DNA from: the human T2T-CHM13v2.0 reference genome, Homo sapiens
Length of the DNA: 64,000 bases
NCBI GenBank assembly: GCA_009914755.4
Contig: CP086569.2
Span: forward strand, 27,712,001 to 27,776,000
Direction of reading: 5' to 3'
Both the position numbers and the translations under genes were made by a program. Of the stretch, positions 1 through 64,000 are shown one piece after another. The notes under the pieces are model-generated. The model was not told the DNA's origin, searched no databases, and saw only the letters and a program-made list of their open reading frames with translations. How positions within the stretch are numbered: position 1 is the first letter of the stretch; each line of letters opens with the position of its first letter.

Positions 1-67
1 GAGTCAAATGGAATCGAATGGCATAGAATCGAACTGTTTTGAATGGCAGTGAATGGAAACGAATGGA

Positions 68-576
68 ATGCGATGAAGTGGAGCAGAGTGGAGTTGAAAG
101 GAGTGCAATGGAATAGGGCGGAACTGAATTTAATGGAACAGAGTGGATTGGAGTGGACTGGAGTGGAATGGAATGGGAAGGAATGGGTTTGAAATTAGTG
201 GCGTGCAGTGGAGTGGAGTGGCATGGAGTGGAGTGGAGTGGAATGGATTGGAATGCAATGGAGTGGAATGGAGTGGATTGGAATGGAATGGAGTGCAGAG
301 GAATGGAATGGAATGGTATAGAGTGGACAGGAATGGAGTGGAGCGGATTGTAATGGAATGCAATGGAATGGAATGGTATGGAACTGAATGGACTGGAATG
401 GAATGGAATAGAATGGAATCACAGGGAATCAAATTGGATTGAATCGAATCGAATGGAAAAAATGAAATCAAATGAAATTGAATGGAATCGAAATGAATGT
501 AAACAATGGAATCCAATGGAATCCAATGGAATCGAATCAAATGGTTTTGAATGGCATAAAATGAAATTGCAAGGAA
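68..576 (+). repeat. HOR sub-block a (~509 bp) in the reference copy; restarts with 'atgcgatgaagtggagcagagtgg'
   Basis: Abrupt switch from A-rich 'gaatcgaa...' to G-rich 'gtgaagtggag' at 68. The 5' GGAGT-rich to 3' GAATC/A-rich gradient is visible. Confidence 0.5.
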
Positions 577-973
577 GGCAGTGAATTGGAGTGGAGTGGA
601 ATAGAGAGGAATTAATTGGAATGGAGTGGAGCGGAATGGAGTGGATTCCAGTGGAGTGGAGTGGATTGGATTGGAATGGAATGGAATAGACTGGATTGGA
701 GTGGTGTAGAGTGCAGTGGATTGGAGTGGAGAGGAATGGAGTGGAGTGAAGTCGAGTTGAATGGAATGGAATGGAGTGGAGCAGAGTGGAATGCAAAAGA
801 ATGAAGTGGATTGGTGTGGAATGGAATGGCGTGGAATGGAGTGGAATAGAATGGAATGGAATCGCATGGAAGGATATCAAATCCAATGGAATCGAAGGAA
901 AATTATGAATCCAATGGAATCGAAAGGATTCCAAAGGAACGGATTCGAAAGGCATTTAATGGAATGGAAAGGT
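577..973 (+). repeat. HOR sub-block b (~397 bp); restarts with 'ggcagtgaattggagtggagtgg'
   Basis: Same restart architecture as sub-block a. Confidence 0.5.
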
Positions 974-1276
974 ATGCAGTGAAGTGGAGTGGAGTGGAGT
1001 GGATTGGTTTAGAGTGAAATGGGGTGGATTGGAACACTATGTGGTGGAGTGGAGTGTAGTGGATCGGAGTGGAGTGCCGTGGAGTGGACTAGAGTGGGGT
1101 GGAGTGGAGTGCATTGGAGTGGAATGGAGTGGAGTGGGGTGGAATGGAATGGAATGGCATCAAATCGCATGGTAATGAATCAAATGGAATCAAATGGAAT
1201 GAAATAATGGAATCGAAGGCAAACGAATGGAATCGAATTGCACTGATTCTACTGACTTCGAAGAAAATGAAATGAA
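974..1276 (+). repeat. HOR sub-block c (~303 bp); restarts with 'atgcagtgaagtggagtggagtgg'
   Basis: Same restart architecture. Confidence 0.5.
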
Positions 1277-1678
1277 ATGCGGTGAAGTGGAGTGGAGTGG
1301 AATATATTAGGGTGGAATGGAATTGAATGGTGTGGAGTGGATTGGAGTGTCCAGGAGTGGAATGGGAAGAAATGGAATTGAACGGAGTGGAGTGGAGTGG
1401 AATGGAGGGTAATGGAGTGGAATGGAGTGGAGTGGAGTAGAGTGGAATGGGTTGGAGTGGAATGCAGAGGACAGGAGTGGAGTGTGGTGGACTGGAGTGG
1501 AGTGGAGTTGAGTGGAGTGGATTGGATTGAAATAGAGCGGAGCAGAGTGGAATGGAATTGAATGACATGGTACTGAATCAAATCGAATGGAATTAAATCG
1601 AATGAAAAAACGGAATCAAAAGCAAACGAATGGAGTCAAACCACATTGGTTAGACTGACATCGAATTATATCAAAAGA
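1277..1678 (+). repeat. HOR sub-block d (~402 bp); restarts with 'atgcggtgaagtggagtggagtgg'. Preceded by the C-containing junction 'ttgcactgattctactgacttcgaagaaaatgaaatgaa'.
   Basis: Same restart architecture. Confidence 0.5.
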
Positions 1679-1966
1679 AATGTGGTGAAGGTGAGTGGAG
1701 TGTAATGAAATGGGGTGGAATGAAATTGAATGGAGTGGAGTGGAGTGGAGTGGAGTCTACTGGAGTGGAATGGAATGGAATGGAAAGGAATGGAATAGAA
1801 TGGAGTGAAGTGCAGTGCAGTGAAATGGAGTGGAAAGGAATGGAATGGAAAGAATTGAATCAAATGGAATCGAAGTGAATCGAATCTAATGAAAGTGAAC
1901 CCAAAAAATGGAATGAGTAGAATCGAAAAAGATGGTTTCAAATGGCAACAAATAAAATTGAATGGA
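1679..1966 (+). repeat. HOR sub-block e (~288 bp); restarts with 'aatgtggtgaaggtgagtgg' ('aatgcggtgaagtggaggggagtg' in other copies). Preceded by the landmark 'caaaccacattggttagactgacatcgaat'.
   Basis: Same restart architecture. The junction is paralogous to the junction before sub-block d (shared 'actgacNtcgaa...aaatg[c/t]ggtgaagtgg'). Confidence 0.5.
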
Positions 1967-2511
1967 ATGCGGTGAGGTGGAGGGGATTGGAATGGAGTTG
2001 AATGGAATGGGGTGTATTTGAATTGAATGGAGTGGAGTGGAGTGAACTGGAGTTCAATGGAATGGAATGGGCAGGCATGGAATTGAAAGGCGTGGAGTGG
2101 AGTGGAATTGAGAGGAGTGGAATGGAGTAGGGTGGATTGTGGTGGAGAATATTGGAAAAGAGTGGAGTGGAATGGAATGGAATGGAGTGGAGTGGAATGG
2201 AATGGAATTGAGTGAAGTGGAGTGTAGTGGAATGGAGAGTAATGGAGTGGAGTGGACTGGAGTGGAGTAGATTGCAGTGCATTGGACTGTAGGGGATAGA
2301 AGTGGCTTGGAGTCCATAGGAGTGGAGTGGAATGGAATGGAATGGACTGGAATGGACTGGAACGGAATGGAATGGAATGGATTTAAATGGCAGGGAATCA
2401 AATCGAATTGAATCATATTGAATCAAGTCGAATCGAGTGGAGGAAAGAAATCGAATGAAATCGAATGGAATGAATTGAATGGAGTCGAATGTCAACCATG
2501 GAATCGAAAGT
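1967..2511 (+). repeat. HOR sub-block f (~545 bp); restarts with 'atgcggtgaggtggaggggattgg'
   Basis: Same restart architecture. Confidence 0.5.
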
Positions 2512-2816
2512 AATGTGGTAAAGTGGAGTGGAGTGTTATGGAGTGGAATGGAATGGGGTGACATGGAATTGAATACAGTGGAGAGGAGTGGAGTGGATTG
2601 GGCTAGAGTGGAACGGAAAGGGAAGGAATGGAACTGAATGGAGTGGAGTGGAATGGAGTGGAATGGAATGGAACGGAATGGAACGGAATGGAGTGGAATG
2701 GAATCGAATCACATGGAACTGAATGAAACCGAATTGAATGAAATTGAATGGAGAAAATGGAATCAAATGGAATCAAATCGAACGGATTCGAATGTCATTG
2801 AATGGAATCGAAAGGA
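2512..2816 (+). repeat. HOR sub-block g (~305 bp); restarts with 'aatgtggtaaagtggagtggagtg'. Preceded by 'gtcaaccatggaatcgaaagt'.
   Basis: Same restart architecture. Confidence 0.5.
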
Positions 2817-3183
2817 ATGCAGTGAGGTGGGGTTGTGTGGAATGGAGTGGAATGGAATGGGATGAATGGAATTGAATGGAGGGGAGTGGAATGGAATGGA
2901 ATGGAAAGGAATGGAATTGAACAAAATGGAGTGTAGTAGAATGGAGTGGATTGGAGTGGAGTGCAGGGGAGTGCAGTGGAATGAAGAGGAGTGCAGTTGA
3001 ATGGAATGGAATGTATGGAATGTACTGGAATAGAATGGATAAGAATGGAATGGAATGGAATCGCATGGAATTGAATAGAATCAAATCGAATTGAATAGAA
3101 TCAAATGGAAAAAATGGAGTCAAATGGAATCGAATGGCATAGAATCGAACGGTTTTGAATGTCAGTGAATGGAAACGAATGGA
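2817..3183 (+). repeat. HOR sub-block h (~367 bp); restarts with 'atgcagtgaggtggggttgtgtgg'
   Basis: Same restart architecture. The next restart is at 3184, 3116 bp after 68. Confidence 0.5.
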
Positions 3184-4741
3184 ATGCGATGAAGTGGAGC
3201 AGAGTGGAGTGGAAAAGAGTGCAATGGAATAGGGTGGAACTGAATTTAATGGAACAGAGTGGATTGGAGTGGACTGGAGTGGAATGGAATGGGAAGGAAT
3301 GGGATTGAATTTAGTGGCGTGCAGTGGAGTGGAGTGGCATGGAGTGGAGTGGAGTGGAATGGAGTGGAATGGAATGGAGTGGAATGGAGTGGATTGGAAT
3401 GGAATGGAGTGCAGAGGAATGGAATGGAATGGTATAGAGTGGACAGGAATGGAGTGGAGCGGATTGGAATGGAATGGAATGGGATGGAACTGAATGGACT
3501 GGAATGGAATGGAATAGAATGGAATCACAGGGAATCAAATTGGATTGAATCGAATCGAATGGAAAAAATGAAATCAAATGAAATTGAATGGAATCGAAAT
3601 GAATGTAAACAATGGAATCCAATGGAATCCAATGGAATCGAATCAAATGGTTTTGAATGGCGTAAAATGAAATCGCAAGGAAGGCAGTGAATTGGAGTGG
3701 AGTGGAATAGAGAGGAATGAATTGGAATGGAGTGGAGTGGAATGGAGTGGATTCCAGTGGAGTGGAGTGGATTGGATCGGAATGGAATGGAATAGACTGG
3801 ATTGGAGTGGTGTAGAGTGCAGTGGATTGGAGTGGAGAGGAATGGAGTGGAGTGAAGTCGAGTTGAGTGGAATGGAATGGAGTGGAGCAGAGTGGAATGC
3901 AAAAGAATGAAGTGGATTGGTGTGGGATGGAATGGCGTGGAATGGAGTGGAATAGAATGGAATGGAATCGCATGGAAGGATATCAAATCAAATGGAATCG
4001 AACGAAAATTATGAATCCAATGGAATCGAAAGGATTCCAAAGAAGAGATTCGAAAGGCATTTAATGGAATGGAAAGGTATGCAGTGAAGTGGAGTGGAGT
4101 GGAGTGGATTGTTTTAGAGTGAAATGGGGTGGATTGGAACACCATGTGGTGGAGTGGAGTGTAGTGGATCGGAGTGGAGTGCCGTGGAGTGGACTAGAGT
4201 AGGGTGGAGTGGAGTGCATTGGAGTGGAATGGAGTGGAGTGGGGTGGAATGGAAAGGAATGGTATCAAATCGCATGGTAATGAATCAAATGGAATCAAAT
4301 GGAATGAAATAATGGAATCGAAGGCAAACGAATGGAATCGAATTGCACTGATTCTACTGACTTTGAAGAAAATGAAATGAAATGCGGTGAAGTGGAGTGG
4401 AGTGGAATGTATTAGGGTGGAATGGAATTGAATGGTGTGGAGTGGAGTGGAGTGCCCAGGAGTGGAATGGGAAGAAATGGAATTGAACGGAGTGGAGTGG
4501 AGTGGAATGGAGGGTAATGGAGTGGAATGGAGTGGAGTGGAGTAGAGTGGAATGGGTTGGAGTGGAATGCAGAGGACAGGAGTGGAGTGTGGTGGACTGG
4601 AGTGGAGTGGAGTTGAGTGGAGTGCATTGGATTGAAATAGAGCGGAGCAGAGTGGAATGGAATTGAATCACATGGTATTGAATCAAATGGAATGGAATTA
4701 AATCGAATGAAAAAACGGAATCAAAAGCAAACGAATGGAGT

Positions 4742-7700
4742 CAAACCACATTGGTTAGACTGACATCGAATAATATCAAAAGAAATGCGGTGAAGTGGAG
4801 GGGAGTGTACTGAAATGGGGTGGAATGAAATTGAATGGAGTGGAGTGGAGTGGAGTCTACTGGAGTGGAATGGAATGGAATGGAAAGGAATGGAATAGAA
4901 TGGAGTGAAGTGCAGTGCAGTGAAATGGAGTGGAAAGGAATGGAATGGAAAGAATTGAATCAAATGGAATCGGAATGAATCGAATCTAATGAAATTGAAC
5001 GCAAAAAATGGAATGAGTAGAATCGAAAAAGATGGATTCAAATGGCAACAAATAAAATTGAATGGAATGCGGTGAGGTGGAGGGGATTGGAATGGAGTTG
5101 AATGGAATGGGGTGTAATTGAATTGAATGGAGTGGAGTGGAGTGAACTGGAGTGGAATGGAATGGAATGGGCAGGCATGGAATTGAAAGGCGTGGAGTGG
5201 AGTGGAATTGAGAGGAGTGGAATGGAGTAGGGTGGATTGTGGTGGAGAATAATGGAAAAGAGTGGAGTGGAATGGAACGGAATGGAGTGGAGTGGAATGG
5301 AATGGAATTGAGTGAAGTGGAGTGTAGTGGAATGGAGAGTAATGGAGTGGAGTGGACTGGAGTGGAGTTGATTGCAGTGCATTGGACTGTAGGGGATAGA
5401 AGTGGCTTGGAGTCCATAGGAGTGGAGTGGAATGGAATGGAATGGAGTGGAATGGACTGGAACGGAATGGAATGGAATGGATTTAAATGGCAGGGAATCA
5501 AATCGATTTGAATCATATTGAATCAAGTCGAATCGAGTGGAAGAAAGAAATCGAATGAAATCGAATGGAATGAATTGAATGGAGTCGAATGTCAACCATG
5601 GAATCGAAAGTAATGTGGTAAAGTGGAGTGGAGTGGAGTGTTATGGAGTGGAATGGAATGGGGTGACATGGAATTGAATACAGTGGAGAGGAGTGGAGTG
5701 GATTGGGCTAGAGTTGAACGGAAAGGGAAGGAATGGAACTAAATGGAGTGGAGTGGAATGGAGTGGAATGGAATGGAATGGAATGGAATGGAATTGAATG
5801 GAACGGAATGGAGTGCAATGGAATCGAATCACATGGAACTGAATGAAACCGAATTGAATGAAATTGAATGGAGAAAATGGAATCAAATGGAATCAAAACG
5901 AACGGATTCGAATGTCATTGAATGGAATCGAAAGGAATGCAGTGAGGTGGGGTTGAGTGGAATGGAGTGGAATGGAATGGGATGAATGGAAGTGAATGGA
6001 GTGGAGTGGAATGGAATGGAATGGAAAGGACTGGAATTGAACAAAATGGAGTGTAGTAGAATGGAGTGGATTGGAGTGGAGTGTAGGGGAGTGCAGTGGA
6101 ATGAAGAGGAGTGTAGTTGAATGGAATGGAATGTATGGAATGTACTGGAATAGAATGGATAAGAAAGGAATGGAATGAAATCGCATGGAATTGAATAGAA
6201 TCAAATCGAATTGAATAGAATCAAATGGAAAAAATGGAGGCAAATGGAATCGAATGGCGTAGAATCGAACGGTTTTGAATGGCAGTGAATGGAAACGAAT
6301 GGAATGCGATGAAGTGGAGCAGAGTGGAGTGGAAAGGAGTGCAATGGAATAGGGTGGAACTGAATTTAATGGAACAGAGTGGATTGGAGTGGACTGGAGT
6401 GGAATGGAATGGGAAGGAATGGGATTGAAAGGAGTGGCGTTCAGTGGAGTGGAGTAGCATGGAGTGGAGTGGAGTGGAATGGAGTGGAATGGAATGGAGT
6501 GGAATGGAGTGGGTTGGAATGGAATGGAGTGCAGAGGAATGGAATGGAATGGTATAGAGTGGACAGGAATGGAGTGGAGTGGATTGGAATGGAATGGAAT
6601 GGAATGGAACTGAATGGACTGGAATGGAAAGGAATAGAATGGAATCACAGGGAATCAAATTGGATTGAATCGAATCGAATGGAAAAAATGAAATCAAATG
6701 AAATTGAATGGAATCGAAATGAATGTAAACAATGGAATCCAATGGAATCCAATGGAATCGAATCAAATGGTTTTGAATGGCGTAAAATGAAATCGCAAGG
6801 AAGGCAGTGAATTGGAGTGGAGTGGAATAGAGAGGAATGAACTGGAATGGAGTGGATTGGAATGGAGTGGATTCCAGTGGAGTGGAGTGGCTTGGATTTT
6901 AATGGAATGGAATAGACTGGATTGGAGTGGTGTAGATTGCAGTGGATTGGAGTGGAGAGGAATGGAGTGGAGTGAAGTCGAGTTGAGTGGAATGGAATGG
7001 AGTGGAGCAGAGTGGAATGCAAAAGAATGAAGTGGATTGGTGTGGAATGGAATGGCGTGGAATGGAGTGGAATAGAATGGAATGGAATCGCATGGAAGGA
7101 TATCAAATCAAATGGAATCGAACAAAAATTATGAATCCAATGGAATCGAAAGGATTCCAAAGGAACGGATTCGAAAGACATTTAATGGAATGGAAAGGTA
7201 TGCAGTGAAGTGGAGTGGAGTGGAGTGGATTGTTTTAGAGTGAAATGGGGTGGATTGGAACACTATGTGGTGGAGTGGAGTGGAGTGGATCGGAGTGGAG
7301 TGCCGTGGAGTGGACTAGAGTAGGGTGGAGTGGAGTGCATTGGAGTGGAATGGAGTGGAGTGGGGTGGAATGGAAAGAAATGGCATCAAATCGCATGGTA
7401 ATGAATCAAATGGAATCAAATGCAATGAAATAATGGAATCGAAGGCAAACGAATGGAATCGAATTGCACTGATTCTACTGACTTCGAAGAAAATGAAATG
7501 AAATGCGGTGAAGTGGAGTGGAGTGGAATGTATTAGGGTGGAATGGAATTGAATGGTGTGGAGTGGAGTGGAGTGCCCAGGAGTGGAATGGGAAGAAATG
7601 GAATTGAACGGAGTGGAGTGGAGTGGAATGGAGGGTAATGGAGTGGAATGGAGTGGAGTGGAGTAGAGTGGAATGGGTTGGAGTGGAATGCAGAGGACAG

Positions 7701-7862
7701 GAGTGGAGTGTGGTGGACTGGAGTGGAGTGGAGTTGAGTGGAGTGGATTGGATTGAAATAGAGCGGAGCAGAGTGGAATGGAATTGAATCACATGGTATT
7801 GAATCAAATGGAATGGAATTAAATCGAATGAAAAAACGGAATCAAAAGCAAACGAATGGAGT
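4742..7862 (+). repeat. HOR copy B (3121 bp)
   Basis: Landmark at 4742, next at 7863. The first ~2 kb gives translated strings identical to copy C (e.g. 4986..5516 = 8107..8637; 5038..5595 = 8159..8716). Confidence 0.8.
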
Positions 7863-10800
7863 CAAACCACATTGGTTAGACTGACATCGAATAATATCAA
7901 AAGAAATGCGGTGAAGTGGAGGGGAGTGTACTGAAATGGGGTGGAATGAAATTGAATGGAGTGGAGTGGAGTGGAGTCTACTGGAGTGGAATGGAATGGA
8001 ATGGAAAGGAATGGAATAGAATGGAGTGAAGTGCAGTGCAGTGAAATGGAGTGGAAAGGAATGGAATGGAAAGAATTGAATCAAATGGAATCGGAATGAA
8101 TCGAATCTAATGAAATTGAACGCAAAAAATGGAATGAGTAGAATCGAAAAAGATGGATTCAAATGGCAACAAATAAAATTGAATGGAATGCGGTGAGGTG
8201 GAGGGGATTGGAATGGAGTTGAATGGAATGGGGTGTAATTGAATTGAATGGAGTGGAGTGGAGTGAACTGGAGTGGAATGGAATGGAATGGGCAGGCATG
8301 GAATTGAAAGGCGTGGAGTGGAGTGGAATTGAGAGGAGTGGAATGGAGTAGGGTGGATTGTGGTGGAGAATAATGGAAAAGAGTGGAGTGGAATGGAACG
8401 GAATGGAGTGGAGTGGAATGGAATGGAATTGAGTGAAGTGGAGTGTAGTGGAATGGAGAGTAATGGAGTGGAGTGGACTGGAGTGGAGTTGATTGCAGTG
8501 CATTGGACTGTAGGGGATAGAAGTGGCTTGGAGTCCATAGGAGTGGAGTGGAATGGAATGGAATGGAGTGGAATGGACTGGAACGGAATGGAATGGAATG
8601 GATTTAAATGGCAGGGAATCAAATCGATTTGAATCATATTGAATCAAGTCGAATCGAGTGGAGGAAAGAAATCGAATGAAATCGAATGGAATGAATTGAA
8701 TGGAGTCGAATGTCAACCATGGAATCGAAAGTAATGTGGTAAAGTGGAGTGGAGTGGAGTGTTATGGAGTGGAATGGAATGGGGTGACATGGAATTGAAT
8801 ACAGTGGAGAGGAGTGGAGTGGATTGGGCTAGAGTTGAACGGAAAGGGAAGGAATGGAACTAAATGGAGTGGAGTGGAATGGAGTGGAATGGAATGGAAT
8901 GGAATGGAATGGAATTGAATGGAACGGAATGGAGTGCAATGGAATCGAATCACATGGAACTGAATGAAACCGAATTGAATGAAATTGAATGGAGAAAATG
9001 GAATCAAATGGAATCAAATCGAACGGATTCGAATGTCATTGAATGGAATCGAAAGGAATGCAGTGAGGTGGGGTTGAGTGGAATGGAGTGGAATGGAATG
9101 GGATGAATGGAAGTGAATGGAGTGGAGTGGAATGGAATGGAATGGAAAGGACTGCAATTGAACAAAATGGAGTGTAGTAGAATGGAGTGGATTGGAGTGG
9201 AGTGTAGGGGAGTGCAGTGGAATGAAGAGGAGTGTAGTTGAATGGAATGGAATGTATGGAATGTACTGGAATAGAATGGATAAGAAAGGAATGGAATGAA
9301 ATCGCATGGAATTGAATAGAATCAAATCGAATTGAATAGAATCCAATGGAAAAAATGGAGTCAAATGGAATCGAATGGCATAGAATCGAACGGTTTTGAA
9401 TGGCAGTGAATGGAAACGAATGGAATGCGATGAAGTGGAGCAGAGTGGAGTGGAAAGGAGTGCAATGGAATAGGGTGGAACTGAATTTAATGGAACAGAG
9501 TGGATTGGAGTGGACTGGAGTGGAATGGAATGGGAAGGAATGGGATTGAAAGGAGTGGCGTTCAGTGGAGTGGAGTAGCATGGAGTGGAGTGGAGTGGAA
9601 TGGAGTGGAATGGAATGGAGTGGAATGGAGTGGGTTGGAATGGAATGGAGTGCAGAGGAATGGAATGGAATGGTATAGAGTGGACAGGAATGGAGTGGAG
9701 TGGATTGGAATGGAATGGAATGGAATGGAACTGAATGGACTGGAATGGAAAGGAATAGAATGGAATCACAGGGAATCAAATTGGATTGAATCGAATCGAA
9801 TGGAAAAAATGAAATCAAATGAAATTGAATGGAATCGAAATGAATGTAAACAATGGAATCCAATGGAATCCAATGGAATCGAATCAAATGGTTTGGAATG
9901 GCGTAAAATGAAATCGCAAGGAAGGCAGTGAATTGGAGTGGAGTGGAATAGAGAGGAATGAATTGGAATGGAGTGGAGTGGAATGGAGTGGATTCCAGTG
10001 GAGTGGAGTGGATTGGATTGGAATGGAATGGAATAGACTGGATTGGAGTGGTGTAGAGGGCAGTGGATTGGAGTGGAGAGGAATGGAGTGGATTGAAGTC
10101 GAGTTGAGTGGAATGGAATGGAGTGGAGCAGAGTGGAATGCAAAAGAATGAAGTGGATTGGTGTGGAATGGAATGGCGTGGAATGGAGTGGAATAGAATG
10201 GAATGGAATCGCATGGAAGGATATCAAATCAAATGGAATCGAACGAACATTATGAATCCAATGGAATCGAAAGGATTCCAAAGGAACGGATTCTTAAGGC
10301 ATTTAATGGAATGGAAAGGTATGCAGTGAAGTGGAGTGGAGTGGAGTGGATTGTTTTAGAGTGAAATGGGGTGGATTGGAACACTATGTGGTGGAGTGGA
10401 GTGTAGTGGATCGGAGTGGAGTGCCGTGGAGTGGACTAGAGTGGGGTGGAGTGGAGTGCATTGGAGTGGAATGGAGTGGAGTGGGGTGGAATGGAATGGA
10501 ATGGCATCAAATGGCATGGTAATGAATCAAATGGAATCAAATGGAATGAAATAATGGAATCGAAGGCAAACGAATGGAATCGAATTGCACTGATTCTACT
10601 GACTTCGAAGAAAATGAAATGAAATGCGGTGAAGTGGAGTGGAGTGGAATGTATTAGGGTGGAATGGAATTGAATGGTGTGGAGTGTAGTGGAGTGCCCA
10701 GGAGTGGAATGGGAAGAAATGGAATTGAACGGAGTGGAGTGGATTGGAATGGAGGGTAATGGAGTGGAATGGAGTGGAGTGGAGTAGAGTGGAATGGGTT

Positions 10801-10983
10801 GGAGTGGAATGCAGAGGACAGGAGTGGAGTGTGGTGGACTGGAGTGCAGTGGAGTTGAGTGGAGTGGATTGGATTGAAATAGAGCGGAGCAGAGTGGAAT
10901 GGAATTGAATCACATGGTATTGAATCAAATCGAATGGAATTAAATCGAATGAAAAAACGGAATCAAAAGCAAACGAATGGAGT
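7863..10983 (+). repeat. HOR copy C (3121 bp), near-identical tandem duplicate of B
   Basis: Landmark at 7863, next at 10984. Offset to B is 3121 bp, with identical 106/176/185/81-aa ORF strings. Confidence 0.8.
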
Positions 10984-13900
10984 CAAACCACATTGGTTAG
11001 ACTGACATCGAATAATATCAAAAGAAATGCGGTGAAGTGGAGGGGAGTGTACTGAAATGGGGTGGAATGAAATTGAATGGAGTGGAGTGGAGTGGAGTCT
11101 ACTGGAGTGGAATGGAATGGAATGGAAAGGAATGGAATGGAATGGAAAGGAATCGAATAGAATGGAGTGAAGTGCAGTGCAGTGAAATGGAGTGGAAAGG
11201 AATGGAATGGGAAGAATTGAATCAAATGGAATCGAAGGGAATCGAATCTAATGAAATTGAATGCAAAAAATTGAATGAGTAGAATCGAAAAAGATGGATT
11301 CAAATGGCAACAAATAAAATTGAATGGAATGCGGTGAGGTGGAGGGGATTGGAATGGAGTTGAATGGAATGTGGTGTAATTGAATTGAATGGAGTGGAGT
11401 GGAGTGAACTGGAGTGGAATGGAATGGAATGGGCAGGCATGGAATTGAAAGGCGTGGAGTGGAGTGGAATTGAGAGGAGTGGAATGGAATAGGGTGGATT
11501 GTGGTGGAGAATAATGGAAAAGAGTGGAGTGGAATGGAACGGAATGGAGTGGAGTGGAATGGAATGGAATTGAGTGAAGTGGAGTGTAGTGGAATGGAGA
11601 GTAATGGAGTGGAGTGGACTGGAGTGGAGTAGATTGCAGTGCATTGGACTGTAGGGGATAGAAGTGGCTTGGAGTCCATAGGAGTGGAGTGGAATGGAAT
11701 GGAATGGAGTGGAATGGACTGGAACGGAATGGAATGGAATGGATTTAAATGGCAGGGAATCAAATCGAATTGAATCATATTGAATCAAGTCGAATCGAGT
11801 GGAGGAAAGAAATCGAATGAAATCGAATGGAATGAATTGAATGGAGTCGAATGTCAACCATGGAATCGAAAGTAATGTGGTAAAGTGGAGTGGAGTGGAG
11901 TGTTATGGAGTGGAATGGAATGGGGTGATATGGAATTGAATACAGTGGAGAGGATTGGAGTGGATTGGGCTAGAGTTGAACGGAAAGGGAATGAATGGAA
12001 CTAAATGGAGTGGAGTGGAATGGAGTGGAATGGAATGGAATGGAATGGAATGGAATGGAACGGAATGGAGTGGAATGGAATCGAATCACATGGAACTGAA
12101 TGAAACCGAATTGAATGAAATTCAATGGAGAAAATGGAATCAAATGGAATCAAATCGATCGGATTTGAATGTCATTGAATGGAATCGAAAGGAATGCAGT
12201 GAGGTGGGGTTGAGTGGAATGGAGTGGAATGGAATGGGATGAATGGAATTGAATGGAGTGGAGTGGAATGGAATGGAATGGAAAGGACTGGAATTGAACA
12301 AAATGGAGTGTAGTAGAATGGAGTGGATTGGAGTGGAGTGCAGGGGAGTGCAGTGGAATGAAGGGGAGTGTAGTTGAATGGAATGGAATGTATGGAATGT
12401 ACTGGAATAGAATGGATAAGAAAGGAATGGAATGGAATCGCATGGAATTGAATAGAATCAAATCGAATTGAATAGAATCAAATGGAAAAAATGGAGTCAA
12501 ATGGAATCGAATGGCATAGAATCGAACGGTTTTGAATGGCAGTTAATTGGAACGAATGGAATGCGATGAAGTGGAGCAGAGTGGAGTGGAAAGGAGTGCA
12601 ATGGAATAGGGTGGAACTGAGTTTAATGGAACAGAGTGGATTGGAGTGGACTGGAGTGGAATGGAATGGGAAGGAATGGGATTGAAAGGAGTGGCGTGCA
12701 GTGGAGTGGAGTGGCATGGAGTGGAGTGGAGTGGAATGGAGTGGAATGGAATGGAGTGGAATGGAGTGGATTGGAATGGAATGGAGTGTAGAGGAATGGA
12801 ATGGAATGGTATAGAGTGGACAGGAATGGAGTGGAGTGGATTGGAATGGAATGGAATGGAATGGAATGGAACTGAATGGACTGGAATGGAATGGAATAGA
12901 ATGGAATCACAGGGAATCAAATTGGATTGAATCGAATCGAATGGAAAAAATGAAATCAAATGAAATTGAATGGAATCGAAATGAATGTAAACAATGGAAT
13001 CCAATGGAATCCAATGGAATCGAATCAAATGGTTTTGAATGGCGTAAAATGAAATCGCAAGGAAGGCAGTGAATTGGAGTGGAGTGGAATAGAGAGGAAT
13101 GAATTGGAATGGAGTGGAGTGGAATGGAGTGGATTCCAGTGGAGTGGAGTGGATTGGATCGGAATGGAATGGAATAGACTGGATTGGAGTGGTGTAGAGT
13201 GCAGTGGATTGGAGTGGAGAGGAATGGAGTGGAGAGAAGTCGAGTTGAGTGGAATGGAATGGAGTGGAGCAGAGTGGAATGCAAAAGAATGAAGTGGATT
13301 GGTGTGGAATGGAATGGCGTGGAATGGAGTGGAATAGAATGGAATGGAATCGCATGGAAGGATATCAAATCAAATGGAATCGAACGAAAATTATGAATCC
13401 AATGGAATCGAAAGGATTCCAAAGAAGAGATTCGAAAGGCATTTAATGGAATGGAAAGGTATGCAGTGAAGTGGAGTGGAGTGGAGTGGATTGTTTTAGA
13501 GTGAAATGGGGTGGATTGGAACACTATGTGGTGGAGTGGAGTGTAGTGGATCGGAGTGGAGTGCCGTGGAGTGGACTAGAGTAGGGTGGAGTGGAGTGCA
13601 TTGGAGTGGAATGGAGTGGAGTGGGGTGGAATGGAAAGGAATGGTATCAAATCGCATGGTAATGAATCAAATGGAATCAAATGGAATGAAATAATGGAAT
13701 CGAAGGCAAACGAATGGAATCGAATTGCACTGATTCTACTGACTTCGAAGAAAATGAAATGAAATGCGGTGAAGTGGAGTGGAGTGGAATGTATTAGGGT
13801 GGAATGGAATTGAATGGTGTGGAGTGGAGTGGAGTGCCCAGGAGTGGAATGGGAAGAAATGGAATTGAACGGAGTGGAGTGGAGTGGAATGGAGGGTAAT

Positions 13901-14123
13901 GGAGTGGAATGGAGTGGAGTGGAGTAGAGTGGAATGGGTTGGAGTGGAATGCAGAGGACAGGAGTGGAGTGTGGTGGACTGGAGTTGAGTGGAGTTGAGT
14001 GGAGTGCATTGGATTGAAATAGAGCGGAGCAGAGTGGAATGGAATTGAATCACATGGTACTGAATCAAATCGAATGGAATTAAATCGAATGAAAAAACGG
14101 AATCAAAAGCAAACGAATGGAGT
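10984..14123 (+). repeat. HOR copy D (3140 bp; carries a 20-bp 4-pentamer tandem duplication at ~11131-11150). From ~11.25 kb onward it is the start of the 18.66-kb duplicated block.
   Basis: Landmark at 10984, next at 14124. The sequence 'aatggaatggaatggaaagg' is present twice (11111-11130 and 11131-11150) but once in all other copies. The body equals copy J (11248..11778 = 29905..30435; 12543..13355 = 31195..32007). Confidence 0.8.
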
Positions 14124-17100
14124 CAAACCACATTGGTTAGACTGACATCGAATAATATCAAAAGAAATGCGGTGAAGTGGAGGGGAGTGTACTGAAATGG
14201 GGTGGAATGAAATTGAATGGAGTGGAGTGGAGTGGAGTCTACTGGAGTGGAATGGAATGGAATGGAAAGGAATGGAATAGAATGGAGTGAAGTGCAGTGC
14301 AGTGAAATGGAGTGGAAAGGAATGGAATGGAAAGAATTGAATCAAATGGAATCGAAGTGAATCGAATCTAATGAAATTGAACGCAAAAAATGGAATGAGT
14401 AGAATCGAAAAAGATGGATTCAAATGGCAACAAATAAAATTGAATGGAATGCGGTGAGGTGGAGGGGATTGGAATGGAGTTGAATGGAATGTGGTGTAAT
14501 TGAATTGAATGGAGTGGAGTGGAGTGAACTGGAGTGGAATGGAATGGAATGGGCAGGCATGGAATTGAAAGGCGTGGAGTGGAGTTGAATTGAGAGGAGT
14601 GGAATGGAATAGGGTGGATTTTGGTGGAGAATAATGGAAAAGAGTGGAGTGGAATGGAACGGAATGGAGTGGAGTGGAATGGAATGGAATTGAGTGAAGT
14701 GGAGTGTAGTGGAATGGAGAGTAATGGAGTGGAGTGGACTGGAGTGGAGTAGATTGCAATGCATTGGACTGTAGGGGATAGAAGTGGCTTGGACTCCATA
14801 GGAGTGGAGTGGAATGGAATGGAATGGAGTGGAATGGACTGGAACGGAATGGAATGGAATGGATTCAAATGGCAGGGAATCAAATCGAATTGAATCATAT
14901 TGAATCAAGTCGAATCGAGTGGAGGAAAGAAATCGAATGAAATCGAATGGAATGAATTGAATGGAGTCGAATGTCAACCATGGAATCAAAAGTAATGTGG
15001 TAAAGTGGAGTGGAGTGTTATGGAGTGGAATGGAATGGGGTGACATGGAATTGAATACAGTGGAGAGGAGTGGAGTGGATTGGGCTAGAGTTGAACGGAA
15101 AGGGAAGGAATGGAACTAAATGGAGTGGAGTGGAATGGAATGGAATGGAATGGAATGGAATGGAACGGAATGGCGTGGAATGGAATCGAATCACATGGAA
15201 CTGAATGAAAACGAATTGAATGAATTTGAATGGAGAAAATGGAATCAAATGGAATCAAATCGAACGGCTTCGAATGTCATTGAATGGAATCGAAAGGAAT
15301 GCAGTGAGGTGGGGTTGAGTGGAATGGACTGGAATGGAATGGGATGAATGGAATTGAATGGAGTGGAGTGGAATGGAATGGAATGGAAAGGACTGGAATT
15401 GAACAAAATGGAGTGTAGTAGAATGGAGTGGATTGGAGTGGAGTGCAGAGGATTGCAGTGGAATGAAGAGGAGTGTAGTTGAATGGAATGGAATGTATGG
15501 AATGTACTGGAATAGAATGGATAAGAAAGGAATGGAATGGAATCGCATGGAATTGAATAGAATCAAATCGAATTGAATAGAATCAAATGGAAAAAATGGA
15601 GTCAAATGGAATCGAATGGCATAGAATCGAACGGTTTTGAATGGCAGTGAATGGAAACGAATGGAATGCGATGAAGTGGAGCAGAGTGGAGTGGAAAGGA
15701 GTGCAATGGAATAGGGTGGAACTGAATTTAATGGAACAGAGTGGATTGGAGTGGACTGGAGTGGAATGGAGTGGGAAGGAATGGGATTGAAAGGAGTGGC
15801 GTGCAGTGGAGTTGAGTGGCATGGAGTGGAGTGGAGTGGAATGGAGTGGAATGGAATGGAGTGGAATGGAGTGGATTGGAATGGAATGGAGTGCAGGGGA
15901 ATGGAATGGAATGGTATAGAGTGGACAGGAATGCAGTGGAGAGGATTGGAATGGAATGGAATGGAATGGAATGGAACTGAATGGACTGGAATGGAATGGA
16001 ATAGAATGGAATCACAGGGAATCAAATTGGATTGAATCGAATCGAATGGAAAAAATGAAATCAAATGAAATTGAATGGAATCGAAATGAATGTAAACAAT
16101 GGAATCCAATGGAATCAAATGGAATCGAATCATATGGTTTTGAATGGCGTAAAATGAAATCGCAAGGAAGACAGTGAATTGGAGTCGAGTTGAATAGAGA
16201 GGAATGAATTGGAATGGAGTGGAGTGGAATGGAGTGGATTCCAGTGGAGTGGAGTGGATTGGATTGGAATGGAATGGAATAGACTGGATTGGAGTGGTGT
16301 AGAGTGCAGTGGATTGGAATGGAGAGGAATGGAGTGGAGTGAAGTCGAGTTGAGTGGAATGGAATGGAGTGGAGTAGAGTGGAATGCAAAAGAATGAAGT
16401 GGATTGGTGTGGAATGGAATGGCGTGGAATGGAGTGGAATAGAATGGAATGGAATCGCATGGAAGGATATCAAATCCAATGGAATCGAACGAAAATTATG
16501 AATCCAATGGAATCGAAAGGATTCCAAAGGAACGGATTCGAAAGGCATTTAATGGAATGGAAAGGTATGCAGTGAAGGTTAGTGGAGTGGAGTGGATTGT
16601 TTTAGAGTGAAATGGGGTGGATTGGAACACTATGTGGTGGAGTGGAGTGTAGTGGATCGGAGTGGAGTGCCGTGGAGTGGACTAGAGTGGGGTGGAGTGG
16701 AGTGCATTGGAGTGGAATGGAGTGGAGTGGGGTGGAATGGAATGGAATGGCATCAAATGGCATGGTAATGAATCAAATGGAATCAAATGGAATGAAATAA
16801 TGGAATCGAAGGCAAACGAATGGAATCGAATTGCACTGATTCTACTGACTTCGAAGAAAATGAAATGAAATGCGGTGAAGTGGAGTGGAGTGGAATGTAT
16901 TAGGGTGGAATGGAATTGAATGGTGTGGAGTGGAGTGGAGTGCCCAGGAGTGGAATGGGAAGAAATGGAATTGAACGTAGTGGAGTGGAGTGGAATGGAG
17001 GGTAATGGAGTGGAATGGAGTGGAGTGGAGTAGAGTGGAATGGGTTGGAGTGGAATGCAGAGGACAGGAGTGGAGTGTGGTGGACTGGAGTGGAGTGGAG

Positions 17101-17229
17101 TTGAGTGGAGTGCATTGGATTGAAATAGAGCGGAGCAGAGTGGAATGGAATTGAATCACATGGTACTGAATCAAATCGAATGGAATTAAATCGAATGAAA
17201 AAACGGAATCAAAAGCAAACGAATGGAGT
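14124..17229 (+). repeat. HOR copy E (3106 bp) = copy K
   Basis: Landmark at 14124, next at 17230. 401-aa string 15255..16460 is identical to 33912..35117 (offset 18657). Confidence 0.8.
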
Positions 17230-20200
17230 CAAACCACATTGGTTAGACTGACATCGAATAATATCAAAAGAAATGCGGTGAAGTGGAGGGGAGTGTACTG
17301 AAATGGGGTGGAATGAAATTGAATGGAGTGGAGTGGAGTGGAGTCTACTGGAGTGGAATGGAATGGAATGGAAAGGAATGGGATAGAATGGAGTGAAGTG
17401 CAGTGCAGTGAAATGGAGTAGAAAGGAATGGAATGGGAAGAATTGAATCAAATGGAATCGAAGTGAATCGAATCTAATGAAATTGAACGCAAAAAATGGA
17501 ATGAGTAGAATCGAAAAAGATGGATTCAAATGGCAACAAATAAAATTGAGTGGAATGCGGTGAGGTGGAGGGGATTGGAATGGATTTGAATGGAATGTGG
17601 TGTAATTGAATTGAATGGAGTGGAGTGGAGTGGACTGGAGTGGAATGGAATGGAATGGGCAGGCATGGAATTGAAAGGCGTGGAGTGGAGTGGAATTGAG
17701 AGGAGTGGAATGGAGTAGGGTGGATTGTGGTGGAGAATAATGGAAAAGAGTGGAGTGGAATGGAACGGAATGGAGTGGAGTGGAATAGAATGGAATTGAG
17801 TGAAGTGGAGTGTAGTGGAATGGAGAGTAATGGAGTGGAGTGGACTGGAGTGGAGTAGATTGCAGTGCATTGGACTGTAGGGGATAGAAGTGGCTTGGAC
17901 TCCATAGGAGTGGAGTGGAATGGAATGGAATGGAGTGGAATGGACTGGAACGGAATGGAATGGAATGGATTCAAATGGCAGGGAATCAAATCGAATTGAA
18001 TCATATTGAATCAAGTCGAATCGAGTGGAGGAAAGAAATCGAATGAAATCGAATGGAATGAATTGAATGGAGTCGAATGTCAACCATGGAATCAAAAGTA
18101 ATGTGGTAAAGTGGAGTGGAGTGTTATGGAGTGGAATGGAATGGGGTGACATGGAATTGAATACAGTGGAGAGGAGTGGAGTGGATTGGGCTAGAGTTGA
18201 ACGGAAAGGGAAGGAATGGAACTAAATGGAGTGGAGTGGAATGGAGTGGAATGGAATGGAATGGAATGGAATGGAATGGAATGGAATGGAACGGAATGGC
18301 GTGCAATGGAATCGAATTACATGGAACTGAATGAAACCGAATTGAATGAAATTGAATGGAGAAAATGGAATCAAATGGAATCCAATCGAACGGATTCGAA
18401 TGTCATTGAATGGAATCGAAAGGAATGCAGTGAGGTGGGGTTGAGTGGAATGGAGTGGAATGGAATGGGATGAATGGAATTGAATGGAGTGGAGTGGAAT
18501 GGAATGGAATGGAAAGGACTGGAATTGAACAAAATGGAGTGTAGTAGAATGGAGTGGATTGGAGTGGAGTGCAGGGGAGTGCAGTGGAATGAAGAGGAGT
18601 GTAGTTGAATGGAATGGAATGTATGGAATGTACTGGAATAGAATGGATAAGAAAGGAATGGAATGGAATCGCATGGAATTGAATAGAATCAAATCGAATT
18701 GAATAGAGTCAAATGGAAAAAATGGAGTCAAATGGAATCGAATGGCATAGAATCGAACGGTTTTGAATGGCAGTGAATGGAAACGAATGGAATGCGATGA
18801 AGTGGAGCAGAGTGGAGTGGAAAGGAGTGCAATGGAATAGGGTGGAACTGAATTTAATGGAACAGAGTGGATTGGAGTGGACTGGAGTGGAATGGAATGG
18901 GAAGGAATGGGATTGAAAGGAGTGGCGTGCAGTGGACGGGAGTGGCATGGAGTGGAGTGGAGTGGAATGGAGTGGAATGGAATGGAGTGGAATGGAGTTG
19001 ATTGGAATGGAATGGAGTGCAGAGGAATGGAATGGAATGGTATAGAGTGGACAGGAATGGAGTGGAGCGGATTGGAATGGAATGGAATGGAATGGAATGG
19101 AACTGAGTGGACTGGAGTGGAATGCAATAGAATAGAATCACAGGGAATCAAATTGGATTGAATCGAATCGAAAGGAAAAAAATGAAATCAAATGAAATTG
19201 AATGGAATCGAAATGAATGTAAACAATGGAATCCAATGGAATCAAATGGAATCGAATCAAATGATTTTGAATGGCGTAAAATGAAATCGCGAAGAAGGCA
19301 GTGAATTGGAGTGGAGTGGTATAGAGAGGAATGAATTGGAATGGAGTGGATTGGAATAGAGTGGATTCCAGTGGAGTGGAGTGGATTGGATTTTAATGGA
19401 ATGGAATAGACTGGATTGGAGTGGTGTAGATTGCAGTGGATTGGAGTGGAGAGGAATGGAGTGGAGTGAAGTCGAGTTGAGTGGAATGGAATGGAGTGGA
19501 GCAGAGTGGAATGCAAAAGAATGAAGTGGATTGGTGTGGAATGGAATGGCGTGGAATGGAGTGGAATAGAATGGAATGGAATCGCATGGAAGGATATCAA
19601 ATCCAATGGAATCGAACGAAAATTATGAATCCAATGGAATCGAAAGGATTCCAAAGGAACGGATTCGAAAGGCATTTAATGGAATGGAAAGGTATGCAGT
19701 GAAGTGGAGTGGAGTGGAGTGGATTGTTTTAGAGTGAAATGGGGTGGATTGGAACACTATGTGGTGGAGTGGAGTGTAGTGGATCGGAGTGGAGTGCCGT
19801 GGAGTGGACTAGAGTGGGGTGGAGTGGAGTACATTGGAGTGGAATGGAGTGGAGTGGGGTGGAATGGAATGGAATGGCATCAAATCGCATGGTAATGAGT
19901 CAAATGGAATGAAATAATGGAATCGAAGGCAAACGAATGGAATCGAATTGCACTGATTCTACTGACTTCGAGGAAAATGAAATGAAACGCGGTGAAGTGG
20001 AGTGGAGTGGAATGTATTAGGGTGGAATGGAATTGAATGGTGTGGAGTGGAGTGGAGTGCCCAGGAGTGGAATGGGAAGAAATGGAATTGAACGGAGTGG
20101 AGTGGAGTGGAATGGAGGGTAATGGCGTGGAATGGAGTGGAGTGGAGTAGAGTGGAATGGGTTGGAATGGAATGCAGAGGACAGGAGTGCAGTGTGGTGG

Positions 20201-20346
20201 ACTGGAGTGGAGTGGAGTTGAGTGGAGTGGATTGGATTGAAATAGAGCGGAGCAGAGTGGAATGGAATTGAATCACATGGTATTGAATCAAATCGAATGG
20301 AATTAAATCGAATGAAAAAACGGAATCAAAAGCAAACGAACGGAGT
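17230..20346 (+). repeat. HOR copy F (3117 bp) = copy L; carries the 10-bp 'caaatggaat' deletion subtype marker (~19910)
   Basis: Landmark at 17230, next at 20347. 309-aa string 18222..19151 is identical to 36879..37808. Confidence 0.8.
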
Positions 20347-23300
20347 CAAACCACATTGGTTAGACTGACATCGAATAATATCAAAAGAAATGCGGTGAAG
20401 TGGAGTGGAGTGTACTGAAATGGGGTGGAATGAAATTGAATGGAGTGGAGTGGAGTGGAGTCTACTGGAGTGGAATGGAATGGAATGGAAAGGAATGGAA
20501 TAGAATGGAGTGAAGTGCAGTGCAGTGAAATGGAGTGGAAAGGAATGGAATGGAAAGAATTGAATCAAATGGAACCGAAGTGAATCGAATCTAATGAAAT
20601 TGAACGCAAAATGTGGAATGAGTAGAATGGAAAAAGATGGATTCAAATGGCAACAAATAAAATTGAATGGAATGCGGTGAGGTGGAGGGGATTGGAATGG
20701 ATTTGAATGGAATGTGGTGTAATTGAATTGAATGGAGTGGAGTGGAGTGAACTGGAGTGGAATGGAATGGAATGGGCAGACATGGAATTGAAAGGCGTGG
20801 AGTGGAGTGGAATTGAGAGGAGTGGAATGGAGTAGGGTGGATTGTGGTGGAGAATAATGGAAAAGAGTGGAGTGGAATGGAACGGATTGGAGTGGAGTGG
20901 AATGGATTGGAATTGAGTGAAGTGGAGTGTAGTGTAATGGAGAGTAATGGAGTGGAGTGGACTGGAGTAGAGTAGATTGCAATGCATTGGATTGTAGGGG
21001 ATGGAAGTGGCTTGGAGTCCATAGGAGTGGAGTGGAATGGAATGGAATGGAGTGGAATGGACTGGAACGGAATGGAGTGGAATGGATTTAAATGGCAGGG
21101 TATCAAATCGAATTGAATCATATTGAATCAAGTCGAATCGAGTGGAGGAAAGAAATCGAATGAAATCGAATGGAATGAATTGAATGGAGTCGAATGTCAA
21201 CCATGGAATCAAAAGTAATGTGGTAAAGTGGAGTGGAGTGGAGTGTTATGGAGTGGAATCGAATGGGGTGACATGGAATTGACTACAGTGGAGAGGAGTG
21301 GAGTGGATTGGGCTAGAGTGGAACGGAAAGGGAAGGAATGGAACTAAATGGAGTGGAGTGGAATGGAGTGGAATGGAATGGAATGGAATGGAATGGAACG
21401 GAATGGAGTAAAATGGAATCGAATCACATGGAACTGAATGAAACCGAATTGAATGAAATTCAATGGAGAAAATGGAATCAAATGGAATCAAATCGAACGG
21501 ATTCGAATGTCATTGAATGGAATCGAAAGGAATGCAGTGAGGTGGGGTTGAGTGGAATGGAGTGGAATGGAATGGGATGAATGGAATTGAATGGAGTGGA
21601 GTGGAATGGAATGGAATGGAAAGGACTGGAATTAAACAAAATGGAGTGTAGTAGAATGGAGTGGATTGGAGTGGAGTGCAGGGGAGTGCAGTGGAATGAA
21701 GAGGAGTGTAGTTGAATGGAATGGAATGTATGGAATGTACTGGAATAGAATGGATAAGAAAGGAATGGAATGGAATCGCATGGAATTGAATAGAATCAAA
21801 TCGAATTGAATAGAATCAAATGGAAAAAATGGAGTCAAATGGAATCGAATGGCATAGAATCGAACGGTTTTGAATGGCAGTGAATGGAAACGAATGGAAT
21901 GCGATGAAGTGGAGCGCAGTGGAGTGGAAACGAGTGCAATGGAATAGGGTGGAACTGCATTTAATGGAAAAGAGTGGATTGGAGTGGACTGGAGTGGAAT
22001 GGAATGGGAAGGAATGGGATTGAAAGGAGTGGCTAGCAGTGGAGTGGAGTGGCATGGAGTGGAGTGGAGTGGAATGGAGTGGAATGGAATGGAGTGGAAT
22101 GGAGTGGATTGGAATGGAATGGAGTGCAGAGGAATGGAATGGAATGGTATAGAGTGGACAGGAATGGAGTGGAGCGGATTGGAATGGAATGGAATGGAAT
22201 GGAATGGAACTGAATGGACTGGAATGGAATGGAATAGAATAGAATCACAGGGAATCAAATTGGATTGAATCGAATCGAAAGGAAAAAAATGAAATCAAAT
22301 GAAATTGAATGGAATCGAAATGAATGTAAACAATGGAATCCAATGGAATCAAATGGAATCGAATCAAATGGTTTTGAATGGCGTAAAATGAAATCGCGAA
22401 GAAGGCAGTGAATTGGAGTGGAGTGGAATAGAGAGGAATGAATTGGAATGGAGTGGATTGGAATAGAGTGGATTCCAGTGGAGTGGAGTGGATTGGATTT
22501 TAATGGAACGGAATAGACTGGATTGGAGTGGTGTAGATTGCAGTGGATTGGAGTGGAGAGGAATGGAGTGGAGTGAAGTCGAGTTGAGTGGAATGGAAAG
22601 GAGTGGAGCAGAGTGGAATGCAAAAGAATGAAGTGGATTGGTGTGGAATGGAATGGCGTGGAATGGAGTGGAATAGAATGGAATGGAATCGCATGGAAGG
22701 ATATCAAATCCAATGGAATCGAAGGAAAATTATGAATCCAATGGAATCGAAAGGATTCCAAAGGAACGGATTCGAAAGGCCTTTAATGGAATGGAAAGGT
22801 ATGCAGTGAAGTGGAGTGGACTGGAGTGGATTGTTTTAGAGTGAAATGGGGTGGATTGGAACACTATGTGGTGGAGTGGAGTGTAGTGGATCGGAGTGGA
22901 GTGCCGTGGAGTGGACTAGAGTAGGGTGGAGTGGAGTGCATTGGAGTGGAATGGAGTGGAGTGGGGTGGAATGGAAAGGAATGATATCAAATCGCATGGT
23001 AATGAATCAAATGGAATGAAATAATGGAATCGAAGGCAAACGAATGGAATCGAATTGCACTGATTCTACTGACTTCGAAGAAAATGAAATGAAACGCGGT
23101 GAAGTGGAGTGGAGTGGAATGTATTAGGGTGGAATGGAATTGAATGGTGTGGAGTGGAGTGGAGTGCCCAGGAGTGGAATGGGAAGAAATGGAATTGAAC
23201 GGAGTGGAGTGGAGTGGAATGGAGGGTAATGGCATGGAATGGAGTGGAGTGGAGTAGAGTGGAATGGGTTGGAATGGAATGCAGAGGACAGGAGTGGAGT

Positions 23301-23453
23301 GTGGTGGACTGGAGTGGAGTGGAGTTGAGTGGAGTGGATTGGATTGAAATAGAGCGGAGCAGAGTGGAATGGAATTGAATCACATGGTATTGAATCAAAT
23401 CGAATGGAATTAAATCGAATGAAAAAACGGAATCAAAAGCAAACGAATGGAGT
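20347..23453 (+). repeat. HOR copy G (3107 bp) = copies M and N; 10-bp deletion marker at ~23015
   Basis: Landmark at 20347, next at 23454. Strings 20326..20982, 20591..21121 and 21632..22258 match 38983.., 39248.., 40289.. and 42090.., 42355.., 43396.. Confidence 0.8.
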
Positions 23454-26400
23454 CAAACCACATTGGTTAGACTGACATCGAATAATATCAAAAGAAATGT
23501 GGTGAAGTGGAGTGGAGTGTACTGAAATGGGGTGGAATGAAATTGAATGGAGTGGAGTGGAGTCTACTGGAGTGGAATGGAATGGAATGGAAAGGAATGG
23601 AATAGAATGGAGTGAAGTGCAGTGCAGTGAAATGGAGTGGAAAGGAATGGAATGGAAAGAATTGAATCAAATGGAACCGAAGTGAATCGAATCTAATGAA
23701 ATTGAACGCAAATTGTGGAATGAGTAGAATCGAAAAAGATGTATTCAAATGGCAACAAATAAAATTGAATGGAATGCGGTGAGGTGGAGGGGATTGGAAT
23801 GGATTTGAATGGAATGTGGTGTAATTGAATTGAATGGAGTGGAGTGGAGTGAACTGGAGTGGAATGGAATGGAATGGGCAGACATGGAATTGAAAGGCGT
23901 GGAGTGGAGTGGAATTGAGAGGAGTGGAATGGAGTAGGGTGGATTGTGGTGGAGAATAATGGAAAAGAGTGGAGTGGAATGGAACGGATTGGAGTGGAGT
24001 GGAATGGAATGGAATTGAGTGAAGTGGAGTGTAGTGGAATGGAGAGTAATGGAGTGGAGTGGACTGGAGTGGAGTAGATTGCAGTGCATTGGACTGTAGG
24101 GGATGGAAGTGGATTGGAGTCCATAGGAGTGGAGTGGAATGGAATGGAATGGAGTGGAATGGACTGGAACGGAATGGATTTAAATGGCAGGGAATCAAAT
24201 CGAATTGAATCATATTGAATCAAGTCGAATCGAGTGGAGGAAAGAAATCGAATGAAATCGAATGGAATGAATTGAATGGAGTCGAATGTCAACCATGGAA
24301 TCAAAAGTAATGTGGTAAAGTGGAGTGGAGTGGAGTGTTATGGAGTGGAATGGAATGGGGTGACATGGAATTGAATACAGTGGAGAGGAGTGGAGTGGAT
24401 TGGGCTAGAGTTGAACGGAAAGGGAAGGAATGGAACTAAATGGAGTGGAGTGGAATGGAGTGGAATGGAATGGAATGGAATGGAATGGAACGGAATGGAG
24501 CAAAATGGAATCGAATCACATGGAACTGAATGAAACCGAATTGAATGAAATTCAATGGAGAAAATGGAATCAAATGGAATCAAATCGAACGGATTCGAAT
24601 GTCATTGAATGGAATCGAAAGGAATGCAGTGAGGTGGGGTTGAGTGGAATGGAGTGGAATGGAATGGGATGAATGGAATTGAATGGAGTGGAGTGGAATG
24701 GAATGGAATGGAAAGGACTGGAATTGAACAAAATGGAGTGTAGTAGAATGGAGTGGATTGGAGTGGAGTGCAGGGGAGTGCAGTGGAATGAAGAGGAGTG
24801 TAGTTGAATGGAATGGAATGTATGGAATGTACTGCAATAGAATGGATAAGAAAGGAATGGAATGGAATCGCATGGAATTGAATAGAATCAAATCGAATTG
24901 AATAGAATCAAATGGAAAAAATGGAGTCAAATGGAATCGAATGGCATAGAATCGAACGGTTTTGAATGGCAGTGAATGGAAACGAATGGAATGCGATGAA
25001 GTGGAGCGCAGTGGAGTGGAAAGGAGTGCAATGGAATAGGGTGGAACTGCATTTAATGGAACAGAGTGGATTGGAGTGGACTGGAGTGGAATGGAATGGG
25101 AAGGAATGGGATTGAAAGGAGTGGTGTGCAGTGGAGTGGAGTGGCATGGAGTGGAGTGGAGTGGAATGGAGTGGAATGGAATGGAGTGGAATGGAGTGGA
25201 TTGGAATGGAATGGAGTGCAGAGGAATGGAATGGAATGGTATAGAGTGGACAGGAATGGAGTGGAGTGGATTGGAATGGAATGGAATGGAATGGAATGGA
25301 ACTGAATGGACTGGAATGGAATGCAATAGAATGGAATCACAGGGAATCAAATTGGATTGAATCGAATCGAAAGGAAAAAAATGAAATCAAATGAAATTGA
25401 ATGGAATCGAAATGAATGTAAACAATGGAATCCAATGGAATCAAATGGAATCGAATCAAATGGTTTTGAATGGCGTAAAATGAAATCGCAAGGAAGACAG
25501 TGAATTGGAGTGGAGTGGAATAGAGAGGAATGAATTGGAATGGAGTGGATTGGAATGGAGTGGATTCCAGTGGAGTGGAGTGGATTGGATTTTAATGGAA
25601 TGGAATAGACTGGATTGCAGTGGTGTAGATTGCAGTGGATTGGAGTGGAGAGGAATGGAGTGGAGTGAAGTCGAGTTGAGTGGAATGGAATGGAGTGGAG
25701 CAGAGTGGAATGCAAAAGAATGAAGTGGATTGGTGTGGAATGGAATGGCGTGGAATGGAGTAGAATAGAATGGAATGGAATCGCATGGAAGGATATCAAA
25801 TCAAATGGAATCGAACGAAAATTATGAATCCAATGGAATCGAAAGGATTCCAAAGGAACGGATTCGAAAGGCATTTAATGGAATGGAAAGGTATGCAGTG
25901 AAGTGGAGTGGAGTGGAGGGGATTGGTTTAGAGTGAAATGGGGTGGATTGGAACACTATGTTGTGGAGTGGAGTGTAGTGGATCGGAGTGGAGTGCCGTG
26001 GAGTGGACTAGAGTGGGGTGGAGTGGAGTGCATTGGAGTGGAATGGAGTGGAGTGGGGTGGAATGGAATGGAATGGCATCAAATCGCATAGTAATGAGTC
26101 AAACGGAATGAAATAATGGAATCGAAGGCAAACGAATGGAATCGAATTGCACTGATTCTTCTGACTTCGAACAAAATGAAATGAAATGCGGTGAAGTGGA
26201 GTGGAGTGGAATGTATTAGGGTGGAATGGAATTGAATGGTGTGGAGTGGATTGGAGTGCCCAGGAGTGGAATGGGAAGAAATGGAATTGAACGGAGTGGA
26301 GTGGAGTGGAATGGAGGGTAATAGAGTGGAATGGAGTGGAGTGGAGTAGAGTGGAATGGGTTGGAATGGAATGCAGAGGACAGGAGTGGAGTGTGGTGGA

Positions 26401-26545
26401 CTGGAGGGGAGTGGAGTTGAGTGGAGTGGATTGGATTGAAATAGAGCGGAGCAGAGTGGAATGGAATTGAATCATATGGTATTGAATCAAATCGAATGGA
26501 ATTAAATCGAATGAAAAAACGGAATCAAAAGCAAACGAATGGAGT
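23454..26545 (+). repeat. HOR copy H (3092 bp) = copy O; 10-bp deletion marker at ~26110
   Basis: Landmark at 23454, next at 26546. 241-aa string 23488..24213 is identical to 45252..45977 (offset 21764). Confidence 0.8.
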
Positions 26546-29500
26546 CAAACCACATTGGTTAGACTGACATCGAATAATATCAAAAGAAATGCGGTGAAGT
26601 GGAGGGGAGTGTACTGAAATGGGGTGGAATGAAATTGAATGGAGTGGAGTGGAGTGGAGTCTACTGGAGTGGAATGGAATGGAATGGAAAGGAATGGAAT
26701 AGAATGGAGTGAAGTGCAGTGAAGTGAAATGGAGTGGAAAGGAATGGAATGGAAAGAATTGAATCAAATGGAATCGAAGTGAATCGAATCTAATGAAATT
26801 GAACGCAATATGTGGAATGAGTAGAATCGAAAAAGATGGATTCAAATGGCAACAAATAAAATTGAATGGAATGCGGTGAGGTGGAGGGGATTGGAATGGA
26901 GTTGAATGGAATGTGGTGTAATTGAATTGAATGGAGTGGAGTGGAGTGAACTGGAGTGGAATGGAATGGAATGGGCAGGCATGGAATTGAAAGGCGTGGA
27001 GTGGAGTGGAATTGAGAGGAGTGGAATGGAGTAGGGTGGATTGTGGTGGAGAATAATGGAAAAGAGTGGAGTGGAATGGAACGGATTGGAGTGGAGTGGA
27101 ATGGAATGGAATTGAGTGAAGTGGAGTGTAGTGGAATGGAGAGTAATGGAGTGGAGTGGACTGGAGTGGAGTAGATTGCAGTGCATTGGACTGTAGGGGA
27201 TAGAAGTGGCTTGGAGTCCATAGGAGTGGAGTGGAATGGAATGGAATGGAGTGGAATGGATTGGAACGGAATGGAATGGAATGGATTTAAATGGCAGGGA
27301 ATCAAATCGAATTGAATCATATTGAATCAAGTCTAATCGAGTGGAGGAAAGAAATCGAATGAAATCGAATGGAATGAATTGAATGGAGTCGAATGTCAAC
27401 CATGGAATCAAAAGTAATGTGGTAAAGTGGAGTGGAGTGGCGTGTTATGGAGAGGAATGGAATGGGGTGACATGGAATTGAATACATTGGAGAGGAGTGG
27501 AGTGGATTGGGGTAGAGTTGAACGGAAAGGGAAGGAATGGAACTAAATGGAGTGGAGTGGAATGGAGTGGAATGGAATGGAATGGAATGGAATGGAACGG
27601 AATGGAGTGCAATGGAATAGAATCACATGGAACTGAATGAAACCGAATTGAATGAAATTCAATTGAGAAAATGGAACAAATGGAATCAAATCGAACGGAT
27701 TCGAATGTCATTGAATGGAATCGAAAGGAATGCAGTGAGGTGGGGTTGAGTGGAATGGAGTGGAATGGAATGGGATGAATGGAATTGAATGGAGTGGAGT
27801 GGAATGGAATGGAATGGAAAGGACTGGAATTGAACAAAATGGAGTGTAGTAGAATGGAGTGGATTGGAGTGGAGTGCAGGGGAGTGCAGTGGAATGAAGA
27901 GGAGTGTAGTTGAATGGAATGGAATGTATGGAATGTACTGGAATAGAATGGATAAGAAAGGAATGGAATGGAATCGCATGGAATTGAATAGAATCAAATC
28001 GAATTGAATAGAATCCAATGGAAAAAATGGAGTCAAATGGAATCGAATGGCATAGAATCGAACGGTTTTGAATGGCAGTGAATGGAAACGAATGGAATGC
28101 GATGAAGTGGAGCAGAGTGGAGTGGAAAGGAGTGCAATGGAATAGGGTGGAACTGAATTTAATGGAACAGAGTGGATTGGAGTGGACTGGAGTGGAATGG
28201 AATGGGAAGGAATGGGATTGAAAGGAGTGGCGTGCAGTGGACTGGAGTGGCATGGAGTGGAGTGGAGTGGAATGGAGTGGAATGGAATGGAGTGGAATGG
28301 AGTGGATTGGAATGGAATGGAGTGCAGGGGAATGGAATGGAATGGTATAGAGTGGACAGGAATGGAGTGGAGTGGATTGGAATGGAATGGAATGGAATGG
28401 AATGGAACTGAATGGACAGGAATGGAATGGAATAGAATGGAATCACAGGGAATCAAATTGGATTGAATCGAATCGAATGTAAAAAATGAAATCAAATTAA
28501 ATTGAATGGAATCGAAATGAATGTAAAGAATGGAATCCAATGGAATCAAATGGAGTCGAATCAAATGGTTTTGAATGGCGTAAAATGAAATCGCGAGGAA
28601 GGCAGTGAATTGGAGTGGAGTGGAATAGAGAGGAATGAATTGGAATGGAGTGGAGTGGAATGGAGTGGATTCCAGTGGAGTGGAGTGGATTGGATTTTAA
28701 TGGAATGGAATAGACTGGATTGGAGTGGTGTAGAGTGCAGTGGATTGGATTGGAGAGGAATGGAGTGGAGTGAAGTAGAGTTGAGTGGAATGGAATGGAG
28801 AGGAGCAGAGTGGAATGCAAAAGAATGAAGTGGATTGGTGTGGAATGGAATGGCGTGGAATGGAGTGGAATAGAATGGAATGGAATCGCATGGAAGGATA
28901 TCAAATCCAATGGAATCGAACGAAAATTTTGAATCCAATGGAATCGAAAGGATTCCAAAGGAACGGATTCGAAAGGCATTTAATGGAATGGAAAGGTATG
29001 CAGTGAAGGTTAGTGGAGTGGAGTGGATTGTTTTAGAGTGAAATGGGGTGGATTGGAACACTATGTGGTGGAGTGGAGTGTAGTGGATCGGAGTGGAGTG
29101 CCGTGGAGTGGACTAGAGTGGGGTGGAGTGGAGTGCATTGGAGTGGAATGGAGTGGAGTGGGGTGGAATGGAATGGAATGGCATCAAATGGCATGGTAAT
29201 GAATCAAATGGAATCAAATGGAATGAAATAATGGAATCGAAGGCAAACGAATGGAATCGAATTGCACTGATTCTACTGACTTCGAAGAAAATGAAATGAA
29301 ATGCGGTGAAGTGGAGTGGAGTGGAATGTATTAGGGTGGAATGGAATTGAATGGTGTGGAGTGGAGTGGAGTGCCCAGGAGTGGAATGGGAAGAAATGGA
29401 ATTGAACGGAGTGGAGTGGAGTGGAATGGAGGGTAATGGAGTGGAATGGAGTGGAGTGGAGTAGAGTGGAATGGGTTGGAGTGGAATGCAGAGGACAGGA

Positions 29501-29660
29501 GTGGAGTGTTGTGGACTGGAGTGGAGTGGTGTTGAGTGGAGTGGATTGGATTGAAATAGAGCGGAGCAGAGTGGAATGGAATTGAATCACATGGTATTGA
29601 ATCAAATCGAATGGAATTAAATCGAATGAAAAAACGGAATCAAAAGCAAACGAATGGAGT
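26546..29660 (+). repeat. HOR copy I (3115 bp) = copy Q; no 10-bp deletion
   Basis: Landmark at 26546, next at 29661. Strings 27445..27837, 27686..28564 and 28497..28979 match 52310.., 52551.., 53362.. (offset 24865). Confidence 0.8.
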
Positions 29661-32600
29661 CAAACCACATTGGTTAGACTGACATCGAATAATATCAAAA
29701 GAAATGCGGTGAAGTGGAGTGGAGTGTAATGAAATGGGGTGGAATGAAATTGAATGGAGTGGAGTGGAGTGGAGTCTACTGGAGTGGAATGGAATGGAAT
29801 GGAAAGCAATGGAATAGAATGGAGTGAAGTGCAGTGCAGTGAAATGGAGTGGAAAGGAATGGAATGGAAAGAATTGAATCAAATGGAATAGAAGTGAATC
29901 GAATCTAATGAAATTGAATGCAAAAAATTGAATGAGTAGAATCGAAAAAGATGGATTCAAATGGCAACAAATAAAATTGAATGGAATGCGGTGAGGTGGA
30001 GGGGATTGGAATGGAGTTGAATGGAATGTGGTGTAATTGAATTGAATGGAGTGGAGTGGAGTGAACTGGAGTGGAATGGAATGGAATGGGCAGGCATGGA
30101 ATTGAAAGGCGTGGAGTGGAGTGGAATTGAGAGGAGTGGAATGGAATAGGGTGGATTGTGGTGGAGAATAATGGAAAAGAGTGGAGTGGAATGGAACGGA
30201 ATGGAGTGGAGTGGAATGGAATGGAATTGAGTGAAGTGGAGTGTAGTGGAATGGAGAGTAATGGAGTGGAGTGGACTGGAGTGGAGTAGATTGCAGTGCA
30301 TTGGACTGTAGGGGATAGAAGTGGCTTGGAGTCCATAGGAGTGGAGTGGAATGGAATGGAATGGAGTGGAATGGACTGGAACGGAATGGAATGGAATGGA
30401 TTTAAATGGCAGGGAATCAAATCGAATTGAATCATATTGAATCAAGTCGAATCGAGTGGAGGAAAGAAATCGAATGAAATCGAATGGAATGAATTGAATG
30501 GAGTCGAATGTCAACCATGGAATCGAAAGTAATGTGGTAAAGTGGAGTGGAGTGGAGTGTTATGGAGTGGAATGGAATGGGGTGATATGGAATTGAATAC
30601 AGTGGAGAGGATTGGAGTGGATTGGGCTAGAGTTGAACGGAAAGGGAATGAATGGAACTAAATGGAGTGGAGTGGAATGGAGTGGAATGGAATGGAATGG
30701 AATGGAATGGAACGGAATGGAGTGGAATGGAATCGAATCACATGGAACTGAATGAAACCGAATTGAATGAAATTCAATGGAGAAAATGGAATCAAATGGA
30801 ATCAAATCGATCGGATTTGAATGTCATTGAATGGAATCGAAAGGAATGCAGTGAGGTGGGGTTGAGTGGAATGGAGTGGAATGGAATGGGATGAATGGAA
30901 TTGAATGGAGTGGAGTGGAATGGAATGGAATGCAAAGGACTGGAATTGAACAAAATGGAGTGTAGTAGAATGGAGTGGATTGGAGTGGAGTGCAGGGGAG
31001 TGCAGTGGAATGAAGGGGAGTGTAGTTGAATGGAATGGAATGTATGGAATGTACTGGAATAGAATGGATAAGAAAGGAATGGAATGGAATCGCATGGAAT
31101 TGAATAGAATCAAATCGAATTGAATAGAATCAAATGGAAAAAATGGAGTCAAATGGAATCGAATGGCATAGAATCGAACGGTTTTGAATGGCAGTTAATT
31201 GGAACGAATGGAATGCGATGAAGTGGAGCAGAGTGGAGTGGAAAGGAGTGCAATGGAATAGGGTGGAACTGAATTTAATGGAACAGAGTGGATTGGAGTG
31301 GACTGGAGTGGAATGGAATGGGAAGGAATGGGATTGAAAGGAGTGGCGTGCAGTGGAGTGGAGTGGCATGGAGTGGAGTGGAGTGGAATGGAGTGGAATG
31401 GAATGGAGTGGAATGGAGTGGATTGGAATGGAATGGAGTGTAGAGGAATGGAATGGAATGGTATAGAGTGGACAGGAATGGAGTGGAGTGGATTGGAATG
31501 GAATGGAATGGAATGGAATGGAACTGAATGGACTGGAATGGAATGGAATAGAATGGAATCACAGGGAATCAAATTGGATTGAATCGAATCGAATGGAAAA
31601 AATGAAATCAAATGAAATTGAATGGAATCGAAATGAATGTAAACAATGGAATCCAATGGAATCCAATGGAATCGAATCAAATGGTTTTGAATGGCGTAAA
31701 ATGAAATCGCAAGGAAGGCAGTGAATTGGAGTGGAGTGGAATAGAGAGGAATGAATTGGAATGGAGTGGAGTGGAATGGAGTGGATTCCAGTGGAGTGGA
31801 GTGGATTGGATCGGAATGGAATGGAATAGACTGGATTGGAGTGGTGTAGAGTGCAGTGGATTGGAGTGGAGAGGAATGGAGTGGAGAGAAGTCGAGTTGA
31901 GTGGAATGGAATGGAGTGGAGCAGAGTGGAATGCAAAAGAATGAAGTGGATTGGTGTGGAATGGAATGGCGTGGAATGGAGTGGAATAGAATGGAATGGA
32001 ATCGCATGGAAGGATATCAAATCAAATGGAATCGAACGAAAATTATGAATCCAATGGAATCGAAAGTATTCCAAAGAAGAGATTCGAAAGGCATTTAATG
32101 GAATGGAAAGGTATGCAGTGAAGTGGAGTGGAGTGGAGTGGATTGTTTTAGAGTGAAATGGGGTGGATTGGAACACTATGTGGTGGAGTGGAGTGTAGTG
32201 GATCGGAGTGGAGTGCCGTGGAGTGGACTAGAGTAGGGTGGAGTGGAGTGCATTGGAGTGGAATGGAGTGGAGTGGGGTGGAATGGAAAGGAATGGTATC
32301 AAATCGCATGGTAATGAATCAAATGGAATCAAATGGAATGAAATAATGGAATCGAAGGCAAACGAATGGAATCGAATTGCACTGATTCTACTGACTTCGA
32401 AGAAAATGAAATGAAATGCGGTGAAGTGGAGTGGAGTGGAATGTATTAGGGTGGAATGGAATTGAATGGTGTGGAGTGGAGTGGAGTGCCCAGGAGTGGA
32501 ATGGGAAGAAATGGAATTGAACGGAGTGGAGTGGAGTGGAATGGAGGGTAATGGAGTGGAATGGAGTGGAGTGGAGTAGAGTGGAATGGGTTGGAGTGGA

Positions 32601-32775
32601 ATGCAGAGGACAGGAGTGGAGTGTGGTGGACTGGAGTTGAGTGGAGTTGAGTGGAGTGCATTGGATTGAAATAGAGCGGAGCAGAGTGGAATGGAATTGA
32701 ATCACATGGTATTGAATCAAATCGAATGGAATTAAATCGAATGAAAAAACGGAATCAAAAGCAAACGAATGGAGT
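29661..32775 (+). repeat. HOR copy J (3115 bp). Chimeric: the head (29.66-~29.8 kb) carries variants shared with diverged copies R/S/T, and the body from ~29.9 kb equals copy D. Junction of the 18.66-kb tandem duplication.
   Basis: The head has 'gtgtaatgaaatgg' and the 'ISLHS' variant, as at 54.56-54.7 kb; D has 'gtgtactgaaatgg'. From 'gaatgcaaaaaattgaatgagtag' (29.91 kb) the sequence follows D (11.26 kb). Confidence 0.7.
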
Positions 32776-35700
32776 CAAACCACATTGGTTAGACTGACAT
32801 CGAATAATATCAAAAGAAATGCGGTGAAGTGGAGGGGAGTGTACTGAAATGGGGTGGAATGAAATTGAATGGAGTGGAGTGGAGTGGAGTCTACTGGAGT
32901 GGAATGGAATGGAATGGAAAGGAATGGAATAGAATGGAGTGAAGTGCAGTGCAGTGAAATGGAGTGGAAAGGAATGGAATGGAAAGAATTGAATCAAATG
33001 GAATCGAAGTGAATCGAATCTAATGAAATTGAACGCAAAAAATGGAATGAGTAGAATCGAAAAAGATGGATTCAAATGGCAACAAATAAAATTGAATGGA
33101 ATGCGGTGAGGTGGAGGGGATTGGAATGGAGTTGAATGGAATGTGGTGTAATTGAATTGAATGGAGTGGAGTGGAGTGAACTGGAGTGGAATGGAATGGA
33201 ATGGGCAGGCATGGAATTGAAAGGCGTGGAGTGGAGTTGAATTGAGAGGAGTGGAATGGAATAGGGTGGATTTTGGTGGAGAATAATGGAAAAGAGTGGA
33301 GTGGAATGGAACGGAATGGAGTGGAGTGGAATGGAATGGAATTGAGTGAAGTGGAGTGTAGTGGAATGGAGAGTAATGGAGTGGAGTGGACTGGAGTGGA
33401 GTAGATTGCAATGCATTGGACTGTAGGGGATAGAAGTGGCTTGGACTCCATAGGAGTGGAGTGGAATGGAATGGAATGGAGTGGAATGGACTGGAACGGA
33501 ATGGAATGGAATGGATTCAAATGGCAGGGAATCAAATCGAATTGAATCATATTGAATCAAGTCGAATCGAGTGGAGGAAAGAAATCGAATGAAATCGAAT
33601 GGAATGAATTGAATGGAGTCGAATGTCAACCATGGAATCAAAAGTAATGTGGTAAAGTGGAGTGGAGTGTTATGGAGTGGAATGGAATGGGGTGACATGG
33701 AATTGAATACAGTGGAGAGGAGTGGAGTGGATTGGGCTAGAGTTGAACGGAAAGGGAAGGAATGGAACTAAATGGAGTGGAGTGGAATGGAATGGAATGG
33801 AATGGAATGGAATGGAATGGAACGGAATGGCGTGGAATGGAATCGAATCACATGGAACTGAATGAAAACGAATTGAATGAATTTGAATGGAGAAAATGGA
33901 ATCAAATGGAATCAAATCGAACGGCTTCGAATGTCATTGAATGGAATCGAAAGGAATGCAGTGAGGTGGGGTTGAGTGGAATGGACTGGAATGGAATGGG
34001 ATGAATGGAATTGAATGGAGTGGAGTGGAATGGAATGGAATGGAAAGGACTGGAATTGAACAAAATGGAGTGTAGTAGAATGGAGTGGATTGGAGTGGAG
34101 TGCAGAGGATTGCAGTGGAATGAAGAGGAGTGTAGTTGAATGGAATGGAATGTATGGAATGTACTGGAATAGAATGGATAAGAAAGGAATGGAATGGAAT
34201 CGCATGGAATTGAATAGAATCAAATCGAATTGAATAGAATCAAATGGAAAAAATGGAGTCAAATGGAATCGAATGGCATAGAATCGAACGGTTTTGAATG
34301 GCAGTGAATGGAAACGAATGGAATGCGATGAAGTGGAGCAGAGTGGAGTGGAAAGGAGTGCAATGGAATAGGGTGGAACTGAATTTAATGGAACAGAGTG
34401 GATTGGAGTGGACTGGAGTGGAATGGAGTGGGAAGGAATGGGATTGAAAGGAGTGGCGTGCAGTGGAGTTGAGTGGCATGGAGTGGAGTGGAGTGGAATG
34501 GAGTGGAATGGAATGGAGTGGAATGGAGTGGATTGGAATGGAATGGAGTGCAGGGGAATGGAATGGAATGGTATAGAGTGGACAGGAATGCAGTGGAGAG
34601 GATTGGAATGGAATGGAATGGAATGGAATGGAACTGAATGGACTGGAATGGAATGGAATAGAATGGAATCACAGGGAATCAAATTGGATTGAATCGAATC
34701 GAATGGAAAAAATGAAATCAAATGAAATTGAATGGAATCGAAATGAATGTAAACAATGGAATCCAATGGAATCAAATGGAATCGAATCATATGGTTTTGA
34801 ATGGCGTAAAATGAAATCGCAAGGAAGGCAGTGAATTGGAGTCGAGTTGAATAGAGAGGAATGAATTGGAATGGAGTGGAGTGGAATGGAGTGGATTCCA
34901 GTGGAGTGGAGTGGATTGGATTGGAATGGAATGGAATAGACTGGATTGGAGTGGTGTAGAGTGCAGTGGATTGGAATGGAGAGGAATGGAGTGGAGTGAA
35001 GTCGAGTTGAGTGGAATGGAATGGAGTGGAGTAGAGTGGAATGCAAAAGAATGAAGTGGATTGGTGTGGAATGGAATGGCGTGGAATGGAGTGGAATAGA
35101 ATGGAATGGAATCGCATGGAAGGATATCAAATCCAATGGAATCGAACGAAAATTATGAATCCAATGGAATCGAAAGGATTCCAAAGGAACGGATTCGAAA
35201 GGCATTTAATGGAATGGAAAGGTATGCAGTGAAGGTTAGTGGAGTGGAGTGGATTGTTTTAGAGTGAAATGGGGTGGATTGGAACACTATGTGGTGGAGT
35301 GGAGTGTAGTGGATCGGAGTGGAGTGCCGTGGAGTGGACTAGAGTGGGGTGGAGTGGAGTGCATTGGAGTGGAATGGAGTGGAGTGGGGTGGAATGGAAT
35401 GGAATGGCATCAAATGGCATGGTAATGAATCAAATGGAATCAAATGGAATGAAATAATGGAATCGAAGGCAAACGAATGGAATCGAATTGCACTGATTCT
35501 ACTGACTTCGAAGAAAATGAAATGAAATGCGGTGAAGTGGAGTGGAGTGGAATGTATTAGGGTGGAATGGAATTGAATGGTGTGGAGTGGAGTGGAGTGC
35601 CCAGGAGTGGAATGGGAAGAAATGGAATTGAACGTAGTGGAGTGGAGTGGAATGGAGGGTAATGGAGTGGAATGGAGTGGAGTGGAGTAGAGTGGAATGG

Positions 35701-35886
35701 GTTGGAGTGGAATGCAGAGGACAGGAGTGGAGTGTGGTGGACTGGAGTGGAGTGGAGTTGAGTGGAGTGCATTGGATTGAAATAGAGCGGAGCAGAGTGG
35801 AATGGAATTGAATCACATGGTACTGAATCAAATCGAATGGAATTAAATCGAATGAAAAAACGGAATCAAAAGCAAACGAATGGAGT
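32776..35886 (+). repeat. HOR copy K (3111 bp) = copy E
   Basis: Landmark at 32776, next at 35887. Confidence 0.8.
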
Positions 35887-38800
35887 CAAACCACATTGGT
35901 TAGACTGACATCGAATAATATCAAAAGAAATGCGGTGAAGTGGAGGGGAGTGTACTGAAATGGGGTGGAATGAAATTGAATGGAGTGGAGTGGAGTGGAG
36001 TCTACTGGAGTGGAATGGAATGGAATGGAAAGGAATGGGATAGAATGGAGTGAAGTGCAGTGCAGTGAAATGGAGTAGAAAGGAATGGAATGGGAAGAAT
36101 TGAATCAAATGGAATCGAAGTGAATCGAATCTAATGAAATTGAACGCAAAAAATGGAATGAGTAGAATCGAAAAAGATGGATTCAAATGGCAACAAATAA
36201 AATTGAGTGGAATGCGGTGAGGTGGAGGGGATTGGAATGGATTTGAATGGAATGTGGTGTAATTGAATTGAATGGAGTGGAGTGGAGTGGACTGGAGTGG
36301 AATGGAATGGAATGGGCAGGCATGGAATTGAAAGGCGTGGAGTGGAGTGGAATTGAGAGGAGTGGAATGGAGTAGGGTGGATTGTGGTGGAGAATAATGG
36401 AAAAGAGTGGAGTGGAATGGAACGGAATGGAGTGGAGTGGAATAGAATGGAATTGAGTGAAGTGGAGTGTAGTGGAATGGAGAGTAATGGAGTGGAGTGG
36501 ACTGGAGTGGAGTAGATTGCAGTGCATTGGACTGTAGGGGATAGAAGTGGCTTGGACTCCATAGGAGTGGAGTGGAATGGAATGGAATGGAGTGGAATGG
36601 ACTGGAACGGAATGGAATGGAATGGATTCAAATGGCAGGGAATCAAATCGAATTGAATCATATTGAATCAAGTTGAATCGAGTGGAGGAAAGAAATCGAA
36701 TGAAATCGAATGGAATGAATTGAATGGAGTCGAATGTCAACCATGGAATCAAAAGTAATGTGGTAAAGTGGAGTGGAGTGTTATGGAGTGGAATGGAATG
36801 GGGTGACATGGAATTGAATACAGTGGAGAGGAGTGGAGTGGATTGGGCTAGAGTTGAACGGAAAGGGAAGGAATGGAACTAAATGGAGTGGAGTGGAATG
36901 GAGTGGAATGGAATGGAATGGAATGGAATGGAATGGAATGGAATGGAACGGAATGGCGTGCAATGGAATCGAATTACATGGAACTGAATGAAACCGAATT
37001 GAATGAAATTGAATGGAGAAAATGGAATCAAATGGAATCCAATCGAACGGATTCGAATGTCATTGAATGGAATCGAAAGGAATGCAGTGAGGTGGGGTTG
37101 AGTGGAATGGAGTGGAATGGAATGGGATGAATGGAATTGAATGGAGTGGAGTGGAATGGAATGGAATGGAAAGGACTGGAATTGAACAAAATGGAGTGTA
37201 GTAGAATGGAGTGGATTGGAGTGGAGTGCAGGGGAGTGCAGTGGAATGAAGAGGAGTGTAGTTGAATGGAATGGAATGTATGGAATGTACTGGAATAGAA
37301 TGGATAAGAAAGGAATGGAATGGAATCGCATGGAATTGAATAGAATCAAATCGAATTGAATAGAGTCAAATGGAAAAAATGGAGTCAAATGGAATCGAAT
37401 GGCATAGAATCGAACGGTTTTGAATGGCAGTGAATGGAAACGAATGGAATGCGATGAAGTGGAGCAGAGTGGAGTGGAAAGGAGTGCAATGGAATAGGGT
37501 GGAACTGAATTTAATGGAACAGAGTGGATTGGAGTGGACTGGAGTGGAATGGAATGGGAAGGAATGGGATTGAAAGGAGTGGCGTGCAGTGGACGGGAGT
37601 GGCATGGAGTGGAGTGGAGTGGAATGGAGTGGAATGGAATGGAGTGGAATGGAGTTGATTGGAATGGAATGGAGTGCAGAGGAATGGAATGGAATGGTAT
37701 AGAGTGGACAGGAATGGAGTGGAGCGGATTGGAATGGAATGGAATGGAATGGAATGGAACTGAGTGGACTGGAGTGGAATGCAATAGAATAGAATCACAG
37801 GGAATCAAATTGGATTGAATCGAATCGAAAGGAAAAAAATGAAATCAAATGAAATTGAATGGAATCGAAATGAATGTAAACAATGGAATCCAATGGAATC
37901 AAATGGAATAGAATCAAATGATTTTGAATGGCGTAAAATGAAATCGCGAAGAAGGCAGTGAATTGGAGTGGAGTGGTATAGAGAGGAATGAATTGGAATG
38001 GAGTGGATTGGAATAGAGTGGATTCCAGTGGAGTGGAGTGGATTGGATTTTAATGGAATGGAATAGACTGGATTGGAGTGGTGTAGATTGCAGTGGATTG
38101 GAGTGGAGAGGAATGGAGTGGAGTGAAGTCGAGTTGAGTGGAATGGAATGGAGTGGAGCAGAGTGGAATGCAAAAGAATGAAGTGGATTGGTGTGGAATG
38201 GAATGGCGTGGAATGGAGTGGAATAGAATGGAATGGAATCGCATGGAAGGATATCAAATCCAATGGAATCGAACGAAAATTATGAATCCAATGGAATCAA
38301 AAGGATTCCAAAGGAACGGATTCGAAAGGCATTTAATGGAATGGAAAGGTATGCAGTGAAGTGGAGTGGAGTGGAGTGGATTGTTTTAGAGTGAAATGGG
38401 GTGGATTGGAACACTATGTGGTGGAGTGGAGTGTAGTGGATCGGAGTGGAGTGCCGTGGAGTGGACTAGAGTGGGGTGGAGTGGAGTGCATTGGAGTGGA
38501 ATGGAGTGGAGTGGGGTGGAATGGAATGGAATGGCATCAAATCGCATGGTAATGAGTCAAATGGAATGAAATAATGGAATCGAAGGCAAACGAATGGAAT
38601 CGAATTGCACTGATTCTACTGACTTCGAGGAAAATGAAATGAAACGCGGTGAAGTGGAGTGGAGTGGAATGTATTAGGGTGGAATGGAATTGAATGGTGT
38701 GGAGTGGAGTGGAGTGCCCAGGAGTGGAATGGGAAGAAATGGAATTGAACGGAGTGGAGTGGAGTGGAATGGAGGGTAATGGCGTGGAATGGAGTGGAGT

Positions 38801-39003
38801 GGAGTAGAGTGGAATGGGTTGGAATGGAATGCAGAGGACAGGAGTGCAGTGTGGTGGACTGGAGTGGAGTGGAGTTGAGTGGAGTGGATTGGATTGAAAT
38901 AGAGCGGAGCAGAGTGGAATGGAATTGAATCACATGGTATTGAATCAAATCGAATGGAATTAAATCGAATGAAAAAACGGAATCAAAAGCAAACGAACGG
39001 AGT
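35887..39003 (+). repeat. HOR copy L (3117 bp) = copy F; 10-bp deletion marker at ~38570
   Basis: Landmark at 35887, next at 39004. Confidence 0.8.
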
Positions 39004-42000
39004 CAAACCACATTGGTTAGACTGACATCGAATAATATCAAAAGAAATGCGGTGAAGTGGAGTGGAGTGTACTGAAATGGGGTGGAATGAAATTGAATGG
39101 AGTGGAGTGGAGTGGAGTCTACTGGAGTGGAATGGAATGGAATGGAAAGGAATGGAATAGAATGGAGTGAAGTGCAGTGCAGTGAAATGGAGTGGAAAGG
39201 AATGGAATGGAAAGAATTGAATCAAATGGAACCGAAGTGAATCGAATCTAATGAAATTGAACGCAAAATGTGGAATGAGTAGAATGGAAAAAGATGGATT
39301 CAAATGGCAACAAATAAAATTGAATGGAATGCGGTGAGGTGGAGGGGATTGGAATGGATTTGAATGGAATGTGGTGTAATTGAATTGAATGGAGTGGAGT
39401 GGAGTGAACTGGAGTGGAATGGAATGGAATGGGCAGACATGGAATTGAAAGGCGTGGAGTGGAGTGGAATTGAGAGGAGTGGAATGGAGTAGGGTGGATT
39501 GTGGTGGAGAATAATGGAAAAGAGTGGAGTGGAATGGAACGGATTGGAGTGGAGTGGAATGGAATGGAATTGAGTGAAGTGGAGTGTAGTGTAATGGAGA
39601 GTAATGGAGTGGAGTGGACTGGAGTAGAGTAGATTGCAATGCATTGGATTGTAGGGGATGGAAGTGGCTTGGAGTCCATAGGAGTGGAGTGGAATGGAAT
39701 GGAATGGAGTGGAATGGACTGGAACGGAATGGAGTGGAATGGATTTAAATGGCAGGGTATCAAATCGAATTGAATCATATTGAATCAAGTCGAATCGAGT
39801 GGAGGAAAGAAATCGAATGAAATCGAATGGAATGAATTGAATGGAGTCGAATGTCAACCATGGAATCAAAAGTAATGTGGTAAAGTGGAGTGGAGTGGAG
39901 TGTTATGGAGTGGAATCGAATGGGGTGACATGGAATTGACTACAGTGGAGAGGAGTGGAGTGGATTGGGCTAGAGTGGAACGGAAAGGGAAGGAATGGAA
40001 CTAAATGGAGTGGAGTGGAATGGAGTGGAATGGAATGGAATGGAATGGAATGGAACGGAATGGAGTAAAATGGAATCGAATCACATGGAACTGAATGAAA
40101 CCGAATTGAATGAAATTCAATGGAGAAAATGGAATCAAATGGAATCAAATCGAACGGATTCGAATGTCATTGAATGGAATCGAAAGGAATGCAGTGAGGT
40201 GGGGTTGAGTGGAATGGAGTGGAATGGAATGGGATGAATGGAATTGAATGGAGTGGAGTGGAATGGAATGGAATGGAAAGGACTGGAATTAAACAAAATG
40301 GAGTGTAGTAGAATGGAGTGGATTGGAGTGGAGTGCAGGGGAGTGCAGTGGAATGAAGAGGAGTGTAGTTGAATGGAATGGAATGTATGGAATGTACTGC
40401 AATAGAATGGATAAGAAAGGAATGGAATGGAATCGCATGGAATTGAATAGAATCAAATCGAATTGAATAGAATCAAATGGAAAAAATGGAGTCAAATGGA
40501 ATCGAATGGCATAGAATCGAACGGTTTTGAATGGCAGTGAATGGAAACGAATGGAATGCGATGAAGTGGAGCGCAGTGGAGTGGAAACGAGTGCAATGGA
40601 ATAGGGTGGAACTGCATTTAATGGAAAAGAGTGGATTGGAGTGGACTGGAGTGGAATGGAATGGGAAGGAATGGGATTGAAAGGAGTGGCTAGCAGTGGA
40701 GTGGAGTGGCATGGAGTGGAGTGGAGTGGAATGGAGTGGAATGGAATGGAGTGGAATGGAGTGGATTGGAATGGAATGGAGTGCAGAGGAATGGAATGGA
40801 ATGGTATAGAGTGGACAGGAATGGAGTGGAGCGGATTGGAATGGAATGGAATGGAATGGAATGGAACTGAATGGACTGGAATGGAATGGAATAGAATAGA
40901 ATCACAGGGAATCAAATTGGATTGAATCGAATCGAAAGGAAAAAAATGAAATCAAATGAAATTGAATGGAATCGAAATGAATGTAAACAATGGAATCCAA
41001 TGGAATCAAATGGAATCGAATCAAATGGTTTTGAATGGCGTAAAATGAAATCGCGAAGAAGGCAGTGAATTGGAGTGGAGTGGAATAGAGAGGAATGAAT
41101 TGGAATGGAGTGGATTGGAATAGAGTGGATTCCAGTGGAGTGGAGTGGATTGGATTTTAATGGAACGGAATAGACTGGATTGGAGTGGTGTAGATTGCAG
41201 TGGATTGGAGTGGAGAGGAATGGAGTGGAGTGAAGTCGAGTTGAGTGGAATGGAAAGGAGTGGAGCAGAGTGGAATGCAAAAGAATGAAGTGGATTGGTG
41301 TGGAATGGAATGGCGTGGAATGGAGTGGAATAGAATGGAATGGAATCGCATGGAAGGATATCAAATCCAATGGAATCGAAGGAAAATTATGAATCCAATG
41401 GAATCGAAAGGATTCCAAAGGAACGGATTCGAAAGGCCTTTAATGGAATGGAAAGGTATGCAGTGAAGTGGAGTGGACTGGAGTGGATTGTTTTAGAGTG
41501 AAATGGGGTGGATTGGAACACTATGTGGTGGAGTGGAGTGTAGTGGATCGGAGTGGAGTGCCGTGGAGTGGACTAGAGTAGGGTGGAGTGGAGTGCATTG
41601 GAGTGGAATGGAGTGGAGTGGGGTGGAATGGAAAGGAATGATATCAAATCGCATGGTAATGAATCAAATGGAATGAAATAATGGAATCGAAGGCAAACGA
41701 ATGGAATCGAATTGCACTGATTCTACTGACTTCGAAGAAAATGAAATGAAACGCGGTGAAGTGGAGTGGAGTGGAATGTATTAGGGTGGAATGGAATTGA
41801 ATGGTGTGGAGTGGAGTGGAGTGCCCAGGAGTGGAATGGGAAGAAATGGAATTGAACGGAGTGGAGTGGAGTGGAATGGAGGGTAATGGCGTGGAATGGA
41901 GTGGAGTGGAGTAGAGTGGAATGGGTTGGAATGGAATGCAGAGGACAGGAGTGCAGTGTGGTGGACTGGAGTGGAGTGGAGTTGAGTGGAGTGGATTGGA

Positions 42001-42110
42001 TTGAAATAGAGCGGAGCAGAGTGGAATGGAATTGAATCACATGGTATTGAATCAAATCGAATGGAATTAAATCGAATGAAAAAACGGAATCAAAAGCAAA
42101 CGAACGGAGT
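39004..42110 (+). repeat. HOR copy M (3107 bp) = copy G
   Basis: Landmark at 39004, next at 42111. Confidence 0.8.
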
Positions 42111-45100
42111 CAAACCACATTGGTTAGACTGACATCGAATAATATCAAAAGAAATGCGGTGAAGTGGAGTGGAGTGTACTGAAATGGGGTGGAATGAAAT
42201 TGAATGGAGTGGAGTGGAGTGGAGTCTACTGGAGTGGAATGGAATGGAATGGAAAGGAATGGAATAGAATGGAGTGAAGTGCAGTGCAGTGAAATGGAGT
42301 GGAAAGGAATGGAATGGAAAGAATTGAATCAAATGGAACCGAAGTGAATCGAATCTAATGAAATTGAACGCAAAATGTGGAATGAGTAGAATGGAAAAAG
42401 ATGGATTCAAATGGCAACAAATAAAATTGAATGGAATGCGGTGAGGTGGAGGGGATTGGAATGGATTTGAATGGAATGTGGTGTAATTGAATTGAATGGA
42501 GTGGAGTGGAGTGAACTGGAGTGGAATGGAATGGAATGGGCAGACATGGAATTGAAAGGCGTGGAGTGGAGTGGAATTGAGAGGAGTGGAATGGAGTAGG
42601 GTGGATTGTGGTGGAGAATAATGGAAAAGAGTGGAGTGGAATGGAACGGATTGGAGTGGAGTGGAATGGAATGGAATTGAGTGAAGTGGAGTGTAGTGTA
42701 ATGGAGAGTAATGGAGTGGAGTGGACTGGAGTAGAGTAGATTGCAATGCATTGGATTGTAGGGGATGGAAGTGGCTTGGAGTCCATAGGAGTGGAGTGGA
42801 ATGGAATGGAATGGAGTGGAATGGACTGGAACGGAATGGAGTGGAATGGATTTAAATGGCAGGGTATCAAATCGAATTGAATCATATTGAATCAAGTCGA
42901 ATCGAGTGGAGGAAAGAAATCGAATGAAATCGAATGGAATGAATTGAATGGAGTCGAATGTCAACCATGGAATCAAAAGTAATGTGGTAAAGTGGAGTGG
43001 AGTGGAGTGTTATGGAGTGGAATCGAATGGGGTGACATGGAATTGACTACAGTGGAGAGGAGTGGAGTGGATTGGGCTAGAGTGGAACGGAAAGGGAAGG
43101 AATGGAACTAAATGGAGTGGAGTGGAATGGAGTGGAATGGAATGGAATGGAATGGAATGGAACGGAATGGAGTAAAATGAAATCGAATCACATGGAACTG
43201 AATGAAACCGAATTGAATGAAATTCAATGGAGAAAATGGAATCAAATGGAATCAAATCGAACGGATTCGAATGTCATTGAATGGAATCGAAAGGAATGCA
43301 GTGAGGTGGGGTTGAGTGGAATGGAGTGGAATGGAATGGGATGAATGGAATTGAATGGAGTGGAGTGGAATGGAATGGAATGGAAAGGACTGGAATTAAA
43401 CAAAATGGAGTGTAGTAGAATGGAGTGGATTGGAGTGGAGTGCAGGGGAGTGCAGTGGAATGAAGAGGAGTGTAGTTGAATGGAATGGAATGTATGGAAT
43501 GTACTGGAATAGAATGGATAAGAAAGGAATGGAATGGAATCGCATGGAATTGAATAGAATCAAATCGAATTGAATAGAATCAAATGGAAAAAATGGAGTC
43601 AAATGGAATCGAATGGCATAGAATCGAACGGTTTTGAATGGCAGTGAATGGAAACGAATGGAATGCGATGAAGTGGAGCGCAGTGGAGTGGAAACGAGTG
43701 CAATGGAATAGGGTGGAACTGCATTTAATGGAAAAGAGTGGATTGGAGTGGACTGGAGTGGAATGGAATGGGAAGGAATGGGATTGAAAGGAGTGGCTAG
43801 CAGTGGAGTGGAGTGGCATGGAGTGGAGTGGAGTGGAATGGAGTGGAATGGAATGGAGTGGAATGGAGTGGATTGGAATGGAATGGAGTGCAGAGGAATG
43901 GAATGGAATGGTATAGAGTGGACAGGAATGGAGTGGAGCGGATTGGAATGGAATGGAATGGAATGGAATGGAACTGAATGGACTGGAATGGAATGGAATA
44001 GAATAGAATCACAGGGAATCAAATTGGATTGAATCGAATCGAAAGGAAAAAAATGAAATCAAATGAAATTGAATGGAATCGAAATGAATGTAAACAATGG
44101 AATCCAATGGAATCAAATGGAATCGAATCAAATGGTTTTGAATGGCGTAAAATGAAATCGCGAAGAAGGCAGTGAATTGGAGTGGAGTGGAATAGAGAGG
44201 AATGAATTGGAATGGAGTGGATTGGAATAGAGTGGATTCCAGTGGAGTGGAGTGGATTGGATTTTAATGGAACGGAATAGACTGGATTGGAGTGGTGTAG
44301 ATTGCAGTGGATTGGAGTGGAGAGGAATGGAGTGGAGTGAAGTCGAGTTGAGTGGAATGGAAAGGAGTGGAGCAGAGTGGAATGCAAAAGAATGAAGTGG
44401 ATTGGTGTGGAATGGAATGGCGTGGAATGGAGTGGAATAGAATGGAATGGAATCGCATGGAAGGATATCAAATCCAATGGAATCGAAGGAAAATTATGAA
44501 TCCAATGGAATCGAAAGGATTCCAAAGGAACGGATTCGAAAGGCCTTTAATGGAATGGAAAGGTATGCAGTGAAGTGGAGTGGACTGGAGTGGATTGTTT
44601 TAGAGTGAAATGGGGTGGATTGGAACACTATGTGGTGGAGTGGAGTGTAGTGGATCGGAGTGGAGTGCCGTGGAGTGGACTAGAGTAGGGTGGAGTGGAG
44701 TGCATTGGAGTGGAATGGAGTGGAGTGGGGTGGAATGGAAAGGAATGATATCAAATCGCATGGTAATGAATCAAATGGAATGAAATAATGGAATCGAAGG
44801 CAAACGAATGGAATCGAATTGCACTGATTCTACTGACTTCGAAGAAAATGAAATGAAACGCGGTGAAGTGGAGTGGAGTGGAATGTATTAGGGTGGAATG
44901 GAATTGAATGGTGTGGAGTGGAGTGGAGTGCCCAGGAGTGGAATGGGAAGAAATGGAATTGAACGGAGTGGAGTGGAGTGGAATGGAGGGTAATGGCGTG
45001 GAATGGAGTGGAGTGGAGTAGAGTGGAATGGGTTGGAATGGAATGCAGAGGACAGGAGTGGAGTGTGGTGGACTGGAGTGGAGTGGAGTTGAGTGGAGTG

Positions 45101-45217
45101 GATTGGATTGAAATAGAGCGGAGCAGAGTGGAATGGAATTGAATCACATGGTATTGAATCAAATCGAATGGAATTAAATCGAATGAAAAAACGGAATCAA
45201 AAGCAAACGAATGGAGT
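42111..45217 (+). repeat. HOR copy N (3107 bp). Extra tandem duplicate of M (G-type) with no counterpart in the first copy of the 18.66-kb block.
   Basis: Strings 42355..42885 and 42407..42976 are identical to 39248..39778 and 39300..39869. Only single-residue differences occur elsewhere (e.g. DSIPFYS vs DSISFYS). Confidence 0.8.
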
Positions 45218-48200
45218 CAAACCACATTGGTTAGACTGACATCGAATAATATCAAAAGAAATGTGGTGAAGTGGAGTGGAGTGTACTGAAATGGGGTGGA
45301 ATGAAATTGAATGGAGTGGAGTGGAGTCTACTGGAGTGGAATGGAATGGAATGGAAAGGAATGGAATAGAATGGAGTGAAGTGCAGTGCAGTGAAATGGA
45401 GTGGAAAGGAATGGAATGGAAAGAATTGAATCAAATGGAACCGAAGTGAATCGAATCTAATGAAATTGAACGCAAATTGTGGAATGAGTAGAATCGAAAA
45501 AGATGTATTCAAATGGCAACAAATAAAATTGAATGGAATGCGGTGAGGTGGAGGGGATTGGAATGGATTTGAATGGAATGTGGTGTAATTGAATTGAATG
45601 GAGTGGAGTGGAGTGAACTGGAGTGGAATGGAATGGAATGGGCAGACATGGAATTGAAAGGCGTGGAGTGGAGTGGAATTGAGAGGAGTGGAATGGAGTA
45701 GGGTGGATTGTGGTGGAGAATAATGGAAAAGAGTGGAGTGGAATGGAACGGATTGGAGTGGAGTGGAATGGAATGGAATTGAGTGAAGTGGAGTGTAGTG
45801 GAATGGAGAGTAATGGAGTGGAGTGGACTGGAGTGGAGTAGATTGCAGTGCATTGGACTGTAGGGGATGGAAGTGGATTGGAGTCCATAGGAGTGGAGTG
45901 GAATGGAATGGAATGGAGTGGAATGGACTGGAACGGAATGGATTTAAATGGCAGGGAATCAAATCGAATTGAATCATATTGAATCAAGTCGAATCGAGTG
46001 GAGGAAAGAAATCGAATGAAATCGAATGGAATGAATTGAATGGAGTCGAATGTCAACCATGGAATCAAAAGTAATGTGGTAAAGTGGAGTGGAGTGGAGT
46101 GTTATGGAGTGGAATGGAATGGGGTGACATGGAATTGAATACAGTGGAGAGGAGTGGAGTGGATTGGGCTAGAGTTGAACGGAAAGGGAAGGAATGGAAC
46201 TAAATGGAGTGGAGTGGAATGGAGTGGAATGGAATGGAATGGAATGGAATGGAACGGAATGGAGCAAAATGGAATCGAATCACATGGAACTGAATGAAAC
46301 CGAATTGAATGAAATTCAATGGAGAAAATGGAATCAAATGGAATCAAATCGAACGGATTCGAATGTCATTGAATGGAATCGAAAGGAATGCAGTGAGGTG
46401 GGGTTGAGTGGAATGGAGTGGAATGGAATGGGATGAATGGAATTGAATGGAGTGGAGTGGAATGGAATGGAATGGAAAGGACTGGAATTGAACAAAATGG
46501 AGTGTAGTAGAATGGAGTGGATTGGAGTGGAGTGCAGGGGAGTGCAGTGGAATGAAGAGGAGTGTAGTTGAATGGAATGGAATGTATGGAATGTACTGGA
46601 ATAGAATGGATAAGAAAGGAATGGAATGGAATCGCATGGAATTGAATAGAATCAAATCGAATTGAATAGAATCCAATGGAAAAAATGGAGTCAAATGGAA
46701 TCGAATGGCATAGAATCGAACGGTTTTGAATGGCAGTGAATGGAAACGAATGGAATGCGATGAAGTGGAGCGCAGTGGAGTGGAAAGGAGTGCAATGGAA
46801 TAGGGTGGAACTGCATTTAATGGAACAGAGTGGATTGGAGTGGACTGGAGTGGAATGGAATGGGAAGGAATGGGATTGAAAGGAGTGGTGTGCAGTGGAG
46901 TGGAGTGGCATGGAGTGGAGTGGAGTGGAATGGAGTGGAATGGAATGGAGTGGAATGGAGTGGATTGGAATGGAATGGAGTGCAGAGGAATGGAATGGAA
47001 TGGTATAGAGTGGACAGGAATGGAGTGGAGTGGATTGGAATGGAATGGAATGGAATGGAATGGAACTGAATGGACTGGAATGGAATGCAATAGAATGGAA
47101 TCACAGGGAATCAAATTGGATTGAATCGAATCGAAAGGAAAAAAATGAAATCAAATGAAATTGAATGGAATCGAAATGAATGTAAACAATGGAATCCAAT
47201 GGAATCAAATGGAATCGAATCAAATGGTTTTGAATGGCGTAAAATGAAATCGCAAGGAAGACAGTGAATTGGAGTGGAGTCGAATAGAGAGGAATGAATT
47301 GGAATGGAGTGGATTGGAATGGAGTGGATTCCAGTGGAGTGGAGTGGATTGGATTTTAATGGAATGGAATAGACTGGATTGCAGTGGTGTAGATTGCAGT
47401 GGATTGGAGTGGAGAGGAATGGAGTGGAGTGAAGTCGAGTTGAGTGGAATGGAATGGAGTGGAGCAGAGTGGAATGCAAAAGAATGAAGTGGATTGGTGT
47501 GGAATGGAATGGCGTGGAATGGAGTAGAATAGAATGGAATGGAATCGCATGGAAGGATATCAAATCAAATGGAATCGAACGAAAATTATGAATCCAATGG
47601 AATCGAAAGGATTCCAAAGGAACGGATTCGAAAGGCATTTAATGGAATGGAAAGGTATGCAGTGAAGTGGAGTGGAGTGGAGGGGATTGTTTTAGAGTGA
47701 AATGGGGTGGATTGGAACACTATGTTGTGGAGTGGAGTGTAGTGGATCGGAGTGGAGTGCCGTGGAGTGGACTAGAGTGGGGTGGAGTGGAGTGCATTGG
47801 AGTGGAATGGAGTGGAGTGGGGTGGAATGGAATGGAATGGCATCAAATCGCATAGTAATGAGTCAAACGGAATGAAATAATGGAATCGAAGGCAAACGAA
47901 TGGAATCGAATTGCACTGATTCTTCTGACTTCGAACAAAATGAAATGAAATGCGGTGAAGTGGAGTGGAGTGGAATGTATTAGGGTGGAATGGAATTGAA
48001 TGGTGTGGAGTGGATTGGAGTGCCCAGGAGTGGAATGGGAAGAAATGGAATTGAACGGAGTGGAGTGGAGTGGAATGGAGGGTAATAGAGTGGAATGGAG
48101 TGGAGTGGAGTAGAGTGGAATGGGTTGGAATGGAATGCAGAGGACAGGAGTGGAGTGTGGTGGACTGGAGGGGAGTGGAGTTGAGTGGAGTGGATTGGAT

Positions 48201-48309
48201 TGAAATAGAGCGGAGCAGAGTGGAATGGAATTGAATCATATGGTATTGAATCAAATCGAATGGAATTAAATCGAATGAAAAAACGGAATCAAAAGCAAAC
48301 GAATGGAGT
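45218..48309 (+). repeat. HOR copy O (3092 bp) = copy H
   Basis: Landmark at 45218, next at 48310. 10-bp deletion marker at ~47880. Confidence 0.8.
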
Positions 48310-51300
48310 CAAACCACATTGGTTAGACTGACATCGAATAATATCAAAAGAAATGCGGTGAAGTGGAGGGGAGTGTACTGAAATGGGGTGGAATGAAATT
48401 GAATGGAGTGGAGTGGAGTGGAGTCTACTGGAGTGGAATGGAATGGAATGGAAAGGAATGGAATAGAATGGAGTGAAGTGCAGTGAAGTGAAATGGAGTG
48501 GAAAGGAATGGAATGGAAAGAATTGAATCAAATGGAATCGAAGTGAATCGAATCTAATGAAATTGAACGCAATATGTGGAATGAGTAGAATCGAAAAAGA
48601 TGGATTCAAATGGCAACAAATAAAATTGAATGGAATGCGGTGAGGTGGAGGGGATTGGAATGGAGTTGAATGGAATGTGGTGTAATTGAATTGAATGGAG
48701 TGGAGTGGAGTGAACTGGAGTGGAATGGAATGGAATGGGCAGGCATGGAATTGAAAGGCGTGGAGTGGAGTGGAATTGAGAGGAGTGGAATGGAGTAGGG
48801 TGGATTGTGGTGGAGAATAATGGAAAAGAGTGGAGTGGAATGGAACGGATTGGAGTGGAGTGGAATGGAATGGAATTGAGTGAAGTGGAGTGTAGTGGAA
48901 TGGAGAGTAATGGAGTGGAGTGGACTGGAGTGGAGTAGATTGCAGTGCATTGGACTGTAGGGGATAGAAGTGGCTTGGAGTCCATAGGAGTGGAGTGGAA
49001 TGGAATGGAATGGAGTGGAATGGATTGGAACGGAATGGAATGGAATGGATTTAAATGGCAGGGAATCAAATCGAATTGAATCATATTGAATCAAGTCTAA
49101 TCGAGTGGAGGAAAGAAATCGAATGAAATCGAATGGAATGAATTGAATGGAGTCGAATGTCAACCATGGAATCAAAAGTAATGTGGTAAAGTGGAGTGGA
49201 GTGGCGTGTTATGGAGAGGAATGGAATGGGGTGACATGGAATTGAATACATTGGAGAGGAGTGGAGTGGATTGGGGTAGAGTTGAACGGAAAGGGAAGGA
49301 ATGGAACTAAATGGAGTGGAGTGGAATGGAGTGGAATGGAATGGAATGGAATGGAATGGAACGGAATGGAGTGCAATGGAATAGAATCACATGGAACTGA
49401 ATGAAACCGAATTGAATGAAATTCAATTGAGAAAATGGAACAAATGGAATCAAATCGAACGGATTCGAATGTCATTGAATGGAATCGAAAGGAATGCAGT
49501 GAGGTGGGGTTGAGTGGAATGGAGTGGAATGGAATGGGATGAATGGAATTGAATGGAGTGGAGTGGAATGGAATGGAATGGAAAGGACTGGAATTGAACA
49601 AAATGGAGTGTAGTAGAATGGAGTGGATTGGAGTGGAGTGCAGGGGAGTGCAGTGGAATGAAGAGGAGTGTAGTTGAATGGAATGGAATGTGTGGAATGT
49701 ACTGGAATAGAATGGATAAGAAAGGAATGGAATGGAATCGCATGGAATTGAATAGAATCAAATCGAATTGAATAGAATCCAATGGAAAAAATGGAGTCAA
49801 ATGGAATCGAATGGCATAGAATCGAACGGTTTTGAATGGCAGTGAATGGAAACGAATGGAATGCGATGAAGTGGAGCGCAGTGGAGTGGAAAGGAGTGCA
49901 ATGGAATAGGGTGGAACTGCATTTAATGGAACAGAGTGGATTGGAGTGGACTGGAGTGGAATGGAATGGGAAGGAATGGGATTGAAAGGAGTGGTGTGCA
50001 GTGGAGTGGAGTGGCATGGAGTGGAGTGGAGTGGAATGGAGTGGAATGGAATGGAGTGGAATGGAGTGGATTGGAATGGAATGGAGTGCAGAGGAATGGA
50101 ATGGAATGGTATAGAGTGGACAGGAATGGAGTGGAGTGGATTGGAATGGAATGGAATGGAATGGAACTGAATGGACTGGAATGGAATGCAATAGAATGGA
50201 ATCACAGGGAATCAAATTGGATTGAATCGAATCGAAAGGAAAAAAATGAAATCAAATGAAATTGAATGGAATCGAAATGAATGTAAACAATGGAATCCAA
50301 TGGAATCAAATGGAATCGAATCAAATGGTTTTGAATGGCGTAAAATGAAATCGCAAGGAAGACAGTGAATTGGAGTGGAGTGGAATAGAGAGGAATGAAT
50401 TGGAATGGAGTGGATTGGAATGGAGTGGATTCCAGTGGAGTGGAGTGGATTGGATTTTAATGGAATGGAATAGACTGGATTGCAGTGGTGTAGATTGCAG
50501 TGGATTGGAGTGGAGAGGAATGGAGTGGAGTGAAGTCGAGTTGAGTGGAATGGAATGGAGTGGAGCAGAGTGGAATGCAAAAGAATGAAGTGGATTGGTG
50601 TGGAATGGAATGGCGTGGAATGGAGTAGAATAGAATGGAATGGAATCGCATGGAAGGATATCAAATCAAATGGAATCGAACGAAAATTATGAATCCAATG
50701 GAATCGAAAGGATTCCAAAGGAACGGATTCGAAAGGCATTTAATGGAATGGAAAGGTATGCAGTGAAGTGGAGTGGAGTGGAGGGGATTGTTTTAGAGTG
50801 AAATGGGGTGGATTGGAACACTATGTTGTGGAGTGGAGTGTAGTGGATCGGAGTGGAGTGCCGTGGAGTGGACTAGAGTGGGGTGGAGTGGAGTGCATTG
50901 GAGTGGAATGGAGTGGAGTGGGGTGGAATGGAATGGAATGGCATCAAATCGCATAGTAATGAGTCAAACGGAATGAAATAATGGAATCGAAGGCAAACGA
51001 ATGGAATCGAATTGCACTGATTCTTCTGACTTCGAACAAAATGAAATGAAATGCGGTGAAGTGGAGTGGAGTGGAATGTATTAGGGTGGAATGGAATTGA
51101 ATGGTGTGGAGTGGATTGGAGTGCCCAGGAGTGGAATGGGAAGAAATGGAATTGAACGGAGTGGAGTGGAGTGGAATGGAGGGTAATAGAGTGGAATGGA
51201 GTGGAGTGGAGTAGAGTGGAATGGGTTGGAATGGAATGCAGAGGACAGGAGTGGAGTGTGGTGGACTGGAGGGGAGTGGAGTTGAGTGGAGTGGATTGGA

Positions 51301-51410
51301 TTGAAATAGAGCGGAGCAGAGTGGAATGGAATTGAATCATATGGTATTGAATCAAATCGAATGGAATTAAATCGAATGAAAAAACGGAATCAAAAGCAAA
51401 CGAATGGAGT
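48310..51410 (+). repeat. HOR copy P (3101 bp). Recombinant HOR: I-type head (48.31-~49.6 kb) and H/O-type tail (~49.9-51.41 kb). Product of an unequal exchange.
   Basis: The I-type-specific 130-aa string at 49209..49601 is identical to 27445..27837 and 52310..52702. From ~49.9 kb it carries H/O-type variants (HTTPFNP, LNAVPPYS, RSTSS, ILLHS as in 46344..47114). The H-type 10-bp deletion is at ~50980. Strings 50212..50739 and 50873..51355 match 47111.. and 47772.. Confidence 0.65.
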
Positions 51411-54400
51411 CAAACCACATTGGTTAGACTGACATCGAATAATATCAAAAGAAATGCGGTGAAGTGGAGGGGAGTGTACTGAAATGGGGTGGAATGAAAT
51501 TGAATGGAGTGGAGTGGAGTGGAGTCTACTGGAGTGGAATGGAATGGAATGGAAAGGAATGGAATAGAATGGAGTGAAGTGCAGTGAAGTGAAATGGAGT
51601 GGAAAGGAATGGAATGGAAAGAATTGAATCAAATGGAATCGAAGTGAATCGAATCTAATGAAATTGAACGCAATATGTGGAATGAGTAGAATCGAAAAAG
51701 ATGGATTCAAATGGCAACAAATAAAATTGAATGGAATGCGGTGAGGTGGAGGGGATTGGAATGGAGTTGAATGGAATGTGGTGTAATTGAATTGAATGGA
51801 GTGGAGTGGAGTGAACTGGAGTGGAATGGAATGGAATGGGCAGGCATGGAATTGAAAGGCGTGGAGTGGAGTGGAATTGAGAGGAGTGGAATGGAGTAGG
51901 GTGGATTGTGGTGGAGAATAATGGAAAAGAGTGGAGTGGAATGGAACGGATTGGAGTGGAGTGGAATGGAATGGAATTGAGTGAAGTGGAGTGTAGTGGA
52001 ATGGAGAGTAATGGAGTGGAGTGGACTGGAGTGGAGTAGATTGCAGTGCATTGGACTGTAGGGGATAGAAGTGGCTTGGAGTCCATAGGAGTGGAGTGGA
52101 ATGGAATGGAATGGAGTGGAATGGATTGGAACGGAATGGAATGGAATGGATTTAAATGGCAGGGAATCAAATCGAATTGAATCATATTGAATCAAGTCTA
52201 ATCGAGTGGAGGAAAGAAATCGAATGAAATCGAATGGAATGAATTGAATGGAGTCGAATGTCAACCATGGAATCAAAAGTAATGTGGTAAAGTGGAGTGG
52301 AGTGGCGTGTTATGGAGAGGAATGGAATGGGGTGACATGGAATTGAATACATTGGAGAGGAGTGGAGTGGATTGGGGTAGAGTTGAACGGAAAGGGAAGG
52401 AATGGAACTAAATGGAGTGGAGTGGAATGGAGTGGAATGGAATGGAATGGAATGGAATGGAACGGAATGGAGTGCAATGGAATAGAATCACATGGAACTG
52501 AATGAAACCGAATTGAATGAAATTCAATTGAGAAAATGGAACAAATGGAATCAAATCGAACGGATTCGAATGTCATTGAATGGAATCGAAAGGAATGCAG
52601 TGAGGTGGGGTTGAGTGGAATGGAGTGGAATGGAATGGGATGAATGGAATTGAATGGAGTGGAGTGGAATGGAATGGAATGGAAAGGACTGGAATTGAAC
52701 AAAATGGAGTGTAGTAGAATGGAGTGGATTGGAGTGGAGTGCAGGGGAGTGCAGTGGAATGAAGAGGAGTGTAGTTGAATGGAATGGAATGTATGGAATG
52801 TACTGGAATAGAATGGATAAGAAAGGAATGGAATGGAATCGCATGGAATTGAATAGAATCAAATCGAATTGAATAGAATCCAATGGAAAAAATGGAGTCA
52901 AATGGAATCGAATGGCATAGAATCGAACGGTTTTGAATGGCAGTGAATGGAAACGAATGGAATGCGATGAAGTGGAGCAGAGTGGAGTGGAAAGGAGTGC
53001 AATGGAATAGGGTGGAACTGAATTTAATGGAACAGAGTGGATTGGAGTGGACTGGAGTGGAATGGAATGGGAAGGAATGGGATTGAAAGGAGTGGCGTGC
53101 AGTGGACTGGAGTGGCATGGAGTGGAGTGGAGTGGAATGGAGTGGAATGGAATGGAGTGGAATGGAGTGGATTGGAATGGAATGGAGTGCAGGGGAATGG
53201 AATGGAATGGTATAGAGTGGACAGGAATGGAGTGGAGTGGATTGGAATGGAATGGAATGGAATGGAATGGAACTGAATGGACAGGAATGGAATGGAATAG
53301 AATGGAATCACAGGGAATCAAATTGGATTGAATCGAATCGAATGTAAAAAATGAAATCAAATTAAATTGAATGGAATCGAAATGAATGTAAAGAATGGAA
53401 TCCAATGGAATCAAATGGAATCGAATCAAATGGTTTTGAATGGCGTAAAATGAAATCGCGAGGAAGGCAGTGAATTGGAGTGGAGTGGAATAGAGAGGAA
53501 TGAATTGGAATGGAGTGGAGTGGAATGGAGTGGATTCCAGTGGAGTGGAGTGGATTGGATTTTAATGGAATGGAATAGACTGGATTGGAGTGGTGTAGAG
53601 TGCAGTGGATTGGATTGGAGAGGAATGGAGTGGAGTGAAGTAGAGTTGAGTGGAATGGAATGGAGTGGAGCAGAGTGGAATGCAAAAGAATGAAGTGGAT
53701 TGGTGTGGAATGGAATGGCGTGGAATGGAGTGGAATAGAATGGAATGGAATCGCATGGAAGGATATCAAATCCAATGGAATCGAACGAAAATTTTGAATC
53801 CAATGGAATCGAAAGGATTCCAAAGGAACGGATTCGAAAGGCATTTAATGGAATGGAAAGGTATGCAGTGAAGGTTAGTGGAGTGGAGTGGATTGTTTTA
53901 GAGTGAAATGGGGTGGATTGGAACACTATGTGGTGGAGTGGAGTGTAGTGGATCGGAGTGGAGTGCCGTGGAGTGGACTAGAGTGGGGTGGAGTGGAGTG
54001 CATTGGAGTGGAATGGAGTGGAGTGGGGAGGAATGGAATGGAATGGCATCAAATGGCATGGTAGTGAATCAAATGGAATCAAATGGAATGAAATAATGGA
54101 ATCGAAGGCAAACGAATGGAATCGAATTGCACTGATTCTACTGACTTCGAAGAAAATGAAATGAAATGCGGTGAAGTGGAGTGGAGTGGAATGTATTAGG
54201 GTGGAATGGAATTGAATGGTGTGGAGTGGAGTGGAGTGCCCAGGAGTGGAATGGGAAGAAATGGAATTGAACGTAGTGGAGTGGAGTGGAATGGAGGGTA
54301 ATGGAGTGGAATGGAGTGGAGTGGAGTAGAGTGGAATGGGTTGGAGTGGAATGCAGAGGACAGGAGTGGAGTGTTGTGGACTGGAGTGGAGTGGTGTTGA

Positions 54401-54526
54401 GTGGAGTGGATTGGATTGAAATAGAGCGGAGCAGAGTGGAATGGAATTGAATCACATGGTATTGAATCAAATCGAATGGAATTAAATCGAATGAAAAAAC
54501 GGAATCAAAAGCAAACGAATGGAGTC
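51411..54526 (+). repeat. HOR copy Q (3116 bp) = copy I
   Basis: Landmark at 51411, next at 54527. No 10-bp deletion (~54070 has both caaatggaat units). Confidence 0.8.
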
Positions 54527-57500
54527 AAACCACATTGGTTAGACTGACATCGAATAATATCAAAAGAAATGCGGTGAAGTGGAATGGAGTGTAATGAAAT
54601 GGGGTGGAATGAAATTGAATGGAGTGGAGTGGAGTGGAGTCTACTGGAGTGGAATGGAATGGAATGGAAAGGAATGGAATAGAATGGAGTGAAGTGCAGT
54701 GCAGTGAAATGGAGTGGAAAGGAATGGAATAGAAAGAATTGAATCAAATGCAATCGAAGTGAATCGTATCTAATGAAATTGAACGCAAAAAATGGAATGA
54801 GTAGAATCGAAAAGATGGATTCAAATGGCAACAAATAAAATTGAATGGAATGCGGTGAGGTGGAGGGGATTGGAATGGAGTTGAATGGAATGTGGTGTAA
54901 TTGAATTGAATGGAGTGGAGTGGAGTGAACTGGAATGGAATGGAATGGAATGGGCAGGCATGGAATTGAAAGGCGTGGAGTGGAGTGGAATTGAGAGGAG
55001 TGGAATGGAGTAGGGTGGATTGTGGTGGAGAATAATGGAAAAGAGTGGAGTGGAATGGAACGGAATGGAGTGGAGTGGAATGGAATGGAATTGAGTGAAG
55101 TGGAATGCAGTGGAATGGAGAGTAATGGAGTGGAGTGGACTGGAGTGGAGTAGATTGCAGTGCATTGGACTGTAGGGGATAGAAGTGGCTTGGAGTCCAT
55201 AGGAGTGGAGTGGAATGGAATGGAATGGAGTGGAATGGACTGGAACGGAATGGAATGGAATGGATTTAAATGGCAGGGAATCAAATCGAATTGAATCATG
55301 TTGAATCAAGTCGAATCGAGTGGAGGAAAGAAATCGCATGAAATCGAATGGAATGAATTGAATGGAGTCGAATGTCAACCATGGAGTCGAAAGTAATGTG
55401 GTAAAGTGGAGTGGAGTGGAGTGCTATGGAGTGGAATGGAATGGGGTGACATGGAACTGAATACAGTGGAGAGGAGTAGAGTGGATTGGGCTAGAGTTGA
55501 ACGGAAAGGGAAGGAATGTAACTAAATGGAGTGGAGTGGAATGGAGTGGAATGGAATGGAATGGAATGGAATGGAATGGAACGGAATGGAGTGCAGTGGA
55601 ATCGAATCACATGGAACTGAATGAAACCGAATTGAATGAAATTGAATGGAGAAAATGGAATCAAATGGAATCAAATCGAACGGATTCGAATGTCATTGAA
55701 TGGAATCGAAAGGAATGCAGTGAGGTGGGGTTGAGTGGAATGGAATGGGATGAATGGAATTGAATGGAGTGGAGTGGAATGGAATGGAATGGAACGGAAA
55801 GGAATGGAATTGAACAAAGTGGAGTGGAGTGGATTGGAGTGGAGTGCAGGGAGTGCAGTGGAATGAAGAGGAGTGTAGTTGAATGGAATGGAATGTATGG
55901 AACGTACTGGAATGGGATGAATAAGAATGGAATGGAATGGAATCGCATGGAATTGAATAGAATCAAATCGAATTGAATAGAATCAAATGGAAAAAATGGA
56001 GTCAAATGGAATCCAATGGCATGGAATCGAACGGTTTTGAATGGCAGTGAATGGAAACGAAAGGAATGCGATGAAGTGGAGCGCAGTGGAGTGGAAAGGA
56101 GTGCGATGGAATAGGGCGGAACTGAATTTAATGGAACATAGTGGATTGGAGTGGACTGGAGTGGAATGGAATGGGAAGGAATGGGATTGAAAGGAGTGGC
56201 GTGCAGTGGAGTGGAGTGGCATGGAATGGAGTGGAGTGGAATGGAGTGGAATGGAATGGAGTGGAATGGAGTTGATTGGAATGGAATGGAGTGGAGAGGA
56301 ATGGAATGGAATGGTATAGAGTGGACAGGAATGGAGTGGAGTGGAATGGAATGGAATGGAATGGAATGGAATGGAACTGAATGGAATGGAATTGAATGGA
56401 ATAGAATGGAATCGCAGGGAATCAAATTGGTTTGAATCGAATCCAATGGAAAAAATGAAATCAAATGAAATTGAATGGAATCGAAATGAATGTAAAAAAT
56501 GGAATCCAGTGGAATCCAATGGAATCGAAACAAATGGTTTTGAATGGCTTAAAATGAAATCGCATGGAAGGCAGTGAATTGGAGTGGAGTGGAATAGAGA
56601 GGAATGAATTGGAATGGAGTGTAGTGGAATGTACTGGATTCCAGTGGAGTGGAGTCTATTGGATTGGAATGGAATGGAACAGATTGGATTGGAGTTGTGC
56701 AGAGTTGAGTGGACTGGATTGGAGAGGAATGGAGTGGAGTGAAGTCGAGTTGAGTGGAATGGAATGGAGTGGAGCAGAGTGGAATGCAACAGAATGAAGT
56801 GGATTGGTATGGAATGGAATGGCGTGGAATGGAGTGGAATAGAATGTAATGGAATCGCATGGAAGGATATCAAATCAAATGGAATCGAACGGAAAATTAT
56901 GAATCCAATGGAATCGAAAGGATTCCAAAGGAATAGATTCGAAAGGCATTGAATGGAATGGAAAGGAATGCAGTGAAGTGGAGTGGAGTGGAGTGGATTG
57001 TTTTAGAGTGAAATGGGGTGGATTGGAACTCTATGGGGTGGAGTGGAGCGAAGTGGATTGGAGTGGAATGCAGTGCAATGGACTGGAGTGGAGTGGAATA
57101 GATTGGAGTGGAGTGGAGTGGATCGGAGTGTAGTGCCGTGGAGTGGACTAGAGTGGGGTGGATTGGAGTGCATTGGAGTGAAATGGAGTGGAGTGCGGTG
57201 GAATGGAATGGAATGGCATCAAATCGCATGGTAATGAATCAAATGGAATCAAATGGAATGGAAATAATGGAATCGAAGGCAAACGAATGGAATCGAATTG
57301 CACTGATTCTACTGAGTTGAAACAAAATGAAATGAAACGCGGTGAAGTGGAGTGGATTGGAATGTATTAGGGTGGAATGGAATTGAATGGTGTGGAGTGG
57401 AGTGGAGTGCCCAGGAGTGTAATGGGAAGAAATGGAATTGAACGGAGTGGAGTGGATTGGAATGGAGGGTAATGGAGTGGAATGGAGTGGAGTGGAGTAG

Positions 57501-57696
57501 AGTGGAATGGGTTGGAGTGGAATGCAGAGGACAGGAGTGGAGTGCAGTGGACTGGAGTGGAGTGGAGTTGAGTGGAGTGGATTGGATTGAAATAGAGCGG
57601 AGCAGAGTGGAATGGAATTGAATCACATGGTATTTAATCAAATCGAATGGAATAAAATCGAATGAAAAAATGGAATCAAAAGCAAACGAATGGAGT
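54527..57696 (+). repeat. HOR copy R (3170 bp), diverged subtype. The first ~0.25 kb is still J-head-like, then many private substitutions and indels.
   Basis: Compared with the canonical form, 10 bp are missing at ~55745 ('GLSGMEWDEWN' instead of 'GLSGMEWNGMG') and ~15 bp at ~55830. Variants include 'tccaatggcatggaatcg' where the canonical form is 'tcgaatggcatagaatcg'. Confidence 0.7.
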
Positions 57697-60600
57697 CAAA
57701 CCACATTGGTTAGACTGACATCGAATAATATCAAAAGAAATGTGGTGAAGTGGAGTGGAGTGTAATGAAATGGGGTGGAATGAAATTGAATGGAGTGGAG
57801 TGGAGTCTACTGGAGTGGAATGGAATGGAATGGAAAGGAATGGAATAGAATGGAGTGAAGTGCAGTGCAGTGAAATGGAGTGGAAAGGAATGGAATGGAA
57901 AGAATTGAATCAAATGGAATCGAAGTGAATCGAATCTAATGAAATTGAACGCAAAAAATGGAATGAGTAGAATCGAAAAAGATGGATTCAAATGGCAACA
58001 AATAAAATTGAATGGAATGCGGTGAGGTGGAGGGGATTGGAATGGAGTTGAATGGAATGGGGTGTAATTGAATTGAATGGAGTGGAGTGGAGTGAACTGG
58101 AGTGGAATGGAATGGAATGGGCAGGCATGGAATAGAAAGGCGTGGAGTGGAGTGGAATTGAGAGGAGTGGAATGGAGTAGGGTGGATTGTGGTGGAGAAT
58201 ATTGGAAAAGAGTGGAGTGGAATGGAATGGAATGGAGTGGAGTGGAATGGAATGGAATTGAGTGAAGTGGAGTGTAGTGGAATGGAGAGTAATGGAGTGG
58301 AGTGGACTGGAGTGGAGTAGATTGCAGTGCATTGGACTCTAGGGGATAGAAGTGGCTTGGAGTCCAAAGGAGTGGAGTGGAAGGGAATGGAATGGAGTGG
58401 AATGGACTGGAACGGAATGGAATGGAATGGATTTAAATGGAGGGGAATCAAATCGAATTGAATCATATTGAATCAAGTCGAATTGAGTGGAGGAAAGAAA
58501 TCGAATGAAATCGAATGGAATGAGTTGAATGGAGTCGAATGTCAACCATGGAATCGAAAGTAATGTGGTAAAGTGGAGTGGAGTGTTATGGAGTGGAATG
58601 GAATGGGGTGACATGGAATTGAAAACAGTGGAGAGGAGTGGAGTGGTTTAGGCTAGAGTCGAATGGACAGGGAAGGAATGGAACTGAATGGAGTGGAGTC
58701 GATATGGAGTGGAATGGAATGGAATGGAATGGAATGGAACGGAATGGAGTGGAATGGAATCGAATCACATGGAACTGAATGAAATCGAATTGAATGAAAT
58801 TGACTGGAGAAAATGGAATCAAATGGAATCAAATCGAATGGATTCGAGTGACATTGAATGGAATCGAAAGGAATGCAGTGAGGTGGGGTTGAGTGGAATG
58901 GAATGGGATGAATGGAATTGAATGGAGTGGAGTGGAATGGAATGGAATGGAACGGAAAGGAATGGAATTGAACAAACCGGAGTGGAGTGGATTGGAGTGG
59001 AGTGCAGGGGAGTACAGTGGAATGAAGAGGAGTGTAGTTGAATGGAATGGAATGTATGGAACGTACTGGAATGGAATGGATAAGAATGGAATGGAATGGA
59101 ATCGCACGGAATTGAATAGAATCAAATCGAATTGAATAGAATCAAATGGAAAAAATGGAGTCAAATGGAATCCAATGGCATGGAATCGAACGGTTTTGAA
59201 TGGCAGTGAATGGAAACGAAAGGAATGCGATGAAGTGGAGCGCAGTGGAGTGGAAAGGAGTGCAATGGAATAGGGCGGAACTGAATTTAATGGAACAGAG
59301 TGGATTGGAGTGGACTGGAGTGGAATGGAATGGGAAGGAATGGGATTGAAAGGAGTGGCAAGCAGTGGAGTGGAGTGGCATGGAATGGAGTGGAGTGGAA
59401 TGGAGTGGAATGGAATGGAGTGGAATGGAGTGGATTGGAATGGAATGGAGTGGAGAGGAATGGAATGGAATGGTATAGAGTGGACAGGATTGGAGTGGAG
59501 TGGATTGGAATGGAATGGAATGGAATGGAATGGAATGGAACTGAATGGACTGGAATTGAATGGAATAGAATGGAATCGCAGGGAATCAAATTGGTTTGAA
59601 TCGAATCCAATGGAAAAAATGAAATCAAATGAAATTCAATGGAATCGAAATGAATGTAAACAATGGAATCCAATGGAATCCAATGGAATCGAATCAAATG
59701 GTTTTGAATGGCTTAAAATGAAATCGCATGGAAGGCAGTGAATTGGAGTGGATTGGAATAGAGAGGAATGAATTGGAATGGAGTGTAGTGGAATGTAGTG
59801 GATTCCAGTGGAGTGGAGTGGATTGGATTGGAATGGAATGGAACAGATTGGATTGGAGTTGTGCAGAGTGGAGTGGACTGGAGTGGAGAGGAATGGAGTG
59901 GAGTGATGTCGAGTTGAGTGGAATGGAATGGAGTGGAGCAGAGTGGAATTCAAATGAATGAAGTGGATTGGTATGGAATGGAATGGCGTGGAATGGAGTG
60001 GAATAGAATGGAATGGAATCGCATGGAAGGATATCAAATCAAATGGAATCCAACGGAAAATTATGAATCCAGTGGAATCGAAATGATTCCAAAGGAATAG
60101 ATTCGAAAGGAATTGAATGCAATGGAAAGGAATGCAGTGAAGTGGAGTGGAGTGGAATGGATTGTTTTAGAGTGAAATGGGGTGGATTGGAACTCTATGG
60201 GGTGGAGTGGAGCGAAGTGGATTGGAGTGGAATGGAGTGCAATGGACTGGAGTGGAGTGGAATAGATTGGAGTGGAGTGGAGTGGATCGGAGTGTAGTGC
60301 CGTGGAGTGGACTAGAGTGGGGTGGAGTGGAGTGCATTGGAGTGGAATGGAGTGGAGTGCGGTGGAAGGGAATGGAATGGCATCAAATCGCATGGTAATG
60401 AATCAAATGCAATCAAATGGAATGTAAATAATGGAATCGAAGGCAAACGAATGGAATCGAATTGCACTGATTCTACTGACTTGGAACAAAATGAAATGAA
60501 ACGCGGTGAAGTGGAGTGGAGTGGAATGTATTAGGGTGGAATGGAATTGAATGGTGTGGAGTGGAGTGGAGTGTCCAGGAGTGGAATGGGAAGAAATGGA

Positions 60601-60856
60601 ATTGAACGGAGTGGAGTGGAGTGGAATGGAGGGTAATGGAGTGGAATGGAGTGGAGTGGAGTAGAGTGGAATGGGTTAGAGTGGAATGCAGAGGACAGGA
60701 GTGGAGTGCAGTGGACTGGAGTGGAGTGGAGTGGAGTGGATTGGATTGAAACAGAGCGGAGCAGAGTGGAATGGAATTGAATCACATGGTATTGAATCAA
60801 ATCGAATGGAATTAAATCGAATGAAAAAATGGAATGAAAAGCAAACGAATGGAGTC
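57697..60856 (+). repeat. HOR copy S (3160 bp), diverged subtype related to R
   Basis: Landmark at 57697, next at 60857. Shares R-type indels (e.g. 'GLSGMEWDEWN' at ~58900). Confidence 0.7.
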
Positions 60857-63394
60857 AAACCACATTGGTTAGACTGACATCGAATAATATCAAAAGAAAT
60901 GCGGTGAAGTGGAGTGGAGTGTAATGAAATGGGGTGGAATGAAATTGAATGGAGTGGAGTGGAGTGGAGTCTACTGGAGTGGAATGGAATGGAATGGAAA
61001 GGAATGGAATAGAATGGAGTGAAGTGCAGTGCAGTGAAATGGAGTGGAAAGGAATGGAATGGAAAGAATTGAATCAAATGGAATCAAAGTGAATCGAATC
61101 TAATGAAATTGAAAGCAAAAAATGGAATGAGTAGAATCGAAAAAGATGGATTCAAATGGCAACAAATAAAATTGAATGGAATGCGGTGAGGTGGAGGGGA
61201 TTGGAAAGGAGTTGAATGGAATGGGGTGTAATTGAATTGAATGGAGTGGAGTGGAGTGAACTGGAGTGGAATGGAATGGAATGGGCAGGCATGGAATTGA
61301 AAGGCGTGGAGTGGAGTGGAATTGAGAGGATTGGAAAGGAGTAGGGTGGATTGTGGTGGAGAATATTGGAAAAGAGTGGAGTGGAATGGAATGGAATGGA
61401 GTGGAGTGGAATGGAATGGAATTGAGTGAAGTGGAGTGTAGTGGAATGGAGAGTAATGAAGTGGAGTGGACTGGAGTTGAGTAGATTGCAGTGCATTGGA
61501 CTGCAGGGGATAGAAGTGGCTTGGAGTCCAAAGGAGTGGAGTGGAATGGAGTGGAATGGAATGGAATGGAATGGAATGGAATGGAATGGAATGGAATGGA
61601 ACGGAATGGAGTGGAATGGAATCGAATCACATGGAATTGAATGAAATCGAATTGAATGAAATTGAATGGAGAAAATGGAATCAAATGGAATCAAATCGAA
61701 TGGATTCGAATGACATTGAATGGAATCGAAAGGAATGAAGTGAGGTGGGGTTGAGTGGAATGGAGTGGAATGGAATGTCATGAATCGAGTTGAATGGAGT
61801 GGAGTGGAATGGAATGGAATGGAAAGGAATGGAATTGAACAAAATGGAGTGTAGTAGAATGGAGTGGATTGGAGTGGAGTGCAGGGGAGTGCAGTGGAAT
61901 GAAGAGGAGTGTAGTTGAATCTAATGGAATGTATGGAACGTACTGGAATGGAATGGATAAGAATGGAATGGAATGGAATCGCATGGAATTGAATAGAATC
62001 AAATTGAATTGAATAGAATCAAGAGGAAAAATTGGAGTCAAATGGAATCCAATGGCATAGAATCGGACGGTTTTGAATGGCAGTGAATGGAAACGAATGG
62101 AATGCGATGAAGTGGAGCGGAGTGGAGTGGAAAGGAGTGCAATGGAATAGGGTGGAAATGAATTTAATGGAACAGAGTGGATTGGAGTGGACTGGAGTGG
62201 AATGGAATGGGAAGCAATGGGATTGAAAGGAGTGGCGTGCAGTGGAGTGGAGTGGCATGGAGTGTAGTGGAGTGGAATGGAGTGGAATGGCATGGAGTGG
62301 AATGGAGTGGATTGGAATGGAGTGTATTACAGTGGAGTGGAGTGGATAGGATTGGAATGGAATGGAATGGATTGCAGTGGAGTGGTGCCGAGTGGAGTGG
62401 ACTGGATTGGAGAGGAATGGAGTGGAGTGAAGTCGATTTGAGTGGAATGGAATGAAGTGGAGTGGAGTGGAATGCAGTGAAATGCAGTAGAATGAAGTGG
62501 ATTGGAATGGAATGGAATGGCGTGGAATGGAGTTGAATGGAATGGAATGGAGTGGAATGGAATGGAATAGCATGGAATGAAATCGAATCCAATCGAATCC
62601 AATGGAAAACTATGAATCAAATGGAATCGAATGGATTCCAAATGAGTGGATTCGAATGGCATTGCATGGAGTGGAAAGGAATGCGGTGAAGTGGAGTGGA
62701 GTGGAATGTATTGGATTGGAATGGGGTGTATTGGAATTCTATGGAGTGGAGTGGAGTGGATTGGAGTGGAATGGAGTGGAATGAACTGGAGTAGAGTGGA
62801 ATGGATTGGAGTGGAGTGTAGTGGACTGGAGTGGAGTGCTGTGGAGTGCAGTAGAGTGTGGTGGGGTGGAGTGGATTGGAGTAGAATAGAGTGGAGTGGA
62901 GTGTAATGGAATGGAATGGAATCAAATCACATGGTAACAAATCAAATCGAATGGAAAAAATGGAATTGAATGCAAGCGAATGGAATCGAATTGCACTGAT
63001 TCTACTGAGTTCGAATAAAATCAAATGAAATGCGGTGAAGTGGAGTGGAGTGGAATGAAATGGGTTGGAAAGGAATTCAATGGTGTGGAGTGCAGTGGAG
63101 TGTCCTGGAGTGGAATGGAATGGAATGGAATGGGAAGGAGAGGAATTTTACAGAGTGGAGTGGAATGGAGCGGAATGGAGTGTAATGGAGTGGAGTGGAG
63201 TGGAGTGGAATGGGTTGGAGTGGAGTGCAGTGGACAGGAGTGGAGTGCAGTGGACTGGAGTGGAGTGGAGTGGTAAAGAGTGGAGCGGAGTGGAATGGAA
63301 TGGAATGGAATGGAATCACATGGTATTGAATCAAATCCAACTGAATTAAATCGAAAGGAAAAAATGGAATCGAATGCAAACAAATGGAATCGAA
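60857..63394 (+). repeat. HOR copy T (~2.54 kb), diverged and compacted. Sub-blocks b-e are shortened or rearranged at 62.3-63.4 kb.
   Basis: The landmark at 60857 is canonical. The next landmark is degenerate ('atcacatcgtttcgactgacattgaat', ~63391). Sub-block junction motifs are still recognisable at ~62680, ~63035 and ~63435 but are spaced ~350-400 bp apart. Confidence 0.55.
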
Positions 63395-64000
63395 TCACAT
63401 CGTTTCGACTGACATTGAATAAAATCAAAAGAAATGCGTTGAAGTGGAGTGGAGTGGAATGAAATGGGGTGGAATGGAATTGAATGGAGTTGATTGCAGT
63501 GGAGTCGACTGGAGTGGAACGGAATGGAATGGGAAGGAATGGAATTAAATGGAGTGGAGCGCAGTACAGTGAAATGGAGTGGAATGGTATGGAATGGAAT
63601 GGAATGGAATTGCATAGAATAGAATCGAATTGAATCTAATGTAACTGAACGGAAAAAATGGAAATGAATAGAATCAAAAACAATGGATTCGACTGGCATC
63701 TAATAGAATGAAATGGAATGCGGTGAGGTGGAGTGGATTGTAATGGAGTTGAATGGAATGGGGTGTAATTGAATTGAATGGAGTGGAGTGGAGTGAACTG
63801 GAGTGGAATGGAATGGAATGGGCAGGCATGGAATTGAAAGGCGTGGAGTGGTGTGGAATTGAGAGGAGTGGAATGGAGTAGGGTGGATTGTAGTGGAGAA
63901 TATTGGAAAAGAGTGGAGTGGAATGGAATGGAATGGAGTGGAGTGGAATGGAATGGAATTGAGTGAAGTGGAGTGTAGTGGAATGGAGAGTAATGGAGTG
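63395..64000 (+). repeat. Partial HOR copy (5' ~0.6 kb), truncated by the window end
   Basis: Sub-block f restart 'aatggaatgcggtgaggtggagtgg' at ~63713, followed by sequence matching 1967-2270. Confidence 0.6.

What the first reader, a model, noticed from the sequence alone, without database searches (positions are those of the whole stretch)
11200..54770. Nested ~18.66-kb (6-HOR) tandem segmental duplication inside the array
The block ~11.2-29.9 kb is repeated at ~29.9-54.8 kb. Translated strings of 176-401 aa are identical at constant offsets: 18652-18657 bp for copies D-G, 21764 bp for H, 24865 bp for I. This implies >99% identity over ~18.7 kb, much higher than identity between neighbouring HORs inside the block (E, F, G, H, I each carry private variants and indels). 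That pattern indicates a very recent multi-HOR duplication by unequal crossing-over. The copy-J head is chimeric: it carries the R-like variants 'gtgtaatgaaatgg' and ISLHS, then switches to D-like sequence by ~29.9 kb. That is the expected tandem-duplication junction. It also implies that the original array read ...D-left | X | R-right....
Basis: seen in the sequence. Interest (0 to 1): 0.7.

Follow-up and report, generated by a model that had tools for sequence, protein, structure and literature searches.

The report
Recent six-unit duplication in satellite III
Inside a long array of satellite-III-type DNA, an 18.7-kb stretch of six 3.1-kb repeat units has been copied head-to-tail fairly recently; this is the ordinary way such arrays grow, not a new kind of element.

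Summary
The whole 64-kb window is a pentamer (AATGG)n-derived satellite of HSat3A type, organised in about 20 units of about 3.1 kb that are 97.2-98.7% alike.

- **The two copies.** Segment X (11,239-29,895; 18,657 bp; six units) recurs directly afterwards as X' (29,896-54,760). They differ by 26 substitutions and two one-pentamer indels, which is 99.86% identity.
- **Two extra units.** X' also holds two extra single units of 3,107 and 3,101 bp.
- **The junction.** Junction unit U9 is a colinear hybrid. It is U17-like on the left and U3-like from about 29.9 kb. The two extra units (U13, U16) are also in-register hybrids.
- **Mechanism.** This is what in-register unequal homologous exchange produces, the textbook mechanism of satellite evolution, already described for HSat3 arrays.

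Three caveats apply. The three events cannot be ordered. The junction is not perfectly clean: 8 of the 26 differences fall in the last 732 bp of X (P about 1e-6), which I could not explain. "Very recent" means roughly 0.1-1 Myr. The source locus (possibly the human Yq11/Yq12 DYZ18/3.1-kb arrays) could not be tested. The finding is ordinary and of low interest.

The parts
132..63987 (+). Pentamer-derived satellite array. The consensus is AATGG on the + strand, i.e. the G-rich strand of (CATTC)n. It is organised in about 20 units of about 3.1 kb.
   Evidence: TRF reports one array with period 5, 12,832 copies and 64% matches. GC skew is +0.70 to +0.76 throughout. Unit boundaries and lengths of 3,092-3,157 bp come. 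There are no inverted repeats.
11239..29895 (+). Proximal copy X of the duplicated segment (18,657 bp). It runs from the right 0.77 kb of unit U3, through U4-U8, to the left 2.36 kb of U9.
   Evidence: The last dense-zone difference on the left is at 11,238. Of the 26 substitutions against X', 12 are derived in X.
29896..54760 (+). Distal copy X' (24,865 bp). It equals X plus two extra units. It runs from the right part of U9, through U10-U16, to the left 2.36 kb of U17.
   Evidence: Lags of 18,657/18,652, then 21,764, then 24,865. Of the 26 substitutions, 14 are derived in X'.
29730..29918 (+). Junction zone of the six-unit duplication, inside hybrid unit U9 (27,540-30,654). U9 is U17-like to the left and U3-like to the right. 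The best placement is 29,896-29,918.
   Evidence: U9 last shares U17-type states that differ from U3 at 29,720 and 29,729. It first shares states found only in U3 at 29,919 and 29,929. The alignment is colinear, with no junction indel.
39998..43104 (+). Extra unit U13, an in-register hybrid (U7/U14-type left, U6/U12-type right) created by a 3,107-bp tandem duplication. The switch lies between 41,737 and 41,953.
   Evidence: A lag-3,107 run covers 38,150-42,249 at 99.5%. Only 2 substitutions separate the duplicated tracts.
49304..52404 (+). Extra unit U16, an in-register hybrid (U9/U17-type for the first roughly 140-570 bp, then U8/U15-type) created by a 3,101-bp tandem duplication. The switch lies between 49,441 and 49,877.
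   Evidence: A lag-3,101 run covers 47,010-50,172 at 99.4%. The copies differ by 2 substitutions and one pentamer deletion at 50,141.
54029..54767 (+). Cluster of seven private derived substitutions in U17, at the distal end of X' and just past the boundary. The last, at 54,767, lies 7 bp beyond the end of X'. Two private changes in U9 (29,807 and 29,890) lie in the matching stretch of X.
   Evidence: 8 of the 26 substitutions fall in the last 732 bp of X (Poisson P about 1e-6). The U17 variants are absent from all other units and from 14 external contigs.
4042..10057 (+). Older one-unit tandem duplication (lag 3,121; 99.24%) outside the finding. It shows the same process at an earlier date.
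55529..64000 (+). Increasingly divergent units (U18, U19 and beyond) of a different structural variant. This is either the edge of the homogeneous array or a switch of unit type.
   Evidence: Identity to the main units is 95.3-96.3% for U18 and 93.5-94.4% for U19, falling to 76-82% beyond 61.8 kb. A block of about 60 columns is replaced at alignment columns 1500-1600.

Best explanation
The window is a satellite-III-type (HSat3A-like) array of 3.1-kb nested tandem repeat units. An ancestral order ...U3 U4 U5 U6 U7 U8 U17... underwent one in-register unequal homologous exchange. The exchange paired the unit now called U17 with U3, six units away, at about 2.36 kb into the unit. It could have been between sister chromatids or between homologues.

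The product carries the 18,657-bp segment twice in tandem, joined in a hybrid unit (U9 = U17-left + U3-right). Two further in-register single-unit exchanges, of about the same age, added U13 (3,107 bp) and U16 (3,101 bp) to the distal copy. Since then the copies have gathered about 0.1% point differences on both sides, plus pentamer slippage in perfect (GGAAT)n runs.

Shown: the two copies, their identity, the offsets, the hybrid units and the in-register colinear junctions.

Inferred: the mechanism (homologous unequal exchange), the order of events and the age. The age is roughly 1 Myr at a genome-average rate of about 0.5e-9 per bp per year (my own knowledge). It would be about 0.1-0.3 Myr if satellites mutate 4-10 times faster, as reported for centromeric regions (PMC11062924). 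No function is implied beyond array growth and turnover.
For: - **Identity.** X against X' is 99.86% over 18,657 bp, against 97.0-98.7% between any other pair of the homogeneous units.
- **Offsets.** They are constant and change only by +3,107 and +3,101 where extra units sit.
- **Left boundary.** The 1,238 bp to the left of 11,239 (10,001-11,238) hold 27 substitutions and two 20-bp indels. The 12 kb to its right holds 11 substitutions and two 5-bp indels.
- **Junction unit.** U9 switches parent once, with no junction insertion or deletion. U13 and U16 are likewise single-switch in-register hybrids.
- **Real paralogs.** Differences are derived about equally in both copies (12 vs 14), and each is a singleton against the other units. 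This is what independently diverging paralogs should show.
- **Indels.** All three are plus or minus one pentamer in perfect pentamer runs.
- **Orientation and extent.** Everything is in direct orientation with no inversions. The six-unit period does not extend beyond the two copies.
- **Literature.** Hyper-local expansion of nested tandem repeats in HSat2/3 arrays is described in the Altemose et al. preprint. Iterative tandem duplications attributed to unequal exchange in Y HSat3 are described in the Rhie et al. preprint.
Against: - Divergence is not uniform. 8 of 26 substitutions lie in the last 732 bp of X (P about 1e-6), and 6 of them are private to U17. A simple exchange followed by clock-like mutation does not predict this.
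- In the 177 bp before the junction, U9 is no closer to U17 (5 differences) than to unrelated units (2-5 differences).
- No shared derived variant orders the three events. Their divergences (0.10%, 0.064%, 0.064%) are indistinguishable, so three independent exchanges is a parsimony choice, not a result.
- The transition:transversion ratio is 12:14, lower than the roughly 2:1 typical of human germline change (the expectation is from my own knowledge).
- Only one haplotype and no reads are available, so misassembly cannot be excluded directly.
Confidence: 0.8

Rival explanations
1. One complex replication-based event, such as break-induced replication or fork restart with repeated in-register template switching. 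It copied the six-unit block and, in the same pass, re-copied one unit twice. It left a patch of errors near the switch point.
For: - Both extra units lie in the same (distal) copy.
- All three duplications have statistically indistinguishable divergence: 0.10% against 2/3,107 and 2/3,101.
- Private changes cluster near the junction-homologous position (P about 1e-6).
- 3 of the 6 differences among U8/U15/U16 lie inside the roughly 440-bp U16 switch zone.
Against: - Most clustered changes are private to U17, which is not the novel junction. A mutagenic-synthesis scar would be expected in the junction copy U9, which has only 2.
- Both extra units falling in one given copy has a chance probability of 1/4.
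- The U13 switch zone shows no excess (1 of 7 differences).
- Equal ages are also expected if the array went through a short burst of ordinary exchanges.
Confidence: 0.12
2. The ancestral block had eight units (with U13 and U16 already present) and was duplicated as 24.9 kb. The proximal copy then lost two single units by in-register deletions.
For: No derived variant is shared by U13 and its parent units, or by U15 and U16, to the exclusion of the proximal copy. The order of events is therefore unresolved. In-register deletion is as easy as duplication in such arrays.
Against: It needs five events instead of three. U13 and U16 differ from their parent tracts by only 2 substitutions each. That is no more than the X-X' divergence, whereas duplications predating the block duplication should be at least as diverged.
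Confidence: 0.06
3. Assembly artefact: a false tandem duplication, for example two haplotypes or read groups of one six-unit block laid end to end.
For: Satellite arrays are error-prone to assemble. No read-level evidence is available here. The transition:transversion ratio of the differences is unusual.
Against: - The copies differ structurally by two whole units. Each extra unit has a clean in-register hybrid and its own private variants.
- The junction unit is a coherent hybrid of the two flanking unit types, exactly as a real tandem duplication requires.
- Singleton variants are balanced between the copies.
Confidence: 0.04
4. No duplication: gene conversion or homogenisation between units six apart, or an array whose true period is 18.66 kb.
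For: Patches at about 99% identity between other unit pairs show that short exchange or conversion tracts do occur. One example is 16,268-17,419 against 28,699-29,850.
Against: - Conversion gives short patches, not a continuous 18.66-kb tract with one sharp boundary at each end.
- Units outside the block show no six-unit periodicity (U1-U7 97.5%, U2-U8 97.8%).
Confidence: 0.02

Closest known systems
Human satellite III (HSat3) arrays with multi-kb nested tandem repeats (NTRs), as described for T2T-CHM13 (Altemose et al., preprint 10.1101/2021.07.12.452052; subfamilies in PMC4022460)
   Same: The array derives from the (CATTC)n/(GGAAT)n pentamer and has multi-kb repeat units. It shows local ('hyper-local') expansion and strong strand asymmetry. 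It lacks the HSat2 markers. A one-mismatch version of the HSat3A4 marker 24-mer occurs once per unit.
   Different: The exact HSat3A4 marker occurs only once, in the divergent tail. No published subfamily marker fits the main units exactly. The chromosome and array could not be determined.
Iterative tandem duplications in Y-chromosome heterochromatin: DYZ1/DYZ2 blocks in T2T-Y (10.1101/2022.12.01.518724), and the ~80-kb DYZ19 duplication shared by haplogroup QR (10.1101/2022.12.01.518658)
   Same: Multi-unit blocks of a satellite array are duplicated in tandem. The copies are much more alike than neighbouring units. The papers attribute this to unequal exchange, and such duplications are usable as lineage markers.
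   Different: The scale here is much smaller (18.7 kb against 80 kb to 5 Mb). No population data could be examined for this event.
DYZ18 and the adjacent '3.1 kbp' repeat array at the human Yq11/Yq12 boundary (Hallast et al. preprint; DYZ18 is AATGG-based according to 10.1101/470054)
   Same: Both are AATGG-based with a unit of about 3.1 kb. Both have an adjacent array of degenerate copies about 96% identical. In the window, U18/U19 are 94-96% identical to the main units and carry a replaced segment.
   Different: This is a lead from the literature only. No DYZ18 or 3.1-kbp consensus sequence was available to compare, and the unit marker was not found in any paper text.
Alpha-satellite HOR arrays evolving by unequal crossing-over and saltatory amplification (PMC11062924); Smith's 1976 unequal-crossover model of tandem repeat evolution (my own knowledge)
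   Same: Both show a hierarchy of in-register duplications of different ages, hybrid units at junctions, and more divergent units toward an array edge.
   Different: This is a different satellite family. The units are not built from discrete monomers, so 'HOR' is a loose term here. No centromere function is implied.

Membership tests
Human satellite III (HSat3) | Derived from tandem (CATTC)n = (GGAAT)n pentamers | tested here: met
   TRF gives period 5 and consensus AATGG over 132-63,987. The top 5-mers are rotations of GGAAT.
Human satellite III (HSat3) | Not HSat2: lacks HSat2 subfamily marker 24-mers | tested here: met
   The HSat2A1, 2A2 and 2B markers give 0 hits at up to 2 mismatches. 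The markers come from Table 1 of PMC4022460.
HSat3 subfamily A4 (acrocentrics/Y; PMC4022460) | Carries the subfamily-specific 24-mer AATTCCATTCCTTCCCATTCCATT | tested here: inconclusive
   There is one exact hit (63,523, in the divergent tail). A one-mismatch version (AATCCC...) occurs once in most units, 17 in all. The other ten HSat3 subfamily markers give 0 hits at up to 1 mismatch.
HSat3 B-type subfamilies | Presence of the CAACCCGA(A/G)T-type decamer (from memory of the satellite 3 literature) | tested here: not met
   There are 0 occurrences on either strand. The array is therefore A-type rather than B-type.
Human origin | Sequence identity to a human assembly | not testable with these tools
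   No human genome collection is available. The unit marker is found in 14 ENA metagenome contigs at 84-98% identity, presumably host contamination, and in 0 GTDB genomes.
Tandem segmental duplication by in-register unequal homologous exchange | Two adjacent direct copies whose identity far exceeds that of other unit pairs | tested here: met
   99.86% against 97.0-98.7%.
Tandem segmental duplication by in-register unequal homologous exchange | A single hybrid junction unit, colinear with both parents, without junction insertion or deletion | tested here: met
   U9 switches from U17-type to U3-type between 29,730 and 29,918.
Tandem segmental duplication by in-register unequal homologous exchange | Uniform post-event divergence along the copies | tested here: not met
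   8 of 26 substitutions fall in the last 732 bp (P about 1e-6). This needs an additional event or process.
Tandem segmental duplication by in-register unequal homologous exchange | Existence of haplotypes without the duplication (polymorphism or ancestral state) | not testable with these tools
   13 external contigs cover the junction region, all with the U17-type haplotype and none with the U9 hybrid. They are other variants at 98.6% identity or less, so they are uninformative.
DYZ18 / 3.1-kbp arrays of human Yq11-Yq12 | Sequence match to the DYZ18 or 3.1-kbp consensus, and a Y-specific location | not testable with these tools
   Only the unit length (~3.1 kb), the AATGG basis and a neighbouring degenerate variant agree.

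The most novel reading that the evidence does not exclude
The six-unit duplication, the two single-unit re-copies in the same copy, and the cluster of private base changes around the junction-homologous position could be the scar of one mutagenic, replication-based repair event (break-induced replication with serial in-register template switches). They would then not be three separate unequal crossovers. If so, this would be a base-resolution example of how HSat3 arrays expand in bursts.
Probability: 0.1. Interest if true: 0.45.

Novelty: new member of a known kind. Interest (0 to 1): 0.15.

Why it matters
It matters little on its own. It is a well-resolved textbook example of how satellite arrays grow: in-register duplication of a multi-unit block, then single-unit duplications, then slow divergence.

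It has two practical uses:
1. The 26 paralog-specific variants and the three hybrid units are markers that could date or trace this array variant across haplotypes. If the locus is the Y-linked DYZ18/3.1-kb region, they would mark Y lineages.
2. The non-uniform divergence near the junction is a small, concrete case. With population long-read data, it could test whether satellite expansions leave mutational scars.

Tried and rejected
- **blastn/megablast of block 1 against block 2** returned one chained low-identity HSP because of culling in repeats. I replaced it with a diagonal-walk comparison.
- **The repeat finder** was swamped by pentamer-level families. It was useful only for reporting 0 inverted repeats.
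- **Rfam** gave no hits.
- **Long ORFs.** They were not pursued as genes.
- **Ordering the three duplications by shared derived variants** failed. Every candidate (20,907; 23,234; 24,835; 25,926) turned out to be a private change of the proximal copy.
- **A single later exchange replacing U17 from about 54.0 kb rightwards** is disfavoured as an explanation for the cluster. U17 remains specifically U9-like (1 difference against 6-9 for other units) across alignment columns 2000-2300 (U17 about 54,325-54,625).
- **Locus identification failed.** The GTDB scan was empty. The metagenome contigs are other variants. No paper contains the unit marker.
- **Gene conversion and a stable 18.66-kb period** were rejected on tract continuity and on the lack of periodicity outside the block.

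Full report
**What the window is.** Tandem Repeats Finder describes the whole window (132-63,987) as one array of period 5 with consensus AATGG. Base composition is strongly asymmetric (C is 6% of bases; GC skew is about +0.72 everywhere) and uniform.

On top of the pentamer there is a period of about 3.1 kb. A reference unit aligns 19-20 times head to tail, with unit lengths of 3,092-3,157 bp. Marker 24-mers for the published HSat2/HSat3 subfamilies (Table 1 of PMC4022460) were tested:
- The HSat2 markers and all B-type HSat3 markers are absent.
- The CAACCCGA-type decamer is absent.
- Only the HSat3A4 marker comes close. There is one exact copy in the divergent tail, and a one-mismatch version occurs once in most units.

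The sequence is therefore an HSat3A-type array. Its units are what Altemose et al. call nested tandem repeats rather than HORs. Rfam finds nothing.

**Checking the observation.** Every number in the finding reproduces.
- Ungapped self-identity peaks at lags 18,657, 21,764 and 18,652.
- Exact 32-mers pile up at 18,657, 21,764, 24,865 and 18,652.
- Runs at 99% identity or better over 1-kb windows are 12,003-15,197 (+18,652), 15,100-23,576 (+18,657), 19,493-28,408 (+21,764) and 25,246-29,928 (+24,865). Local runs occur at +3,107 (38,150-42,249) and +3,101 (47,010-50,172).

In a MAFFT alignment of 19 units, corresponding units are 99.7-99.9% identical (U4=U10, U5=U11, U6=U12, U7=U14, U8=U15). All other pairs among U1-U17 are 97.0-98.7% identical. 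Walking the matched diagonals base by base gives 26 substitutions and two 5-bp indels over 18,657 bp, i.e. 99.86% identity. This is far beyond chance and beyond the array's background similarity.

**Anatomy.**

| Element | Coordinates | Note |
|---|---|---|
| Proximal copy X | 11,239-29,895 | 18,657 bp, six units |
| Distal copy X' | 29,896-54,760 | 24,865 bp = 18,657 + 3,107 + 3,101 |
| Six-unit junction zone | 29,730-29,918 (in U9) | best placement 29,896-29,918 |
| Extra unit U13 | 39,998-43,104 | switch at 41,737-41,953 |
| Extra unit U16 | 49,304-52,404 | switch at 49,441-49,877 |

The left edge is sharp. The 1,238 bp to the left of 11,239 (10,001-11,238) hold 27 substitutions and two 20-bp indels against the partner. 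The 12 kb to its right holds 11 substitutions and two 5-bp indels.

The junction lies in unit U9 (27,540-30,654). U9 follows U17 with only 2 differences over its first 1.6 kb. From 29,919 onward it shares states found only in U3. The alignment is colinear, with no inserted or deleted bases at the switch. The switch can be bracketed to 29,730-29,918. If U3's private states are older than the event, it narrows to 29,896-29,918.

The two extra units are also single-switch in-register hybrids:
- U13 is U7/U14-type on the left and U6/U12-type on the right.
- U16 is U9/U17-type for its first few hundred bases, then U8/U15-type.

These hybrids are exactly what tandem duplication of one period produces. 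They explain why the offset steps from 18,657 to 21,764 to 24,865.

**Polarising the differences.** Using the other units as outgroup, 12 of the 26 substitutions are derived in X and 14 in X'. Each is a singleton. This balance is what independently diverging paralogs should show. All three indels among the recent copies are plus or minus one pentamer in perfect (GGAAT)6-7 runs, i.e. slippage.

I looked for derived variants shared by U13 or U16 with their distal parents but absent from the proximal copy. Such variants would prove that the single-unit duplications came after the block duplication. None exists: every candidate is a private change of the proximal copy. The single-unit duplicates differ from their parent tracts by 2 substitutions each (0.064%). 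This is indistinguishable from the 0.10% between X and X'. The three events are therefore of the same age within noise. Three duplications is the parsimonious order (three events, against five for an eight-unit ancestor with two deletions), but it is not demonstrated.

**What does not fit a simple picture.** Divergence is not uniform. There are 18 substitutions in the first 17,925 bp of X but 8 in the last 732 bp (29,164-29,895 against 54,029-54,760; Poisson P about 1e-6). Six of the eight are derived states private to U17. A seventh private U17 change at 54,767 lies just beyond the boundary.
- None of these occurs in any other unit or in 14 external contigs.
- In the last 177 bp before the junction, U9 is no closer to U17 than to unrelated units.
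- No single breakpoint position can explain why U9 carries none of the private variants of either parent in that zone. At least some of them must postdate the event, or the junction involved more than a single switch.
- A single later exchange replacing U17 from about 54.0 kb rightwards is disfavoured. U17 stays specifically U9-like across alignment columns 2000-2300, about 54,325-54,625.
- 3 of the 6 differences among U8/U15/U16 also fall in the U16 switch zone, which is marginal. The U13 zone shows no excess.

I leave this unexplained. Later patchy conversion from an unseen donor, a local mutation cluster, and exchange between already-diverged partners all remain possible.

**Mechanism.** The copies are in direct orientation. 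All three junctions are in register and colinear. A hierarchy of similar events of different ages exists in the same window: an older one-unit duplication at 4,042-10,057 (99.24%) and patches at about 99%. Together these point to homology-driven unequal exchange, the classical mechanism of tandem-array evolution. Non-homologous joining would not preserve register.

Whether the exchange was between sister chromatids, between homologues, or replication-based cannot be decided from one haplotype. A single complex replication-based event remains a minority possibility of about 0.1.

At 0.10-0.14% divergence the event is recent only relative to the array. It is about 1 Myr old at a genome-average rate (my own knowledge of the rate). 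It is perhaps 0.1-0.3 Myr old if the 4- to 10-fold faster change reported for centromeric satellites applies (PMC11062924).

**Related sequences and locus.** A unit-specific 32-mer present in all 20 units was found in 14 ENA metagenome contigs, presumably host contamination, and in no GTDB genome. These contigs are 84-98% identical to the window and represent other variants of the same unit. Several match the divergent units U18/U19 best. At the four sites that define the junction haplotype, the 13 contigs covering the region all carry the U17-type combination, and none carries the U9 hybrid. Being other variants, they say nothing about polymorphism of this duplication.

The literature offers one concrete lead for the locus. 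This is the boundary between Yq11 and Yq12 on the human Y chromosome. There, an AATGG-based DYZ18 array sits next to a '3.1 kbp' array of degenerate DYZ18 copies at about 96% identity. The window's unit length, pentamer basis and transition into a 94-96% variant with a replaced segment are compatible with that. If it is correct, exchange between homologues is excluded and sister-chromatid exchange is the likely route.

**Comparison with what is known, and verdict.** Local, multi-unit tandem duplications inside HSat3 arrays are already described: 'hyper-local' NTR expansion, iterative tandem duplications in Yq12 attributed to unequal exchange, and an approximately 80-kb duplication in DYZ19 marking a Y haplogroup. 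This instance is a clean, small example of that known process.

The refinements are those given above: two extra in-register units, a fuzzy junction with a mutation cluster, unresolved event order, and only relative recency. Interest is low (0.15). The only mildly unusual element is the junction-proximal excess of private changes.

Noticed in passing
window 54,029-54,767 (and 29,807, 29,890): There is a cluster of private derived substitutions at the distal end of the duplicated block. 8 of the 26 inter-copy differences lie in the last 732 bp of X, mostly private to U17. They are absent from all other units and from the external contigs.
   Followed up: partly
window 4,042-6,936 vs 7,163-10,057: An older one-unit tandem duplication (lag 3,121, 99.24% identity) lies upstream of the finding. 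It shows the same process at an earlier date.
   Followed up: partly
window 55,529-64,000: Units U18 and U19 are a distinct structural variant. About 60 columns are replaced at alignment columns 1500-1600, and overall divergence is 4-6%. Beyond 61.8 kb, similarity to the main unit falls to 76-82%. This is either the array edge or a switch to another unit type. The only exact HSat3A4 marker 24-mer sits here (63,523).
   Followed up: partly
window 11,135-11,154: Unit U3 carries a private 20-bp (four-pentamer) insertion just left of the duplication boundary. It is absent from all 18 other units.
   Followed up: no
window 12,056; 15,166; 50,141: All indels between the recent copies are plus or minus one pentamer inside perfect (GGAAT)6-7 runs, i.e. 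microsatellite-style slippage within the satellite.
   Followed up: yes
loci L001-L014 (ENA metagenome contigs): The unit-specific 32-mer GTCAAACCACATTGGTTAGACTGACATCGAAT occurs in 14 metagenome contigs at 84-98% identity to the window. This is presumably host-DNA contamination. L001 has two markers 2,802 bp apart, so it is either a shorter variant or a collapsed assembly.
   Followed up: partly
window 16,268-17,419 vs 28,699-29,850 (and 53,564-54,677): A patch of about 99% identity links U5/U11 with U9/U17, which are otherwise unrelated units. This suggests an older exchange or conversion tract.
   Followed up: no
window 11,239-54,760: The transition:transversion ratio of the 26 inter-copy substitutions is 12:14, lower than the roughly 2:1 usual for human germline substitutions.
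   Followed up: no

What the first reader, a model, noticed from the sequence alone, without database searches (positions are those of the whole stretch)
48310..51410. Chimeric HOR copy P: direct footprint of an unequal sister-chromatid/homolog exchange
In the first copy the order is H then I. In the second copy it is O(=H), P, Q(=I). P starts as I-type: the I-specific 130-aa string 49209..49601 is identical to 27445..27837 and 52310..52702. P ends as H/O-type: HTTPFNP, LNAVPPYS, RSTSS and ILLHS variants from ~49.9 kb, the H-lineage 10-bp deletion at ~50980, and 50212..50739 and 50873..51355 matching 47111.. and 47772... An I-head/H-tail recombinant sitting between an H and an I is exactly the product expected from an out-of-register crossover between H and I. 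The exchange point is bracketed to ~49.6-49.9 kb.
Basis: seen in the sequence. Interest (0 to 1): 0.65.

Follow-up and report, generated by a model that had tools for sequence, protein, structure and literature searches.

The report
Hybrid satellite repeat from unequal exchange
One 3.1-kb unit of a pentamer-derived satellite array is a clean two-part hybrid of its two neighbours, the expected scar of a one-unit misaligned recombination; it is real and well resolved, but it is a textbook process.

Summary
The window is an (AATGG)n-derived satellite built of 3.1-kb units. Six units (u04-u09) recur as eight (u10-u17).

Unit P (48310-51410) matches the I/Q type at all 23 diagnostic events from 48356 to 49440. 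It matches the H/O type at all 39 events from 49878 to 51340. There is one switch and no interleaving (chance about 3e-17). P sits between an H-type unit (O) and an I-type unit (Q). A 2410-bp block, 47282-49691, recurs exactly at 50383-52792. That is what a one-unit out-of-register homologous exchange produces.

- The exchange interval is 49441-49877, not 49.6-49.9 kb.
- The 10-bp deletion is at 50960 and is not specific to the H lineage.

New here:
- A second hybrid of the same kind: u13 (39004-42110) has a G-type head and an F-type tail, with the switch in 41737-41953.
- Both switches lie in the longest perfectly identical tract between their parent types (437 and 217 bp; joint chance about 0.01).

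Not resolved:
- crossover versus replication template switch;
- sister chromatid versus homologue;
- gain in copy 2 versus loss in copy 1.

This is ordinary satellite dynamics, so interest is low.

The parts
23454..26545 (.). Unit H (u08), copy 1: H-type parent lineage
   Evidence: differs from O by 4 events.
26546..29660 (.). Unit I (u09), copy 1: I-type parent lineage, directly after H with no hybrid between them
   Evidence: differs from Q by 5 events, all in the tail.
45218..48309 (.). Unit O (u15), copy 2: H-type
48310..51410 (.). Unit P (u16): hybrid extra unit with an I-type head and an H-type tail
   Evidence: 23 I-type events followed by 39 H-type events, with a single switch.
48310..49440 (.). 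P head, I/Q-type tract
   Evidence: 0 differences from I and Q, 38 differing columns from H and O. It carries 10 I-derived states.
49441..49877 (.). Exchange interval: 437 bp with no fixed H/I difference, where O and Q are identical. It is the longest H/I identity tract in the unit.
   Evidence: inter-site gap of 438 bp against 223 bp for the next longest.
49878..51410 (.). P tail, H/O-type tract
   Evidence: 6 differing columns from H/O and 58-59 from I/Q. It carries 16 H-derived states.
49692..49692 (.). P-private substitution A>G (all 16 other units have A)
   Evidence: This argues that P is an independently evolving copy and not an assembly splice.
50141..50142 (.). P-private loss of one pentamer (TGGAA) relative to H, O, I and Q
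   Evidence: alignment columns 1883-1887. u01-u03 show the same length state.
51411..54525 (.). Unit Q (u17), copy 2: I-type
47282..49691 (.). First copy of the exact 2410-bp duplicate (O tail plus P head)
   Evidence: identical to 50383-52792 at a lag of 3101 bp.
50383..52792 (.). Second copy of the exact 2410-bp duplicate (P tail plus Q head)
39004..42110 (.). Unit u13: second hybrid extra unit, G-type head and F-type tail, lying between F (u12) and G (u14)
   Evidence: 55 G-type events, then 2 F-specific states at 41954 and 42105.
41737..41953 (.). Exchange interval of the u13 event: 217 bp, the longest F/G identity tract
   Evidence: gap of 218 bp against 181 bp for the next longest. The exact block 38630-40072 equals 41737-43179.

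Best explanation
P marks a single out-of-register, homology-dependent exchange between an I-type unit on one DNA molecule and the adjacent H-type unit on the other, misaligned by exactly one 3.1-kb unit. An unequal sister-chromatid crossover is the most likely form.

The exchange resolved inside a 437-bp tract (49441-49877) where the two unit types are identical. The recombinant molecule reads H-type (O), then I-head/H-tail (P), then I-type (Q). Put another way, the 3.1-kb segment 'H tail plus I head' is tandemly duplicated and the array gains one unit.

**Shown by the sequence:**
- the two-tract ancestry of P;
- the extra copy relative to the paralogous H-I pair;
- the ancestral-type junctions on both sides of P;
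- the location of the switch.

**Inferred, not shown:**
- that the event was a crossover;
- which partner molecule was involved;
- that the unit was gained in copy 2.

The same process made u13 (G-head/F-tail) three units upstream.
For: - **Single switch.** 23 I-type then 39 H-type diagnostic events, P = 3.4e-17 under random order. The head has 0 differences from I/Q and 38 differing columns from H/O. The tail has 6 differing columns from H/O and 58-59 from I/Q.
- **True recombinant.** P carries derived states of both parents in separate tracts: 10 I-derived in the head and 16 H-derived in the tail.
- **Copy number.** It is +1 relative to copy 1 (H directly followed by I).
- **Junctions.** Both junctions of P equal the ancestral H|I junction. 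47282-49691 equals 50383-52792 exactly (2410 bp), and 47691-49691 equals 25927-27927 exactly.
- **Location of the switch.** It lies in the longest uninterrupted H/I identity tract (438 bp against 223 bp for the next).
- **Independent second case.** u13 has the same topology, and its switch is again in the longest F/G identity tract (218 bp). The joint chance under uniformly placed breakpoints is 0.141 x 0.070, about 0.01.
- **Tract lengths.** Both are at or above the ~134-232 bp threshold measured for mitotic recombination in cultured mammalian cells. The 437-bp tract also falls in the 300-500 bp range estimated for human meiosis (PMC2583991).
- **Not a splice.** P has two private variants, 49692 A>G and a 5-bp deletion at 50141.
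- **Standard model.** Unequal exchange is the accepted model for satellite arrays, and hybrid units are documented in alpha satellite (PMC9549924; PMC4022460; bioRxiv 10.1101/2022.12.01.518724).
Against: - Nothing in the sequence contradicts the exchange.
- The sequence cannot tell a reciprocal crossover from a replication or break-induced template switch, or from reinsertion of an excised 3.1-kb circle. All give the same product.
- **Polarity is open.** H, O and P each carry only private variants in the tail, and I, Q and P are identical in the head. P could therefore predate the 18.7-kb duplication and have been lost tracelessly from copy 1.
- **Ages are not separable.** The duplicates of the P event differ by 3 events in 3101 bp. 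The copy 1 and copy 2 unit pairs differ by 2-5 events per 3.1 kb.
- **One site is unexplained.** At 49780 O, P, I and Q have C while H and most other units have A. This needs one extra mutation or a short conversion.
- No reads or other haplotypes were available to validate the assembly. The P-junction pattern was not found in the metagenome or prokaryotic genome collections.
Confidence: 0.8

Rival explanations
1. The product is the same, but it was made by replication rather than by a reciprocal crossover. A stalled or broken nascent strand re-invaded one unit out of register (replication slippage, or break-induced replication with a template switch) within the 437-bp identical tract, and re-copied 3.1 kb.
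For: - It gives exactly the observed structure and the same dependence on homology.
- The two +1 events and the 18.7-kb duplication have statistically indistinguishable divergences (2-5 events per 3.1 kb), which would fit one episode with several template switches.
- The authors of the Y-chromosome assemblies state that replication slippage and gene conversion cannot be excluded for comparable arrays (supplement of bioRxiv 10.1101/2022.12.01.518658).
Against: - No positive evidence favours it over a crossover.
- There are no microhomology junctions, inserted bases or mutation clusters at the switch. The 437-bp zone holds a single private substitution, at 49692.
Confidence: 0.2
2. The polarity is reversed. 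The hybrids P and u13 formed by unequal exchange before the multi-unit duplication, so the ancestral block had eight units. Copy 1 later lost both by in-register-looking deletions: an H x P-tail or P-head x I exchange, and a u13 x G exchange. Such deletions leave no scar.
For: - Private variants form a star phylogeny. In the tail, H has 25926 G, O has 47281 C and P has the 5-bp deletion. In the head, I, Q and P are identical.
- Divergence of the P-event duplicates (3 in 3101 bp) is about the same as between copy 1 and copy 2.
Against: - It needs two further deletion events in the same copy, four events in all against two. The gain scenario is therefore more parsimonious.
- It does not change the origin of P, which is still an H/I unequal exchange.
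Confidence: 0.25
3. There were two steps. An extra unit of pure H or pure I type arose first. A gene-conversion tract of 1.1-1.5 kb or more from the neighbouring type then overwrote half of it.
For: Gene conversion is an accepted homogenising process in satellites (PMC9549924). Site 49780, where O carries the I-type C, hints that short conversions occur nearby.
Against: - A conversion tract has two ends. Only one switch exists inside P.
- The second end would have to coincide with the natural H|I unit junction, to within 117 bp (51341-51456), so that 2410 bp across the junction remain an exact duplicate.
- It requires two events where one suffices.
- The same coincidence would have to recur for u13.
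Confidence: 0.04
4. It is an assembly artefact: a false join within the 437-bp identical tract created a spurious extra unit.
For: Satellite arrays are prone to assembly errors, and no read data could be examined here.
Against: - P has two private variants absent from O, Q, H and I: 49692 A>G and the pentamer loss at 50141. O has its own private variant at 47281. A splice of O and Q reads would be identical to its sources.
- The identical tract is far shorter than typical long reads.
- An independent second hybrid, u13, has its own private variant at 40400.
Confidence: 0.04

Closest known systems
Unequal-crossover model of tandem-repeat evolution (Smith 1976), and the hybrid monomers or structural-variant HORs of human alpha satellite
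   Same: - An out-of-register homologous exchange changes copy number by whole units.
- It leaves a hybrid unit whose two parts come from adjacent unit types.
- Whether a 'hybrid' is seen depends on the cyclic start chosen for the unit (PMC9549924). The same holds here: in a register starting at 49441 there is no hybrid, only a tandem duplicate of 'H tail plus I head'.
   Different: - The units are 3.1-kb pentamer-derived nested tandem repeats, not 171-bp monomers.
- The parents differ at 62 events, so the switch is mapped unusually cleanly.
Non-allelic homologous recombination between low-copy repeats, with minimal efficient processing segments (MEPS)
   Same: The exchange resolves in a stretch of uninterrupted identity. 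Both events here use the longest such stretch available (437 and 217 bp), comparable with published MEPS estimates (PMC2583991).
   Different: - The substrates are adjacent satellite units 3.1 kb apart, not dispersed segmental duplications.
- There is no gene-dosage consequence.
- With only two events, the preference for long tracts is suggestive (about 0.01) and not established.
HSat3-type (CATTC)n/(AATGG)n satellites with kb-scale nested tandem repeats; possibly the human Y DYZ18 / '3.1 kbp' / '2.7 kbp' arrays at the Yq11/Yq12 boundary
   Same: - The array derives from the pentamer AATGG, with a 3.1-kb unit.
- A homogeneous array is followed by units about 96.5% identical to it and then by more diverged units. 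This resembles the published description of DYZ18 followed by a 3.1-kbp array of degenerate DYZ18 copies at 95.8% identity (bioRxiv 10.1101/2022.12.01.518658).
- Unequal sister-chromatid exchange is the mechanism proposed for Yq12 arrays.
   Different: - Identity with DYZ18 could not be tested, because no human reference or DYZ18 consensus is reachable with these tools.
- The classical HSat3 10-mer CAACCCGAAT is absent and AGTGG is as common as AATGG.
- The unique insertion in u18 and u19 is about 70 bp, against 200-300 bp in the paper's description.
- Treat this as a lead only.

Membership tests
Hybrid repeat unit produced by unequal (out-of-register) homologous exchange | One extra unit relative to the paralogous or ancestral arrangement | tested here: met
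   Copy 1 has H then I. Copy 2 has O, P, Q. The lag is 21764 bp for H to O and 24865 bp for I to Q.
Hybrid repeat unit produced by unequal (out-of-register) homologous exchange | The extra unit has the head of the downstream parent type and the tail of the upstream parent type | tested here: met
   The head 48310-49440 is identical to I/Q. The tail 49878-51410 is H/O-type.
Hybrid repeat unit produced by unequal (out-of-register) homologous exchange | A single switch of ancestry | tested here: met
   23 I-type then 39 H-type events, 0 exceptions, P = 3.4e-17.
Hybrid repeat unit produced by unequal (out-of-register) homologous exchange | Both flanking junctions are of the ancestral type, that is, a perfect tandem duplicate of one period | tested here: met
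   47282-49691 equals 50383-52792 exactly, and 47691-49691 equals 25927-27927 exactly.
Hybrid repeat unit produced by unequal (out-of-register) homologous exchange | The switch lies in uninterrupted homology of MEPS length | tested here: met
   437 bp, the longest H/I identity tract. For u13 it is 217 bp, the longest F/G tract.
Hybrid repeat unit produced by unequal (out-of-register) homologous exchange | A reciprocal deletion product (H-head/I-tail) exists or existed | not testable with these tools
   This needs other haplotypes of the locus. None is present in the window (painting of all units).
Gene-conversion tract without crossover | No change in copy number, and two tract ends within the converted unit | tested here: not met
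   Copy number is +1 and P has only one switch.
Alpha-satellite-style higher-order repeat (discrete monomers of similar length) | The unit is made of a whole number of recognisable monomers of similar length | tested here: not met
   TRF finds only the 5-bp period (64% matches) plus small local 44-bp sub-repeats. The 3.1-kb unit is a nested tandem repeat in the sense of bioRxiv 10.1101/2021.07.12.452052. The 18.7-kb block occurs only twice.
HSat3 (classical human satellite III) | (CATTC)n/(GGAAT)n-derived sequence | tested here: met
   TRF consensus AATGG across 132-63987. Pentamer spectrum.
HSat3 (classical human satellite III) | Interspersed 10-mer CAACCCGA(A/G)T (definition recalled from memory) | tested here: not met
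   0 occurrences of CAACCCGA or its reverse complement TCGGGTTG on the + strand, i.e. neither orientation present in 64 kb.
Human Y-chromosome DYZ18 array | Sequence identity to the DYZ18 consensus or a Y-chromosome assembly | not testable with these tools
   No human reference is available. Circumstantial fit only: the 3.1-kb (AATGG)n unit, and flanking units 96.3-96.6% identical against the published 95.8%.

The most novel reading that the evidence does not exclude
The 18.7-kb six-unit duplication and the two one-unit gains (u13 and P) were not three separate events. They would be one episode of homology-driven repair synthesis that switched template out of register several times, for example break-induced replication slipping within the array. 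Each switch was confined to the longest perfectly identical tract available. The supporting observations are that all three duplications have indistinguishable divergence (about 0.06-0.12%), that both small events sit in the same copy, and that both use the longest identity tract.
Probability: 0.12. Interest if true: 0.4.

Novelty: new member of a known kind. Interest (0 to 1): 0.2.

Why it matters
Satellite arrays are thought to expand, contract and homogenise by unequal exchange. The evidence is usually indirect, from copy-number variation and identity heat maps.

Here the parent unit types differ at 62 events. The exchange can therefore be read directly and mapped to 437 bp, and a second event three units away can be mapped to 217 bp. 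Both fall in the longest uninterrupted identity tract. That is a small in-genome data point suggesting that MEPS-like homology requirements decide where units of a kb-scale satellite can recombine.

If the locus is the male-specific Y, which is an untested lead, the partner must have been the sister chromatid or the same chromatid. The Y phylogeny could then date and polarise the events. None of this changes current models. It illustrates them.

Tried and rejected
1. **P junction elsewhere.** I searched for an I-specific 26-mer, a 410-438 bp gap and an H-specific 35-mer. The pattern is unique to P in the window. It has 0 hits in metagenome contigs and 0 in GTDB genome contigs.
2. **Generic unit-head marker** (CCACATTGGTTAGACTGACATCGAATAATATC).
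   - It occurs once per unit, 20 times in the window.
   - It found 14 short metagenome contigs, L001-L014, and none in prokaryotic genomes.
   - The contigs are 84-98% identical to the window. They look like collapsed short-read assemblies of host contamination. None is close enough to test for P.
3. **Exact-protein look-up** of two mechanical P ORFs, to pull other assemblies: nothing on record.
4. **PRDM9-like motif** CCNCCNTNNCCNC: 0 occurrences on either strand of the window, so there is no hotspot-motif explanation.
5. **Coding potential.** The minus-strand ORFs of up to 251 aa are (HSIPF)n-like translations of stop-free CCATT/CCACT repeats. I did not treat them as genes.
6. **u10 as the hybrid of the 18.7-kb duplication** (u18 head plus u04 tail). 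u10 and u04 differ by 7 events in the first 255 bp and about 6 in the remaining 2.86 kb. But the u10 head also differs from the u18 head at about 5 sites in the first 260 alignment columns (my count from the printed alignment), so the junction is unresolved.
7. **Polarity from shared derived variants.** None exist, so the phylogeny is a star.
8. **Narrowing the breakpoint with site 49780.** This is ambiguous, because O also carries the I-type C.
Full report
**What the window is.** Tandem Repeats Finder reports one 5-bp array (consensus AATGG, 64% matches) over 132-63987. The + strand is strongly G-rich (GC skew about +0.7 throughout).
- AATGG-type and AGTGG-type pentamers are about equally common. 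The classical satellite III 10-mer CAACCCGAAT is absent. TCGA occurs 587 times.
- On top of the pentamer there is a 3.1-kb periodicity. I call them u01 to u18.
- Each unit begins with a non-pentameric marker, CCACATTGGTTAGACTGACATCGAATAATATC (20 copies).
- Kb-scale units derived from a pentamer have been named nested tandem repeats, as distinct from higher-order repeats (bioRxiv 10.1101/2021.07.12.452052). That is the better term here.

**Large-scale layout.** Pairwise distances on a MAFFT alignment of the 17 full units and event counts show a recent multi-unit duplication.
- u05 matches u11 (2 events), u06 matches u12 (4), u07 matches u13 and u14 (5 and 3), u08 (H) matches u15 (O) (4), and u09 (I) matches u17 (Q) (5). 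u04 matches u10 apart from its first 255 bp.
- Six units (u04-u09) therefore recur as eight (u10-u17). The two extra units are u13 or u14, and u16 (P).
- To the right of Q the array is older. u18 and u19 are 96.3-96.6% identical to the consensus and carry an insertion of about 70 bp. From 60856 onward the sequence has a 300-bp deletion, and its second half is only 63-83% identical.

**Checking the observation.**
- 49209-49601 is identical to 27445-27837 and to 52310-52702.
- 50212-50739 differs from 47111 onward at one base (50382).
- 50873-51355 equals 47772 onward.
- The 'amino-acid strings' are minus-strand translations of mechanical ORFs in stop-free CCATT/CCACT repeats. HTTPFNP is indeed confined to H, O and P. 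ILLHS is not diagnostic (50 hits). There is no reason to think anything here is coding.

**Ancestry along P.** I took every alignment column where H = O, I = Q and H differs from I.
- P carries the I/Q state at every such site from 48356 to 49440, and the H/O state at every such site from 49878 to 51340.
- Merging adjacent indel columns gives 62 independent events, which read 23 I then 39 H. The probability of a single switch in a random ordering is 3.4e-17.
- Numerically, the head (48310-49440) has 0 differences from I and Q and 38 differing columns from H and O. The tail (49878-51410) has 6 differing columns from H or O and 58-59 from I or Q.
- The other 12 units polarise the states. The head carries 10 I-derived states and the tail 16 H-derived states. 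P is therefore a true recombinant and not an intermediate or ancestral form.

- The exchange interval is 49441-49877 (437 bp), not 49.6-49.9 kb. From 49441 to 49691 P is identical to O as well as to I and Q, so the '130-aa I-specific string' is I-specific only up to 49440.
- The 10-bp deletion lies after 50960. u06, u07 and u12-u14 share it, so it is not an H-lineage marker on its own.

**Anatomy of the event.**
- The block 47282-49691 (O tail plus P head) recurs exactly at 50383-52792 (P tail plus Q head), 2410 bp at a lag of 3101.
- The block 47691-49691 is also identical to 25927-27927, the H tail plus I head of copy 1.
- Both junctions of P therefore reproduce the ancestral H|I junction. 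The structure is equivalent to a perfect tandem duplication of the 3.1-kb segment 'H tail plus I head'.
- This is what one exchange gives when an I unit pairs with the H unit of the partner molecule: the product reads ...H, I[0..x]+H[x..end], I...
- Whether one sees a 'chimeric unit' or a 'duplicated segment' depends only on the chosen unit start. The same point has been made for hybrid alpha-satellite monomers (PMC9549924).
- P has two private changes, 49692 A>G and the loss of one pentamer at 50141. O has its own private change at 47281. The two 3.1-kb duplicates thus differ by 3 events. This argues against a mis-assembly that spliced O and Q reads.

**A second hybrid, not noted in this finding.**
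- u13 (39004-42110) is G-type at 55 consecutive F-versus-G diagnostic events up to 41736. It then carries the two F-specific states at 41954 and 42105, which are otherwise found only in u06 and u12.
- It lies between F (u12) and G (u14). That is the same topology: upstream type, then downstream-head/upstream-tail, then downstream type.
- Its exchange interval is 41737-41953. The exact block 38630-40072 equals 41737-43179.
- Both extra units of copy 2 are therefore accounted for by the same kind of event.

**Where the exchanges happened.**
- For H against I the switch interval is the longest stretch without a fixed difference: 438 bp, with 223 and 123 next. In copy 2, O and Q are identical over all 437 bp.
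- For F against G the switch interval is again the longest: 218 bp, with 181 next.
- If breakpoints fell uniformly, the chance that both land in the longest interval is 0.141 x 0.070, about 0.01.
- This fits the requirement of homologous recombination for a minimal efficient processing segment. Cutting uninterrupted homology from 232 to 134 bp lowered intrachromosomal recombination 20-fold in mouse cells, and human meiotic estimates are 300-500 bp (PMC2583991).
- With two events this is suggestive only.
- No PRDM9-like 13-mer occurs anywhere in the window.

**What cannot be decided.**
1. *Mechanism subtype.* A reciprocal unequal crossover, a replication or break-induced template switch one unit out of register, and reinsertion of an excised 3.1-kb circle all give this product.
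2. *Partner.* The sequence does not distinguish sister chromatid from homologue.
3. *Polarity.* In the tail, H (25926 G), O (47281 C) and P (5-bp loss) each have only private changes. In the head, I, Q and P are identical. Likewise u07, u13 and u14 form a star.
4. *Relative age.* The divergence of the P duplicates (3 in 3101 bp) and of the u13 duplicates (2 in 3107 bp) matches that between copy 1 and copy 2 (2-5 events per 3.1 kb).

P could therefore have been gained in copy 2 soon after the large duplication. Or it could have existed before and been lost from copy 1 by a scarless exchange. Gain needs fewer events. Either way, P itself originated by an H/I out-of-register exchange.

**Rejected alternatives.**
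- A two-step route (pure duplicate, then gene conversion) would need a conversion-tract end to coincide, within 117 bp, with the natural unit junction, and the same coincidence again for u13. I rate it unlikely.
- An assembly artefact is disfavoured by the private variants. It cannot be excluded without reads.

**Related sequence elsewhere.**
- The P-specific junction pattern is unique in the window and absent from the metagenome and GTDB genome collections.
- The generic unit marker finds 14 short metagenome contigs that are 84-98% identical to the window. They are presumably host contamination assembled from short reads. They show the family exists in independent data but are useless for genotyping P.
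- Exact-protein look-ups of P ORFs found nothing.

**Locus lead (untested).**
- The human Y chromosome carries (AATGG)n-derived satellites DYZ1, DYZ17 and DYZ18 (PMC7767330).
- At the Yq11/Yq12 boundary a DYZ18 array is accompanied by a '3.1 kbp' array of degenerate DYZ18 copies (95.8% identity) and a '2.7 kbp' array (bioRxiv 10.1101/2022.12.01.518658).
- The window's layout resembles this: homogeneous 3.1-kb units, then units at about 96.5%, then a more diverged unit. The contig L001 shows a 2.8-kb spacing of the unit marker.
- I could not compare sequences, so this stays a lead.
- If it is correct there is no homologue, and the exchange was between sister chromatids or within one chromatid. 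That is the mechanism already proposed for Yq12 arrays.

**Verdict.** It is a clean instance of the standard unequal-exchange mechanism of satellite evolution (Smith 1976, as cited in PMC4022460 and PMC9549924). It is well resolved but not surprising. The added value here is the corrected breakpoint, the second hybrid, and the observation that both exchanges used the longest identity tract.

Noticed in passing
window 39004-42110 (switch 41737-41953): u13 is a second hybrid unit. It has a G-type head (55 events) and an F-type tail (F-specific C at 41954 and at 42105), and it lies between F (u12) and G (u14). The exact block 38630-40072 equals 41737-43179.
   Followed up: yes
window 49780, 46674 and 24910: At this column O, P, I, Q and u03 have C, while H and all other units have A. 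O therefore carries the I-type state inside the exchange zone. Either H reverted, or O received a short conversion from P or Q. If A is the ancestral H state, the breakpoint narrows to 49781-49877.
   Followed up: partly
window 24835 (H) and 40400 (u13): H and u13 are the only two units with C at the same alignment column (1446). They lie in different copies and are of different unit types. This is either a parallel mutation or a small conversion.
   Followed up: no
window 10984-11238 and 29661-29895: The heads of u04 and u10 differ by 7 events in 255 bp, including a 20-bp insertion in u04 starting at 11135. The remaining 2.86 kb holds about 6 events. The u10 head is not a recent copy of the u18 head either, so the junction of the 18.7-kb duplication is not explained.
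   Followed up: partly
window 4742-10983 (u02, u03): These adjacent units are nearly identical over their first ~2000 alignment columns (6 differences) but differ at 24 columns in the last ~1170. Most differences are singletons private to one unit. This looks like an older partial homogenisation or exchange. The u01 tail is close to the u04 and u10 tails.
   Followed up: partly
window 54526-64000: This is the edge of the homogeneous array. u18 (54526-57696) and u19 (57697-60855) are 96.3-96.6% identical to the consensus, with an insertion of about 70 bp near consensus position 2550. The next unit (60856 onward) lacks about 300 bp (consensus ~700-1000), and its second half is only 63-83% identical.
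   Followed up: partly
window, every unit start (e.g. 48310-48350); loci L001-L014: Each unit begins with a non-pentameric stretch, CAAACCACATTGGTTAGACTGACATCGAATAATATCAAAAG. The marker occurs in 14 public metagenome contigs, probably host contamination. In L001 it appears twice, 2802 bp apart, which implies a related unit of about 2.8 kb elsewhere.
   Followed up: partly
window 427-544 and the equivalent position in most units (e.g. 50210, 53316): A local 44-bp-period sub-repeat of about 2.5 copies (AATGAAATTGAATGGAATCGAAACGAATGGAAAAAATGAAATCA) recurs once per 3.1-kb unit.
   Followed up: no
window 48554-51355, minus strand: There are stop-free minus-strand ORFs of 160-251 aa with (HSIPF)n-like translations. 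They are a by-product of CCATT/CCACT repeats. No exact match exists in the gene-position collection.
   Followed up: partly
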